Origin: Chiloscyllium plagiosum
Taxonomy: Eukaryota
Length of the DNA stretch: 64,000 nt
Direction of reading: 5' to 3'
Assembly (NCBI RefSeq): GCF_004010195.1
Contig: NC_057719.1
Span: 19,329,503-19,393,502, forward strand
Shown: positions 1 to 64,000 of the stretch, piece by piece
Numbering within the stretch: position 1 is the stretch's first letter
Layout: each line of letters opens with the position of its first letter
The notes under the pieces: generated by a model
The model's database searches: none
Seen by the model: only the letters and a program-made list of their open reading frames with translations
What the model was told of the DNA's origin: nothing
Made by a program: the position numbers and the translations under genes

Positions 1-225
1 ATCATGGAGGAGGTGGAGGGCGTGGGTGGTGTCCCGAACATAGGTGGGGAGTTCTTGGACTAAGGGGGACAGGACCGTGTCGAGGTATGCAGAGATGAGT
101 TTGGTGGGGCAGGAGCAGGCTGAGACAATGGGTTGGCCGGGGCAGTCAGATTTGTGGATTTTGGGCAGGAGGTAGAAGCGGGCGGTGCGGGGTTGTGGGA
201 CTATGAGGTTGGAGGCGGTAGATGA
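1..225 (-). mobile_element. Penelope-like element reverse transcriptase fragment (runs off window start)
   Basis: Minus strand translates without stops to STASNLIVPQPRTARFYLLPKIHKSDCPGQPIVSACSCPTKLISAYLDTVLSPLVQELPTYVRDT, containing the PLE RT FYxLPKIHK..G(R)PIVS motif. Confidence 0.85.
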
Positions 226-231
226 TGTAGA

Positions 232-305
232 CAAGCAGGAGGCTGGAAGAACACAGCAAGCCAGGCAAGCATCAGGAGGTGGAGAAGTCGATGTTTTGGG
301 TTGAC
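232..305 (-). mobile_element. Degenerate PLE terminal-repeat fragment, family A
   Basis: Similar to 2349-2477 and 46428-46555. Confidence 0.6.
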
Positions 306-351
306 TATACACCTCCAGTGAGTTCTCCCGATCTTCCATTGTAACTTTACG

Positions 352-790
352 ATAGAAACATAGGGAATGGGTGCTGGAGTTGGCAATTGAGCGTGCTTTG
401 TTGTTCAATATGATCATGGCTGATCCTCTATCTCAATGTCATACTCCTGTGCTTCCACCCCCGTCCCCCCCAAACTCCTTGATGATTTTAGTGTCCAGAA
501 TGCTATCATTTCTTAAATACACTCACTGACTTGGCCTCCACAGTCTTCTGTGGCAGAGAATTTCACAGGTTTGTTATGGTGTGAGTGATGGCACTTCCTC
601 TCATCTAAGTCCTAACTCGCTTGCTTCACATTGTCTGTTCTAGATGCTTCAGCCAGGAGGAGCATCATTACTACATCCAGTCCATCAAGCTCTATCAGAA
701 TGTTATACATTTCATTGTGATTCTCTCCCATTCTTCTAAACTCCAGTGAATACAGATCCAATTGAGCCATGCATTCCTCTTATTTATCAT
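352..790 (-). mobile_element. CR1/HER1 LINE 3' fragment, decayed
   Basis: Reverse complement resembles the CR1 3' ends at 4065-4470 and 49780-50020. Confidence 0.7.
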
Positions 791-1929
791 CTTTAAAGTT
801 ACAGGAAATCAAATTGTGCGTACATTGTAGTATCTCTAGTTCAGAAATCTATTACTCAGAAACACTAGCTATCCAGAAATGTTTTGGGCAGACAACAATA
901 AATGCCATAATTTTAGTACAATACTTTAGGAGTGAAAAACATTGGAAGATAAAATAGGTGGATAAATAAGGAGACTTTTTCCCTGTTTTATGCTTCAGCT
1001 AAATATTCATATCTACAGTGTTTTCCAGTTAACACATTTGTATTTAGGCATTTTAATATTATTTTATCAACCAGAAGCTTTCTTGACCACAAGTATTTCA
1101 AAACAGAAAGATTACGGTGCATATCAGTTTCCACATTTTAATGGTAATATGCATATAAAGCACACACACCATTGAGAAATTCTTGCCCCAAATTCAAAGT
1201 AACAGTTTGGGCAGAGTGAAGGAAATGAATAATAGAATTTAAGATTAAAGACCCAAATTACTTCACAGCTTAAAAAAAACATGCAATATTTTGTTTTCTG
1301 CAAGAAACCATGAAAGACAACTTTTATACAGCAAATTAGATCAACAAATTACCAATTAATCTGCCTTGGTGGAATCAATTGGAAGAAAAATTATTCCAAG
1401 TGTGACTTTGAAGAGTGTTGAGAGTTGTGTGAGGAAGAAAATTTCAGTTTTTTTCAAAAAATCCATTTTTTTTTGTATTTCATATTTGATATTTAACTGT
1501 AATTTGTTATTTAAATTTAAAATTTCACACAGGCTTAAACAGGGGATATACAAGCTGTGTACTTGAGAACAGCTGAACTTAATTAATTAAAAGCGAACTA
1601 CCTTAGACTGCTGTTTCTAAACCTGGGATTATACTAACTCTTCGGAAGCATCTCAGTGTGATTTCGGACACAGAATAATTTTGAATAGTATTGTGTATTA
1701 TTATGTAAGGGGATTCTTAGTCTCTGTGGCAAAATCTAATTTTGTTTGTCTGTCACATTTAATATTTGACTACAATTTACTATTCAGACTCTAAATTTCA
1801 TCCAGGCTTAAGCTCCCTCTATATAAACTCCCTACCTGAGACCAACTGACGTTATTTAATTAAATAAACCAAGTGTAAACTGATTTTCTGTAACTGGGGC
1901 TGAGAAAACTCTTTAGTTTCAGAGGTATT

Positions 1930-2698
1930 CTTATGGACCAAGCCAGATCCCTCAAAACATTTCAAGAAGATAGCCCAAACCTAACTTTGCTAGTTATTTT
2001 AAGCAGGTGTACAGTGGATATTCCAGGGGAAATGCAGCTGGTCAAACCACTTAGTTTTAAACAAAACAATTTTTTTACAAGATTACTGAATGAAACATAC
2101 AACAAAGAAAACAGAATACTGAATAATTTAATCTATCCAAAAATCCAACTGATCATCCCAATTTAATGATGCTATTCCAAACACTTGCAACAATCCCCAT
2201 AAACATCCTTTGGCACAAAAGGTAAAATCAAACACAGGTTCTTAGAGGAGAAAAGTCAGAGTACCAGCCTGAACCTGTTTCTTTGGGTCCAATAACATTT
2301 TCTACACTACTGCCAAAAACCAAACCAAACCAGAGAAAAGATCAACTAGGAGAAAGTGAGCTATGCAGATGCTGGAGTACCAGAGTTGAAAAATGTGGTG
2401 CTGGAAAAACACAGCAGGCCAGGCAGCATCTAAGGAGCAGGAGAATTGATGTTTCGGGCATAAGCCCTTCTTCAGGAGAGAAAAGCTGAGCTGGGAGAAC
2501 TGGCCACTTCCCTTACATTGTACATATGATTTTTTTTTAACTTGAAAGCCTTCTGCCTGTTGCAGTATCTGTTAGCTGTAAACAAATTGGCCCTGAAACC
2601 CTTCAATCCCAGACTTTTCAGAGTCTGTGTCTTTTATGACCTCTCTGGAAAAAAAACCAAGGACAGCATACCTTTGTTAAAGGAACAGCGTCATCATA
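1930..2698. mobile_element. Possible solo LTR, interrupted by a mini-PLE
   Basis: Degenerate TG..CA-like ends and non-coding composition; no clear TSD seen. Confidence 0.25.
2349..2477 (-). mobile_element. Non-coding mini-PLE (family A) with hammerhead motif
   Basis: Minus strand reads tcCTGAAGAagggcttatgcccGAAACATC then the PLE terminus; flanked by degenerate direct repeats starting agagaaaag. Confidence 0.8.
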
Positions 2699-3214
2699 AT
2701 ATGAATAGAGGGTATCTCAGTGTGACTTTGAATGCAATGTTGAGAGTTGGATAAGTAAGGGGGTTAGTGGAAGAGGGAAAGGAGGTGCTGATTTATTTCT
2801 TCTAACTTACTCACCTGTCAGGAACTGGTTCTTACTCTAAAACAGAGATGTTTGCTAAGCATCTAGTAAGAACTCAAAGTCTATTTTATATTTAAGGTCA
2901 AACGTTGCCATGCAGTATTGAGGGGGAGCCAGAGGTCTACTTTTTCCCAGTGGCTGTCTGCATATCAGTTTAGTCCACAGTGTGTGGGAAGTTGAGAATG
3001 CTGAAGAATGAGGTTGTAAAAAAGGTGGGTGGGTCAGGAAGCTGACAAGTTTGGAGGAGTTGGTGGAGATGGGTATGCCATAACAGGAGATGGGAGACAG
3101 ATGAGTGATGCATGAGTAGAGTGGTGGTGACAAACAAATCATAAGGGAGATAATGCGAGGCAAGGAGGCGACAAAAGGAATGAAAGAAAAAAATAGTGAA
3201 TTAGGGGAGAATGA

Positions 3215-3371
3215 TTTAGACTCGCCAACTTTGAGGGCATTTAAATGGTCATTGGATAGACATATGGACGAGAATGAAGTGGGATATGGGCTTCAGATTG
3301 GTTCCACAGGTTGGCGCAACATCGAAGACCGAAGGACCTGTACTGCACTGTAATGATCTATGTTCTATGAT
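3215..3371 (+). mobile_element. CR1 3' end fragment
   Basis: Closely similar to 9520-9680; ends in a (ttctatg)-type tail. Confidence 0.8.
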
Positions 3372-3794
3372 GGACAGGCCATAAGGTGCTATAGGGAGGA
3401 AACTAGGAGGTTGAAGGTGGAGAAAGTCAGGGAGGATGCAATGTGCAGGAGGACAAGAGGGCTACACATATTCAGGAGCTACCAAATGGAAAAAAATGGA
3501 ATGGAAAGTCTTATAATGAGCACTGTCTCAATTGCACAATTTGTAAAATGCATAAATTTAAATCTGAGACTGACATCTGACATGCAGCAAAAAGGGTTAT
3601 GACTGCCCACTTAGAGATTTCCAGCTTTCTGATTATTAAAGCAAATACATTAGCTGCGACTTGACCAGTATAGGTTATGATATGAGTGATAACATTTTGT
3701 GTGTAAGATCATTAGATGTAGGAACAGAAGTGAGCAATTCAGCCCATTGAGTTTACCTTGCCATTCAATAGATCGTGGCTGATCATTATCAACT

Positions 3795-4470
3795 GCATGA
3801 ATCACAGGAGGTTGGTTTGTAAGTGCAATTTTGTCCTTCATTGCTAAAGGGATTGAGTTTAAAAGCAGAAAGGTTATGTTGCAGCTGTATAGGGTGCTGG
3901 TGAGGCCACACCTGGAGTACTGCATGCTTTTTTGGGATCCTTATTTAAGAAATGATGTACTAGCACTAGAGTGGGAGCAGAGTAGGTTCACTAGATTGAC
4001 TCCGGAGTTGAGCGGGTTGGCTTATGAGGACAGACTGAGTGCACTGGGATTATATTCATTGTAATGTAGAAGAATGAGGGGGGATCTTATCAACATTTAT
4101 AAAATTATGAAGGGAATAAATAAGATAGAAGTACAGAGGATGTTTCCACTGGTAGGTGAAACTAGGACAAGAGGACGTAGCTTCAAAATTTTGGGGAGAG
4201 ATTTAGGACCAAATTGAGAAAGAACTTCTACACCCAGAGGTTTGTGAATCTATGGAAATCCCTGCCCAGTGAAGTATTGAGGCTTCATCAGCAAGCATTT
4301 TAAAGCTAAGACAGATAATTTTTTGAAAATAAGGGAGTTAAGGGTTATGGTGAGAGGGCGGGTGAGTGGAGTTGAGGCCATGAAAAGATCAGCCATGATC
4401 TTATTGAATGGCGGAGCAGACCCAAAGGGCCAAATGGCCTACTCCTGCTCCTAATTCTTATGTTATGTTG
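3795..4470 (+). mobile_element. CR1/HER1 LINE RT C-terminus and 3' UTR, inserted in an older minus-strand CR1 (3710-3793, 4470-4635)
   Basis: ORF 3831..4064 LYRVLVRPHLEYC..FW.PY..LGLYSL is a typical CR1 RT C-terminus. Confidence 0.9.
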
Positions 4471-4639
4471 TATTAACTCCACATTCCTGCTCTTTGTCCA
4501 TAATCTTACTGGTTATATATCTGTCAACTTCAGCTTTGAATATACTTAATCAACTCTACAGTCCTCCGAGGAAAATAATTCTGATACAAAAAATTATTCC
4601 TCATGTCTGTCTTAAATGGGCAACTCCTTACTCTGATTT

Positions 4640-5750
4640 TTTAAGTCTATCATGGGAGGTGGGTGTCACTGGCTTGCCCGTATTTATTACCGTCCCTAGA
4701 TACCCTTGAGAGGGTGATGGTGAGCTACCTTCTTGAACCACTGCAATCCATGTCTGTAGGTAGTCCCACAGTGCCATTAGGGAGAGAACTCCAGGATTTT
4801 GACCCAGTGATAGTGAAGGAACAACAATGTATTTCCAAGTCAGGATGGCAAATGACTTGGAGGGAAATTTGCAGGTGGTGGTATTCCCATGTATCTGCCA
4901 TTGTCCTTCCTAATGGAAGTGATTTTGCGCTTGTAAAATGGTTTTTAAGGATCTTCGGCAAATGTGTGCAGTGCATCTTCTAGATAGTACACACTGCTGT
5001 TACTGAGCATTAATGCTCGAGGGAATGGATGGTTGTGGGTATAGTGCAAATCAAGTGGCCTATGTTGTCCTGGATGGTGGCAAGCTTCTTGAGTATTGAT
5101 GGAGCTGCACCATTCCAGGAAGGAGATGAGGAGTATTCCAATTGTGCCTTGCAGATGGTGGACAGGCTTTGAATTATACGTTGCAGTATTCCTAATCTTT
5201 GACCTGCTCTTGTGGCCATGTAGCTCTTGCATTGATAATGAGTCCAGCTGACTTTCTGATCAATGACAACCTACAGAATGTTGTTAGTAGGGAATTCTGT
5301 GATGGTAATGGCACTGAAGGTCAAGGGGAGATGGTTAGATTGTCTCTTATTAGAGATAATCATTGTTTGTATTTGCATGGCCAGGTTAGATTTGCTTTTT
5401 GTGTGCAAAACATACCTAGACAATTTTCCACATTGTTGGGTAGATGCCATTATTGTAACTATACTGGAACAGCTTGAGTATGGGTGCGGCAAGTTGTAGA
5501 GCACAAGTCTTCAGTACTATTGTAGGGTCCATAGCTTTTGTACCTCTAGACATTTATTGACATTACACTGGAATGAATTGATTTGGGTGAAAACTGGCAT
5601 CTGCAATGCTGGGGACCACTGGAGGAGGGTGAGATGCAAAATCCACTTGGTACTTCTGTTTGAAGATTACTGCAAATGTTTCTACCTTTTTTTGCAAAGC
5701 TATGCTGACAATGTCCTTTGGTGCTGGACTCTCCCACAATGTGAAACAAT
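4640..5750 (-). mobile_element. Non-LTR retrotransposon (CR1/L2/RTEX-type) decayed RT 3' region
   Basis: Minus-strand ORF fragments RAGQRLGILQR..KAQLEYSS..W; the same 3' end recurs at 21326-21425 (+), 37345-37550 (-) and 62728-62840 (-). Confidence 0.75.
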
Positions 5751-6194
5751 CTCTCTGTATCTACCAGGTAAAGTTCCCCAGAATCTTGTACGTTTCAATA
5801 AGATTGTCTCTCCTTCTCAGTACAGGTACAGTACAGGTGTAGCCCACCTTTTGCCTATATTGGGAGAAAATAAACTTCTGTTTCTAACTTATGGTGCATT
5901 GTCTTGCATCACTTTAAATACTGAGGATGTCTAGGAAGTCAATGTTTTCCTTCTGTGCTGTGGCTTTAATAATTTCGGGGGATTTTGATAAATTATTCAC
6001 ATTTTGCTTCTGTGTGAAACAGAATACCCCATGTGTCAACAGACATTAGCAAGGTAACATTAATCAATTACTATATCACATAATAATGAGAGTAATGAGG
6101 ATGAAAACAAAAAAAAGTAGCCCTTGAGAATTATTTTTAAAATATAGCCCTCGAGAAAATCTTAAGTGGTGTCCTCAACCAAAATTATGCCTGG

Positions 6195-6470
6195 GCAGTG
6201 ATGCATCTTTTGGGTGAAAGGTTAAACACAGGCCCGAACTGCTTTCTCAGGTAGATGCTAAAAATTTGATGGCATCATTTGAAGCAGAGTAGGTAAGTTG
6301 CTCTCAATGAGTCAGTCAATTCTAACCCTGAATCAATGGCACAAAAGAACAGCCATTACCCACCACTGTTTGCTGAAGACACATTCACTGGTAAATTCCT
6401 TCATTATGACAGTGACCGTATTTTTAAAAAGTTCTCCATTGACTTTAAAGAGCTTTACAAATGCAAGTTT
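6195..6470 (+). mobile_element. Deu-domain SINE (SacSINE1/AmnSINE-like), decayed
   Basis: Deu-like core ttttgggtgaaaggttaaacacaggccc..tctcaggtagatgctaaaa..atggca..tttgaagcagag; related copies at 21250, 33845, 36090, 51430 and 60520. Confidence 0.6.
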
Positions 6471-6486
6471 TCTTTTTGTTTTCCAG

Positions 6487-6532
6487 AAGATTACAGAGGT
6501 ACATCATAGGATCAAATGTTTAGATCTGAAAG
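6487..6532 (+). CDS. PPP1R37: PPP1R37-like coding exon A (KITEVHHRIKCLDLK-G)
   Basis: Polypyrimidine tract + ttccag acceptor; AG|gtaagt donor; 46 nt, phase 0 to 1; resembles recalled EFTDLGHRLDCLDLKG. Confidence 0.88.
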
Positions 6533-7047
6533 GTAAGTTAATATTTTTAACAGTATTTTCTATTAACTCCACAGGTACTGGTTAGCAAATTGTGCACTAA
6601 AATTTCCTTTGAAATACAGCCTGTTGAGTAACATAAGAGGCTAATGACTTTAATGCCATTAAGGGGAGTGAGTTATCATCTATGATGTCAGCTGATGCCC
6701 CAAAGCATGGAGCTGAGACCTCAGGAAAGAAAGTTCTTGTGGAGTTCTGCTCTCTGTATATTGTATAAATCAATAAATCTTCATTATTTCGCAAAGCATG
6801 GTTTACAGGGCTCATCCGTCAAAAGCACCCAGACCCCAGTGTGATATTTACAATGGTGATGGTGGTCCTTGAGTTCTACACTGAGGATCCCAGCAAACAC
6901 TGACAAAAGGCCCACAATAGTAAAAATAGTAATCACAGGAGTCCACACAAGGCAATTAAAAGTGTCCAGAGCTATGGTAAAATGAAAGATTGGATGGGGG
7001 AGGTAGTGTAACACGTTAATAGCTCTTATGCTAACAGATATAATTTA

Positions 7048-7346
7048 GGCGGCACGGTGGCTCAGTGACTAGCACTGCTGCCTCACAGCACCAAGGTCCC
7101 AGGTTCGATTCCAGCCTTGGGCAACTGTCTGTGTGGAGTTTGCACATTCTCCTCGTGTCTGCATGGCTTTCTTCCGGGTGCTCTGGTTTCCTCACACAGT
7201 CCAAAGATGTGCGGGGAAGGTGAGTTGGCCATGCTATATTGCCCATAGTGATAGGTGCATTAGTCAGAGAGTTACTCTTCAGAGGGTCAGTGTGGACTTG
7301 GGCTAACGGGCCTGTTTCCACACTGTAGGGAATCTATCTATCTATC
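7048..7346 (+). mobile_element. HE1 / V-SINE, full length
   Basis: tRNA-like head (A box tggctcagtg, B box ggttcgattcc), V-domain tgtgtggagtttgcacattctcc, CR1-like tail ending in atct repeats. Confidence 0.9.
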
Positions 7347-7749
7347 ATTAGTGGATTTCACAGGGGAGACCTGAGAAACATTGTGTAGGTAGAGGGGACC
7401 CAAGAAGCAGTGTACAGGCAAGGGAGACTTGGGAAACACCTTGTCAGTGCAGAGCTAGGAAATGTGTTGGCTCTGGGCCAAGCACAGACCAGGAACTGGG
7501 GTTGGGACAGAGCTGGGTTTTTGGGCTGAGGCTGGCCTGGGTTTTAGCAGGGCTGGGTTGGGTTTGAGACTGGGTTTGACGTCAAGGCTCAGTCTGTGAC
7601 CATATATTGTGGGAAGAAAGAAATCAAAAGTGACACATCACAGAAAAAAAAATGTAATTGGGAAGCTAGCATTTAGCGCTGACTGTAATTATTGGGGAGA
7701 TGTGGAGTGTAGCAATTCTACATTAACTGCGTAAAAATCATTAGTCAAT

Positions 7750-8790
7750 TAATACATTCAAGATGACAGATAGATGATGTGCTGTGACTACAGGACATGG
7801 GAATACCTGGATGCCAGTATAATCTAGGGCAAACAGGTCTACAGTAAGTATTAGCAGCTCAAATTCTTCAACCCAGAACTTATAAGCTAAAAGCAGAGCT
7901 GTAGACACTGCACAGGGAGGTTGCTTGGGTATTTCATTTCAGGGGAAGGTCAATATCCCTTAGAGTAGGGTCTTCTGTATTGGTCAGTGGTCAGGCACAG
8001 GCACACTGAGTAAGATAAGTCAGGGCATGAAGAAAGTATGGTGGAGTAGCTTTGACCATTGCAATTGTTCAACAGGTTTGAGGTTCTTGCAGTCTTTACA
8101 GATAAAAGTAGTGGTGACAGAAGATTTGAGTAAAATGACCATGACACCATGGTAGAAGAAACCATTCTGATGGGTGGAGGAGTTAATAGGTTAGTAGTGG
8201 TAATAGTGGACAACATGGCCATGGGGACTAACATGGTTCTTTGCAGCCAAGAGTGAGGGTCCAAAAGACTGTGTTCCCTACCTAGTGCTGGGACATGCAC
8301 TCAGGCCTGGAGAGGAATTTGAAATGGATGGAGGAGGATCCAATGCCCAAAGTCCATGTTGGTACCAACAATATAGCAAGATCTCAGAAAAAGTATTCTG
8401 TCGACGAAGTATGAGCAAGCCCATCAGGTTAATTACATCCCTGAGAATTGGTTTCCAAAGTTCTCTACCACCAAGTTTAGACTGATGGGCCTGTAGTTTC
8501 TGTGTTAATCTATGGCTCCCTTCTTGAACAATGGTACAACATTGGCTGTCCTCTCGTCCTCTGGCACCTTTCCTATGGCCAGAGAGGAATTGAAAATTAA
8601 TGCTAGTGTCCATGCTTTTCCTTACTTGCCTCACTCAATAGCATTCCTGATGAAGGGCTTATGCCAAAAATGATGACTCTCCTGTTCCTCTGATGCTGTC
8701 TGACGTGCTGTGCTTTTCCAGCGCCATCCTTATTGACTCACTCATAGCATGTGATATATTTTATCTGACCCTGATGAATTATCTATTTTT
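7750..8790. mobile_element. Decayed CR1 pieces (ORF1-like + strand 7750-8420; RT - strand 8420-8790)
   Basis: Fragmentary similarity to CR1 ORF1 esterase and RT; many frameshifts. Confidence 0.5.
8645..8736 (+). mobile_element. Mini-PLE family A, degenerate hammerhead, with TSD
   Basis: CTGATGAagggcttatgccaAAAA; TSD ctcactca(a)tagcat at 8630-8644 and 8737-8750. Confidence 0.75.
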
Positions 8791-8797
8791 AAGCCTA

Positions 8798-9436
8798 CCA
8801 GACCTGTACCTCTACCAATGTCATCTACTGCATCCATTGAACCCGGTGTGGTCTCCTCTACATCGGGGAGACAGGACACCTTCTTGCAGACCATTTGAGA
8901 GAACATCTCTGGGACACCTGCACCCACCAACCCCACCGCCCCATGGCTGAACATTTCAACTCCCCCTCCGAGTCCATCAAGGACATGCAGGTCCTAGGCC
9001 TCCTCCACCGCCAAACCGTTACCACCCAACGCCTGGAGAAAAAACACCTCATATTCCGCCATGGAACCCTGCAACCACACAGGATAAATGTGGATTTCAA
9101 CAGCTTCCTCATTTCCCCATCCTGCACATTATCCTAGCCCAAAGCCTCCAATTCGGCACCGCCCTCCAGAGCTGTCCATCACTCCCCCCTCTGACCTATC
9201 ACCTTCTCCCTCACTTTCATCCACCTATCACCTTCCCAGCCACCTTCCCACCAACCCCAACCCCAACACCATCCCATTTATCTATCAGCCCGACCACAAG
9301 CCTCATTCCTGATGAAGGGCTTATGCCGGAAATGTTGACTCTCCTGCTCCTCGGATGCTGCCTGACCAGTTGTGCTTTTCCAGTAGCACACTTCCAACTC
9401 TGATCTCCAGCATCTGCAGTCCTCACTTTCCTCTCC
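8798..9436 (+). mobile_element. Penelope-like (Neptune-type) 3' fragment: GIY-YIG endonuclease + terminal repeat
   Basis: TCTSTNVIYCIH..CGLLYIGETG; ORF 8895..9137 AEHFNSP..LEKKHLIFRHGTLQPHRINVDF; hammerhead-like motif at 9309-9336. Confidence 0.9.
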
Positions 9437-10285
9437 GGGGTGATAGATATAGGACAGATGTCAGAGATAGTTTCTTTACTCAGAGAGTAGTAAGGGCATA
9501 GAATGTCATGCCTGCAACTGTAGTAGACTCGCCAACTTCAAGGGCATTTAAATGGTCATTGGATAAACACATGGATGAAAATGGAATAGTGAAGGATAGA
9601 TAGGCTTCAGATTGGTTCCACAGGTCAACACAACATCGAGGGCTGAAGGGCCTGTATTGCACTGTAATGTTCTATGCTCTACTGCAAATATTGGGACAAA
9701 AATATTCACGAATACATGACGTTTAGGAAGATGGGAAGTCCTCTAAGTAACGATGGAGTTTTAGCACTGTTATTAAGAATGGCATTGTTACAATATAAGG
9801 ATATGACCGTTATCTCTGGAAATCAGAATGAAGAATCAAGATGACAAAGAACTAAAACAGAAAGTCATTTGTGAGTGTTTTATACATTTTTAGATCCCCT
9901 ATTAGCAATCTCACAGAAGGACAGTGTGAAAAATGAAATCATTGAGACTTGTCAGAAGGGTACACTGTTAATCATGGATGATTTTAATTACATATTGTTC
10001 GATTAAACCAGTTTGGCAAAAGACTGTCAGGATAGTTTATTGGACCAACATGTTTTAGACCCAACCAGATACAGGAAATGTTAATGAGGCAAGAATAATT
10101 AATGACTTTATAGTAAAGGTAGCAATAATCATAATATTGAATTTCACATTCCGTTTGAGAGAGAAAAGTTTGGATCTAAGACTAATGCTTTAAACCTAAA
10201 CAAAGACATTTATGAGGGCATGAAGACAGAGCTGGTCAAATTGAATAGCAGAAAAGGTAAAGGGATAAGTTGGTGGAGAGTCTAT
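9437..10285 (+). mobile_element. CR1 3' end (9437-9680) followed by decayed CR1 APE region
   Basis: Match to 3215-3371; APE motifs MDDFN and SNNHNIEF-like. Confidence 0.7.
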
Positions 10286-10361
10286 AGGAAGAACAGGCAC
10301 GGTCAGGTTAGATACGTCTAATCAGAAGAACAGGCATGGTCCGTTTAATAAATATGGTGGC

Positions 10362-10575
10362 AACAAAAACAGAAATTGCTGGAAAAGCTTAACAAGTCTG
10401 GCAGCATCTGTGGCGAGAAATTAGAATTAACATTTTGGGTCAGTTCTGAGGAAGGGTCGCTCAATCCGCAATGTTAACTCTGATTTCCCTCCTCAGATGC
10501 TGCTATACCTGCTGAGCTTTTCCAGCAATTTCTGCTTTAGTTTCTGATTCATACCATATGCAGTTCTTTCCATTT
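10362..10575. mobile_element. Fold-back mini-PLE, family B, degenerate
   Basis: Inverted arms cagaaattgctggaaaagct / agcttttccagcaatttctg around ttCTGAGGAagggtc. Confidence 0.75.
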
Positions 10576-10756
10576 TTAATACACATTTTGGCGGTCGGAA
10601 GTGTATTTATTTTCATGCAAGAAGGATAACAGATAAGGCAGATAAGCTTAGAGTCTGTATTAGCACAAGGAACCACAATATTGTAGCCATTACAGAAACC
10701 AGGTTGAGATAAGGGTTGGACTGGCAGCTCAATGTTCAAGGGTTTAGATTTTGCAG

Positions 10757-10855
10757 TCGAGAGGGTGGTGCTGGAAAAGCACAGCCGGTCAGGCAGCATC
10801 TGAGGAACAAGAGAATCGACGTTTTGGGCATAAGCCCTTCATTAGTATTGTTTTA
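10757..10855 (-). mobile_element. Mini-PLE family A with 12-bp TSD
   Basis: TSD tagattttgcag at 10745-10756 and 10856-10867; splits the CR1 FRFCR|CDREG sequence. Confidence 0.85.
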
Positions 10856-11419
10856 TAGATTTTGCAGGTGTGACAGAGAGGGATGGAAAAGGGGTTGAGG
10901 AGTTGTGTCACAGATTAAAGATAATCTCACCACTGCACTAAGAGAGGACATCTTGGATGGCTAATCCAGCGAGGTCATATGGGGAGAACTAAGGATTAAA
11001 AAAGGTGCAATCACTATGATAAGTTTATACTGTAGGCTTCCTAGTAGCTGGTGGGAAATAGAGGAACAGTTATGTAAGCAGATCATGGAAAGATTTACAA
11101 ACAACAGCGTTGTGATATTGGGTGATTTAACTTCCCCAGAATTGACAGGGACTCCTTCAGTGCTAGCAGCGTAGTGGGGCCAGAATTTGGTGTGTCCATC
11201 CAGGAGGGTTTCCTGAATCAATATGTAGACAGTCCAACTGAGGAATGGGTCGTACTAGACCCTGTATTGGGGAATTAGTTTGGAAGGGTGGTTGAAATTT
11301 CAGTGGGAGAACATTTTGGAAAAAGTGATCATAATTCTGTACATTTTAAAATAGTTATCGGTAAGGTTTAGACTGGCCCTTAGCTGTAAGTGCTTAACTG
11401 GGGGAAACGTAATTGCAAA

Positions 11420-12100
11420 CATCTATTACATTCACTGCTCACAATGTGGTCTTCTCTACATTGGGGAAACAAAGCGTAGGTTGAGTGATTGCTTCACAGA
11501 ACATCTACGTTCTGCCCTCAAAAAAGACCCTGGGTTCCAGTTGCCTGCCACTTTAACACACCACCCTGTTCCCTGGCCAACATCTCTGTCTCAGGCTTGC
11601 TGCAATGCTCCAGCAAAGCTCAATGCAAGCTGGAAGAACAGCACCTCATTTTCCACTTGGGAACCCTGAGGACTCTGGACTCGATATCAAGTGCAATAAT
11701 TTTAGGGTCTGAACTCTTCCATGTCCTAGCCCCCACCACACACACCAGGTCTTGTTATCACACAGTCTACCATTACACACTACCTATTGTTAGCCACTAA
11801 CAGTCTCCATTAGTGGCTATTCACCCTCCTATCCAGATTGTTACTGACTCCTTTGTCTATACGTTTGTTCTTCTCTCTCTGCACTCTATCCCCACCATTA
11901 TTTACTTCTGGTTCCCTCCCCAACCCTACCTTCTACATATAAACCAACATTTTTCTCGCTACCATCGATTCTGAGGAAGGGTCACTACACCCAAATCATA
12001 ATTTTGATTTCTCTTCACAGATGTTGCCAGACCTGCTGAGCTTTTTCAGCAACGTCTGTTGTTGTTTCTGGTTCACAGCATCTGCAGTTCTTGCAGTTTT
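11420..12100 (+). mobile_element. Penelope-like (Neptune-type, family B) GIY-YIG 3' fragment
   Basis: IHCSQCGLLYIGETKRRLSDCFTEH; ..KLEEQHLIFHLGTL; homologous to 41420-42080. Confidence 0.9.
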
Positions 12101-12282
12101 TAATTCCAAAAGTATTAGGCAGTAACTGGAGAAATTAAGTTGGGGGTGGCTGTTTGAGGATCAATCCACATATGACATGTGGGAATCTTTTAAAGACTAG
12201 TTGTTCAGGACCAGTATGTTCCTGTGAGAATGAAAGATAAGGATGGCAAGATTCAGGAACCTTGGATGACAAGAAATAGTGA

Positions 12283-13024
12283 GTGTTGAGAAGATTTGTA
12301 GCTCAGGTTGAGGTTCTGGATGTAGGTTTGTTCACTGAGCTGGAAGGTTCATGTTCAGATGTTTCGTCACCACACTAGGTAACATCTTCAGTGAACCTCC
12401 GGATGAAGCATTGCTAATGATTCCTGCTTTCTATTTGTATGTTTGGATTTCATTGGGTTGGTGATGTCATTTCATATGGTGATGCCATTTCGTGTTTCTT
12501 TTTCTCAGGGAGTGGTAAATCGGGTCCAAGTCAATGTGTTTGTTGATAGAGTTCTGGTTAGAATGCCATGCTTCTAGGAATTCTCGTGTGTGTCTCTGTT
12601 TGGCATATCCTAGGGTGAACATGTTGTCCCAGTTGAAGTGGTGTCCCTCCTTATCCGTATGTAAGGATATTAGTGAGAGAGGGTCATGTTGTCCGTCCAT
12701 AGATTTCTCAGCAGCAAACCCAAACAAGCAGACAAAACACGTCCAGAAACTCTAGCCACTCTCCCCTACATTAAAGACACCTTGAAAATGACTGCCAGAC
12801 TACTCAGACCCCTTGATATCATGGTAGCCCACAAACTCACCAACACACTAGAACAGCAGCTAATGAACTTGAAAGACCCTATTCAGACAACAAACAAAAC
12901 TAGTGTTGTTTACAAAGTACCGTGCAAGGACTGTAACAAACACTACATTGGACAATCAGGCAGAAACCTAGCCACCAGGATACATGAACATCAACTAGCC
13001 ACAAAATGACATGACCCTCTCTCA
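12283..13024 (-). mobile_element. Penelope-like (Poseidon-type) element with inverted 5' segment
   Basis: + strand VVYKVPCKDCNKHYIGQSGRNLATRIHEH and - strand HDPLSLISLH..REFLEAWHS are consecutive parts of one GIY-YIG domain. Confidence 0.9.
12353..12396 (-). ncRNA. Minimal type I hammerhead ribozyme motif (PLE family C)
   Basis: gttca-CTGAAGA-t-gttacc-tagtgt-ggtgac-GAAAC-ATC-tgaac: 5-bp stem I, 6-bp stem II, conserved core. Confidence 0.8.
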
Positions 13025-13029
13025 GCATT

Positions 13030-13400
13030 ATTTGAAGTTAGAGAGTCCATTCATCAATTAAAAAACAGCAGGGAAGAAGTTGTTCTTGAACCTGTTGATG
13101 CATGTGTTCAAGCTTCTGTATCTTCTGCCAGACAGAAGAGATTGCAGGAGAGCATTACCAGGGTGGGATGGGTCTTTGATGATGTTGGCAGCCTTTCTGC
13201 AGCACCTGGACGTGTAAGTGGAGGCCGTGGATGGAAGGTTGGCTTCTGTGATGGTCTGGATTGTGCACACCATCTTGTATAGATTCTTATAGTCCTGAGC
13301 AGAGTAGTTGCAACACCAGGCTATTATGCACCTGGACAGAAGGTTTTCAATGGTGCATCTGTAAGCGTTTTGAGGGTCTTTATGCACATGCCAATTCAGG
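13030..13400 (-). mobile_element. Rex1/Babar LINE RT C-terminal fragment
   Basis: ORF 13058..13387 YRCTIE..CIIAW..RKAANIIKDPSHP..LLSGRRYRS..RFKNNFFPA is a characteristic Rex1 C-terminus. Confidence 0.88.
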
Positions 13401-14109
13401 AGCTGCCTGAATTTCCTAAACGTTTATAACGTTTAGGAAATTGAAATCAAACAAGGCCATTGAGGAATGTAAAGGAAGCAGGAAAGAACTTAAACAAGGA
13501 ATTAGGAGGGCTAAAAGAATCCATGAAATGTCCTTGGCAAGTACAATTAAATAGACTCCAGTAGGCATTTTACATGTATAATAGGAGCAAGAGGGCAGCT
13601 AGTGAAAAGGCAGGTCCACTCAATGACAAAGGAGGTAGCTTATGCATGAAGCCAGAGGAAGTGGGTGAGGTCCTTAACAAATACTTTGCATCAATATTCA
13701 CCAAGGAGAAGGATATGGATGATGGTAGGATTAGGGAGGGGTATGCTGTTATTAAGAAGGAGGAGATGTTGGATATCTTGAAAAATATTCGGGTAAGTAA
13801 GTCCCCAGGGTGTGACTGGGTCGACCCTGAATGTTGAGGGAGGCAAGGGAGGAGATTGCTGGGCCTTGACAGGAATCTTTGCATCTTCTTTAGCCACAGG
13901 TGAGGTCCCAGAAGACTGGGGAATAGTCAATGATGCTTCTTTGTTTAAGAAGAGCAACAGGGATAATCCAGGAAATTATAGGTTGGTGAGCCTTACATCA
14001 GTGCCACATCAGAGCCACATCAGTGGGAGGAAAAATCTGAGGGACAGGATTTACTTGCATTTGGAGAAGAATGGCCTTTTTAGAAATCGTCAGCCTCCCT
14101 TTGTGCCAA

Positions 14110-17100
14110 GAGGTCTGGAATGTGAGGAGCACGTCATCAGTTGAAAGAACCACCCACCGTGCTCAGCCACGCAAAGCCAATCCTAACAGCCTCCACCACA
14201 AAAGTCACAGGAAAGGCTTCATGCACAAGGAATACAGGTGGTCAGACAAGCTGGAATGCATTCCTCTCCCAAAGCAAAGCAACACTGTCAGGAACTCATT
14301 AACTTTAATCAGACCCTTTAATCAGATCTGGATGGTGAGCTCTGTCCTGGACCTGAATGCTAACAGAGTTTCAAATAAACACTCATAATTCACCCTTTCA
14401 AATCCATCCTTTCCTGATCGAGGGACAGGAAAGCGTTTGACAGACCAGTCCTTTCGGAAACATAGATCAGGTTGGATATTGTTGTGAAGTGTTATCACAC
14501 ACAACTGTGTGACATTCCTATCACCAAAATCACTGTAATCTTTTTCTTCCTTCTTGCTTTTTTTGAACGATTATCCATCACCAGTAAAAACACCTGTGTA
14601 TCCAATTCAATATTTCCATGCAGAACCCATTATGGGTAATGCAAGGCATCAAGGATGAAGGACGGAGGAAAAGTTAGGGAGAGTGGGAGACAGTCAGCAG
14701 AAATGACCCCCTCCACAACCCACTGCCTGGCCCTGTTTATAACCAGGCCCACAGGAAATCGTCTGATCTGCCCACATGCCTCTACACCAGATGCCTAAAG
14801 ATCAGGAGTGTGGGGCTGAAGTGCAACCAAAATCACAATAGAAGGCTTTTCAGAAAGGGAGTGCAAATCTACCAACTCCATTGAGCCGAAAAAGTATACA
14901 GTCGGGCTGGGAGCCCATAAACCATCACAATCTGCAGGTACACAGTAGAAAGAGGGAGGTCTTCTGCGTAGAGAGCCTTCCATTGCCGATCCCTGCCACC
15001 CGGCAGCCAATTAGCCAAGACAGATCTAGACAGTGGATGTAAGTTTCAAGGTGGAGAGTGTGCAGCAGCAGACTGTACAAAAACATCCTCTATGTGCAGT
15101 AAAGAGATGGAGAAAGTGAGGACTGCAATGCTGGAGATCAGAGCTGAAAAATGTGTTGCTGGAAAAGCGCAGCAGGTCAGGCAGCTTCCAAGGAGCAGGA
15201 GAATCGACATTTTGGGCATAAGCCCTTCTTCAGGAATGAGGAGGGTGTGACAAGCAGGCTAAGATAAAAGGTAGGGAGGAGGGACTTGGGGGAAGGGCGT
15301 TAGGAATGCGATAGGTGGAAGGAGGTTAAGGTGAGGTGATAGGGCGGAGAGAGGATGGGGATGGAGAGGTCGGGAAGAAGATTGCAGGTCAAGAAGGCAG
15401 TGCTGAGTCCGAGGGTTGGGACTAAGATAAGGTGGGGGGTGGGGGGAATGAGGAAGCTGGAGAAATCTGCATTCATCCCTTGTGGTTGGAGGGTTCCTAG
15501 GCGGAAGATGAGGCGCTCTTCCTCCAGGCGTCGTGTTGCCATGGTTTGGCGATGGAGGAGGCCAAGGACCTACATGTCCTAGGGGGAGTGGGAGGGGGAG
15601 TTAAAATGTTCAGCCACAGGCAGTTGGGTTGGTTGGTGCGGGTATCCCAGAGGTATTCTCTGAAACGTTCCACAAGTAGGTGGCCTGTCTCCCCAATGTA
15701 GCGGAGGCCACATCAGGTGCAGCGGATGCAGTAAATGATGTGTGTGGAGGTGGAGGTGAATTTGTGACGGATATGGAAGGATTCCTTGGGGCCTTGGAGG
15801 GAAGTGAGGGGGGAGGTGTGGGCACAGGGAATACTGCTGGCCAACAAGGGGCAGCCCTGACATACTTATCTCATAAAAAGAAGGGGCACTGTGAAGAACC
15901 CTTTACCTTTAATCAGACACTCTGCAGTGGTGTCCAGAAGTAAGATTCAGATGATGCGTTCCGAACCCGAGTGTTTGCAGAGTCCCGAATAAATACTCGT
16001 GGTTCAGCCTGTCAAACACCTTCTCCTAAATGATGGACAGGAAGGCACTCATCAGACTAGGCAGCTCTGGGAATTGTGGATCAGGTTCCACCCATCTCCT
16101 CCATGTGGCCTCCCCCTCAGCCAGGAATCCTGGCTGGCAAATTGGCAGGAGCTGGAGGCTAAAATCTTGGCTTGCCGATATCACTGGACAGGACTGTTCT
16201 GAGTGCTATCGTACAGGAGCCAAGTGCTGGTCATAAAGCAACTGGTGGACTCCACGTCATGGTACCAGCTGATCCCTTTGACCCCTCCTCCTGGTTTTGT
16301 TGTGGATCCCCTGGCCCGTAAAAGTGCACAGCTGGTCAGGGTGGATCATCTAATCCGCTGTGAAATGACAACACCCGACCACAAATGTCGTAAGTGAGGA
16401 GGGAGACTGGATGCCAGTTTTTATGTAAATAGTGACTGGCCCATTGCCACAAAAGGAGCAACTCTCTGGGTGCAAAACATTCCTCAAGGAACCAGCATAC
16501 CTTGAAGAACTCCACGGTCAAACCGTCCAGCCGTAAGGACTTACTCCATGTGGAAATCAATCCCTCTTCACTGCCACCTGATGATTCGTTAAGCCTAACA
16601 GTAACAACATTGTGGCCTTCATTGTCCCTGGGGAATAGATGGTAGTTCAGCAGTTGGAGGACCCACTGCATCTCTCGAGGCAACTGACTTGACAGGTCAT
16701 GAACCATGACCCCCAACACCCACAGCTTGTGACTGGGTGGGAGGGGGCTGAGATGCTGACGACTCCCTCTCAGCAAGATTCAGTACTTCACTCTGCCAGT
16801 GACAAAATCCTTCTCCTCTAGGGAGTGGTTCCTCCTGCTGGTCACAACAATGGCCTCCAGTCTCCTCCTTACATAAGTGACTGTACATATGATCCACAGT
16901 CCAGAAGGCAAGATAGGCATGGAGCACAGTGAAGGCTTTCTCAATCACCTCCTCCAGGGCCAAGCTGATGAAGTCCGGCCATCAGAAGGAGTAGAACATG
17001 CTGGAGGCTGCTGTCCTTCAGACTGAGAGAGATGGGCACAACCCCTGAACTCACCTTTCCCGGCTGTCACATGAAATCCTGCCGTGATCTCACCTTTCTC

Positions 17101-17210
17101 CAAGACCAGGTTCACAACCCACTCAGCCCAAAGGATAAAGATAGCCTTCCCATACACTTTGGATGCTGTGATGATGGCTGACAAGAAGCGTTGAAATGTT
17201 CTTGTGTTAA
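14110..17210 (-). mobile_element. Tx1/L1-clade retrotransposon remnants, rearranged, with an inverted + strand piece at ~16030-16320
   Basis: EKVFDRLNHEYLFGTL..GFG and V.QGCPL (15822-16030); DGLTVEFF; DDVLL (14115-14410); FWLHFSPTLLIF (14800s); + strand LSYRSQVLVIKQLV. Confidence 0.8.
15109..15825 (-). mobile_element. Penelope-like (Neptune-type, family A) GIY-YIG 3' fragment inserted into Tx1
   Basis: HIIYCIRCT*CGLRYIGETG; RRLEEERLIFRLGTLQPQGMNADF; terminal repeat with decayed hammerhead at ~15205-15237. Confidence 0.9.
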
Positions 17211-17760
17211 TTTCTAATGTTAAGATCTTCTACTTCCCATTACAGTGAGGAAAGACCTCTATCAAGCAGGAAGTGATGAAAATCTACTTTAATGAATATC
17301 GTACAAAAAGAGGGTCTCGCAAATAATTGGTACTGTACAGTTGATTAAGATACAACAGCTTCTATTCCTTAAGTTAGATCCTTACAGAGGGTTAAATTGA
17401 GACTGATGCAGATATTATATAATCGTTCCTGAATGCCAATGCTAGAATATTGTCTTTTTACTCCAGGAGTCTCAATTTCAATCCAGTCTAAATAAAGGAC
17501 AGCGATTTGTCGAACAACAGTAAGAGGTGCAAAGTGCCCTGGTTTAGAGCAGTTACAATTCATTTCATTGTGTGTATAAAGCTGCCTCAGATTTTGACGT
17601 TAACTGACATTAGTTTATTGCCCTTGTTTACAGAAGCCATAACAAGGGGAATTTAGGAATCACAACATCTCGTGGGTATTTGTTTTGAATTAACCTTATA
17701 ATATTTTGTAGAAGTCTATCCCTTGCATCTTTAATAAAACTAAAGATATTTGTTTTCCAG

Positions 17761-17861
17761 GTGAAAAGTTAGACTATGAAAGTTGTGAGGCCCTTGAAGA
17801 GATCTTCAAACGGATGCAGTTTAAACTGATTAACTTGGAGTGGGTGAAGCTGGATGAAAAT
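17761..17861 (+). CDS. PPP1R37: PPP1R37-like coding exon B (GEKLDYESCEALEEIFKRMQFKLINLEWVKLDEN)
   Basis: tgttttccag acceptor; gtaagg donor; 101 nt, phase 1 to 0. Confidence 0.93.
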
Positions 17862-18117
17862 GTAAGGGTACCAATAGAATTTGCTGTGACCAACGCTGGT
17901 AAATCTGCCACAGGGAATAAAATGAAGTCATTGCTGTGAATTCATTCAGCATGAGCACAGCTTAACATTCATCTCCCACTGTGCCCTTCATGTCAGGACT
18001 TGCCTCAGTAATCCACAGAATTTCACATCCTCGTCCACACTTACACATATATCTCCACTCCATTATAATTTATCATTATTGGTTCAAAGTCTTGGAACGA
18101 ACAACACTGTGCGAGTA

Positions 18118-18985
18118 TACAAACATGAAAATTAGCGATGGGAATAGGCCTTTCGGGCCTTCCAACCTATTCCACTATTTCATCTCAACAAATGGTTGGT
18201 CTGATAGTGGTCTCAATTCCACTTTCCTGTCTATCACCACCCGACTCCCTTGTCAGTTGAGGATGTATCTAACACAATCTTAAAAATATTTAATGACCTG
18301 GCTTCTATTACTCTCTGAGGAAGAGAAATGTAAGGACCAGAGGTCCTCTGAGTGAAAAGAAATCCCTCATCTCTGTCAAAAATAGGATACTCCTTAGTTT
18401 AATACAATGTCCCCCTGTCTAGTCTCTCCAACAAGGGAGGACTATCTTCACATTCTGCAGTGATTCAAGAAAAATCTCCCTGCCAGCTTCTTAAGTGCAA
18501 GTAAGCATGAGATATAAAGTTACATTTGTGCATGATGCCCACATCTTAGGTATGAACTTTAAAAATTCTAAAAGTACTGACATTGGATGTTGGAACTACT
18601 GAGGGAACTCCAATGTTTGTCTTATTTTTGTGAGCAAATCACTTGTTTCTGCTGGTAAGATGTTCTAAAGCGACTGCTATTGATTCATATTGCTTAACTT
18701 GAAATATCTGTGATTCTGTGCACAGCGTGAAAAGCAATGACTTGGGAACATAGAAACACAAATAGACCATTCAGCCTATTTAACCTGCTCTACCATACAA
18801 TTAAGGTTGATCATCTGCCTCAGTGCCACTTTCTGTACTATCCTTCATATCCGTTGATGCCCTGAGTCTTCAGAAATCTATTGATTCTATCTTGAACATG
18901 CTGAGCTTCCATGGATCACTGGATGGTGGAGAATTCCCAACATTTACCATCCTCCTAGTGAAGATATTCCTCCTCACTTCAACCA
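18118..18985 (-). mobile_element. Two decayed CR1 3' ends (18118-18450, 18745-18985)
   Basis: Similarity to the other CR1 3' UTR copies in the window. Confidence 0.65.
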
Positions 18986-20118
18986 ATTCAATAGCCCGTC
19001 CAAGTCTCTTAAAGCTTTCGTGCATCATCCTCATAACAACTTCATAATCAGGTCAGTTTCAATCACAAATTTTGAAATATTACAATTGGCAATCCAAATT
19101 ATGTGAACAGTTGTGACTGTGAATAAATAAGCAGTGACCAAACAAGTAGTATTAGAGATGAAACCAGTTATTTTGAAATGAAGAGTTTTTGATAGATGGC
19201 TGAATGTATTAGATTTGACACCACAGGTGGCCCTCTACTTTATTCTTAGAATTTGTAAAAGCACATGGACCTGAAAATTATAGAAAGTGTGATAAAATTC
19301 AACTTGTTTGTATTTGAGGTGAATTAATACAATTTTAATAATCTTAATGTTTACAGTGTATGTCCCATGACAGGTATACAGCCCAAGGGCAAAATGTTTG
19401 AAATTGAAAATTACACGAAGAGTTTTCACAATATAGCAAGGCTCCACATGGTGGAGCATGCTGTACAGAGATAAATTTATTTTTATTTGACACCACAGGT
19501 GTAGTTAATACACAGGACATTGCCTGCAAATCCTACCTAAAGCATTCTTAGGACATGGATTGAAGAGATTCCAATTACAATCGCATACTTGATCCTTCAC
19601 TGCAAAATGAACTGTTGCATATAACCTCCACCATATTTGAACGATTATTAAGAAATTCTATCTATGTCATTCAGCGGCATGAGAAATTAAGATTTAAAAA
19701 TCTAGGCTGTTTTCTTTGGGCAAGGCTGTTGAAAGTGTTCTAACAGAAGACTTCCATCCATTAAAGTAACCCTCAGCTGATGCCAGTACTATTCCTTTAG
19801 TCAGCTTTATTAGCAAAGCTCTGAGAAATATTCACACTTTCCATTATAGTCTGCTGTTGGACTGGGAGAAGGGTTAAGAAATAATTGCCAGGGCAGCAAA
19901 CAGATGACAGAACCCAAAAAGCTTAATTACTTATTCCTACTTCCCTTACTTTATGGATCAACCACCCACTATGGAAACCTGCCAATTTTAAATTCCATTA
20001 TCTGAAATCAACTAACTCAGAACAAATGAATATTTGCATCTTTGAATTTCCTGATCAGCCATGATTGTACTGAATGGTAGAGCAGGCTCAAGGGGCTGAA
20101 TTGCCAACTCCTGCTCCT

Positions 20119-20452
20119 GGTGGCACAGTGGTTAGCACAGGTGGCTTATAGTGCCAGAGACCTGAGTTAGATTTCACCCTTGGGCAACTGTCTGTGTGGA
20201 ACTTGCACACAGATCCCTGTGTCTACATGGGTTTCCTCTAGGTGCTCTGGTTCCCTCCCAATGTCCAAACTGTGGAGGTTAGGTGGATTGGCCATGCTAC
20301 ATTGTCTGTATCCAGGAATGTACAGGTTAGGTAATGGGAAATGCTGGGTTATTGGGATTGGGGAGGTGGCTGGGTCTGAGTGGGATACTCTTCGGAGGGT
20401 CAGTGTGAACTCATTGGACCAAATAGCCTGCTTCTACATTGTACTGATTCTA
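20119..20452 (+). mobile_element. HE1 / V-SINE, diverged; preceded by CR1 3' tip 20050-20118
   Basis: Homologous to 7048-7346. Confidence 0.85.
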
Positions 20453-20615
20453 GTTGTTATGCTCTTACAAGGCACTGCACTACCAGTTGGTGTCTATGTC
20501 CATAAGGAACAATGCAACTCAAATTTACAACCCAATAAAGAAAGTTATAGTCCAGTAGAAACAGATGTTTAAAGTATTCACGTCTCTGATTAATGTGCTA
20601 ATAAATTGATTACAG

Positions 20616-20735
20616 GGGGCTTCATCATTGTTTGATATAATGGAATACTATGACTCAGCAGTACATCTCAACATCTCCTTCACCAAACATATTGGAAGCA
20701 GAGGCTGGGTGGCAGCAGCTCAGCTGATTAGGAAG
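20616..20735 (+). CDS. PPP1R37: PPP1R37-like coding exon C (GASSLFDIMEYYDSAVHLNISFTKHIGSRGWVAAAQLIRK)
   Basis: ttacag acceptor; AAG|gtaatg donor; 120 nt, phase 0 to 0. Confidence 0.93.
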
Positions 20736-21249
20736 GTAATGGCACTTTATATTTCTCTTATGTTTTGTGATGTTTTTAGAGAAAACTCTTGATCAGTTTT
20801 GTGGAATATATTTGGTCATTCTTGTCGAGCACATTTATTTTTAATTCAATCCTTGAAGACATCCATCCCACTCAACTACATAGAAATGTAGAAAATAGGA
20901 GTAGAAGTAGGCCATTTGGCCCTTCGAGTCCTGCTCCATCGCTCATTACGATCATAATGCTATATGGTCATTTCATTCACCAATCCCTGTTCAAATTAAT
21001 TTCTGGTTATCTCGCAGCACATACAAGCCAACAATAAGACCATGAAAGAAAGAAAAGCAGAAGAGAATGAAATTGTGAACTGTGAAAAGAAAAATGTTTT
21101 ACCTTTGTATGCATCACTAACATCTAAAGAATGTTCCAAAGTACTTTATACTCAGTGAAGCATCCTTGAAGTGTAATATAGAAGAAATGACAGTGTAACA
21201 CTGCCTCACTAGTTCCCCCTTAGTTCTCAATGATGTTAGGGTGTTGTTA

Positions 21250-21800
21250 GATCTGGTTCAGCTGATAGCACAAACGCCTCTGCATCAGAACATTATGTAT
21301 TCAAAATCAATTTGTGGACTTCAGCGGTTCAAGAGGGCAGCTCACCACCACCTTCTCAATGGCTATTAGAGACGGGCAACAAAGTTCTGGCCCAGCCAGT
21401 GACGCCCACATCCCACAAGTGAATAAAACAAAAAAAAATCAAGAATGTAAGCACAAAAATCAAGGCTGAAATTCCAATAAAATACTGAGAAAGCACTCAA
21501 GGCACTGGCTTTTAGATCAGATGTCAAACTACAGCTCTCCCAACACATGTTAAGGAAACGTTGGCATAATTTCAAAGACGAGAAAGGGAGTTATCTTTGT
21601 TGTTTTGGCCATAAATATTCCTCAATCAACATCACAACAACATTTTTTTTATCTGATCAATATCATTACTGGCTGTGGGAGACAGCTGTTAGCAAATGGG
21701 TTGCCATTTCTCTCGGACACTTCCAAGATGCTTCATTAATTGTGAAGTGCTTTGGGATGTTCTTTGGATGTGACAGGTGCATATAAATGCAAAACAATTC
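21250..21800 (+). mobile_element. Deu-SINE interrupted by a LINE 3' tip (21326-21425)
   Basis: tRNA-like head, Deu-like body, tail atataaatgcaa. Confidence 0.6.
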
Positions 21801-21899
21801 TTTTGACACAGTTCACAAATTCATTCTCTTTCTTTTTCTTTCTCTATCTCTTTCTTTCTCTTTTTCCTTCTTTCCTTTTCGCTCTCCCTTTTTCTCTCA

Positions 21900-23000
21900 G
21901 TGAGTCAAGGATGTCTACAGCATAGAAAAAGGCCCTTCAGCCCTTCAGTTCTGTGCTGGTCAGAAACAACCACTTAACTATTCTCAGACCATTTTCCAGC
22001 ACATAGTGCATTGCCATGTGTGCCTTGGCATTGCAACTGCATATCTAAATACTTCTTACATGTCTTCAGAGTTTCAACTATCCTTACAGGCAATGAGTCC
22101 AGATTCCCACCACCCTTCTGGGTGATATTCTTTTTCCTCACATCTCATCTAAACCTCCTTCCCTTTATCGTAAATCTATGGACCCAGTCATTAATCCTTC
22201 CAACAAAGGAAAAAAGAATCTCTTCCTGTCTATTCAAGTTATGCCCCTTATAATTTTATAAATCTGAATCATGACTCTGCAATCTCCTCTGCTCCGAGGA
22301 AACCAACCCAATTCTATCCAATCTCTCTTTATAACTAAGGCTTAATTTGGTAAATCTTCTCTGCATTCCCCCTATAATGTGGATTCCAGAACTGAACACA
22401 ATACTCTAGCTGTGACCTAATTTATACAGTTCCAGAATAACCCCACTGTGCTTAAACTTTATGTCATGGCTAATAATAAAGGCAAGTATCCCATACACTG
22501 TCTTAACCACTTTCTCTACCATCTTAAGGTGAGGCGGACATATCACTCTGATCCTCAGTGGCCCCCACTGTATTACCGTTTGTCAAGTGTTCTCTTGTCT
22601 GTTTGGCCTGCCCAATCACCTCATCAATTTCCATTTTGAAATCCATTTGCTACTGAGCAGCCCATCTGGTCAGAGCATCTATGTTCTCCTGTAAGCTAAA
22701 GCTATCCTTCTCACGATTTACCACCACACTAATGTTCTTATCATCTACAAATCAACCCTCCTACATTCAACTCCAAATTATTTATAAATGCCAAAAAACA
22801 GCAAGGATCTCAACACTGAACAGAATGGAATACCACTGGACATAACCTTCCAGTCACAAAAAATATTCCTTGACCATTACACTGTGATTCCTGCCACACA
22901 GTCAGTTCTGGATCCAATTTGCCAACTCTCTTTTGATCCCATGGACTCTTACTTTTGCTACTTTTACTATTGGGACATTATTAAAAGCCTTGCACCACAC
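21900..23000 (-). mobile_element. CR1 LINE RT 3' fragment, decayed
   Basis: Similar to 36290-37255. Confidence 0.75.
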
Positions 23001-24442
23001 AAGTGTGACTCTTTGACTTGCAGTTGTTCTCATATTTATCTTGAAGCAGTTCACTGCATTTTGTTTTTCTATGCCCAAATGATCACCTCTGATTTGTCCT
23101 CATGCTGCATCCTCAGTTCACCATAAAGATAGTACCTTCTTAACCCTGTCCATCACCTGAGACATGGTGGTCCTCAGATTAAATTGAACACCAGTCATCT
23201 CTCCAATGAGGGAGCATCCAGTGCACCTCTGGGATTATGGTGACTTTCATCCTCAGTTCACTCCAAATCATCATTTTTTTCACTAGTCATCAGTGAGACT
23301 AATCTTAAGTAGACTCTCATCTTCCATGCACACTCAGTTTATGCAATTACATCACTTCACCATTCACTTCTGGGTTGTAGCTGTACAATCAGACTGCTGT
23401 TAAATGCTGAATGGGTGAAAGTATTGTCTAGGTCAGCTTCAACAAGTCTGAAACGATCTCGTTTGGCATTATGATTTGTGACTCCATCATGCTCAGATTA
23501 ATCCTGCTGCCAATCTGCTGACTTCCACTTCTGGAGCATTGGCACTGATACCATTCCCTCCTCCTCCTGGCTGCTTTATCCATCTTCTATCACGTCAAGC
23601 ATCAACCGCTTAAGAAAATAACTGTCCACCGCAGCTTCCCCATTTTCACAGCCTTCAGCAATCTGGTTGTCTCCTACACAAAGTCTCACGTCTGTCAACT
23701 TTGTCAAGCAAAGTTCCAAGCAAGTCAAATTCAAAGTCCTCCCAGTTGTGAAGTCAGCCTTGAATTATTCTACCTGGAGATCTCTGAATCTACATGAACA
23801 TGCACCCCTGTTCTTCCAAGTCTGGGTTGCTCCTTGTTCCCAGTTCTCCAACACTATTCTAGATTAAAAGGGGGAAATATTTAAACTTTGACCCTGTTGC
23901 CTCTTGGAACTTCCAAATTATGCCTGACCTACTTTTGCAAGGTTCCTGGTTTACCAGTCTTTTTGACTGCCATCTTCAATTGGGTAATCAGGAGGCAATC
24001 TTGGGATTGCTGCTCAGTTCTTTGTCCACTGCCCTGACTCAATATTGAAAGATGCTTTCTTCTGTCTATCTTAGAATTGTCATCCATTGTTCACATGTAT
24101 GGTGAGATCATCAATTGAGTTGAATTAGCTTTATTGTCCTATGTACATCGCAATCTTAGGTACAAATGCACCTTGGTATAGCTTCTGCAGTTACAAGATT
24201 AATAACAGTGAAACAATGTCAACAACATGTGGCACCATCTCAGGTATACAGGTACCTAGGAACAATCCATAGTTACATAATGGAGAAATGAAGGAGGAAT
24301 GTTACATTACAGCGATACACAGTGTAACCATAGGTCAGAAAAACAAGAAGCAAAGTTAAAAAGATAAACATCCCAGTCTCTCTCTAAGGGCACTCAGCGG
24401 CAGAGGGCCTCCACGTGGTCTGAATGCTGGCCACTGCCTCTG

Positions 24443-27400
24443 CTCCCACACCAGAGCACTAACTGCACTCCCACACCGGGGCACTAATCCCCACTCTCAC
24501 ACCGGGGCACTAACACCTACTCCCACACGTGCACAAACCCTAACTTCCACACCGGGCTCAAACCCCCACTCCCACACCGGGCACTAACCCACACTCCCAT
24601 ACTGGGGCACTAATCCCCACTCTCACACCGGGGCACTAACGCCCACTCCCACACCGGGCAAAATCCCCACTCCCACACCGGGCATAAACCCCCACTCTCA
24701 TACCGGGGGACTAACGCCCACTCTCACACCGGGGCACTAACACCCACTCCCACTCCGGGCACAAACCCCCACTCCCACACCAGGGCACTAACCCCCACTC
24801 GCACACCGGGGCACTAACCCCCACTCAGACACCGGACACTAACTCCCAATCCCGCACCAGGGCAATAGCCCCCACTCTCGCACCGGGGCACTAATCCCCA
24901 CTCCCACACAGTGGCACTAAACCCCACTCCCACACCGGGCACTTACCCACACTCACACACCGGGGCATTAACCCCTACTCCCACACTGGGGCACTAACCA
25001 CCATTCCTACAGAAGGCCACTAACCCCCACTCCCACAGCAGGGCATTAACCTCCACTCCCGCACTGGGGCACTAACCCCCATTCCCATACCAGGGCACTA
25101 ACCCCCACTCACACACCAGGGACCTAACCCCCACTCCCACACCGGGCACAAACCCCCACTCCCACACGGGNNNNNNNNNNNNNNNNNNNNNNNNNNNNNN
25201 NNNNNNNNNNNNNNNNNNNNNNNNNNNNNNNNNNNNNNNNNNNNNNNNNNNNNNNNNNNNNNNNNNNNNNNNNNNNNNNNNNNNNNNNNNNNNNNNNNNN
25301 NNNNNNNNNNNNNNNNNNNNNNNNNNNNNNNNNNNNNNNNNNNNNNNNNNNNNNNNNNNNNNNNNNNNNNNNNNNNNNNNNNNNNNNNNNNNNNNNNNNN
25401 NNNNNNNNNNNNNNNNNNNNNNNNNNNNNNNNNNNNNNNNNNNNNNNNNNNNNNNNNNNNNNNNNNNNNNNNNNNNNNNNNNNNNNNNNNNNNNNNNNNN
25501 NNNNNNNNNNNNNNNNNNNNNNNNNNNNNNNNNNNNNNNNNNNNNNNNNNNNNNNNNNNNNNNNNNNNNNNNNNNNNNNNNNNNNNNNNNNNNNNNNNNN
25601 NNNNNNNNNNNNNNNNNNNNNNNNNNNNNNNNNNNNNNNNNNNNNNNNNNNNNNNNNNNNNNNNNNNNNNNNNNNNNNNNNNNNNNNNNNNNNNNNNNNN
25701 NNNNNNNNNNNNNNNNNNNNNNNNNNNNNNNNNNNNNNNNNNNNNNNNNNNNNNNNNNNNNNNNNNNNNNNNNNNNNNNNNNNNNNNNNNNNNNNNNNNN
25801 NNNNNNNNNNNNNNNNNNNNNNNNNNNNNNNNNNNNNNNNNNNNNNNNNNNNNNNNNNNNNNNNNNNNNNNNNNNNNNNNNNNNNNNNNNNNNNNNNNNN
25901 NNNNNNNNNNNNNNNNNNNNNNNNNNNNNNNNNNNNNNNNNNNNNNNNNNNNNNNNNNNNNNNNNNNNNNACACTGGGGCACTATCCCCCCACTCCCGCA
26001 CCGGGACACTAACACCCACTCCCATACTGGGGCACTAACCGCCACTCCCACACTGGGGCACTTTCCCCCACTCCTGCACTGGGGCACTGACCCCCACCCC
26101 CACACTGGGGCACTAACACCCACTCTCATACTGGGGCACTATCCCCCACTCCCGAACCGGGGGAATAAACCCCACTCCTAAAGCGGGGCACTAACCCCCA
26201 CTCCAAAAGTGGGCACTAACCCCCACACCGGCACTAACCCCGACTCTCACACCGGGGCAATAACCCTCACTCCCACACCGGGCACTAACTCCCAATCCCG
26301 CACCTAGGCACTAACCCCCACTCCCATACTGGGGCACTAACCGCCACTCCCACACCGGGGCACTAACCCCCACTCCCACACCGGGGCACTAATCCCCACT
26401 CCCACAACGGGACACAAAGCCCTATTCCCACACTTGGGCGCTACCCCCACTCCCGCACCAGGGCACTACCCCCCACTCTCACACTAGGGCACTATCACCC
26501 CACTCCCGCACCGGGAGACTAACACCAACTCCCATACTGGGGCACTAACCCCCACTCCCGAACCGGGGGAATAAACCCCACTCCTAAAGTGGGGCACTAA
26601 CCCCCACTCCCAAAGTGGGCACTAACCCCCACACCGGCACTAACCCCGACTCTCACACCGGGGCAATAACCCTCACTCCCACACCGGGCACTAACTCCCA
26701 ATCCCGCACCTAGGCACTAACCCCCACTCCCATACCGTGGCAGTAGCCCCCACTCCCGCACCGGGGCATTAATCCCCACTCCCACACAGTGGCACCATAC
26801 CCCACTTGCACGTCGGGACACTAACCTTCACTCGTACACCAGGGCACTAAACCCCACTCCCACACCGGGGCATTTACCTCCACTCCAAACGGAGCACTAA
26901 CCCCCACTCCCACACCAAGGCATTTACACCCACTCCAACCGGGGCTCTAACCCCCACTCCCACAGCAGGGCATTAGCCCCCACTCCCGCACTGGGGCACT
27001 AACCCCCACTCACACACCAAGGCCCTAACCCCCACTCCCACACCTGGGCACTAAACCCCACTCCCACACCTGGGCACTAAACCCCACTCCCACACCGGGA
27101 CTCTAAACCCCACTCCCACAGCAGGGCACTAACCCCCACTCCCACAGTGGGGCATTAACCCCCACTCCCGCACAGGGGCACTAACCCCCATTCCCACACC
27201 AGGGCACTAACACCCACTCCCACAGCAGGGCACTAACCCCCACTCCCACACCGGGCCACTAACCCCTACTCTTACACCGGGGCACTAATACCCACTCCCA
27301 CACCGGGAAACTAAGCCCTATTCCCACACTTGGGCACTAACCCCCACTCCCGCACGAGCGCACTACCCCCCACTTTCACAGGGGGGCACTAACTCCCACT

Positions 27401-30400
27401 CCCATACCGTGGCAGTAGCACCCACTCCCGCACCGGGGCATTAATCCCCACTCCCACACAGTGGCACCATACCCCACTTGCACGGCGGGGCACTAACCTC
27501 CACTCTCACACCGGGGCACTAACCCCCACTCCCACACGGGGGCACTAACCCCCACTCTCACACGGGGGCACTAACCCCCTCTCCCACACCGGGACACTAA
27601 GCCCTATTCCCACACTTGGGCACTAACACCCACTCTCGCACCGGGGGAATAAACCCCACTCCCACACTGGGGCACTAAACCCCACTCCCACACCGGGACA
27701 CTAAGCCCTATTCCCACACTTGGGCACTAACACCCACTCTCGCACCGGGGGAATAAACCCCACTCCCACACTGGGGCACTAAACCCCACTCCCACACCGG
27801 GACACTAAGCCCTATTCCCACACTTGGGCACTAACACCCACTCTCGCACCGGGGGAATAAACCCCACTCCCACACTGGGGCACTAATCCCCACTCCTAAA
27901 GCGGGGCACTAACCCCCACTCCCAAAGCGGGCACTAACCCCCACTCCCCCACGGTGGCACTAACCCCCACTCTCACACCGGGGAAATAACCCTCACTCCC
28001 ACACCGGGCACTAACTCCCAATCCCGCACCTAGGCACTAACCCCCACTTCCATACCGTGGCAGTAGCCCCCACTCCCGCACCGGGGCACTAATCCCCACT
28101 CCCACACAGTGGCACCATACCCCACTTGNNNNNNNNNNNNNNNNNNNNNNNNNNNNNNNNNNNNNNNNNNNNNNNNNNNNNNNNNNNNNNNNNNNNNNNN
28201 NNNNNNNNNNNNNNNNNNNNNNNNNNNNNNNNNNNNNNNNNNNNNNNNNNNNNNNNNNNNNNNNNNNNNNNNNNNNNNNNNNNNNNNNNNNNNNNNNNNN
28301 NNNNNNNNNNNNNNNNNNNNNNNNNNNNNNNNNNNNNNNNNNNNNNNNNNNNNNNNNNNNNNNNNNNNNNNNNNNNNNNNNNNNNNNNNNNNNNNNNNNN
28401 NNNNNNNNNNNNNNNNNNNNNNNNNNNNNNNNNNNNNNNNNNNNNNNNNNNNNNNNNNNNNNNNNNNNNNNNNNNNNNNNNNNNNNNNNNNNNNNNNNNN
28501 NNNNNNNNNNNNNNNNNNNNNNNNNNNNNNNNNNNNNNNNNNNNNNNNNNNNNNNNNNNNNNNNNNNNNNNNNNNNNNNNNNNNNNNNNNNNNNNNNNNN
28601 NNNNNNNNNNNNNNNNNNNNNNNNNNNNNNNNNNNNNNNNNNNNNNNNNNNNNNNNNNNNNNACACTACCCCCCACTCTTACACTGGGGCACTATCCCCC
28701 CACTCCCGCACCGGGACACTAACACCCACTCCCATACTGGGGCACTAACCGCCACTCCCACACTGGGGCACTTTCCCCCACTCCTGCACTGGGGCACTGA
28801 CCCCCACCCCCACACTGGGGCACTAACACCCACTCTCATACTGGGGCACTATCCCCCACTCCCGAACCGGGGGAATAAACCCCACTCCTAAAGCGGGGCA
28901 CTAACCCCCACTCCCAAAGTGGGCACTAACCCCCACACCGGCACTAACCCCGACTCTCACACCGGGGCAATAACCCTCACTCCCACAGCAGGGCACTAAC
29001 CCCCACTCCCACAGCAGGGCACTAACCCCCACTCCCAGGCCGGGGCACTAACCCCTACTCTCACACTGGGGCACTAACCCCCACTCCCACACGGGGGCAC
29101 TAACTCCCACTCCCACACCGGGACACTAAGCCCTATTCCCACACTTGGGCACTAACCCCCACTCCCGCACCAGCACACTACCCCCCACTCTTACACTGGG
29201 GCACTATCCCCCCACTCCCGCACCGGGACACTAACACCCACTCCCATACTGGGGCACTAACCGCCACTCCCACACTGGGGCACTTTCCCCCACTCCTGCA
29301 CTGGGGCACTGACCCCCACCCCCACACTGGGGCACTAACACCCACTCTCATACTGGGGCACTATCCCCCACTCCCGCACCGGGGGAATAAACCCCATTCC
29401 TAACGCGGGGCACTAACCCCCACTCCCAAAGTGGGCACTAACCCCCACTCCGGCACCTAGGCACTAACCCCCACTCCCATACCGTGGCAGTAGCGCCCAT
29501 TCCCGCACCGGGGCATTAATCCCCACTCCCACACAGTGGCACCATACCCCACTTGCACCCCGGGGCACTAACCCCCACTCCCGCACCGGGGCACTAATCC
29601 CCACTCCCACACAGTGGCACTAAACCCCACTTGCACCCCGGCGCACTAAACCCCACTCCCACATCTGGGCACTAACCCCCATTCCCACACCAGGGCACTA
29701 ACCCCCACTCCCACAGCAGGGCACTAACCCCCACTCCCAGACCGGGGCACTAACCCCTACTCTCACACTGGGGCACTAACCCCCACTCCCACACGGGGGC
29801 ACTAACTCCCACTCCCACACCGGGACACTAAGCCCTATTCCCACACTTGGGCACTAACCCCCACTCCCGCACCAGCACACTACCCCCCACTCTTACACTG
29901 GGGCACTATCCCCCCACTCCCGCACCGGGACACTAACACCCACTCCCATACTGGGGAACGAACCGCCACTCCCACACTGGGGCACTTTCCCCCACTCCTG
30001 CACTGGGGCACTGACCCCCACCCCCACACTGGGGCACTAACACCCACACCCATACTGGGGCACTATCGCCCACTCCCGCACCGGGGGAATAAACCCCACT
30101 CCTAAAGCGGGGCACTGACCCCCACTCCCAAAGTGGGCACTAACCCCCACTCCGGCACCTAGGCACTAACCCCCACTCCCAGACCGTGGCAGTAGCGCCC
30201 ATTCCCGCACCGGGGCATTAATCCCCACTCCCACACAGTGGCACCATACCCCACTTGTACCCCGGGGCACTAACCTCCACTCTCATACCGGGGCACTAAC
30301 CCCCACTCCCACACCGGGGCACTAACCCCCACTCTCCCACGGGGGCACTAATCCCCACTCCCACACCGGGACACTAAGCCCTATTCCCACACTTGGGCAC

Positions 30401-32457
30401 TAACCCCCACTCCCACACCAGGCACTAGCCCCCACTCTCGCACCGGGGGAATAAACCCCACTCCCACACTGGGGCACTAACCCCCACTCCTAAAGCGGGG
30501 CACTAACCCCCACTCCCAAAGCGAGCACTAACCCCCACTCCCCCACGGTGGCACTAACTCCCACTCTCACACCGGGGCAATAACCCTCACTCCCACACCG
30601 GGCACTAACTCCAAATCCCGCACCTAGGCACTAACCCCCACTCCCATACTGTGGCAGTAGCCCCCACTCCCGCACCGGGGCACTAATCCCCACTCCCACA
30701 CAGTGGCACCATACCCCACTTGCATGACGGGGCACTAACCTCCACTCTCACACCGGGGCACTAACCTCCACTCCCACACGGGGGCACTAACCCCCACTCC
30801 CACACGGGGGCACTAACCTCCACTCCCACACTCGGGCACTAATCCCCACTCCCACACCGGGACACTGAGCCCTATTCCCACACTTGGGCACTAACCCCCA
30901 CTCCAGCACCAGCGCACTACCCCCCACTCTCACACTGGGGCACTATCACCCCACTCCCGCACCGGGAGACTAACACCCACAGCCATACTGGGGCACTAAC
31001 CCCCACTCCCACACTGGGGCACTATCCCCCACTCCCACACTGGGGCACTAACCCCCACCCCCACACTGGGGCACTAACCCCCACTCCCACACTGGGGCAC
31101 TATCTCCACTCGCACACCGGGGCACTAAATCCCACTCCCACACCGGGGCATTTACCTCCACTCCAACCGGGGCACTAACCCCTACTCCCACACCAAGGCA
31201 TTTACCCCCACTCCTACCGGGGCTCTAAACCCCAATCCCACAACAGGGCATTAACCCGCACTCCCGCACTGGGGCACTAACCCCCACTCACACACCAAGG
31301 CCCTTACCCCCACTCCTACACAGGGGCACTAAACCCCACTCCCACACCTGGGCACTAAACCCCACTCCCACATCTGGGCACTAACCCCCATTCCCACACC
31401 AGGGCACTAACCCCCACTGCCACACCGGGGCACTAACCCCTGCTCTCACACTGGGGCACTAACCCCCACTCCCACACGGGGGCACTAACTTCCACTCCCA
31501 CACCGGGACACTAAGCCCTATTCCCACACTTGGGCACTAACCCCCACTCCCGCACCAGCACTCTACCCCCCACTCTTACACTGGGGCACTATCCCCCCAC
31601 TCCCGCACCGGGACACTAACACCCACTCCCATACTGGGGCACTAACCGCCACTCCCACACTGGGGCACTTTCCCCCACTCCTGCACTGGGGCACTGACCC
31701 CCACCCCCACACTGGGGCACTAACACCCACTCTCATACTGGGGCACTATCCCCCACTCCCGCACCGGGGGAATAAACCCCATTCCTAACGCGGGGCACTA
31801 ACCCCCACTCCCAAAGTGGGCACTAACCCCCACACCGGCACTAACCCCGACTCTCACACCGGGGCAATAACCCTCACTCCCACACCGGGCACTAACTCCC
31901 AGTCCCGCACCTAGGCACTAAACCCCACTCCCATACCGTGGCAGTAGCCCCCACCCCCGCACTGGGGCATTAATCCCCACTCCCACACAGTTGCACCATA
32001 CCCCACTTGCACGCCGGGGCACTAACCTCCACTCTCACACCGGGGCNNNNNGTGGCAGTAGCCCCCACTCCCGCACCGGGGCATTAATCCCCACTCCCAC
32101 ACAGTGGCACCATACCCCACTTGCACCCCGGGGCACTAACCTTCACTCTCACACCAGGGCACTAAACCCCACTCCCACACCGGGGCATTTACCTCCACTC
32201 CAACCGGGGCACTAACCCCCACTCCCACACCAAGGCATTTACACCCACTCCTAAAGCGGGGCTCTAACCCCCACTCCCACAGCAGGGCATTAACCCACAC
32301 TCCCGCACTGGGGCACTAACCCCCACACACACCAAGGCCCTAACCCCCACTCCCACACAAGGGCCCTAACCCCCACTCCCACACCAGGGCACTAACACCC
32401 ACTCCCATACTGGGGCACTAACCCCCACTCCCACAGCAGGACACTAACCACCACTCC
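24443..32457. repeat. ~8 kb minisatellite, 26-bp unit GGGGCACTAACCCCCACTCCCACACC, with higher-order variant blocks
   Basis: Directly visible tandem array; N gaps at 25171-25970, 28129-28662 and 32047-32051. Confidence 0.98.
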
Positions 32458-32672
32458 ACTACACAGAATGAACGAGTTTCAGCTGGAGCATCTTACTCCG
32501 CTGCCACTTTACCAGAAGTTCATGGGCAGATTTCGTACAATTTGCTGATTATGCACAGTTGTTATGTTTGCCAATTAGGGCTATACCAGAATATGTGCAA
32601 CGGAAAACCTTTACAATCTGGATTCAGACCATTTTGCCAGTTTAAATAAACAGGATATTTTTCTTTCCTTAG

Positions 32673-32823
32673 AGTAGCAGTTTGAAAGAGTTTGCGGCCT
32701 GTGGCATTCCCTTGATGGAGCACAATGCACGCTCTGTGGCACAAGGCCTGAAGTTCAACAGTCATCTGAGGGTTTTACGTTTGGATAATGCCAGTTTAAG
32801 TGGGCGGCCTCTGATGCTACTAG
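32673..32823 (+). CDS. PPP1R37: PPP1R37-like coding exon D (SSSLKEFAACGIPLMEHNARSVAQGLKFNSHLRVLRLDNASLSGRPLMLL)
   Basis: ttctttccttag acceptor; G|gtatat donor; 151 nt, phase 0 to 1; overlaps ORF 32682..32882. Confidence 0.93.
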
Positions 32824-33492
32824 GTATATTTTTGTCTCCTCTTACTCTTGCTTTCACAGGCTGTAAAGATGGCATACTGTGAGAAAAGGACCATTTGACC
32901 ATGTTAGAAGAAGGGTGCCCGCATTACTTTGGGGCTGGGGCTCTCATTAAAGAGATTATTCCTGGAACTAGCCTTTAATGTGGAGTATTTTATATTGATG
33001 CCGCATGTAAAAATAACTATTTCTTGCTGTGAGGCTTGGTGGGAGGGAATGCTATGATGGGGGAGATATACCACTGAAATGGCTTATAAATCAGACGAGT
33101 GTCATTTGGATTAGCCTTTTGCATCTTTATCATTAAAATATCAATCTTTAAGAACTTCAAATCAAACCAAATCATAAAAGTAAAGACTTCTACACAGGAT
33201 GTAAAGAATAAGTAGAACATTAAGGAATATAATTAACTCCAGTAACACACTACTGAGTGTGCTCACGTAAAACTCTTTGTGTTATTTTAATGCAATTGTT
33301 AACCCTTGGGTTAATGATTCCATTAGAAATATGCAGAATGGAATTTTCTGTGATTGTATTATGAAATGTAAGATCCAGCAGGTTAGGCCTCTTGAGATTT
33401 CATATCAATGCCCAGACTTTTTGAGAACTCATCTTCATATTTTGCTAATTTCATGCAGCTGAATCTGTTGCTTCCTGTCTGACTTCCCACAG

Positions 33493-33648
33493 TTTCTGCC
33501 CTGAATGTGAACCAAATGCTACAGGAACTTTACTTGGCAGACAACAACCTGAACAGCGTTCAGGACTCCATGTACCTGCGAGAGCTGTTGCAATCTAACT
33601 GTACCATAAGACTGTTAGACCTTAAAAACAATTGTATCTTCGACACAG
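33493..33648 (+). CDS. PPP1R37: PPP1R37-like coding exon E (VSALNVNQMLQELYLADNNLNSVQDSMYLRELLQSNCTIRLLDLKNNCIFDT-G)
   Basis: cttcccacag acceptor; AG|gtaaat donor; 156 nt, phase 1 to 1; LxxLxLxxN LRR pattern. Confidence 0.93.
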
Positions 33649-33844
33649 GTAAATAGTAGTGGTACAGTAAACAATGAATCTTAACAATGGATTAAGTAAC
33701 TTGGAACATGTTTCATTTTCTGGTCACTTTGATTCCACTTTAAAACTGGCCTGTATCGCAATCATTTGTTGTTTTTGGGTGCATTTGCTATGTGATAACC
33801 AGGACCAGTACGGAACATTGGAATTGACTTACAGTGTCACTTGT

Positions 33845-34170
33845 GGCTTGAGGTCACTTGTACATCCGAGTCAGGTCTGAGAAAGTCCCATTCCAAAGAG
33901 TTGAGCAATAAAATCCAGGCTGATGTGCCAATTAATGAGTGATGCATTGTCAAAAGTGTTAACATTGAAATTGTTAATCTGAGGCCCTGACTTCTGCACT
34001 ACTATTTGAAAAACAACAGGGGAATTATCCTAATGTCCCAATCAATCTTTATCCCTTAATCAAAATCATTGAAATAAATTATCGCAGCATTATCAAATAG
34101 TTGTTATGGAAATTAAGCCACTGTACGACTCTGAGAGGTTGTAAAAGTTACCATAAAAATTACGTTTTAT
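33845..34170 (+). mobile_element. Deu-SINE, decayed
   Basis: Similar to the 6195 and 51430 copies. Confidence 0.55.
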
Positions 34171-34324
34171 TTAACAGTGTAGAACAAGTCTTCTTAGGTC
34201 TTCTTCCTGAATGGAATATAGTTTACACTGAAATTAATTATGATATGTTTCCAACTCTCTCTGTACTGACCTCGATTACACACACACATCTTTGGATCAG
34301 GGTTTTAACCTAGAACCTTCTGAG

Positions 34325-35180
34325 TCATAAAGTCATACAGCACAGAAATACACCCTTCGGTCCTACCAGTTCATGCTGAATAGAATCCCAAACTAAACTA
34401 GTCCTCACTGCCTGCTCCTGGTCCAAATCCCTCCAAACCTTTCCTGCCAGAGTTGGAGGATCTGAGCTACAGAGAGAAGCTGAACAGGCTGGGGCTGTTT
34501 TCCTTGGAGCGTCAGAGGCTGAGGGGTGACCTTAAAGAAGTTTACAAAATTATGTGGGGCATGGATAGGATAAACAGACAAAATCTTTTCCCTGGGGTCA
34601 GGGAGTCCAGAACTAGAGGGCATAGGTTTAGGGTGAGAGGGGAAAGATATAATAGAGACCTAAGAGACAACTTTTTCATGCAGAGGATGGTACGTGTATG
34701 GAATGAGCTGCCAGAGGATGTGGTGGAGGCTGGTACAATTGCAACATTTAAAAGACAATTGGATGGGTATATGAATAGGAAGGGTTTGGAGGGATATGGG
34801 CTGGGTGCTGGTAGGTGGGGCTAGTTTGGGTTGGGATATCTGGTCGGCATGGACGGGCTAGACCGAAGAATCTGTTTCCACGCTGTACATCTCTATGACT
34901 CTATTCATGGAATTTTCCAAATGTCTTTTAAACGTTGTATTTGTACCCACATCCACCACTTCCTCCGGAAGTTCATTCCACACACGAACCACCCTATGTA
35001 TTAAAAATTTGCTCCTCATGACTTTTTAAAATCTCTCTCCTCTTACCTTAAAATGTCCCTGTAGCCTTGAAATTCCCCCATCCTAGAGAAAAAAACAACT
35101 ACCATTAACCCTATCAATAGCCCTCATTATTTTATAAACTTCCGTAAGATCATCTCTCAACCTTTTATGTTCCAGTGAAG
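34325..35180 (-). mobile_element. CR1 3' fragment hosting a younger opposite-strand CR1
   Basis: Same subfamily as 36290-36620; split at aacctttcct|attcatg. Confidence 0.85.
34447..34902 (+). mobile_element. Young CR1/HER1 3' fragment
   Basis: Open ORF 34453..34824 LGLFSLERQRLRGDL.EVYKIM..RTRGH..WNELP..FKRQLD; ctctatga tail. Confidence 0.92.
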
Positions 35181-35874
35181 AGAATGCAACCACTGAGCCA
35201 AGGCCACTAGTTCACACAGGATTGTTTACACAGTATTCCTTTTCCTTGGTGCATTTACGGTCAGTTTGTATTATATTTTCCAGTGCGTTGAAATTGGGAC
35301 ATTTACTAACTCTGGTACAAGTTAATGTGTAAAATTCCAGGAACAAATGTATACACCTATGATGCATGATTCCTCACAGTCTGTGAGACACAGTATAGCA
35401 ATGTTTAGTCTTTAACTTTCCTAAATCAGAATCTATCAAGATTCTGATATCAAGGTGGGATTCTTCAAATTGTAGACACTTTTGTATGATTGTAGGCCTC
35501 TGGAGTGAGTGGGATTTGATCTCAGGCCTGCTGACTCAAAGATGGAGACACTACCACCGTGCCATGAGCTTTCATCATCAGATTCTATGCTTGTCACCAG
35601 CATGTATGGCAAATATCAGTGAAACAAAGTTTCAGAATCATGGGAGCAAAGTGCTGCCAGAAGGAGTGGTGGGAGGTGCATTCAAGGTCACTTAAAACAG
35701 ATCAGTACCATTTTTTAATGCAAGTACCTCACTGGTAATCTTCACCTTTTGAGTACCCATGTGTCAAAATTTCACAGTGACTCAGAACTGAATCAAGGCA
35801 CGTTTGAAAGATTTAGAAACAACATAAAGGTTACAAGGCAGTTCTGAGAGTTAACTAGTTGAATCTGTTTCTAG

Positions 35875-35987
35875 GACTGAAAGATATCTGTGAAGGTCTA
35901 AAAAGACAGAAGCAAGGTCTGAAAACACTTATACTTTGGAACAACAAACTAACACATAAAGGGATGAGTCACCTAGCTGCTATTCTA
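35875..35987 (+). CDS. PPP1R37: PPP1R37-like coding exon F (GLKDICEGLKRQKQGLKTLILWNNKLTHKGMSHLAAIL)
   Basis: ctgtttctag acceptor; gtaagt donor; 113 nt, phase 1 to 0; absent from the ORF track. Confidence 0.93.
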
Positions 35988-36289
35988 GTAAGTTTATCAT
36001 TTTAACAATAATAGTGATATTCTGTATATAGACAGCATACAATAGATCTGCTTATTGATGAGATTACTTGCTGTGTCTTAAATTTTGAACACTGAGTTTA
36101 AGTCTCAGGATTACTTGAAGCCAAAAAGAGATGTTTTGTCAAGGTGCTGTCTTTCAGATGAGATTTTGAACTGGAGCCCTGACTGCTCTCTGGTCATTTA
36201 CATCAAATTCTACATTGGTGTTTGTTCTCATGGACAAAGGGGACAATTCAAAGTACCTGAAAGCAAGCAGTAAGAGGAGGTATATAATG

Positions 36290-37255
36290 GAATTATAGTC
36301 ATACAGCATGGAAACAGACCTTTTGTTCCAACTAGTCCATGCCAACCATGTTCCAAACTAAATTACTCCCACCAGACTGTGCATGACCCATATCCATCCA
36401 AACCTTTCCTATTCATGTACTTATCCAAATGCTTTATAAATGTTGTAACTGTTCCTGCATCTGTCATTTCCTTTGGCAGTTCATTTCATGCCCCCTAGTT
36501 TTGAACTCCCCACCCTAGGAAAAAGACTTTTGCTATTCACCTAACCTATGCCCCTCATGATTTTATAAACCTCTATAAGATCACCCTTCAACCTCCAATG
36601 CTTCAATGAAAAAAGTCCCAGTCTATCCATCCTCTCCAGATAAATCAAGCCCTCTATTCCTGGCAACGTGTTGGTAAATGTTTTCTGACCACTTTGCAAT
36701 TTAATAATATCTTACCTATAGCAAGGTGACCAGAACTGCATGTAGTACTCCAGAAGAGGCCTCATCAATGTCCTGTAGAACCTCAACATGATGCTCCATT
36801 CCTATATTAAAAGATCTGAGCAATAAAGGCAAGTGTGCTAAACACCTTCTTAACCACCCTATCTAAATGTGAAGCAAAATTCAAAGAATCATGTACCTGA
36901 ATCCCTAGGTCTCTTTCTTCTACAACATTTCCTAGGGCCTTACCATTAATTGTATAAATGCTGCCCGTATTTATTTTACCAAAATGCAATACCTTGCATT
37001 TATCCAGATTAAACTCCGCCTGCCACTTCTCAGCCCATTGACCCAATTGATCAAGATCTCTTTGTAGTCTTAGAGATTCTTCTTCACTGTCCACTATATC
37101 ACCAAATTTGGTGTAATCCACAAAGTTACTAACCATGTCTCCTATATTCTCATCCAATCGTATATATAAATGACAAACAGAGGTGGACCCAACACTGATC
37201 TCTGTGGAACACTGCTGGTCACAGGTCCTTCGTCTGAAAAACAACCCTCTGTCTG
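36290..37255 (-). mobile_element. CR1/HER1 RT fragment
   Basis: ORF 36807..37259 FVDYTK..LQRDLDQLGQWAEKWQ.EFN.DKCKVLHFG..ERDLGIQV. Confidence 0.92.
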
Positions 37256-40200
37256 GCATTCCTCTTTGAAATTAGATATACTATTTTGGGCAAACCATTT
37301 TTTCCTGAGTTAATAATTTCACCAGGCTCTATCTTCGAACTTCTTAGAGCTTTTCCTTTATTTGTCCATGGAATATGGGCATCGCTGGCTAGGCTAGTCT
37401 TCTTTGTCCACCCTGAATTGCCTTGGACAAGATGGTGATGAGCTGTCTTCTTAAACTTGGGGTGTAGAGATATCTACAGTGGTGTTAAGAAGGGAGTTTG
37501 ACTCAGTATTAATGAAACAATGGACTGTAACTCCAAGTCAGGATGGTGCTCATAACAAACATAACTTAAAATAGCAAAGTAACAAATGTATTATAGAAGA
37601 AACACTGGACTCAGACACTGGTTGAGAAAAGAGTTAAGGCAAGTGACCAAAGCTGATTTGAGAGGGTGGTTTTCATGAACATCTTTGAAGGCAGGAACAG
37701 TTGAAATCAAGGGAAAGGGTGTTTCAGAAGGGTTGGTGGAGATATATTGTGATTCAGTTGGGATAGAGGAAGCTTGAACATTCTGGAAGTGGGTATGGCA
37801 AAGCCAGGAGTTTTACAGCTGTAGACAAGGGGTTTAAAGGGAATGTTTTGCAGAATAGTGATATCAATGGAGGGCAGTGAAAAGAGAGGTGATATTTGAG
37901 TGAGATCTATGTGAAAGAGGATTTGTTCAATGTCACATGACAAAGTAACAGGGATCTTTCTGAAAAAGAAAAGAACATGCATTGTAATAAGTTTCTGAAA
38001 ATCCTGGCAGGAATATGTCCTGAGTTATACTGTCAAAGCAGCAATTTGGAAGTAATTCAATAGATCATGGTGAAGAACCAGAGTGTTTTGCCAAATGGAT
38101 AAAATATGATAGCCCAAATGGTCGTCCTCATCCATATTTATATTATGATTATATAAATTGAGAACATTCATTCTAAGTGTTGGTTAAACAGCAAGCTGGA
38201 CTTTTCCTCAGTAAAGTAGCAACTGTGTCTGGAAATAAAGCTGTCTTCCAGAGTCTAATTTAACTTCAGGCTCATAAATACTTGCGTTTTATTCATTCAG
38301 AGTTGTTTCATTGCTGGATGTTCCTCAATGAACCACAAGTTGTGTCATTCTAATCTTTCAATATTACTTCAAATAATCTGAGTTTTCTTTTGACATTAGC
38401 TGCCAGTTTCAAACAATATTAGCTTGCTTTGTCAATATTTGCAGATGTTTCCTTATGTCTTGCATTGAACCAGTGTGAAAATAAATAATACAGAACAAAG
38501 CACTTTGAAAATTAAGAATGGCCACAAAATTTCTGTAAGTTATTAATTAATGGCACCCATCTTTAACTAAACTTGACCTTGCCCTCCATTTAGCTTAAAG
38601 CTGCAAGTGTGAGATGGAAACATTGCAGGCCCCTTGACAGGACATCAGGAATTTAAGTTTATTGGGCAAGCACACCTGAAGTATTTCCTTAACTAGTCAT
38701 ATTGTGGTTTTGTAGGAAAGGGGAATTTGTTGTCAAATAAGATGCAGAAATAAATTGATGAGAGGGAAAGACAGACAAGATTTAAAAGAGAAAACAAAAG
38801 GGACAGAAAGTAGTTCGCAACTAATTTTCAGAGTTTGATCAGTAGTAGTGAACATTTACATTTTGGGAAACAGGCACTGAGACTTGAGAAAAACGACTTT
38901 AACTTTCTGCGGCAAGTTTCCTTTGTGCTTACTGTGCAATTACAGGAACTTTGCAGCATTCATTGCATTTGAGACAGTGGGCAGGTTGCATTTTCGCCAA
39001 GCTAATGGGGAAGTGTTTCTTTGCCAACAACAAACTCTTCACTTCCAGGTTTAATCATGCATCTGTTTTCTTCTGAAGTTGTTGAGACATTTGCATTTAA
39101 ATAATGCTGCCAGCTATTCATTCTACCATTATTTTGACAGCAATGTTTGGGCCGTTGATTCAGAAGTGTAGTTTCAACAGGATTGCCAACAATCAATTTG
39201 CATTATTTGCTTTTTAATAAACCCCAAAATCTGTCAAAGGAATGATTTTGCTTACTTATATTTCTCCTTAATGATTGAAATATTTAGCTGCATTTTTCTT
39301 CATGAAATTCTGCAGTATTTATTCGATACACTTGTATTCATAAACTGTTTATCTCGTCCTACATGCTTGTGTGTTTCAGCACTGATTCGCTCCAAGTCTA
39401 ACTAGGATCAAAATCAACAGAAAGACAAGAAAAATGAAGCACAATCAAATGTCAATATGTTCATTCTTTAAATTTTTGAACTAATTTGTTTCATTTCCTT
39501 TATGAATAATTGGACACATACTGATATTCCAATGCCAGTTCTGTGGATTGTACATACTAGTTTGATCTGCCCATTCACTACAGCCTGATTGATTAATCAC
39601 ACAACCTGCTTGTTTGCAAAAATAAAGCCTCTGGTTCTGACCTCATGCAATTAAACAGTAAGTACTGTAATTTTGGTGATATCGCCACTGCCAAAAAGTA
39701 ACACATCAACGATATATTGGAAGACCCCCTGCTGCTATTCGACATTCATGTAGAATCTCTGACAGTATCCGCTCCCCAGCTAAAAATATTCATTGATAAG
39801 GTAAAAACGACCATGTAATCTGACAATACATAAGGTGGAAGGGAGACAGATTAAAGACCCAGTACTGATTTTTTTTTAACATTAAATTGCAAGGCTTGCA
39901 CATGGAAACACAAAATAAGAGCAGCCCTCTTCCGTGCGGGTGCCATTTCCCTGTGAAGATTTTGATTAAATAATACATGCCTCATATAAAAGCGTCAAAG
40001 GCCAACCTTGTACTATGTGATTAGGAGAGATAAGCAGACATTCTTAAAGCTGTGATTATTGTAATTAGCTCGCAGTGTCAATTGAGTTCAAACGATGACA
40101 CTTGTAAAGTGTTACCAAGGCATTTATTATCCTTATAAACAGTTATGCCTCCTGCTTCTAATGCAAGAGCCAGACAAGGTTTCTTGTATTATTAAAGAAT

Positions 40201-40852
40201 CCTTTTTTAAAGCAAGGATATATTTATTTCATATCATTTTTTTCTCATAATGTTTCTTCAGTCTTAATAGGGCCTGAAAGGACTCGCCCCAATCTGTTTG
40301 CATGATTGATATTAACCTTAATATCTCGCCTACATGTGTGAAATTTAGAAAGCTCTTAACAACAATAAGAATGCATTAAAGGTAAAAGTCTGATAAAAGT
40401 CAAAAAGTAATGAAAAATATCAGTACAGTTTGTTGCACTTGAGGACAGCTAGAAGATGAAAAATAGTTGCATTTGTTTAGCAGACTAATTCGTTGGCTGT
40501 TGCAGACAAATCATTGTCATTTGGTGGAGCTAAAAGAAGATAGAAATGACTTGTGCTGAATGGTCAGTTGCATGTCCAGCATTTTGACAGTAAGAATGTG
40601 ATCTATGACAAAGATTGCTCTGGATCCTAAGTTCAGATTCCCAGTTGCAATATATATACGAATGTGTTGAACAAGAATAGTTCCTACCAACATGTAATTT
40701 GCTCCCTTTAGACTATCAGGTATATAGTAACTTGAATTTTTAAGTTTTTGTTTGCATTTACTCTGTTTCAAGAGAAGAAAAATATCTCTTTCCTCTGGTT
40801 GACAGCTGTGTAAGTCATCGTGAAGGAAATAAAGAAAAAAAAGAGGACACAA

Positions 40853-42080
40853 TCACCTTGACTATGTATCCTCACATCCTGCTTCCTGTAAAAACCTGAT
40901 TCCATTTTCCCAGTTCCTCCATCGCTGTTGCATCTGTCCTGATGATGCTAACTTCAACGACGGAGCTTCCGAAATGTCCACCTTCTTCCTCAATTGAGGA
41001 TTCCCCAGCACTATAGTTGACAGCTGGGTCTGACCCATTTCCCACACTTCAACCCTCACCCTCTCTTTTCCTCCCCATAATAATGAAAGAGTTGCACCAT
41101 CCCACCTGCATCCAGATCCAGAGGATCATTAGCCACTATCACCATCACTTCCAGTGGGATACCACCAGCAGACACATATTCTACCCCTTCCCTTGTCAGC
41201 TTTTCTTTGGAACCATTCCTTTCAGGACACCCTGGACTACTTATCCTTCATTGCCAACATCCCCCACAACACCTTCCTCTGATCAGTTTGGTGTCAACTA
41301 CACAGGGTTCAATTTCTCTTCTCAATGCAGCTACCAAGTTCACTTCCTCCCTCCTCAGTATCCCAGGGCTCAAAATTACCTTCCAGGTGATGTAGCACTT
41401 TATCCGCACTTGTCACAATCTAGTCTACTGCATTCGCTGCTCACAATGTGGTCTCCTCTGCATTGTGGAAATGAAACATAGACTGAGTGATTGCTTTGCA
41501 GAACATCCAAGTTCTGTCTCAAAAAATGGCCCTGAGCTTACAGATCCTTGCCACTTCGATACACCATTGTGTTCCCTGGCCAACATCTCTGTCTCAGGCT
41601 TGCTGCAGTGCTTCAGTGAAGCTTGCTATAAGCTGGAAGAACAGCACCTCTCTTTCCTCTCTGAACTCTACAGCCTTCTGGACTCAATAGCAAATTCAAC
41701 AATTTTAGGGCTTGAGGCACTGTCTCCCACGCCCTTACCCAACACACACACACGTCACTAGGCATTGTTATCATATGGTCTGCTATTACACACAATCCCA
41801 TTATTCGCCATAAGTAGTCCCTATTAATAGTTATTCATTGTCCTAGGCTGACCATAGTCCACTCCTTTTTCTGTCCAACTGTTCCTCTATCACTTTGGGC
41901 TTTATCATTCACTTCTTCCCCCCCTCACCACCACCTATCTTCTGCACAAAAAAAACTAACATTTCCCTTGCTACCATCAGTACTGAGGAAGGGTCACTGG
42001 ACCTGAAACGTTAACTCTGATTCCTGTCCACAGTTACTATCAGACCCACTGAACTTTTCCAGCAACTTCTATTTCTGTTT
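40853..42080 (+). mobile_element. Penelope-like (Neptune-type, family B): RT thumb, GIY-YIG and terminal repeat
   Basis: LDYVSSHPASCKNLIPFSQFL; LVYCIRCSQCGLLC..; KLEEQHL.F. Confidence 0.9.
41979..42016 (+). ncRNA. Minimal type I hammerhead ribozyme motif (PLE family B)
   Basis: agta-CTGAGGA-a-gggtc-actg-gacct-GAAAC-GTT-aact; core intact, one mismatch closing stem I. Confidence 0.7.
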
Positions 42081-42270
42081 GTTAAAAAAGAGAAATTTCT
42101 TTATACAGAATTGTTTGAACATGTTACAAAGAACATGTGACTGGGATTCCCTTGCAACTTTCGAATAAAGCAGAAAATACAGAGCTCATACAAGAGAGCA
42201 TGGTTTTGTGATTAGTTTAAAATTCAATAGCAAAGTAGTGCAGGAAGGTAGTATCCCTAGTTATGATGAG

Positions 42271-42580
42271 ATTAGATTACCTACAGTGTGGAAACAGGCC
42301 CTTTGGCCCAACAAGTCCACACCGACCCTCCGAAGAGAAACCCACCCCCTATATTTACCCCTGACTAATCCACCTAACACTACGGGCAATTTAACGTGGC
42401 CAATTCACCTAACCTGCAGATCTTAGGACTGTGGGAGGAAACCGGAGCACCCGGAAAAAAACACACAGACACGGGGAGAATGTGCAAACTCCACACAGAC
42501 AGTTGCCCGAGGCGGGAATTGAACCCGGGTCCCTGGTGCTGTGAGACAGCAGTGTTAACTACTGAGCCACCATGCCGCCC
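42271..42580 (-). mobile_element. HE1 / V-SINE, full length
   Basis: Reverse complement homologous to 7048-7346. Confidence 0.9.
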
Positions 42581-42789
42581 TGACTTTGGATCCATGTTGC
42601 ACTGAGGAACCTGATGGCCAAGGAAGATACATTCATAATGTGGACAAACCATCGAGTATAAACTTGTAAATCTTTTCCACATGTGCTAATAGCATAATTA
42701 AGAGTGGCAGGGATTTGTGGTCAACTATATGACAGAAAGAAAGGTGGGGCCTCTAGCATCACTATTCATTGCTACACGCTACCTCTTGC

Positions 42790-42875
42790 ACTGCTCAGAA
42801 TGTGGTCTCCTCTACATTGGGGAAACGAAACAAAGACGAGGTGATTGCTTTGCAGAACACCTGTGTTCTATTCCA
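42790..42875 (+). mobile_element. Short PLE GIY-YIG fragment
   Basis: HCSECGLLYIGETKQRRGDCFAEH in ORF 42717..42926. Confidence 0.8.
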
Positions 42876-43159
42876 AAAAAGGTATATTGCCACAGCAACT
42901 TCGATTCCTTGAGTGGCCAGTGTTGATCAGTTTGGTGTCAACTACACAGGGTTCAATTTCTCTTCTGGGGTAGGTTTCAGACTCAATGCAGCTACCAAGG
43001 TCCCCTTCATTATGGGGTCCCCAGCAGCCTGACATGGGACATTAATTTCATAGAAGTTGCCGTTCCAGTATATATTTTTGTGGTGGCCAGTAAGACATCT
43101 CCTTCATTCAAGACTAAAACATTGCCTTTAGAGGGAGGCAATGGAGGCTTAAGTTAGGA

Positions 43160-44620
43160 AGAGAGAAACACAGGAAATGAAAGCAGAGTAGGTTGTTCAG
43201 ACCATTAAGCCCCCACTGCCAATCAACAGAATCACAGCTAATCCTCCATCTCAATGCCATACATCACCTTTCTTCCCAGAAAGGTATCTATTTCTTAAAT
43301 ACCTTCAGTGATTCAGCATCTACAGCCCTTCTGTGGGAGGGGATTTTATGTATTCACCACTGTCAAAGTGAAGCAATTTCTCCTCATATCAGATCAAAAT
43401 GGCTTACTGCACACCCTGAGATTATGACTCTTTGTTCTGGATTCCACCCCAGTCAGGGGAAACATCATTCCTGCATCAAATTCATAAAGCCAGAATTTTA
43501 TGTTTCAATAAAAACCCCTCTAATTCTTCTAAGATCCAGTGACCTGATTTCTCCTCTAATGATAAATCTGCCATCCCTGGAAACAGTCTGGTGAGCCTTT
43601 GCTGTATTCCCTGTATGGAAGTGCATCTTCTCTTAGTTAGGGATTCGAAACTGCACACAATACTACACGTGTGGTCTCAACTTGGACAGTACAGTTCCTG
43701 TGTGACTGTTCTCAAACCCTCTTGTAATGAAGAACAACGCTTCACTTGTTTTCTGAATTTTTTGCAGCACATATATGCCTGCTTTCAGTGACAGGTGTAC
43801 AAGGACACCCAGTTCCCTTTTTATGTCAATACTTCCCAATCTATTACCATTTAAGTAACACAGCTGTCATTCTTCCGATAGAAGTAGCTAACTTCTTCCA
43901 AATCATGCTAGAGAGAGAGGGAGGTAGTGAAGAGAGAGAGATGGCTGGTGGTGATTTAACCTGAGAGTCACACTGCCTCAGCTGAGGGGAGAGATTGACT
44001 TCTCCATGGTAACCTCAACCACTGCTAGAACTGAGCACATGTTGTTGACGTCACTCTGTGTTGTGAGCCAACTGTCCAGCTAACTGAGCTAACTAACTGA
44101 GGAGCAGGAGAGTCCGTGTTTCGAGCATAAACGCTTCATCAGGAATGAAGGTCTATGACCTATCCTAAGAAAGTAACTCAGGTGAAGAGCGCTCCTGATG
44201 AAGAGCTTATACTCAAAAAGTCGACTCTCCTGCTCTTCAGGTGCTGCCTGACCGGTTGGGCTTTTACAGCACCACATTTTTTGATTCTGATCTCCAGCAT
44301 CTGCAGTCCTCACTTTCTCCCTGAGCTAACTAACTCCCTATATTACATATTACAAATATTTGTCCACTCATTCAAATTACTATCTTGACACTTCTTTACT
44401 TCCTCCTCACCTCTTAACATACACAATTCCACTTAGTTTTGTGTAATCAGCAAACTTGAAAATAATACATTTGATTTCCATATGCAAACCATTGATCCAT
44501 ATTGAGAATAGCTGGTGTCTAAGCGCTGATCACTGCAATATCTCAGTTGTCACCACCTTCCACTCTATGAAAAACCCATTTATTCCTACCTTCTGTTTCC
44601 TCTCTGCTCAGCAACTCTCA
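43160..44620 (-). mobile_element. CR1 fragment containing a tRNA-SINE (43905-44098, -) and a mini-PLE
   Basis: CR1 3' similarity either side; the SINE matches 51687-51890 and 23130-23250. Confidence 0.75.
44099..44320. mobile_element. Fold-back mini-PLE family A with perfect 15-bp TSD
   Basis: TSD ctgagctaactaact at 44084-44098 and 44321-44335; two opposed CTGATGA hammerhead remnants. Confidence 0.88.
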
Positions 44621-46522
44621 TGTTCCATTCCTGAGAGTGCAGCAGAAGGCCTCAGAATTGGACTGAGACTCTGGAGTCTATTAGGTGCTGTGTCAGCAGG
44701 AATCTATCTGTTACAAACATGGCCCATGATATTAGCTGGACTTAGGTTGAAGGAGAAAATTGCAAGGTTGGAAACTTCCTTACCCACCTTGCCTCAATAA
44801 TTCTGAGGGGCAGTTCCGGTGGGGTATAATAAAACTTACTGACCTGCTCAGCAACCTAGGTGGAGTCCCAACATGGAACCTCGACCTGGTTACTGGAGGC
44901 AAGGATCTAGTAGCTGGAAGAGATATGGCATCAGGAATGAAGGTCTGTGAGCCATTCTAAGAAAATAATGCAGGTGAAGAGCATTGGACACCCCAGTGCC
45001 ATCTCACCAAATCTCCTTAGTCTCATGGGCTCCCAAGATTATCATTGTGTTGCGAGTTCTCGCCAGGTTCATGCTAATGAGGAACCTTCCCTATGATCCA
45101 ATAGATCCTGTTGGAGAGTCTTGGCATTTAGGGGAAAAGCCCATCAATTTGTGGGCTCTGTGAGTTGGAACTGCTTCTGGGTTCAGAACTTGCAACTCAT
45201 TGAGTAGGAGACACTCCTTGGAATTTCATCAAGAACACCCCTTTATTTGGCATGGAGATAGGTTCTCTGTGCAGTTAAGTGCAGCACATAGGCACTCGCA
45301 GTTGGAGGCTAATCAGAGACGTCTTCAGTTTTCAGGAAGGGACTGACTATAACTAATGGTAACTGTAAAGGTGCTTTATCTTGGAGGTCTCCCCTCCACA
45401 ATCTCCTTAAATTGTCTCTGAAAGTGAAGCAAATTGAGCTAGGTCACGATTGTGTTCCATTTCGTTGTCTACATTTGTCTTTGAGATATTATGTTAAAAG
45501 TATCCTTGCAAAAGAAGCATACTTAACCATGATGCTACTGTTATTGTTGCCCTGATCTGATTCTGTCCACCTCATTGCTCCTTTAACCCTGTCCAACAAT
45601 CTCCTCATCCCACCCCACTACCACCACCACTTTTCTCTGGATTTGGAAAAACGCTGAAATGTTAACATTAATACAACTGTCTATGTACCTGTTTCACAAC
45701 TGCTGAACACCCCAACTTGCACATGTCTGAATTAGAGATGATCCCCCTTCAGATTTTTCACAGGTGTAACTCTATGTTTAAGTTCAAATGTAAGGTCTCT
45801 CAGGCGACGTTTACTTATATCTAAGTTTGCAGCACTGTGTTTTCCTGTTTGTATAATTAGCACGCTTACAGTGCTCCGCGAGTGATGATCACATGCAGCA
45901 GATGTGCTCAATTAAGACTTTATGAGAATTTGTTTAACAAATAAGTCAAATAACGAGCGAAAGGGAATGAAACATTGTTTTCCATCAGCTGGAATATGGC
46001 ACATTATTACTTTAATGGAAGCCTTCTGAGAGTTTTTCTTTTCTTACTTGCCAAAAGTTGTGAACAGCTTCTGTCTGAATTTGGAATAAGCTCCTCAGGC
46101 TAGGCACTACAAAAGTAAATCTGCCCTGGAATGTCTGCTGCTTCTTAGTTGATCCTACCACTCACAGTCAACGAAAAGCCAGATGGAACTATTGTTCTGA
46201 CCTGCAGACTCACTAGATTGAGTTCTGAATGGACTTAACCTTTTTTTACTTAATAGCAATTAAAAGTAATTAAACATTTAATCTCTAAAATACAAAATTT
46301 AACCTCAGCAGCAGAATAGTACATTTTTCTTAAACTCTGTGTAAATGGGTGGATGATTTAAAATTTCACTCAGCGTGTTACACATTGGAAGCTTCTATTT
46401 TTTTTAGAGAGCATATCATCACAGTTAGGAGAAAGTGAGGTCTGCAGATGCTGGAGATCAGAGCTGAAAATGTGTTGCTGGAAAAGCGCAGCAGGTCAGG
46501 CAGCATCCAAGAAACAGGAGAA

Positions 46523-46554
46523 TCGACGTTTCGGGCATAAGCCCTTCTTCAGGA
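46523..46554 (-). ncRNA. Minimal type I hammerhead ribozyme motif, intact core
   Basis: tc-CTGAAGA-a-gggc-ttat-gccc-GAAAC-GTC-ga. Confidence 0.75.
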
Positions 46555-46560
46555 ATGGCT

Positions 46561-46592
46561 TCCTGAAGACGGGCTTATGCCCGAAACGTCGA
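46561..46592 (+). ncRNA. Minimal type I hammerhead ribozyme motif, intact core
   Basis: tc-CTGAAGA-c-gggc-ttat-gccc-GAAAC-GTC-ga. Confidence 0.75.
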
Positions 46593-47426
46593 TTCTCCTG
46601 TTCCCTGGATGCTGCCTGACCTGCTACGCTTTTCCAGCAACACATTTTCAGCTATCATCACGGTTACACAATATATTACCAGTACAGAACCAATATTATT
46701 TTCTTGAATTTGTAAGTTATTTATGCTTTGCTTTAGATATCATACCATTGCATATTCAAATTTTGGTCTCATCAAATAAAATGTATGAAAAGATAGTTAA
46801 TGATTTCCAACCTACAGAAAAAAAATTAAAGCATCAGCAAAAAATGATCTAATTGGTTCATTTATCTCTTGGAAAAAGAGTCAAGGTGACCTAAGATTAA
46901 AATTATGAATGATTTTCATAAAAAAAGATAGGGTGATTGCACTTATTGAAGAGTGAAACCAAAAGAATAGAATTGTTAGTAAGAAATTATGTAAAGAAAT
47001 CAGAAGACATTTCTATCCTCAGATAGTGATGAAAATGCAGATTTTGTTACAACACTGAGTGAAATTTGGAACTGACATGTGGTAACTAAGTATCTGTAGG
47101 TTATTATATATTAAAACCATCACATACTGTATTCAGCTTCTTGGTGGCAAGAACTTTAGAGTGACTAAGAAGACAAAAACAGGAAATATGTCTTGCCCTA
47201 ATTGCTACTGTTTTTCTTTCATAAGAAAGTCATTTTGAAATGAGTTAAGGTCTTTTGGTGAATCAAGTCCTCTGCTTCTACATTCTATGGAAAACTATCC
47301 TAGTGAACCAAAATCCGTGTACAGTTTATCTAAATTCTAAATGAGGTGAGAGGTGTTGCTGGAGATACTCTTGAATTACAATTAAATGCTCTTTAATGTG
47401 TTACACATCCAACTATTATAATGAAT

Positions 47427-47597
47427 TGGAGGTGCCGGTGGTGCACTGGGGTGGACAAAGTTAAAAATCACACTACACCACGTTATCATCCAACAGGTTT
47501 ATTTGGAAGCACTAGCTTTCAAAGAAGCAGCAGTGCTCCAAAAGCTAGTGCTTCCAAATAAACCTGTTGGACTATGATCTGGTGCTGTGTGATTTTT
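47427..47597. mobile_element. Fold-back mini-element, PLE-derived family D
   Basis: Perfect 31-bp inverted repeat 47489-47519 / 47541-47571 within ~60-bp arms; 16-bp TSD aactattataatgaat at 47411-47426 and 47598-47613. Confidence 0.85.
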
Positions 47598-47874
47598 AAC
47601 TATTATAATGAATCAGAGAGGCTTTAATTGGAAGCTTTAATAATCCTAGCTATTTATTGAATTAAAATCAGAAAGAGAATACTCATGTTTTAATGTCTTA
47701 TGATCATCACTGCAGTAATGCTAAACGTAAAGGGTCTTTTAGCTAATAATCAGGCAAACCAGACCAAATATATCACAGACAGCACTGAGTTGAATGACTT
47801 TTGGCTGTTATTTTGAGTCAAAGTAGCTCCCTGTTACTTGATTTTTAAATTGATCTGAATTAGACAACCAGCAA

Positions 47875-48004
47875 TAAAGACAGAAAGTGCTGGACAAACT
47901 CAATACTTTTAGCAGTATCTGTTATTGTTTTGAGTGCCGTGAGTTTCTCCAGCACTTTCTGTCTTAATTTCAGATCTCCAGCATCGGCTGTTCTTTGTTT
48001 TAGT
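47875..48004. mobile_element. Fold-back mini-PLE remnant
   Basis: Arms aagacagaaagtgctgga / tccagcactttctgtctt; TSD ttagacaa(c/t)cagcaa at 47860-47874 and 48005-48019. Confidence 0.8.
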
Positions 48005-48654
48005 TTAGACAATCAGCAACTCTGTTTAATATTTCATCTGAAGGATGGCACCTCTGACATAAGGTTGCAATAAATTCATTGTTGCACCTGCATTATGCAT
48101 TAGCAATCCTAATATAGGTCTCCAACTCCTGACTTTCTGTCTCTGAAGCAGGATTCTACTAACTGTGAAAAACTGAGATACTGTACTTACCACAAAGTTT
48201 TTTGTGCCATTCAGGAGCTCTGGATGTGATCAGTGTTTGTTCACGCAGAAGATTGCAATCAAGAACATTGGACTCCAATAAATACAAATTGAAAAAAATT
48301 TGCTTTGAATTGTGGAAATCTTAATCTGAAGCCAAGTAGTGATATTATTGCTGAAGTATGTAAGAAGTAGAGTGATTGATCTTTCCCTGCACTGAAGCAG
48401 TGAAACTGTTGCACTGCAAACCAGCAGCATTTGAGCCTTTTGAAGGAGCTGGAATTGACATCTTTGCATTGCAGGAGTGAGCTCCCAGCCTGATCTATGC
48501 ATTCCACTCCCGCCTGTCGTGCTCCACATTGAATGCATGGCTGTGGATGAGAATGGGAGTAGAATGTATTCTGCCTGGAACTGTGGAAGCAGCTAATAGT
48601 GATGGTGAGGTGTATTTTAATGAAACCTTTGTCATCAGTAGCCTCACCAATAGC

Positions 48655-48815
48655 AAGTCCAAAGATGTGCAGGTTTGGTGAATTGGCCGTGCTAAATTGC
48701 CCATAGTGTTAGGTGCATTTGTGAGAGGGAAATAGGACTGGGTGGGTTACTCTTCGGAGGGTCAGTGTGAACTTATTGGGCTGAAAGGCCTGTTTCCATG
48801 CTGTAGGGAATCTAA
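48655..48815 (+). mobile_element. 5'-truncated HE1 SINE
   Basis: Matches the 3' half of 7048-7346. Confidence 0.85.
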
Positions 48816-49779
48816 AAAAAAAATAAATTTATGAAGCAAACTTCATATCCCTGACCATCCACAGCGAAAGAAGATACTTATGAACTTTTGTCTTGTAGCC
48901 AAATACAGAGTAAGATTCCATAAGTAGCAATGAGATAGCCAGCTAGTCAATGTCATTTGTGTTAGTTGAAGGACAAATGTTGGTTAAGACAGCACCTTTT
49001 TCTTTTTCATCCAAACACAATGAGATCTTTTTATACATATTTGAACAGATACGGAGCCAACATGGAAACAAAAAGCCAAATGGCCACCTTCTGCCCTGAA
49101 ATTACAAATCTGTGATGTTTTAAGGATGATACCTATGCAGCATAAGATTCCCTCAGTACTGTGTTACTTGCTGTGGCCTCAGGAACAATTGCCTAACTTA
49201 ATGATGAGTGTTATGAGTGAGCCAAGATCAATAGCGTTACACTAGCTGTGTAACATAACCCTTTCAAGAATCCCAGCAAGTACTAGTTCACTAGTTATTC
49301 AAGAAGGATTAAACAAATGGCACTCCAGTGTATCTTACTGATAGAACACTCTTCCAGTCTGTTTGACAGTTTATGGCTAGCATGATGATTAACAATTGTA
49401 TTCAGTTTAGGAAGAAACTTTCACTGATGAAAAGCTTCATTCTATGTCATCATTGTAATTATTCTTGAGCAACGCCTGGTGAGGATGAGATATCCTCTAA
49501 TTCACAAATTGCCATATTTGCTTATCAACTTGTACTGCTCTACAGTTAGCCTTGCAAAAATGACTTAATGGCCCGTTAAACCCATTGCAGAAAGTTAAGA
49601 TTAGTACTTAGCAATGTAAGAACCTTTCTGATGAGGTGATTTAGGTTCCAGCAATACCAGTCTACCTATACATGTAAATTGGGAATCATTTGAACTGTGG
49701 GATCTCATGCTAACAGATCCCAATTTTTTCCAGAGATTATTGAAATTTAAAATATGTGTTTTTTTTAAAATTACTTACT

Positions 49780-50020
49780 CTTCACCAAGAGAATGGTAAT
49801 CCTCAGAAACTCTCCCTCACAAAACATAGTTGAAGCCAAAATATTGAATATTTTCAAGAAGGAGTTAGATTTTGTGCTTAAGGCTAAAGAGATCAAAGAG
49901 TATGGGAAGAAAGTGTGAACAGGGTACTGAGATGGATGATCAGCCATCATCATATTGAATGGTGGAACAGGCTCAAAGAGCTGAATGGCCTTCTCTTGCT
50001 CTTATTTTCGATGTTTCTTT
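49780..50020 (+). mobile_element. CR1 3' end
   Basis: Similar to 4220-4470. Confidence 0.75.
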
Positions 50021-51429
50021 CCATCTTCCTTTCCATCTTTCTCAATCTTGTCTTTCATTTCTTTTTCTCTCTTTCTGGACTTCATTTGACTTGACTTCAT
50101 CATCTTCCTCCATCAGGCAATTAAAAAAAAATTCTCATTGTTTATGGAGATAGACATTGAATCCACCATCCACCAAGGCCCATGAAGACCCGTTGTTCTC
50201 ATTGCATTACCACCAGCTCACACTTTTCAGATAATAAAACTGAAGGATGAGGGGAAATGTTCAATAATTGGGTGTGTAGACTCCAGTAACTTTGGACTGA
50301 TATTGTGTTGATATGACAGATAAGCATCCTGAGAAGACACTATGTCCGGAATGTTAACAGAGTGCTGATGGTTCTGCGTTGTGTTTCCAGAATTTTCTGG
50401 TTTCATTTTAATTTCCAGCATTTGCAGTTTCTTTTTGATATATTTCATCAAGCACGCTCTGTTTATAGTGGAAGGGATGGTTTTATGAGTCTCCACCACA
50501 GGCGGGCGAGGGCACCTGCTGGTACTAAGGACTGCTAAAATTGCCCCAAGGATATAACAGGAGGAAATGAGGTTTTAAGCCTTGAAGGGGGTTATGTGAC
50601 TAAAATAAATACTGTGTCATTCAGCAGGAGCTATGATAAAGTCCAACGTCTTCCCCTGGCATATATAACGTAAATGTTGGAATGTTTTGAATCAGTAACT
50701 ATTTGATTGTTTCTAGTCTTCCGATTCCAGCTAAATTTCTGAATCTCCAGCCCAGCTTTCAGAAGTTAAGCACTCAAAACAGGCTGTAAATCTGACTAAA
50801 CGTTGCTCGCAAAAGCAAAATATTCCACATGTACCAGTTTAATGCAAATTAGATGCCTGTAATTAGTTCTAGAGTGGTAATTTAGTGCACAAAAATAATT
50901 ATTCAAAACCTCTTTTTTCCAATTAATGCCCAAGACAGAAAAGTCTGGTTTACCCTTCTCCCCCTCCCTAAAGAAAACAAAAACACTGTGCTAATGTATC
51001 ATTATATCATCTAAACAAACTTCTAAATAGCCAGGCTGTAAAGAAAATAATGTAAGCTGCATTCCGTCTGAAATAGTTCTCCTTAAGAGTTACTGAGCGA
51101 GAAGGACATTGTGGTATGTAGGTTTCACATTGGTTATTTACCTTTTGCTAGTGTATTTTCATGTTTGTTACATTGGTGTGTGGTAGACGAAGGGATTTTC
51201 CAAAGTTTTTCTTGAATTTGGCCATGGGAAACAAACTGGCAGGATTACTTTTAACACTTCAATATTCTCAAACCAAAGTTTCACATGATAAGACAACTCC
51301 AGATAAAGGTTATGGCCCCCTCAATGGCTAAGGAATCACATTACTCACAAAACAAGCACAGTATTCCCAGTACCTGAAGCTCTGTGCCAGCAGTCTGGAA
51401 GATAGTACAAGATAATGTGTGAAATGTTA

Positions 51430-52095
51430 TCAGCTGTGACTCAGTTGGTAGCTCACTCATCTCTGAATTAGAGGCTAGTGTGTTTAAATCCTACTCGAGA
51501 AACTCAAGCAAAGAATGTAGGCACAGTGTTCAATGGAGTACTGATACATGCTGCTTTGTTGGTGTGGTCTTTCAGATGAAAAGTCCAAGCAAAGCTCCAC
51601 TGCCTGCTCGGGCAAATGTTATATATTCCTATGTACTATTTTGAAAAAGGAGAGGGAAACAACACTCACTTTCCTCCCAATATATAAACATAAACTCACC
51701 ATCATCACATAGGGCTGCTCCTTCATTAGAGAGAGGTGATTGGTGGTAGTTTAAGCTGAGGGTCACCACACTTCAGGCAAGGGGCAAGGTTGAGAAGGAG
51801 AGTCCTTCGTGGTAACCTCACTTAGTGCTGGAATTGAACTTACACCTTGCCTTCATGCTGCATCACAAACCAGCTGAGCTAATCAATCAATCATGAATTG
51901 GTTGATATAAGCTGTATTAGCCAATATATATCCCCCAACTATATCACTAAAACATTATCACATTTGCCAATTGTGGGGGCTCAAGGTGTGTAAATGAGCT
52001 GCTCTGTTCCTTACATCAGAACAGTGGCTACAGTTCAAAAGTGTTTCATTCATTAAATATGCTCATGAAAGGTATTATTTAAATGTAAGCCTTTG
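51430..52095 (+). mobile_element. Deu-SINE interrupted by a minus-strand tRNA-SINE (51687-51920)
   Basis: tRNA-like head tgactcagttggtagc; Deu-like core gtctttcagatgaaa; TSD ccaatatata at 51677-51686 and 51921-51930. Confidence 0.75.
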
Positions 52096-53726
52096 CTCAG
52101 CGGATAATACAAGCAATAATGGACCAAGCTAGCTATTGTTATGGACAGAAGGTGTCTTCATTAGTTCCACATTCACCAAAGTATAAGAACTATGGTTAGA
52201 GATCGTGATCAGTGAGTTCATGGTGTAGTGATTTACATGGATAAGGATGTTGAGGGTGACTTCTGTTATCCTTCATGAACTGGTTGATATAAGTTGTGTT
52301 AGTGGTTTAAAGAATAACATGACTGCATTAGGGAGTGAAAATAGGAAAATGTCTTACTTGCTATCCAGTGTACCTGACAGAGAAGCCTTAATGTATAGAC
52401 ATTGACTGAGGAGAAGATTGTGCTCAGTGGTGTTGTCCTCCACTGTTGATCTCTACCATTTGTTATCCATGCTCAAGCATGACCTGGCTGAGGTAACAGA
52501 GGCTGAAGGTGGAAGAGAAATTGAACAGGTCTCACAGCATCTGTGGAAAGGGAAACAGAGTTAACATTTCAAGACCAATGTTCAGGTTCCAAAGAAGAGC
52601 CATTGGATCTTTGTTTTACTCTCCGCACAGATGCTCCAGACCGACTTTAGCTTTAAATTATGGTGTTAATGGAGACAACTGGCACCTGGGAAACTATACC
52701 CCCGCTTGAATATATATATTATATTTATAAAATGTATATGAAACTGTACCCGCCTTCAGGAGAAGAAAATAGGAGAATTGGGGGTTGAGTAAAAGATTTA
52801 TTTTAAATGAGCCACTGCCTCCACTAAAATGTCAAGCATGTATTTCAGATGAATACATCTTGCGTTCACACCTTTTTAATTCACAAAGTAATTTGGTTTT
52901 GAACTGAATCCTTCAAATGATATTTGGGTGTTTGTGTCAAAACAGCCCGGATGACATGAAAAAGATAGCTGGGAGGAGTTGCCAGGCCTGACAGTAAGAG
53001 GGGGCGAATTGGCATAACAGAACTACAGTGTACTCAGAGGGAGGTTTGATTTTGTTGTTTGTTATATGCTGTAAGCAGAGTTGTTTTGTTCGTGTTGAGA
53101 CAATAATAACTGAAGTGTTGTCTCCTGTAGTGAGGTCTTTACCTGATGTTACATGTTTCATAAGCTTGTTTGTGCAGAAGTGATTCCCAGCCTGAGGCAC
53201 TGGGTAAATCTCATTCTCACCGCACTCTTCCGCTGTAGTTTGCAATATGGATTTTAAACAAAACTTGTAAACTTCCAACTGTGCACGTATAGGATTTTTC
53301 TGGACTTCAAGGTTTTGCTGACTGTTTGTTCCCCCTTGCTCCCTCCCTCCTCGTTATATGGACAGGAGTCAGAGATTTCCCTCCTGGGCTAAAGCAGAGT
53401 TTTTGAAATTTTCACTTTACTGGTCGATTCAGTGACGAACTAGTGCAGTACCTGATTTCTACCATTAAGTGCTGTCAGTGAGCTATGTAAACAGTTTGGC
53501 AGCTCCCAAAGGCAGAAACTGTCAGAACACTTTGCAGAATTAATGTTTAAGACATTTTTCTCACAGTTATGATGTAGCCCAAAGCAACAGCAATACTTTT
53601 TAACACTACCTGACCTGCTGAGTACTTTCATACCAATGAAGACCATAGATCTGACTTTATCATTAGCACTTGTGTCCGATAGAAAGTATGGCACAGTTTT
53701 AATACTCTTCATTGTTTTCCTTTCAG

Positions 53727-53868
53727 CCTAAATTAACTTGTCTGGAGACACTGAATTTAGGTCATAATCCATTGAACAATGAAGGAATCCATAGACTTAA
53801 AGAAGCATTGATAGCTAATCGATCAGTCATTCGTCTAGGGCTGGTGTCAACAGCAATAACTTGTGAAG
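53727..53868 (+). CDS. PPP1R37: PPP1R37-like coding exon G (PKLTCLETLNLGHNPLNNEGIHRLKEALIANRSVIRLGLVSTAITCE-G)
   Basis: ttttcctttcag acceptor; AG|gtaata donor; 142 nt, phase 0 to 1; within ORF 53712..53936. Confidence 0.94.
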
Positions 53869-54329
53869 GTAATATCTTGAAATGTTACATTGATCATGAT
53901 CTGTCAGTGCATGCCATCAGTATCCCCCAAATGTGACTTGAACTTAAGGATTTAGCACAAACTCACATTAACACAAGAATCCTGAAGTTTCAATCTGCTA
54001 TTCATTGTTAGCCACTGGCTGTTCACCATGACACCCCCACAATGACCCCACCACTACCACCCCCAGCTCCCCAAACCCTCCCTGTCAATCCCTGAGCCAG
54101 CATTCAGTGAAATCAACTAACATGATGAGAATATCAGTGTTAAAAAAAATGAAATCTTTGTTTCCTTAGGTGTAACAAGCTTTTTAAGAATAACTATTGC
54201 TGAATGAAAGGTCTGGCCCTGAAAACAACGATGAAGCCTCTGTATGCTGATCAATTCATGAGAAGTCTCAATCATATATTGACTGGCTTGTTATTGTTGT
54301 TAAGATGATAGTGGGGGTGATGTCCAACT

Positions 54330-56980
54330 TGCCTAACAAGTCTACCCAAGCACCGTCAGCAAACCGACTAGGGCAGGCAAGTGGACTGACTCAGCTTGAT
54401 TCAAAAAGCCACCTTGTATTACATTGTTCAACATAAGCCTTCAGTGAAAAGCTATCAAATGTATATGGTCTCCTTGTTATGAGGGAAATTCAGTGCCCTG
54501 ATGGTGTGTGAGCTCCAGAGTGTTGGAACTCCTTTTATGTCTTGAGTATAAACTCTGGCAGACGTGCGAGAGGCAGTACTACTATGGTCCATTGGTAGCT
54601 GCAATAAACTGACAGACATTGATTTCACAAGAGGCATCTGGTGGCACCCAATATCCTGTGAGACAGTCCTCTGACGTGGCAACCTTACAATTCTAATTCA
54701 CATTCACAGGAGTTTGAAGCATTGAGTAGTCAATGGCATGTACCCTAGCAGAGCACAGATCTTTCATCCTCTTGTGGCATTGGAGCCAAGCCCATTTGAG
54801 CCAACCCCAGGTGCTGACGTCTGTAACCACCTCTGTCCAGGTTGCTTTCATCAGTCGGGGTGACCTCTTATTGCCAGCTGCAGGGAAAAGAACTTGGTTT
54901 CTCACATGAACAACCTTCAGGAGAATCTTGTGGGAGACATTTTGACAAAGCTGTGGCACTGCTTTTCTCCTGGTCTCTCACATCTCCAGGGTTGCGTTGG
55001 GGTGATGCACAGAGACTTGACTGATGCTCCTGGGTTGCAAGGAGTGAAGTACAATTCAACACTGAGAATCCTCAGTAGGTTACATTAATGTCAACTGCAC
55101 ATCATTAAAGTTCCCACCACAGAGATCACCAGATCTGTCAGTCTAGCTTTCTTTGAGGCCAGTCAGGACCCCGCTTCATTTGCCACTTGCTGCAAAATCT
55201 GAGCCACTATGTTCCTGTTGAATTTTAAATGGAGTCAAATATAGGTCTAGAAGAATCCAGCAGTCTTACCTACACCTCAATGTATGAAAATAGTCTAGAT
55301 GTTGGAGCAGAATTTTATCAGGCGCTCAACAGTGGTGAGATATGTAGTAGATTCAGGCAACATATTTGGTAAGATCCATCTAGATGTAGAGATCATTTCA
55401 TCGTATCATGATACAAGATTCTTACTAGGCATTGGTAAGTTCTCGGTTGAACTTACCAAACTTACCATACAAACTAGCCACTAGGAAAACCAGAGCAGGT
55501 TTTTGGCAGGTTCAACTCGCCACTTCCTCCAAAAGAGCTCTACATTGGACACCAGGCACCAACATCTCGGTACTCACTCCACGGACACTGGCCATATGCA
55601 TGCCACGTCCACGTACATCCAAGTTAGATTCCAATCTCTATGAACCATAATATGTCTAATCCATTTACAGGAATCTTTAATACTTCAATGGTGCAATTGG
55701 GTTGGACCAACAACTACCATCATAATGCTGTTGCAATCAACATTGTGTGTTCAGATTCACACCCAGTTAATGCAGGGGACCAAAATGCATCTTTAGGCTC
55801 TTCACTCATCATAGCTCTGCGTTTACCTGGATGCTTGTGGCATCCTGTTTGTTCCCCCCTCCTCCCCACCCCCCACCATTGCCCCCCACCCAGAGATACC
55901 AGGAACATATTATGACTATCTTGCCATTTAGCGCAGACACAAGGCAAGAAGCTTGCCACAGTTGTCAGCAGGACTCATTCCAGTCAAGGTGGGTAACCTC
56001 TACTCAGGGGAACCCAACACAATAAGTCAAGAGCAACCTCCAATACCAGTACAGGCCCTGCTTGAAATGATCAGAGTCAGGATCATCTTCTGAACAAGTG
56101 GTGAGGAGCTGAATGACCTGCACCACATCACCCATGCTGACTATTTCTGCCCTATTATGAACTATTTTTCTCTTGGAATGAGAGAGTGTGAGAGAGATAC
56201 AAGAATTATGTAAATTGAAAGTGCATGGCACAGCTATTGAAGTTGGTGCTGGTCGGGAGGTTTCCTGAGTGAGTGAATGAGTGTGTAGGCCACGCAGAGG
56301 GCATGCAGTGTTAGTGGTGTTGCAGATTGTGGTGGGTGAGAGTGAGTAGGGGAAGATGTTACATGCATTAATGAGAGTGGTCATACATGAACCTTCGTTG
56401 GAGGTGGATCCAGTAGTAGATATTGAGTGAACATGAGGTATCGAAGAAAAGAAGATGGCACTTGTGATGGACATTGACTTCTTTCAACAGTGCTGATGGC
56501 TGGTCTAACCTAGGTGGCAACTTCAGACCAGGATGGCATGGACTGGTGTCATGCCCTTTAATGCTGCTCCCGGTAGGGGAGAGAAAATCTCATCTCATGC
56601 ACCATTCCATCCAGTAGGAGCTCCAGGATATTGCATGAAAAGTAGAGTGCCGATTTCCCCATTTGCCATGTTTGGAGGAAAAGTCAATGGAGGGTGGCTC
56701 TGGTCTAACAGTGCTTAGTAACAGCCATTTAAATGTGGCGTGAGCACCAGTCATGATACTCAATTCTCCAATCTCCAGTGAAAGGTGGAGATGCTCTGGG
56801 GATGGCATGCAGAAAGAGCAGGCGGAAATCAAATGCCGTATGTGCCATGAGGCGAAAATGGAAATTATGGCAGCGTGTTTGATAAAATAAGGAGAGAAAA
56901 TGCATTGAGCTTTGCTGCAAGATTCACTCCACCCAATCAACATGATTCGCAAAAAGCCAAAAAACTGTAAGATTCAGCCC
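54330..56980 (-). mobile_element. PIF/Harbinger-derived DNA transposon remnants
   Basis: ORF 54693..54959 resembles a Harbinger Myb/SANT-like domain (ILLKVV..NQVLFP..W.EV..VS..W.QCHKRMKDL); LKMHF..L transposase-like trace at ~55750-55800; terminus aagattcagccc at 56969-56980, repeated at ~61324-61336. Confidence 0.6.
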
Positions 56981-58101
56981 ATTGCCTAATTTCTCTGGGT
57001 CTATGATATATTAGTCTATGTTGTACATAATTCTGGCCAAAATCTGTTGAAAGAGCAACACACTTATTTACAAATGCTTAGTATAAATATTTATACTCTT
57101 TTTTGATGAAAAGTTTGAAGATATGAGTTTTGGACTAGAAACATCTGACCACTGATAAATTAGTCAGGATGTGTGAACAAGCTATATCCTGACTCCAATC
57201 TGCCCTATAATTTAAGTTTTTCACGTTGTGCGGCAGATGCATTGAATTGCATGGGTTCTTTACATTTTATTTGCTTGGCCCCCATATGCTTAATAAAATA
57301 AAAGAGATGACTTGCAAAGGAACATTCATGCGGCTGTACGGACAAGTGGCCCTGCAGCTAGAAGGAAGTTTTGCTTTCTGGCCAGTTTGTAGTGGGTTTG
57401 ATTACTAATGTCACCTGAAGTGTAAACCTGTTTGTTTAAACATTATCTGTCCACACATGGTTCAATAGGTGATGTGCTGTTTAGAATCAAGTTGCTTCAC
57501 CTTGGAATACTGCAGAAAAACTGAAATTGTCCAGTCCTAATGTTGGAACCTTACATCTAGAAACAAGTATTGTAGCCCATTATCAGTCTGACTTAATCTT
57601 AACTTTCAAACAAGCAGTATGCGTAGGTTTTACGAAATTGTTCCACATGATTTGGTAACATGTTCATTTTAACTCACTCTATTCATTATTGCAAGTGCAG
57701 CTTTACCTAGATTAAAATGAATGGTTAAGTGCTTTATTTAACATACTGGACAGAGGAACTTCATATAAGCATGTTGAGTCATTTGCAATGAGCTCTGCAA
57801 TGAGACCTGTAGGAGATAAAAAAAATAGGAAACACTGGAGATACTCAGCAAATAAGGCTAATATACTAAGAAAGCACTAGATTATTCATGTCTCAGGTGA
57901 GACATATTGCAGAAAAAAAGGTTTTATACCAAGAATATTGACTGTCTCCTGCTTTCTTAAGATATGCTTTCCGACCTGTTGTATATCTCTAGCCTTTTCT
58001 TATTTTACTTCAGATTTTCATCATTTATGGTTTTTTGAATCTATTCTAAGTCTATTCATAGGGAATGAGTTGCATTAATTTTTCTTTTTATCAATATCTA
58101 G

Positions 58102-58268
58102 GTGCAGTAGCCACTGCTGAGTTTATAGTGGAGAGTGCTGGGATTCTAAGACTGGATCTACGAAGGAATAGAATTAGGACTGGAGGTCTGATGGCCCTAT
58201 CTCTCGCACTGAGACTAAATCATTCATTGGTCAGACTGGATTTGGACAAGGAACCAATGGGTGAGACA
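58102..58268 (+). CDS. PPP1R37: PPP1R37-like coding exon H (GAVATAEFIVESAGILRLDLRRNRIRTGGLMALSLALRLNHSLVRLDLDKEPMGET)
   Basis: tatctag acceptor; gtaagt donor; 167 nt, phase 1 to 0; within ORF 58065..58298. Confidence 0.94.
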
Positions 58269-58867
58269 GTAAGTAGGCAAGGGTTGGTCAGCGAGTAACT
58301 GCTTTAGGTGAACTATTACTTTTGCAAATTCACTCAGCATACTTGTCTTCACAGTGGCTTGAATAACAATATCTTTATGCCACCCGGATAAAGGAGAGAG
58401 TGAGACTAATTATGTGATGAAAGCTTTGCCAAAATTGAAATAGCTCACAGCATATTGGTAAAATTCCTAATGAGCTGCAAAGATAAAGATGCCTATAAAA
58501 TATGATATGGCCTTTGAAGAAGTTACTGTTGTATTAAATCTCTTCTTTCTGCCAATTGCATCTCTTCTCACAGCATTGGAATCGTGCTGGGCACATTTCA
58601 AGAGATACCAATTGGACACAAACTGTTTTGTCATAAACGCTGAATGGCAAACCATTCATTTTCTTAACTGACAGGCACTTTTGTGCACTCCAGCTGGGGT
58701 CTATCAACTGAGGTACCTTTTTACAGTCAAGGTAGGGTTTTGTGCAGTGGTAGCATCTCTATCTCTGAGCTTGGGGGCCTGGGTTCAAGGTCAACTCACC
58801 CTGGCGATGTGTCATACCATGTCTGAGCAAGTTACTTGAAAATTATTAGACCCTGGGCCAGGAGATG

Positions 58868-58955
58868 GAAATGTGTTGCTGGAAAAGCGCAGCAGGTCAG
58901 GCAACATCTAGGGAACAGGAGAATCGATGTTTCGGGCATTAGCCCTTCTTCAGGA
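58868..58955 (-). mobile_element. Mini-PLE family A with hammerhead motif
   Basis: tcCTGAAGAagggctaatgcccGAAACATCgattc; flanked by cctgggcc(a/t)gg repeats. Confidence 0.8.
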
Positions 58956-59699
58956 CCTCCTGGGCCTGGTGTTTTAAATCCCAGCTGCCTTGGTAGTCTG
59001 ATATAAACTGTGTGGATCGTTGATTCAAAGATGATTAAAAAAAGTATGTTGGGGTCTATAGCACAATGGTAGTGCCCTACCTCTGTGCCAGAATGTCCAG
59101 CGCCAAGTCTCATTTACAATAGAGTGTACCATAATATGTTCAAACGGGTTAACTAGAACTAAATATTAATTCTCCAGGATGATGCCAAGGTACAAATTGG
59201 CTAAAGGAAGACTTAAACAAATACAGTTTTGCGTTACCAGAGAAAATCCACTTTAAAATTTTGGGAAACCAAAGATAATAGCTTATCAATTCCTGTTACT
59301 AAGAAAATGAGGTTAGTGTATTGAAGAGGTTCCTTTACATAAAGAATTGTTGAAAAATGAAGTGGTTCATCACAGACAGTAGTTGAGATACAGACCTTTG
59401 TTCCTTTTAAGGGAACAGCTGATAAATATTTGAAGATAGAGGTACAGGACTACATTAACAGACCAGATTAGTTCTGGGTTAATCTAGCAGTGTACAGACA
59501 CAAAGGACCAAATGGTCCACTTCTATGCTGCTAACTTCTAACATTTGTTTTTGTTTTCGTATTCACCTCAAAAAAAATTCTTTGTTAAGTAAAGATATGT
59601 AGTGCAAACTGAGGAATCCCCTTATGTTATATGAAGAATATGCTTTATGAATCTTATATATTAAAACATAATCCAACAATAGTCCTTGCTTGCCGTAGA

Positions 59700-60410
59700 A
59701 TGAGTGCAATGGAGATTCAGCAGAATAATGCTGAGAATGTTTCCATACTGTAGGGAATCTAATCTAATTATCTAATGAGCAGAGATTGAGGAAATGGGGC
59801 CTATGTTCTTTCAAGTTTTAAAGAACAAGGGGTGATCTCATTTAAACTTGCAAGATTCTTATAGAGCATGACAGGATGGATGTAGGTATGATGCTCCCCT
59901 TAGCTGGAGAATCTACAACCAGAGGGCAGAGCTTCAGAAAAAGGGGTCATTTAGAACTGAAGTGAAGGCTATTTTCTTTACACAGAGACTGGTGAATCTT
60001 TGGAAATCTCTACCCTGAGGGCTTGGAAGTTCAACCATTGAGCATGTTCAAGGTAGAAATTCATAAGTTTCTGTTTGCTGAAGACATACAGTCGGTTCTG
60101 CTGTAAGGTGGTAGTTCTGCTGTCATGTAATTTTGTGTTATAAGAAAATCACACGATAGCAGCACCATTTAAACCAATGGTGCTGGAATCACATTATAAC
60201 CAATACATGCTTTAAAAGTTTGCGCTTTAGAAACAGTGTGCCCAGTTCATCAATTTTGTTACAGCGAATTTGTGTTAACGAAATGTACGTAACAGCAGAA
60301 TGACTTGTAAAGGGACTGGGGGGACAGCATGGGAACTTTATATTGAGATCAACCACAATCTAGTTATGTGGCTGGATGGGGTGAGTGGCTTACTCTTGTT
60401 CCTACATTCC
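59700..60410 (+). mobile_element. Decayed CR1 3' region hosting a MITE
   Basis: CR1 C-terminal and 3' UTR similarity on both sides of 60089-60307. Confidence 0.7.
60089..60307. mobile_element. Tc1/pogo (Tigger-like) MITE
   Basis: TA-cagtcggttctgctgt ... acagcagaatgacttg-TA: imperfect TIRs with a TA target duplication. Confidence 0.7.
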
Positions 60411-63400
60411 TCCTGTTTCTGAAACATCCAGCTGTCATTTTTGCTCACAGACACAGGTACTGTATTAACTTTAACACATGGAAAAAAAGACTGTTAAAAT
60501 AATAAGTGTGACCTAAATTATTCCTGCCTGGTCAGGTAGACATTAAAGATCCCATGGAAGGGTTTGAAGTATATCAGGAAGTTCTCTGCATGTCATGACT
60601 AACTTTTAATGAACAACCAATGCCACCAAACATCTTGCTCTGAGCAATGAATAAATGATACATTAGACTTTTACTTGCCTACAGACATTCATTGAGGTGT
60701 TGTACAGAAGATTCCTAATATCCAACCATCCAAAAAAGCAGTGTCCTCTCTGGAGATCTGGGGCATAGGTGAACAGGGCAAACAATTGAGTATCTCCTGA
60801 ATCAATCAATTTGAAAAATCATTAATACGTAGCACAGTCTTAATCAGGAACTGTCAGTTAGGATAGTGAATTCAAAAGCAAATCCAATACAATAAGTGAG
60901 AGAAGGAAAAATTGTTAGAAGAAACTAAAGAAATAGAATGAAAAAGTAAAAGTAAAAAGCAGTACTTGCTGCGTTAATATTCAGTCTTAAATACTCACCA
61001 AACAAGCTTGATATCCCTAACATTCAACAAGAAACCTGAACCTGCATCTAACAGCCTGAAAGTGCTTTACCATGTGCACAATGAGCTTTTAAGATGGTAT
61101 GGGTGCAAGGGATGTTGGTGTTAAGTAGATGCCTACTGAATGGTGAGTTGTTGTGGGAATGGCACCAGGTAAGATGGGATGGAAATGAGATGTGAGAGAT
61201 GCTGTTGGGATGTGGTAGGTAATTAGGAAGATGAGTTTGGTAAAACAAGGCAAGAGAACTCACTAGACCTTGCAGCAAGGAACTCTGCAATAAATCTGAG
61301 GAACTTGGACTTAGCCAAAAAAAAAGATTCAGCCCATAAAGTTTCTTTGCCATATATTCCATATTCTGTATTCCTGTATATTTCTTTTTAAATTTACAAC
61401 AAAAATGAAAACCTGAAGCAACAGATTATTAGCATTTATAAAAGTAATTTTCAACATCAAAGAAGTTGCTTTGCTGTTTGTAAACTATTAAAGGTTTCAT
61501 ATACTGGAAACACATACGTTACTGGTAAGACTAGTTGGTACTCATGAACAAGCTACAGAAACGTCACATTGTTCAAGGTATTTGAATGAGCCAAATGGCA
61601 TAATGCTATTTTCAACTCCTGAATGGCTGGACCACACCCCTTGACTATCACATTAACTGCACAAATGCCATTACTGACTTACAATGTCCGATTTTCATAT
61701 AAAGAATCATGTACAGTATTAGCCTCACTGATTCTTTTACAGTTAAATCCATCCCAATTAATACTGATCTATCTTATTGAAGTGCTTTGCTATGTACTCA
61801 TTAGACACTACTTATTTAGAATATCTTATGTGCTGAGAGCGAGTCTTAATGTGGAAGAATTGAAGTGTTCTGGTGAGATGAACAATTTAAATGATAGTAC
61901 TTCATAGCACCCTTTGAGCCACTTTAAATTTTAAATCTCACAGTGAAGCTTACCTTACACAGATTTGATTTTACTGGCCTAGTCAAATGACGAATGTTAC
62001 AATATTTTCCATATCTTCAAGAGTAATCAAAAAAAATTTGCTGTTTATGTGGTTCTGCAAAATAATTCAAAAGATTTCTCTGTACACAAGACGTGCTGTA
62101 GAAATATAGATCACATTTTTTGAACCACAAACAAACCTTACTGCCCAATAACAGGTTCCTTCATAGATTTTGTTGTGTTTCTGCATGTGGCTTTTGAAGA
62201 ATGATATTCTTTTGATCTGCCTGGGCTATTGACATCTCTTCGGTGATGCAGATAAATCAATAGGTGGTGAAATATGTGCAGTCCAACATGCTTTTGAATT
62301 TCAGCATCATCCTGGAGTATTTCTTTAAAATATTGCATTTGATTAAATAGTGGCAAGGTAGCAGACAGCCAGCAACAGCAGATTTAATTTAAGGATTGAA
62401 ATGACTGATAGTGCATAATAAATTTTGATGCAAAAGTGTACTTACTCTGAATCAATTATAAACATCTGTAGCAATGTTAAATGTGATTCAAATGGATTTC
62501 CATGCCTTGGGGTCTCAATGGTGTGCATGTCAAATTGCTACACAAAACTATGTAATTGTTGTACATTTCCACAACTATACAACAGTCCTAGATAATCAAG
62601 TTTCTGGGGTAATTTCTGTCCCTGATGTTAGATCATTGGCTTGTTTCAACATTCCATATCCTGTTTAAATTTCAAATGAGTTAAAACTTGGTGTTACAAT
62701 TTATTTAAGGAGCTGTGTTTTATTTATGTTCATTCATGGAATATGGACACTGCTATCTTGGCCAGCATTTGTTACCTGCATCTATTTGCCCTTCAGAATG
62801 TGGCGGTGAGCTGCCTCTTTAACTGTTGCAGTCCATGTGCTATTGGTCTAAGTTCCTTTACTGAGATGTTTCACAAGACTTCATGGTTCCAGCCTTCTGA
62901 TTTTAATATGGAGCAGAGGAAATCCTTAAAAGCTTCCAATATGTTGTCAACCACCCAGAAAGATCCTAAGGTCTACCCTGTTCGCTCTATTTGAGATGGC
63001 AGTGTTCAAAATGTAAGTGCAGTTTGGTTACAAGTTTCTCCACCTTATAATTGAAGGCTTTGGCTATGGGGTTCAACAATATATTAGCTTTGGTCAGTTG
63101 CCACTCTGCACTGGTTGGATTTGTTACCAATTGCATCCAGTACTGCTCTCTCGCCTTTGGCTATTTCAGCATCATGCAGACTACCTGTGATACCTATTTT
63201 CCTTACATGAAATACTAAAGTTATTCTTTAAGGTGGGTATGTTTTTAACAATGCATTTTTTCTGCCCACAAGGATAACTCAAATTACTTGTAATTGTATA
63301 GTATTGAAAATAAGGGCTATGAGTGGCTATTTAGATTTGATGGACTTGGATACAGTTTTGGATTTGTAGTGCCTCAGGGCAAGGCACAGAGTGTGAGAAG

Positions 63401-64000
63401 GGAATTAATCAGAGAGCATATTCCTCAGTCTGCCCTGGTATAGCTTTTTGAGGTTCACACAACTGAAAATTTGCTTGCCCACATTAACTTGGCTTGAAAG
63501 AAGTACACATGTTTTAGAGGAGGGATTGAAAAAAGGAAAATTAAATGGTATTAAAAATAAATTGTCTTGTTGTTCAGCAGCGAAAATACTGATTGAAAAT
63601 TAGACCATGTGCTTTCAGCAATCTCCATATTTTTCTGTTAGAAAAGATTGCAATCTCCTTTATTGTGTTACCGATATGACAAACACCCCAGCCTGTCAAA
63701 CTGAGGTGGCTAAATGTTTATCTGCAAAATATGGCCCCGACTATATTTTGTTCTTCTTCAGATTTGTACAGCTGTATACAGACCTCATGAGAGACTGAGT
63801 CTCACAGCTATCATTACACATGTTTTAATTTGCAGTGGTTTCCTCACAGCTGTACCCTATGTCTTAATGAACACACCAGTCGACCACCACTGTCCTTTCT
63901 GTTACACACAAAAAAAGACTTATTGAATTTAAGTAATTACACTTCTCTACTTGCAGTTGCCAAGCAACCTAAACTCTGAACAATTAGATTTGTGGCCCTC

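What the first reader, a model, noticed from the sequence alone, without database searches (positions are those of the whole stretch)
2349..58955. Dispersed system of short non-coding PLE-derived elements built around a hammerhead, from at least four families
Seen: copies at 2349, 8645, 10362, 10757, 44099, 46428, 47427, 47875 and 58868 (weaker at 50327, 52500, 57822) consist only of the PLE terminal repeat, single or inverted. Several begin right at the CTGANGA core, and six have clear 12-16 bp TSDs. The same termini cap the GIY-YIG-coding fragments at 9303, 11970, 12283, 15109 and 41979. Stem II differs by family yet always pairs (gggc/gccc, gagc/(g)ctc, gggtc/gacct, gttacc/ggtgac), i.e. covariation is visible within one window. 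Inference: ribozyme-associated short RNAs are retrotransposed independently. PLE hammerheads are known; the diversity, fold-back form and regular TSD length in a shark may be poorly described.
Basis: partly seen in the sequence, partly recalled or inferred. Interest (0 to 1): 0.72.

Follow-up and report, generated by a model that had tools for sequence, protein, structure and literature searches.

The report
Penelope end-module insertions in a shark
These short repeats are the ribozyme-bearing end pieces of Penelope-like jumping genes, a known kind of element, but they stop just in front of the ribozyme rather than at its cut site, which may mark where the element's RNA begins.

Summary
The elements are real. 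They are the terminal 90-130 nt module (minimal hammerhead plus 'tail') of Penelope-like elements (PLEs), the module that also ends five GIY-YIG fragments here. Six have 12-16 bp TSDs. Solo hammerheads, inverted arms and a one-sided tail are published PLE features. Corrections: stem II is fully paired in only 8 of 15 copies, and two listed elements lack the core. Ends do not match self-cleavage. Outer ends fall at two sites like the published internal RT start sites. Inner ends lie 0-8 nt upstream of the core in 10 of 20 arms, about 30 nt from the cut site. Contigs from three species show the same pile-up. The peak is the A of an initiator-like motif, one copy has TATAAA at -29, and the first clipped base hints at a cap-derived G. 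Best reading: run-off ('strong-stop'-like) cDNAs from the 5' end of uncleaved PLE RNA; this is inferred, not shown. The scan reported these elements and the 5' clustering before, on other pieces of this genome.

The parts
2349..2476 (-). Solo family A module with tail; core C3 at 2475; 5' end 2 nt upstream of C3; degraded flanking repeat
8643..8732 (+). Solo family A module without tail; C3 at 8647; TSD about 15 bp with one indel, overlapping the 5' end
8802..9433 (+). 5'-truncated PLE: GIY-YIG fragment, 3' UTR, family A module with tail (C3 9309; initiator-like heptamer 9303-9309)
10362..10574 (.). Fold-back family B: left arm without tail, stopping in stem II; right arm starts 4-6 nt upstream of C3 (10446) and has the tail; weak TSD
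10757..10845 (-). Solo family A module without tail; TSD 10745-10756 / 10856-10867 with 10 filler bases
11412..12099 (+). 5'-truncated PLE: GIY-YIG fragment, 3' UTR, family B module with tail (C3 11971)
11938..11943 (+). TATAAA 29 nt upstream of the position where short copies begin (candidate TATA box; consensus and spacing recalled)
12283..13030 (.). Family C (Poseidon-like) PLE fragment: module and endonuclease C-terminus on minus, thumb to GIY-YIG on plus (5' inversion near 12705); best-paired hammerhead, C3 12391 (-)
15109..15832 (-). 5'-truncated PLE: GIY-YIG fragment, 3' UTR, family A module with tail (C3 15233; predicted cut 15206/15205; loose-end peak 15237)
40848..42080 (+). 5'-truncated PLE: RT thumb to GIY-YIG, 3' UTR, family B module without tail (C3 41983)
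44099..44320 (.). Fold-back family A: left arm cut short at its 3' end, spacer of about 45 nt, right arm with tail; TSD 44084-44098 / 44321-44335
46428..46652 (.). Fold-back family A: left arm with tail, right arm without; both cores intact; TSD 46414-46427 / 46653-46666
47427..47597 (.). Fold-back family D: 32-nt extension on the left arm only; arms stop in or near stem II, no intact core; TSD 47411-47426 / 47598-47613
47875..48004 (.). Fold-back B-like element that stops downstream of the hammerhead (no ribozyme sequence); tail on right arm; TSD 47860-47874 / 48005-48019
50326..50431 (+). Diverged B-like solo module beginning at the core; no TSD found
52500..52645 (.). Decayed B-like fold-back; no TSD found
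57822..58040 (.). Decayed B-like fold-back; no TSD found
58868..58955 (-). Solo family A module without tail; C3 58953; weak TSD
220..304 (-).

Best explanation
The elements are dead-on-arrival insertions of the PLE end module, made by the element's own RT-endonuclease from uncleaved RNA. Shown here: PLE origin, TSDs, two outer ends 35-40 nt apart, inner ends piled at the upstream edge of the hammerhead. Taken from the literature: PLE RT starts at two internal sites downstream of the hammerhead, cuts and extends both target strands, and does not need ribozyme cleavage. Inferred: the PLE promoter lies in the upstream repeat and transcription starts about 4 nt before the core, so the mRNA carries the RT-start module twice, at its 5' end and again at its 3' end. 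Priming at the 3' copy gives ordinary truncated copies with UTR and endonuclease. Priming at the 5' copy runs off the RNA end after about 90 or 130 nt, like retroviral strong-stop DNA, and gives the solo modules. Priming at both target ends gives head-to-head fold-backs with different centres and often one tail. PLE origin about 0.9; the run-off step about 0.55.
For: Window: 10 of 20 arms end 0-8 nt upstream of C3, 4 run on into UTR and ORF, 6 stop further downstream. Under geometric truncation the worst case is P about 1e-5 after allowing for 70 possible windows. Family A outer ends lie 86-90 or 125-127 nt from C3 (9 of 10 arms), matching two RT starts and a 30-40 nt tail (PMC11167929). Runs of three species: loose ends listed at 15237 (400, 372, 425 contigs; agreement 0.31-0.32, AT-rich, so mixed flanks) and at 15228 (410, 454); depth falls across this edge 2.7-, 3.8- and 2.2-fold, and 4-fold in the RNA run. 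Position 15237 is the A of TCATTCC, present in both family A coding copies (background 0.012 per position); one family B copy has TATAAA at -29 (background 0.0009). The first clipped base at 15237 is C on the plus strand (G on the sense strand) in 3 of 3 DNA runs, and all 4 listed joints from 15237 have inserts starting with C. An untemplated 5' G is the accepted mark of a copied cap in LINE-1 and SVA (PMC4859970).
Against: No transcript 5' end was measured. One search shows only 24 of 2267 loose-end rows, by an unstated rule; two runs were not fully counted; the three species share old insertions and are not independent. The cap hint is a plurality letter of unknown share, it cannot be the templated base, and the RNA run shows A there. 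No window arm shows an extra G, window ends scatter from 0 to -8, and 3-4 arms reach 1-4 nt past the proposed start. Only 1 of 4 A/B coding copies has a consensus TATA; the B coding copies match the initiator at 6 of 7 positions (41983) or fail (11971); family C does not fit. Motifs were sought after the peak was seen. In D. virilis the start site lies 46 nt plus a 75-nt intron upstream of the hammerhead. Part of the depth drop may come from divergent UTRs. Some strand-switch joints have one arm ending at 15201-15206, near the cut site (1-6 contigs each).
Confidence: 0.55

Rival explanations
1. Non-autonomous, SINE-like families: a few short master copies are transcribed from the front of the hammerhead and copied in trans by PLE protein.
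For: It predicts the same sharp ends. Short copies outnumber coding-linked ones 16 to 4 among A/B arms. Non-autonomous PLE derivatives are known (Chlamys; retrozymes).
Against: Both family A subtypes contain a coding-linked copy and short copies. Fold-back centres differ in all 7 elements. Short copies lack the upstream TATA region. A tree of 12 modules left family A unresolved, so this rival is not excluded.
Confidence: 0.2
2. Ordinary 5' truncation with a hotspot: RT stalls or jumps at the folded hammerhead or on entering the pyrimidine-rich 3' UTR.
For: PLEs are heavily 5'-truncated. Three arms plus the family D arms stop in or near stem II. Ends scatter over about 9 nt.
Against: RT meets the structure from its 3' side, so a stall should leave ends inside or downstream of it, not just past its upstream edge (inference). 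Four A/B modules fold no better than shuffles (z -0.09 to -0.91). It does not explain the initiator-like motif or the G hint.
Confidence: 0.17
3. Retrozyme-like system: self-cleaved short or circular RNAs are retrotransposed on their own.
For: Hammerhead motifs are real. A few fold-back joints have an arm ending at 15201-15206. Non-LTR retrozymes derive from PLE repeats and occur in the one chondrichthyan sampled.
Against: No window arm starts at the cut site. No tandem head-to-tail units of the module occur. The motif is the minimal type, which does not cleave as a monomer. Cleavage was dispensable for PAc insertion in vitro. 8 of 15 cores are broken.
Confidence: 0.04
4. Fold-backs arise by self-priming on an antisense template, as proposed for rotifer Penelope elements.
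For: Proposed in PMC3846280 for head-to-head repeats with palindromic junctions. 46428 is a near-perfect hairpin.
Against: The arms usually differ at their outer ends (tail on one side), centres are asymmetric or hold a 45-nt spacer (44099), and it does not explain solo copies with the same inner end.
Confidence: 0.04

Closest known systems
Minimal hammerheads (min-HHR) of metazoan PLE terminal repeats (Cervera and De la Pena 2014, PMC4209133; parts 1-2 of 4 read)
   Same: Type I core, one extra base before stem II, short stem I, palindromic positions 15.2-16.2, several families per genome with compensatory changes, mostly dispersed single motifs, some pairs on opposite strands.
   Different: In the parts read, that work gave no boundaries or TSDs for solo motifs and named no cartilaginous fish.
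Insertion architecture of endonuclease-positive PLEs: pLTR, inverted 5'-truncated copy, one-sided 30-40 bp tail (PMC3846280, passages and Discussion; PMC8557442, passages)
   Same: Head-to-head inverted arms, optional tail at one end, TSDs, predicted TATA and initiator in the rotifer pLTR.
   Different: Here most insertions are only the module; clear TSDs are 12-16 bp against 8-10 bp in the rotifer examples; inner ends pile at the hammerhead's upstream edge.
PAc (Poseidon of Anolis) internal RT initiation (Frangieh et al. 2024, PMC11167929; parts 1-2 of 4 and passages read; the supplementary figure gave no usable text)
   Same: Two RT start sites downstream of the hammerhead define the tail; both target strands are cut and extended; uncleaved RNA is the substrate.
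   Different: The main text does not mention a transcription start or template jump (0 hits). A 5' boundary of genomic copies could appear in Fig. S2, which I could not see.
Non-LTR retrozymes (PMC7229834, passages; bioRxiv 10.64898/2026.07.22.740005, parts 1-3 of 5)
   Same: Non-coding, hammerhead-bearing, related to PLE terminal repeats.
   Different: Defined as head-to-tail tandem repeats; these copies are solo or inverted, carry the minimal motif and are not bounded by the cut site.

Membership tests
Endonuclease-positive PLE fragments | Module contiguous with a GIY-YIG ORF end in the same orientation | tested here: met
   tblastn with PLE proteins P0001 and P0002 hits 4 A/B fragments upstream of modules; Pfam GIY-YIG only below cut-off (E 0.038, 0.15); family C frame read directly.
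Endonuclease-positive PLE fragments | Optional 30-40 bp tail giving two 3' ends | tested here: met
   Family A ends 86-90 or 125-127 nt from C3 in 9 of 10 arms; loose ends at 15109/15128 and 15148/15152.
Endonuclease-positive PLE fragments | Inverted 5'-truncated copy, head to head, tail at one end | tested here: met
   7 fold-backs; long plus short arm in 10362, 46428, 47427, 47875; long plus clipped arm in 44099; likely in 57822; unclear in 52500.
Endonuclease-positive PLE fragments | Full-length RT-EN ORF between tandem pLTRs | not testable with these tools
   None in the window; no genome held. Clade labels (A/B Neptune-like, C Poseidon-like) rest on fragment likeness and recalled motifs.
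PLE minimal hammerhead | CUGANGA, extra base, stem II, GAAA, palindromic 15.2-16.2, NUH, short stem I | tested here: met
   Met at family level; 7 of 15 copies keep the core, 4 pass the strict descriptor.
PLE minimal hammerhead | Self-cleavage as dimer or with protein | not testable with these tools
   Needs an assay.
Non-LTR retrozyme | Head-to-tail tandem units, each with a hammerhead | tested here: not met
   No such array in the window; other loci not examined.
Non-LTR retrozyme | Unit RNA bounded by the cleavage site, linear and circular | tested here: inconclusive
   DNA ends are not at the cut site; the RNA run showed no place where many molecules start or end, but it is a poly(A) single-cell library, 2% read.
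Non-autonomous SINE-like PLE derivative | Own lineage distinct from coding-linked copies | tested here: inconclusive
   Tree unresolved within family A; subtypes are shared with coding copies.

The most novel reading that the evidence does not exclude
PLE mRNA in these fish starts about 4 nt before the hammerhead core, and most short genomic copies are integrated run-off cDNAs from that capped end, a PLE counterpart of strong-stop DNA. This one intermediate would explain solo hammerheads, inverted pLTRs and, by template jumping, partial tandems, with no role for ribozyme cleavage in setting the ends.
Probability: 0.4. Interest if true: 0.65.

Novelty: new variant of a known kind. Interest (0 to 1): 0.42.

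Why it matters
How PLEs build their tandem and inverted ends is described as still undefined (PMC8557442). If the short copies are run-off products, their junctions are a large natural record of transcription starts and RT starts, and the model can be tested with genome counts, CAGE and the existing in vitro PAc system. If not, this is an abundant but ordinary set of truncated PLE ends.

Tried and rejected
No genome was held, so no full end histogram, copy number or Dfam/Repbase comparison was possible. Rfam: 8 matches up to E 5, none a hammerhead; 7 are miRNA-type hairpin matches on two fold-backs and all are below gathering score. Motif scans for more copies: 0 in viral contigs, 0 in genome contigs, 0 and then 3 in metagenome contigs; the 3 are GC-rich chance matches limited to 21-25 bases. 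No RNA holder listed by word index; one raw RNA run was laid and cannot show transcript starts. The hammerhead-like match at 40939 lies inside RT-thumb coding sequence and was dropped. A downstream promoter element was looked for by eye at +28 to +32 and was not convincing. A tree of 12 modules separated only A from B (the 44142 arm, F and C were left out). 11971 has a 1-nt deletion, so its pair counts are approximate, and it was left out. The Lunse et al. dimer paper was not held and is cited only through the review PMC6765202 (passages). Searches for prior description: none of the listed papers containing 'Penelope-like' also contains 'strong-stop' (15 of 24 listed). Most subscription journals and repeat databases were not searchable, so absence from print is not established.
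Full report
What is there. The window is vertebrate DNA rich in repeats; the closest protein to one endonuclease fragment is a bamboo shark prediction at 74% identity, so a cartilaginous fish is likely. A profile trained on 9 window copies finds 20 arms of one related group at E<0.01, against none below E 0.1 in 5 shuffles. I call them family A (10 arms), family B and its diverged relatives (10 arms). Families C (12283) and D (47427) are unrelated in sequence. Four A/B arms are the 3' ends of PLE fragments that match PLE proteins by tblastn: GIY-YIG, then a pyrimidine-rich 3' UTR, then the module, all in one orientation. The other 16 arms are module only, solo or as head-to-head fold-backs.

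Target site duplications. Six are clear, 12-16 bp, p<=0.0007 against 3000 random pairs, and 68% AT against 57% for the window. Three more are weaker (2349, 58868, 10362). Of 12 short elements, 3 show none.

The ribozyme. The motif is the minimal type I hammerhead described for PLE repeats: core, one extra base, stem II, GAAA, a four-base palindrome in place of stem III, short stem I. Four copies pass a strict descriptor against 0.03 expected. Families A, B and C use different stems I and II that pair, and family D has a different palindrome, so compensatory change between families is real but rests on few events. At copy level 7 of 15 keep the core and 8 of 15 pair stem II fully; most stem III changes look like CpG decay. 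On 12 aligned copies 80.8% of cells pair, against 13-45% for slid registers, but covariation is only marginal against shuffles (16-47 of 500). 47875 holds no hammerhead sequence and 47427 no intact core. The copies look like decaying insertions, not conserved RNAs.

Outer ends. Family A arms end 86-90 or 125-127 nt downstream of C3 in 9 of 10 cases. This is the optional PLE tail, which in the anole element corresponds to two internal RT start sites. In 4 of 7 fold-backs one arm is long and one short, as drawn for PLEs generally. The seven centres all differ, so the mirror half is built at insertion. The anole protein cuts and extends both target strands, which offers a direct route.

Inner ends. 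Ten of 20 arms begin 0-8 nt upstream of C3, 4 continue into the UTR, and 6 stop downstream, three of them in stem II. None begins at the predicted cut, 28-30 nt downstream of C3. The profile itself starts at -5, so upstream extension was tested separately against the coding copies. A geometric-truncation null gives about 1e-5 at worst. I laid contigs of three DNA runs from three organisms and one RNA run on 15070-15670 at 80% identity. Listed loose ends at the 5' side are 15237 (400, 372, 425 contigs, 147 reads) and 15228 (410, 454, 158; the same class, broken at a subtype difference). Their clipped sequence is AT-rich with agreement near 0.3, as mixed flanks would be. Depth falls 2.2- to 4-fold across this edge. 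No listed end is at the cut site, but only 24 of 2267 rows were shown and two runs were not fully counted. A few strand-switch joints pair an arm at 15233-15241 with one at 15168-15206, including 1-6 contigs near the cut site; cleaved RNA may be an occasional template.

Why stop there. Position 15237 is the A of TCATTCC, an initiator-like heptamer (consensus recalled) in both family A coding copies; the matching family B position reads TCAGTAC in 41983 and fails in 11971, which has TATAAA at -29. The first clipped base at 15237 is a sense-strand G in all three DNA runs, and the 4 listed inserts at joints from 15237 begin the same way. An untemplated 5' G is taken as a copied cap in LINE-1. Against this: the share is unknown, the RNA run shows A, no window copy has the G, some arms pass the site by 1-4 nt, family C does not fit, and the fly element starts further upstream, across an intron. 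PLE promoters do lie in the upstream repeat. If transcription starts at -4, the mRNA has the RT-start module at both ends, and priming at the 5' copy gives exactly these 90- or 130-nt products. I put this at about 0.55; SINE-like masters (0.2) and a truncation hotspot (0.17) remain open.

Comparison and novelty. The elements work like, and by the tested features are, truncated insertions of endonuclease-positive PLEs with minimal hammerheads. They fail the tandem test for non-LTR retrozymes in this window. Dispersed solo motifs, opposite-strand pairs, inverted arms and tails are in print. I did not find the pile-up at the upstream edge, or a run-off explanation, in the papers listed; repeat databases, subscription journals and one key supplementary figure could not be seen. 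Earlier notes of this scan on the same genome report the same elements and the same 5' clustering. I had noted the run-off idea before reading them, and they are not independent support. A word search for notes with TATA, initiator and transcription start found none.

Verdict. Observation largely right, interpretation partly right. A known kind of element with one unexplained, testable regularity. Interest 0.42.

Noticed in passing
window 12283-13030: The family C PLE fragment has a 5' inversion near 12705 with a short overlap at the breakpoint, like the twin-priming inversions of LINE-1 (concept).
   Followed up: partly
window 1-304 (-): A partial module lies in direct orientation just upstream of a PLE RT fragment; could be a template-jump product or an internal deletion.
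   Followed up: partly
window 24443-32457: Satellite array of a 26-bp unit, about 260 copies in three blocks, with three N gaps.
   Followed up: no
window 21061-21830: Inverted arms of 123 nt, 76% complementary, 524 nt apart; possibly a MITE-like element.
   Followed up: no
window 42750-42890 (+): A further GIY-YIG fragment with no module behind it.
   Followed up: no
window 7056-7146, 20119-20209, 42450-42579: Copies of a tRNA-like SINE (probably the elasmobranch HE1 family, name recalled).
   Followed up: no
window 34402-35180: Two LINE 3' ends (CR1-like, label recalled) joined tail to tail, giving a 152-nt inverted pair.
   Followed up: no

Follow-up and report, generated by a model that had tools for sequence, protein, structure and literature searches.

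A fold-back insertion in Chiloscyllium plagiosum is very probably a head-to-head pair of hammerhead-bearing leaders from a Penelope-like element

Introduction

Is a palindromic insertion that carries a hammerhead ribozyme motif on each strand a mobile unit in its own right, or a by-product formed when another element inserts? The question is raised by a 225-nt intronic insertion (46428-46652) in the window, by which we mean the whole 64,000-nt stretch of Chiloscyllium plagiosum DNA analysed here (contig NC_057719.1, positions 19,329,503 to 19,393,502, forward strand). A first-pass annotation of this DNA had read the insertion as a young, non-autonomous, retrozyme-like unit mobilised by the machinery of a Penelope-like element (PLE). 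Our analysis supports the PLE origin and disfavours the unit: the insertion very probably joins, head to head, two short stretches copied from the 5' leader of an autonomous PLE, a leader that bears the hammerhead. A single integration event likely produced it, and it has likely been immobile since. A head-to-head arrangement of pseudo-LTRs (pLTRs) is already published for PLEs, with inverted pLTRs, tail and target-site duplication described in PMC3846280 and PMC8557442.

Results

Structure of the insertion

The insertion is built as a hairpin. Its 94-nt arms (46462-46555 and 46560-46653) are complementary at 90 of 94 positions by sequence comparison, and they enclose a 4-nt loop and carry one hammerhead motif per strand, as the first-pass annotation had described. 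The features are given below in window coordinates; distances from the motif are counted from the hammerhead C3 (position 0), with predicted cleavage between +27 and +28.

35988..53726, + strand: predicted 17.7-kb phase-0 intron of a leucine-rich-repeat (LRR) gene, lying between AG/GT-bounded, phase-compatible LRR exons 35875-35987 and 53727-53868
46414..46427, + strand: left target-site duplication, 14 nt, 13/14 identical to 46653-46666
46428..46461, - strand: 34-nt PLE tail, on the left arm only, equal to +91 to +124 from C3
46462..46555, - strand: left arm, PLE 5' leader or pseudo-LTR, whose native sequence runs into the loop to -5
46519..46557, - strand: minimal type I hammerhead motif of the left arm (motif scan), C3 at 46552, predicted cleavage 46525/46524
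46556..46559, no strand: loop or arm junction, 4 nt, with a 34-nt junction context that has 21 exact genomic occurrences
46559..46596, + strand: minimal type I hammerhead motif of the right arm, in host-gene sense, C3 at 46563, predicted cleavage 46590/46591
46560..46653, + strand: right arm, a second leader copy without tail, whose last base also lies in the duplication
46653..46666, + strand: right target-site duplication, 13/14 identical to the left one

The two arms share the motif CTGAAGA-n-GGGC-TTAT-GCCC-GAAACGTC. The element is asymmetric, with the 34-nt extension present on one side only, and base 46653 is common to the right arm and the right duplication. The arms differ from each other at 4 of 94 positions and the duplications at 1 of 14; the 14-bp duplication of the earlier annotation does flank the insertion as an imperfect repeat, and the description 'young' holds loosely only. 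Private mutations are present in both arms. The RNA fold of the hairpin reaches -183.6 kcal/mol (z -24 against 200 shuffles). By eye, the leader also contains, at 46617-46638 (+) and in its mirror, a branch-point-like word, a pyrimidine run and CAG, resembling a 3' splice site.

An intronic position and the sense orientation of one ribozyme in a + strand host gene, in keeping with the host pre-mRNA of the earlier annotation, are supported by predicted LRR exons on that strand (33493-33648, 35875-35987, 53727-53868 and ~58102-58270). The encoded protein presumably resembles PPP1R37. Since the host gene lies on the + strand, the sense ribozyme is the weaker right-arm motif, transcribed after its complement. 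Elsewhere in the window, positions 24443-32457 hold a GC-rich tandem array of a 26-nt unit; N gaps divide it into three blocks, which together contain more than 250 copies.

The hammerhead motifs

The motif scan identified the core CUGANGA / GAAA / UH with G10.1-C11.1, and an ACGU helix III palindrome in both arms, in agreement with the minimal type I hammerhead of the first-pass annotation. Its phrase 'intact hammerhead ribozyme cores' stands for the cores themselves, while stem I is marginal on both arms: the left arm offers C-G, U-A, U.U and A-U (3/4 pairs) and the right arm only C-G and U-A (2 pairs), both short of the helix I of 4-5 bp expected for a minimal type I hammerhead. Four perfect stem I pairs are found in one sister subfamily (copies L038, L087 and L102).

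To place these motifs in the genome we used an unselected sample of 100 evenly spaced 10-kb stretches (961,675 bases), in which the minimal descriptor found 59 matches, with 0, 0 and 1 in three shuffles. These matches fall into four motif families, one of which has AGCU as its helix III palindrome, and the stems differ among families yet still pair. The three further minimal hammerhead families have other stems I and II, with AGCU or ACGU (for example L039:1560-1606, L078:2492-2543 and L090:6942-6993). Within the family, stem II was 100% paired with a variable loop and 0 compensatory changes among 12 distinct descriptor matches, which were picked by hand and are biased to pairing.

In the folded locus, the pairing probability of stem II was 0.0 on both strands, nascent transcript included, and stem II is accordingly predicted never to form in the hairpin. 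This prediction supports the earlier proposal that the sense ribozyme is sequestered in double-stranded RNA. The accompanying idea of cleavage as a dimer is inapplicable in cis, as each strand has a single sense motif.

Rfam hammerhead families gave 0 matches at gathering score in the whole window; at E<=10, the 17 matches in 46300-46800 were all miRNA or sRNA hairpin models below gathering, with no hammerhead among them. We read this blank as models missing minimal motifs, not as absence of the motif. Two other readings of the region near -4 were ruled out: a type III hammerhead with its cut at -4, for which no stem-loop I is possible, and a splice acceptor, for which there is no AG. Lunse et al. 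2016 reportedly belongs with the work on metazoan PLE minimal type I hammerheads.

The metazoan PLE min-HHRs described in PMC4209133 resemble the present motifs in CUGANGA, an additional nucleotide ahead of stem II, G10.1-C11.1, GAAA and a palindromic 15.2-16.2. They differ in stem II, which has 7-8 bp in the Schistosoma motifs and 4 bp here, and in stem I, which here has 2-3 pairs with a U.U mismatch, unlike the motifs reported there. According to the same source, the min-HHR cleaved weakly and only as a dimer or trimer, and Schistosoma carries dual min-HHRs on opposite strands, 100-700 bp apart.

The parent element

The arm is the 5' leader, or pseudo-LTR, of an autonomous PLE with a reverse transcriptase (RT) and a GIY-YIG domain. 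In copy L144, a GIY-YIG sequence with a C-x4-C-x2-C motif lies directly upstream of an arm 94.5% identical to the long arm, and in copy L136 an RT lies directly upstream of an arm of the same 94.5% identity (Pfam below cut-off in each case); a copy of a sister subfamily (L044) contains RVT_1 at E 1e-7, above the Pfam cut-off. The linker motif, seen in L144 and L044, appears to be of the Neptune/Nematis type; a Zn-finger-like linker motif between RT and EN marks these two clades (PMC8557442). A PDB search with the element's RT returned 0 matches.

The pseudo-LTR of the arm was found in two settings, downstream (3') of the RT/GIY-YIG coding sequence and upstream (5') of the ORF start. Natively the tail is followed by ~40 nt and then the ORF start codon, with 862 pattern matches for leader-to-ORF-start joins, so the ribozyme and tail lie inside the 5' leader. 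Long insertions that include ORF sequence, some with kilobases of the element, have the same ends as the fold-back, one tailed and one tail-less. These observations support the earlier attribution of the insertion to PLE machinery, the arms being pLTRs of an RT/GIY-YIG element.

Other leader copies in the window are found at 2349-2477, 8644-8722, 9306-9430, 10765-10840, 15109-15757 and 58862-58955, and the copy at 15109-15757 retains decayed GIY-YIG coding sequence upstream.

A genome-wide population of fold-backs

The exact 26-mer of the hammerhead motif has 44,149 genomic copies, and at least 7,273 pairs lie head to head with exact stem II arms no more than 30 nt apart. After removal of 8 of 159 matches as another family, 62 of the 151 arms in the unselected sample belonged to 31 short fold-backs, a density of 32 per Mb that extrapolates to ~1e5 genome-wide. 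All 31 junction strings were different, and 21 of the 31 fold-backs had a duplication score of at least 8. Among best-match loci the score reached at least 10 at 29 of 30, and duplications around pairs were mostly 12-16 nt long.

Across copies, the long arms reach +124 and the short ones stop around +75 to +99; in the insertion studied here the tailed arm ends at +124 and the tail-less arm ~34 nt earlier, near +90. Tail-less arms were also found solo, with duplications of their own. In the first 50 listed of the at least 7,273 sites, the junction types seen most often coincide with microhomologies of 2-3 nt, and one type accounts for 9 of these 50 (counted by reading).

Of 30 best-match copies, 29 have the same base in both arms at the main subfamily site; the exception is the present insertion, and the arms of L015 and L024 disagree at a second site. 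These three disagreements indicate that both arms need not share one template, a point that weighs against our preferred reading.

Further arrangements of the same family were noted. An older, diverged inverted pair lies in the same predicted intron (44084-44335); its arms are 47 nt apart and its duplication measures 15 nt. Copy L126:1841-1992 is an arm without tail, and the sequences on its two sides are reverse complements of each other (~25 nt, by eye), as if host DNA had folded back. Six copies (L195, L198, L201, L209, L210 and L214) contain a leader with 40-100 nt of ORF start and then another leader, which starts around -3 to -9; a cDNA that jumped further down the RNA from its 5' stop would leave this arrangement. 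Direct tandem units of ~205-224 bp, comprising ribozyme, tail and ORF start, occur at L196/L197 (G000:C1 ~26,522,000) and at G000:C2:96929337-96929815.

Copied unit or insertion by-product

The exact junction of the insertion occurs in 21 genomic copies, itself included. Relative to this asymmetric junction, the tail lies on one side in 10 copies and on the other in 9, with 2 unclear. Lineage variants match between the arms of one copy and differ among copies (for example L263, L264, L265, L269, L273 and L280), short-arm ends vary, and most copies have their own 11-16-nt duplication. As the junction is asymmetric, copying as a whole unit would hold the tail on one side; a tail on either side in several lineages therefore means that the same junction arose repeatedly. 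Each of these same-junction fold-backs was likely made anew at insertion.

The alternative that fares best, which we nevertheless consider unlikely, is that a single cDNA snapped back, or an antisense RNA primed itself, and that the second arm was copied from the first, stopping 34 nt short. The arms usually have variants in common, a near-palindrome spans -3..+7, and short snap-back-like inserts are found at junctions. Self-priming on an antisense template is also the explanation of junction palindromes proposed by Arkhipova et al. 2013 (PMC3846280), which counts against our preferred reading. Yet the pure form of this process fixes which arm bears the tail, and the repeated origin of one junction with the tail on either side argues against it, as do the tail-less arms found alone with their own duplications.

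Still less probable is the unit itself, a non-autonomous hairpin of retrozyme or SINE type that is transcribed and that PLE RT then inserts elsewhere in one piece. Over the full 225 nt, all 40 scored candidates are 95-100% matches, but they had been ranked by likeness to this very sequence. Identical junctions do recur in the genome, and unit copying could also yield the frequent recurrence of some junction types; moreover, a pLTR of a PLE can serve as the cis-acting sequence through which mobilisation in trans takes place (PMC3846280). The occurrence of the same junction in both orientations and in several lineages largely refutes unit copying, and we reject the retrozyme reading on the repeated origin of this junction. 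The 31 distinct junctions of the unselected sample and the long ORF-bearing insertions with shared ends likewise leave the retrozyme-like unit of the first-pass annotation unsupported.

The definition of retrozymes leads to the same conclusion. Non-LTR retrozymes consist of tandem direct repeats in which two or more ribozymes follow one another on the same strand (bioRxiv 10.64898/2026.07.22.740005). They resemble the fold-back in being non-coding, derived from PLE pLTRs and equipped with a type I hammerhead, and they differ from it in being direct repeats, the fold-back being an inverted pair. The insertion contains no tandem direct repeats and has one motif per strand, with stem II unpaired in the predicted fold; nor does its family behave as something copied as a unit, given the differing junctions and the two tail orientations. 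The tandem units at L196/L197 and G000:C2:96929337-96929815, whose ribozymes lie on the same strand, fit the retrozyme definition better than the fold-back does.

Co-option of the hairpin as a regulatory dsRNA or ribozyme switch of the host gene is very improbable. It would suit an intronic position, a sense ribozyme motif and a very stable duplex; against it, the hairpin is one among the many similar fold-backs extrapolated above, both of its arms have private mutations, stem I is weakened, and the intron already contains an older fold-back. The self-silencing switch suggested in the first-pass annotation is unsupported at this locus, and the hairpin is a candidate ADAR or Dicer substrate. 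An assembly artefact is barely credible: inverted PLE structures do trouble short-read assemblies (PMC8557442) and many long copies in this genome have N gaps, but the palindrome has unique flanks with a duplication, 4 arm differences and zero N, thousands of like structures have their own duplications, and 9 raw family RNA reads (8 starts) join opposite strands at the expected place, +7/-4, where template switching in the library is possible.

A sharp 5' stop at the ribozyme edge

Exact copies counted from C3 number 44,403, of which 26,522 continue natively to -4, 13,467 to -8 and 11,128 to -12 (the last pattern having two degenerate places and being one base shorter at its 3' end). Retention per 4-nt upstream step is thus 0.60, 0.51 and 0.83. 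In 30 consecutive copies, breaks fell at -1 to -6 in 23, at -7 to -33 in 0 and further up in 7; an inverted arm lay just upstream in 15 of the 30, and in two cases a single insertion contributes both of its arms to the 30. Automatic breakpoints in the unselected sample were noisy: for non-fold-back arms the -7..-1 bin is inflated by subfamilies whose upstream sequence is other than that of the reference, and 21 of these 89 arms, which adjoined N, lay at an edge or extended beyond the reference, were left out of the histogram. The 5' hotspot is therefore based on the extension counts and the 30 consecutive copies. At the cleavage site (+25 to +32), only 5 of 130 arms of the unselected sample start.

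In the RNA reads, 2,058 family reads fall on the native leader in single-cell run X19, 95% of them running into other sequence, and 0 in X20. Among these X19 reads we found no pile-up of read starts or ends on the native leader. Depth on the ORF side is 4-11 (family reads, X19). A>G differences in these reads pool thousands of genomic copies and are not evidence of editing. Independent contigs have loose ends at -3/-4, where RNA depth drops from 241/174 to 91/57; the drop stems from inserted copies and does not mark a start site.

The word at -6..0 (TCATTCC, A at -4) fits what we take to be the initiator consensus. The sharp stop 1-6 nt upstream of the core is suggestive of run-off at the RNA 5' end, although an RT pause site or a microhomology bias could give the same pattern. 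Run-off is the preferred cause because of this initiator-like word and of the Inr-like words present in other pLTRs (PMC2377424, PMC3846280).

Discussion

We propose that the fold-back arises when two short cDNAs of one PLE leader meet at the target. The PLE protein would nick both target strands ~14 nt apart, the staggered nicks giving the duplication. Both target 3' ends would then prime reverse transcription at two internal start sites that bound the tail, one cDNA beginning at +124 and the other near +90, and both would stop near the 5' edge of the hammerhead. Their 3' ends may anneal by microhomology, followed by fill-in; in the present copy, annealing would have come after a few nucleotides of snap-back copying. 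In the host pre-mRNA the hairpin would form a 94-bp duplex, with the ribozyme predicted to be unfolded.

Several of these steps have counterparts in PAc, a Poseidon PLE of Anolis (PMC11167929), for which both target strands are cut and extended, two RT start sites bound the tail, a dimer is predicted and ribozyme cleavage is dispensable for insertion. The two start sites match both arm ends here, cutting and extension of both strands is as we propose, and the dispensable cleavage is consistent with the few copies that start at the cleavage site. The present element differs from PAc in its C-x4-C-x2-C linker of Neptune/Nematis type, and the parts of that source consulted here describe for PAc neither a joining of two cDNAs nor a stop at the ribozyme 5' edge.

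In EN+ PLE insertions (A. vaga Pen2a, PMC3846280; PMC8557442; D. virilis, PMC2377424), the available accounts likewise describe head-to-head inverted pLTRs, a palindromic junction and a target-site duplication, together with a one-sided 30-40-nt tail, a hammerhead in the pLTR, a pLTR or tail adjoining the ORF start and an Inr-like word in the pLTR. The D. virilis element has a 34-bp repeat and inverted termini (PMC2377424). Unlike canonical EN+ PLE insertions, both arms here are reduced to the leader and lack the ORF, the fold-backs are very many (at least 7,273 exact) and their duplications mostly measure 12-16 nt. The ORF begins ~40 nt past the tail here and inside the pLTR in the canonical elements (PMC3846280, PMC8557442, PMC2377424).

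The proposed mechanism also recalls the 5' inversions of L1. L1 twin priming produces such inversions when the second target strand primes a second cDNA, with microhomology at the junction and an inverted piece that comes from upstream RNA. The priming of a second cDNA by the second strand and the junction microhomology are alike in the two cases; the inverted piece is not, as both cDNAs here cover the same 95 nt.

A wider reading, which we hold tentatively and with less than even confidence, is that the fold-backs are fossil 'strong-stop' intermediates of PLE retrotransposition. The RNA would start at the initiator-like word, a protein dimer would prime on both target strands at the two sites that bound the tail, close to the RNA 5' end, and both cDNAs would run off the template, whose 5' end would not be set by the ribozyme cut. 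Run-off cDNAs might then anneal to each other, giving a fold-back, or to the target, giving a solo copy, and a jump of the cDNA to the 3' part of the RNA would give a long copy flanked by pseudo-LTRs. In listings of the open literature we found no account of a stop at the ribozyme edge or of twin priming in PLEs.

Taken singly, the insertion is of little weight, being one among thousands with a published architecture. The population matters more, as the start and stop points of PLE RT are recorded in one genome by recent junctions that number in the tens of thousands, and both PMC8557442 and PMC11167929 list the insertion mechanism of PLEs among the open questions. For an existing in vitro system, testable predictions follow from the abrupt stop at the 5' edge of the ribozyme and from junctions that occur in both orientations to the tail. 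For the genome itself, the extrapolated ~1e5 ready-made hairpins of 80-100 bp may be a large source of dsRNA.
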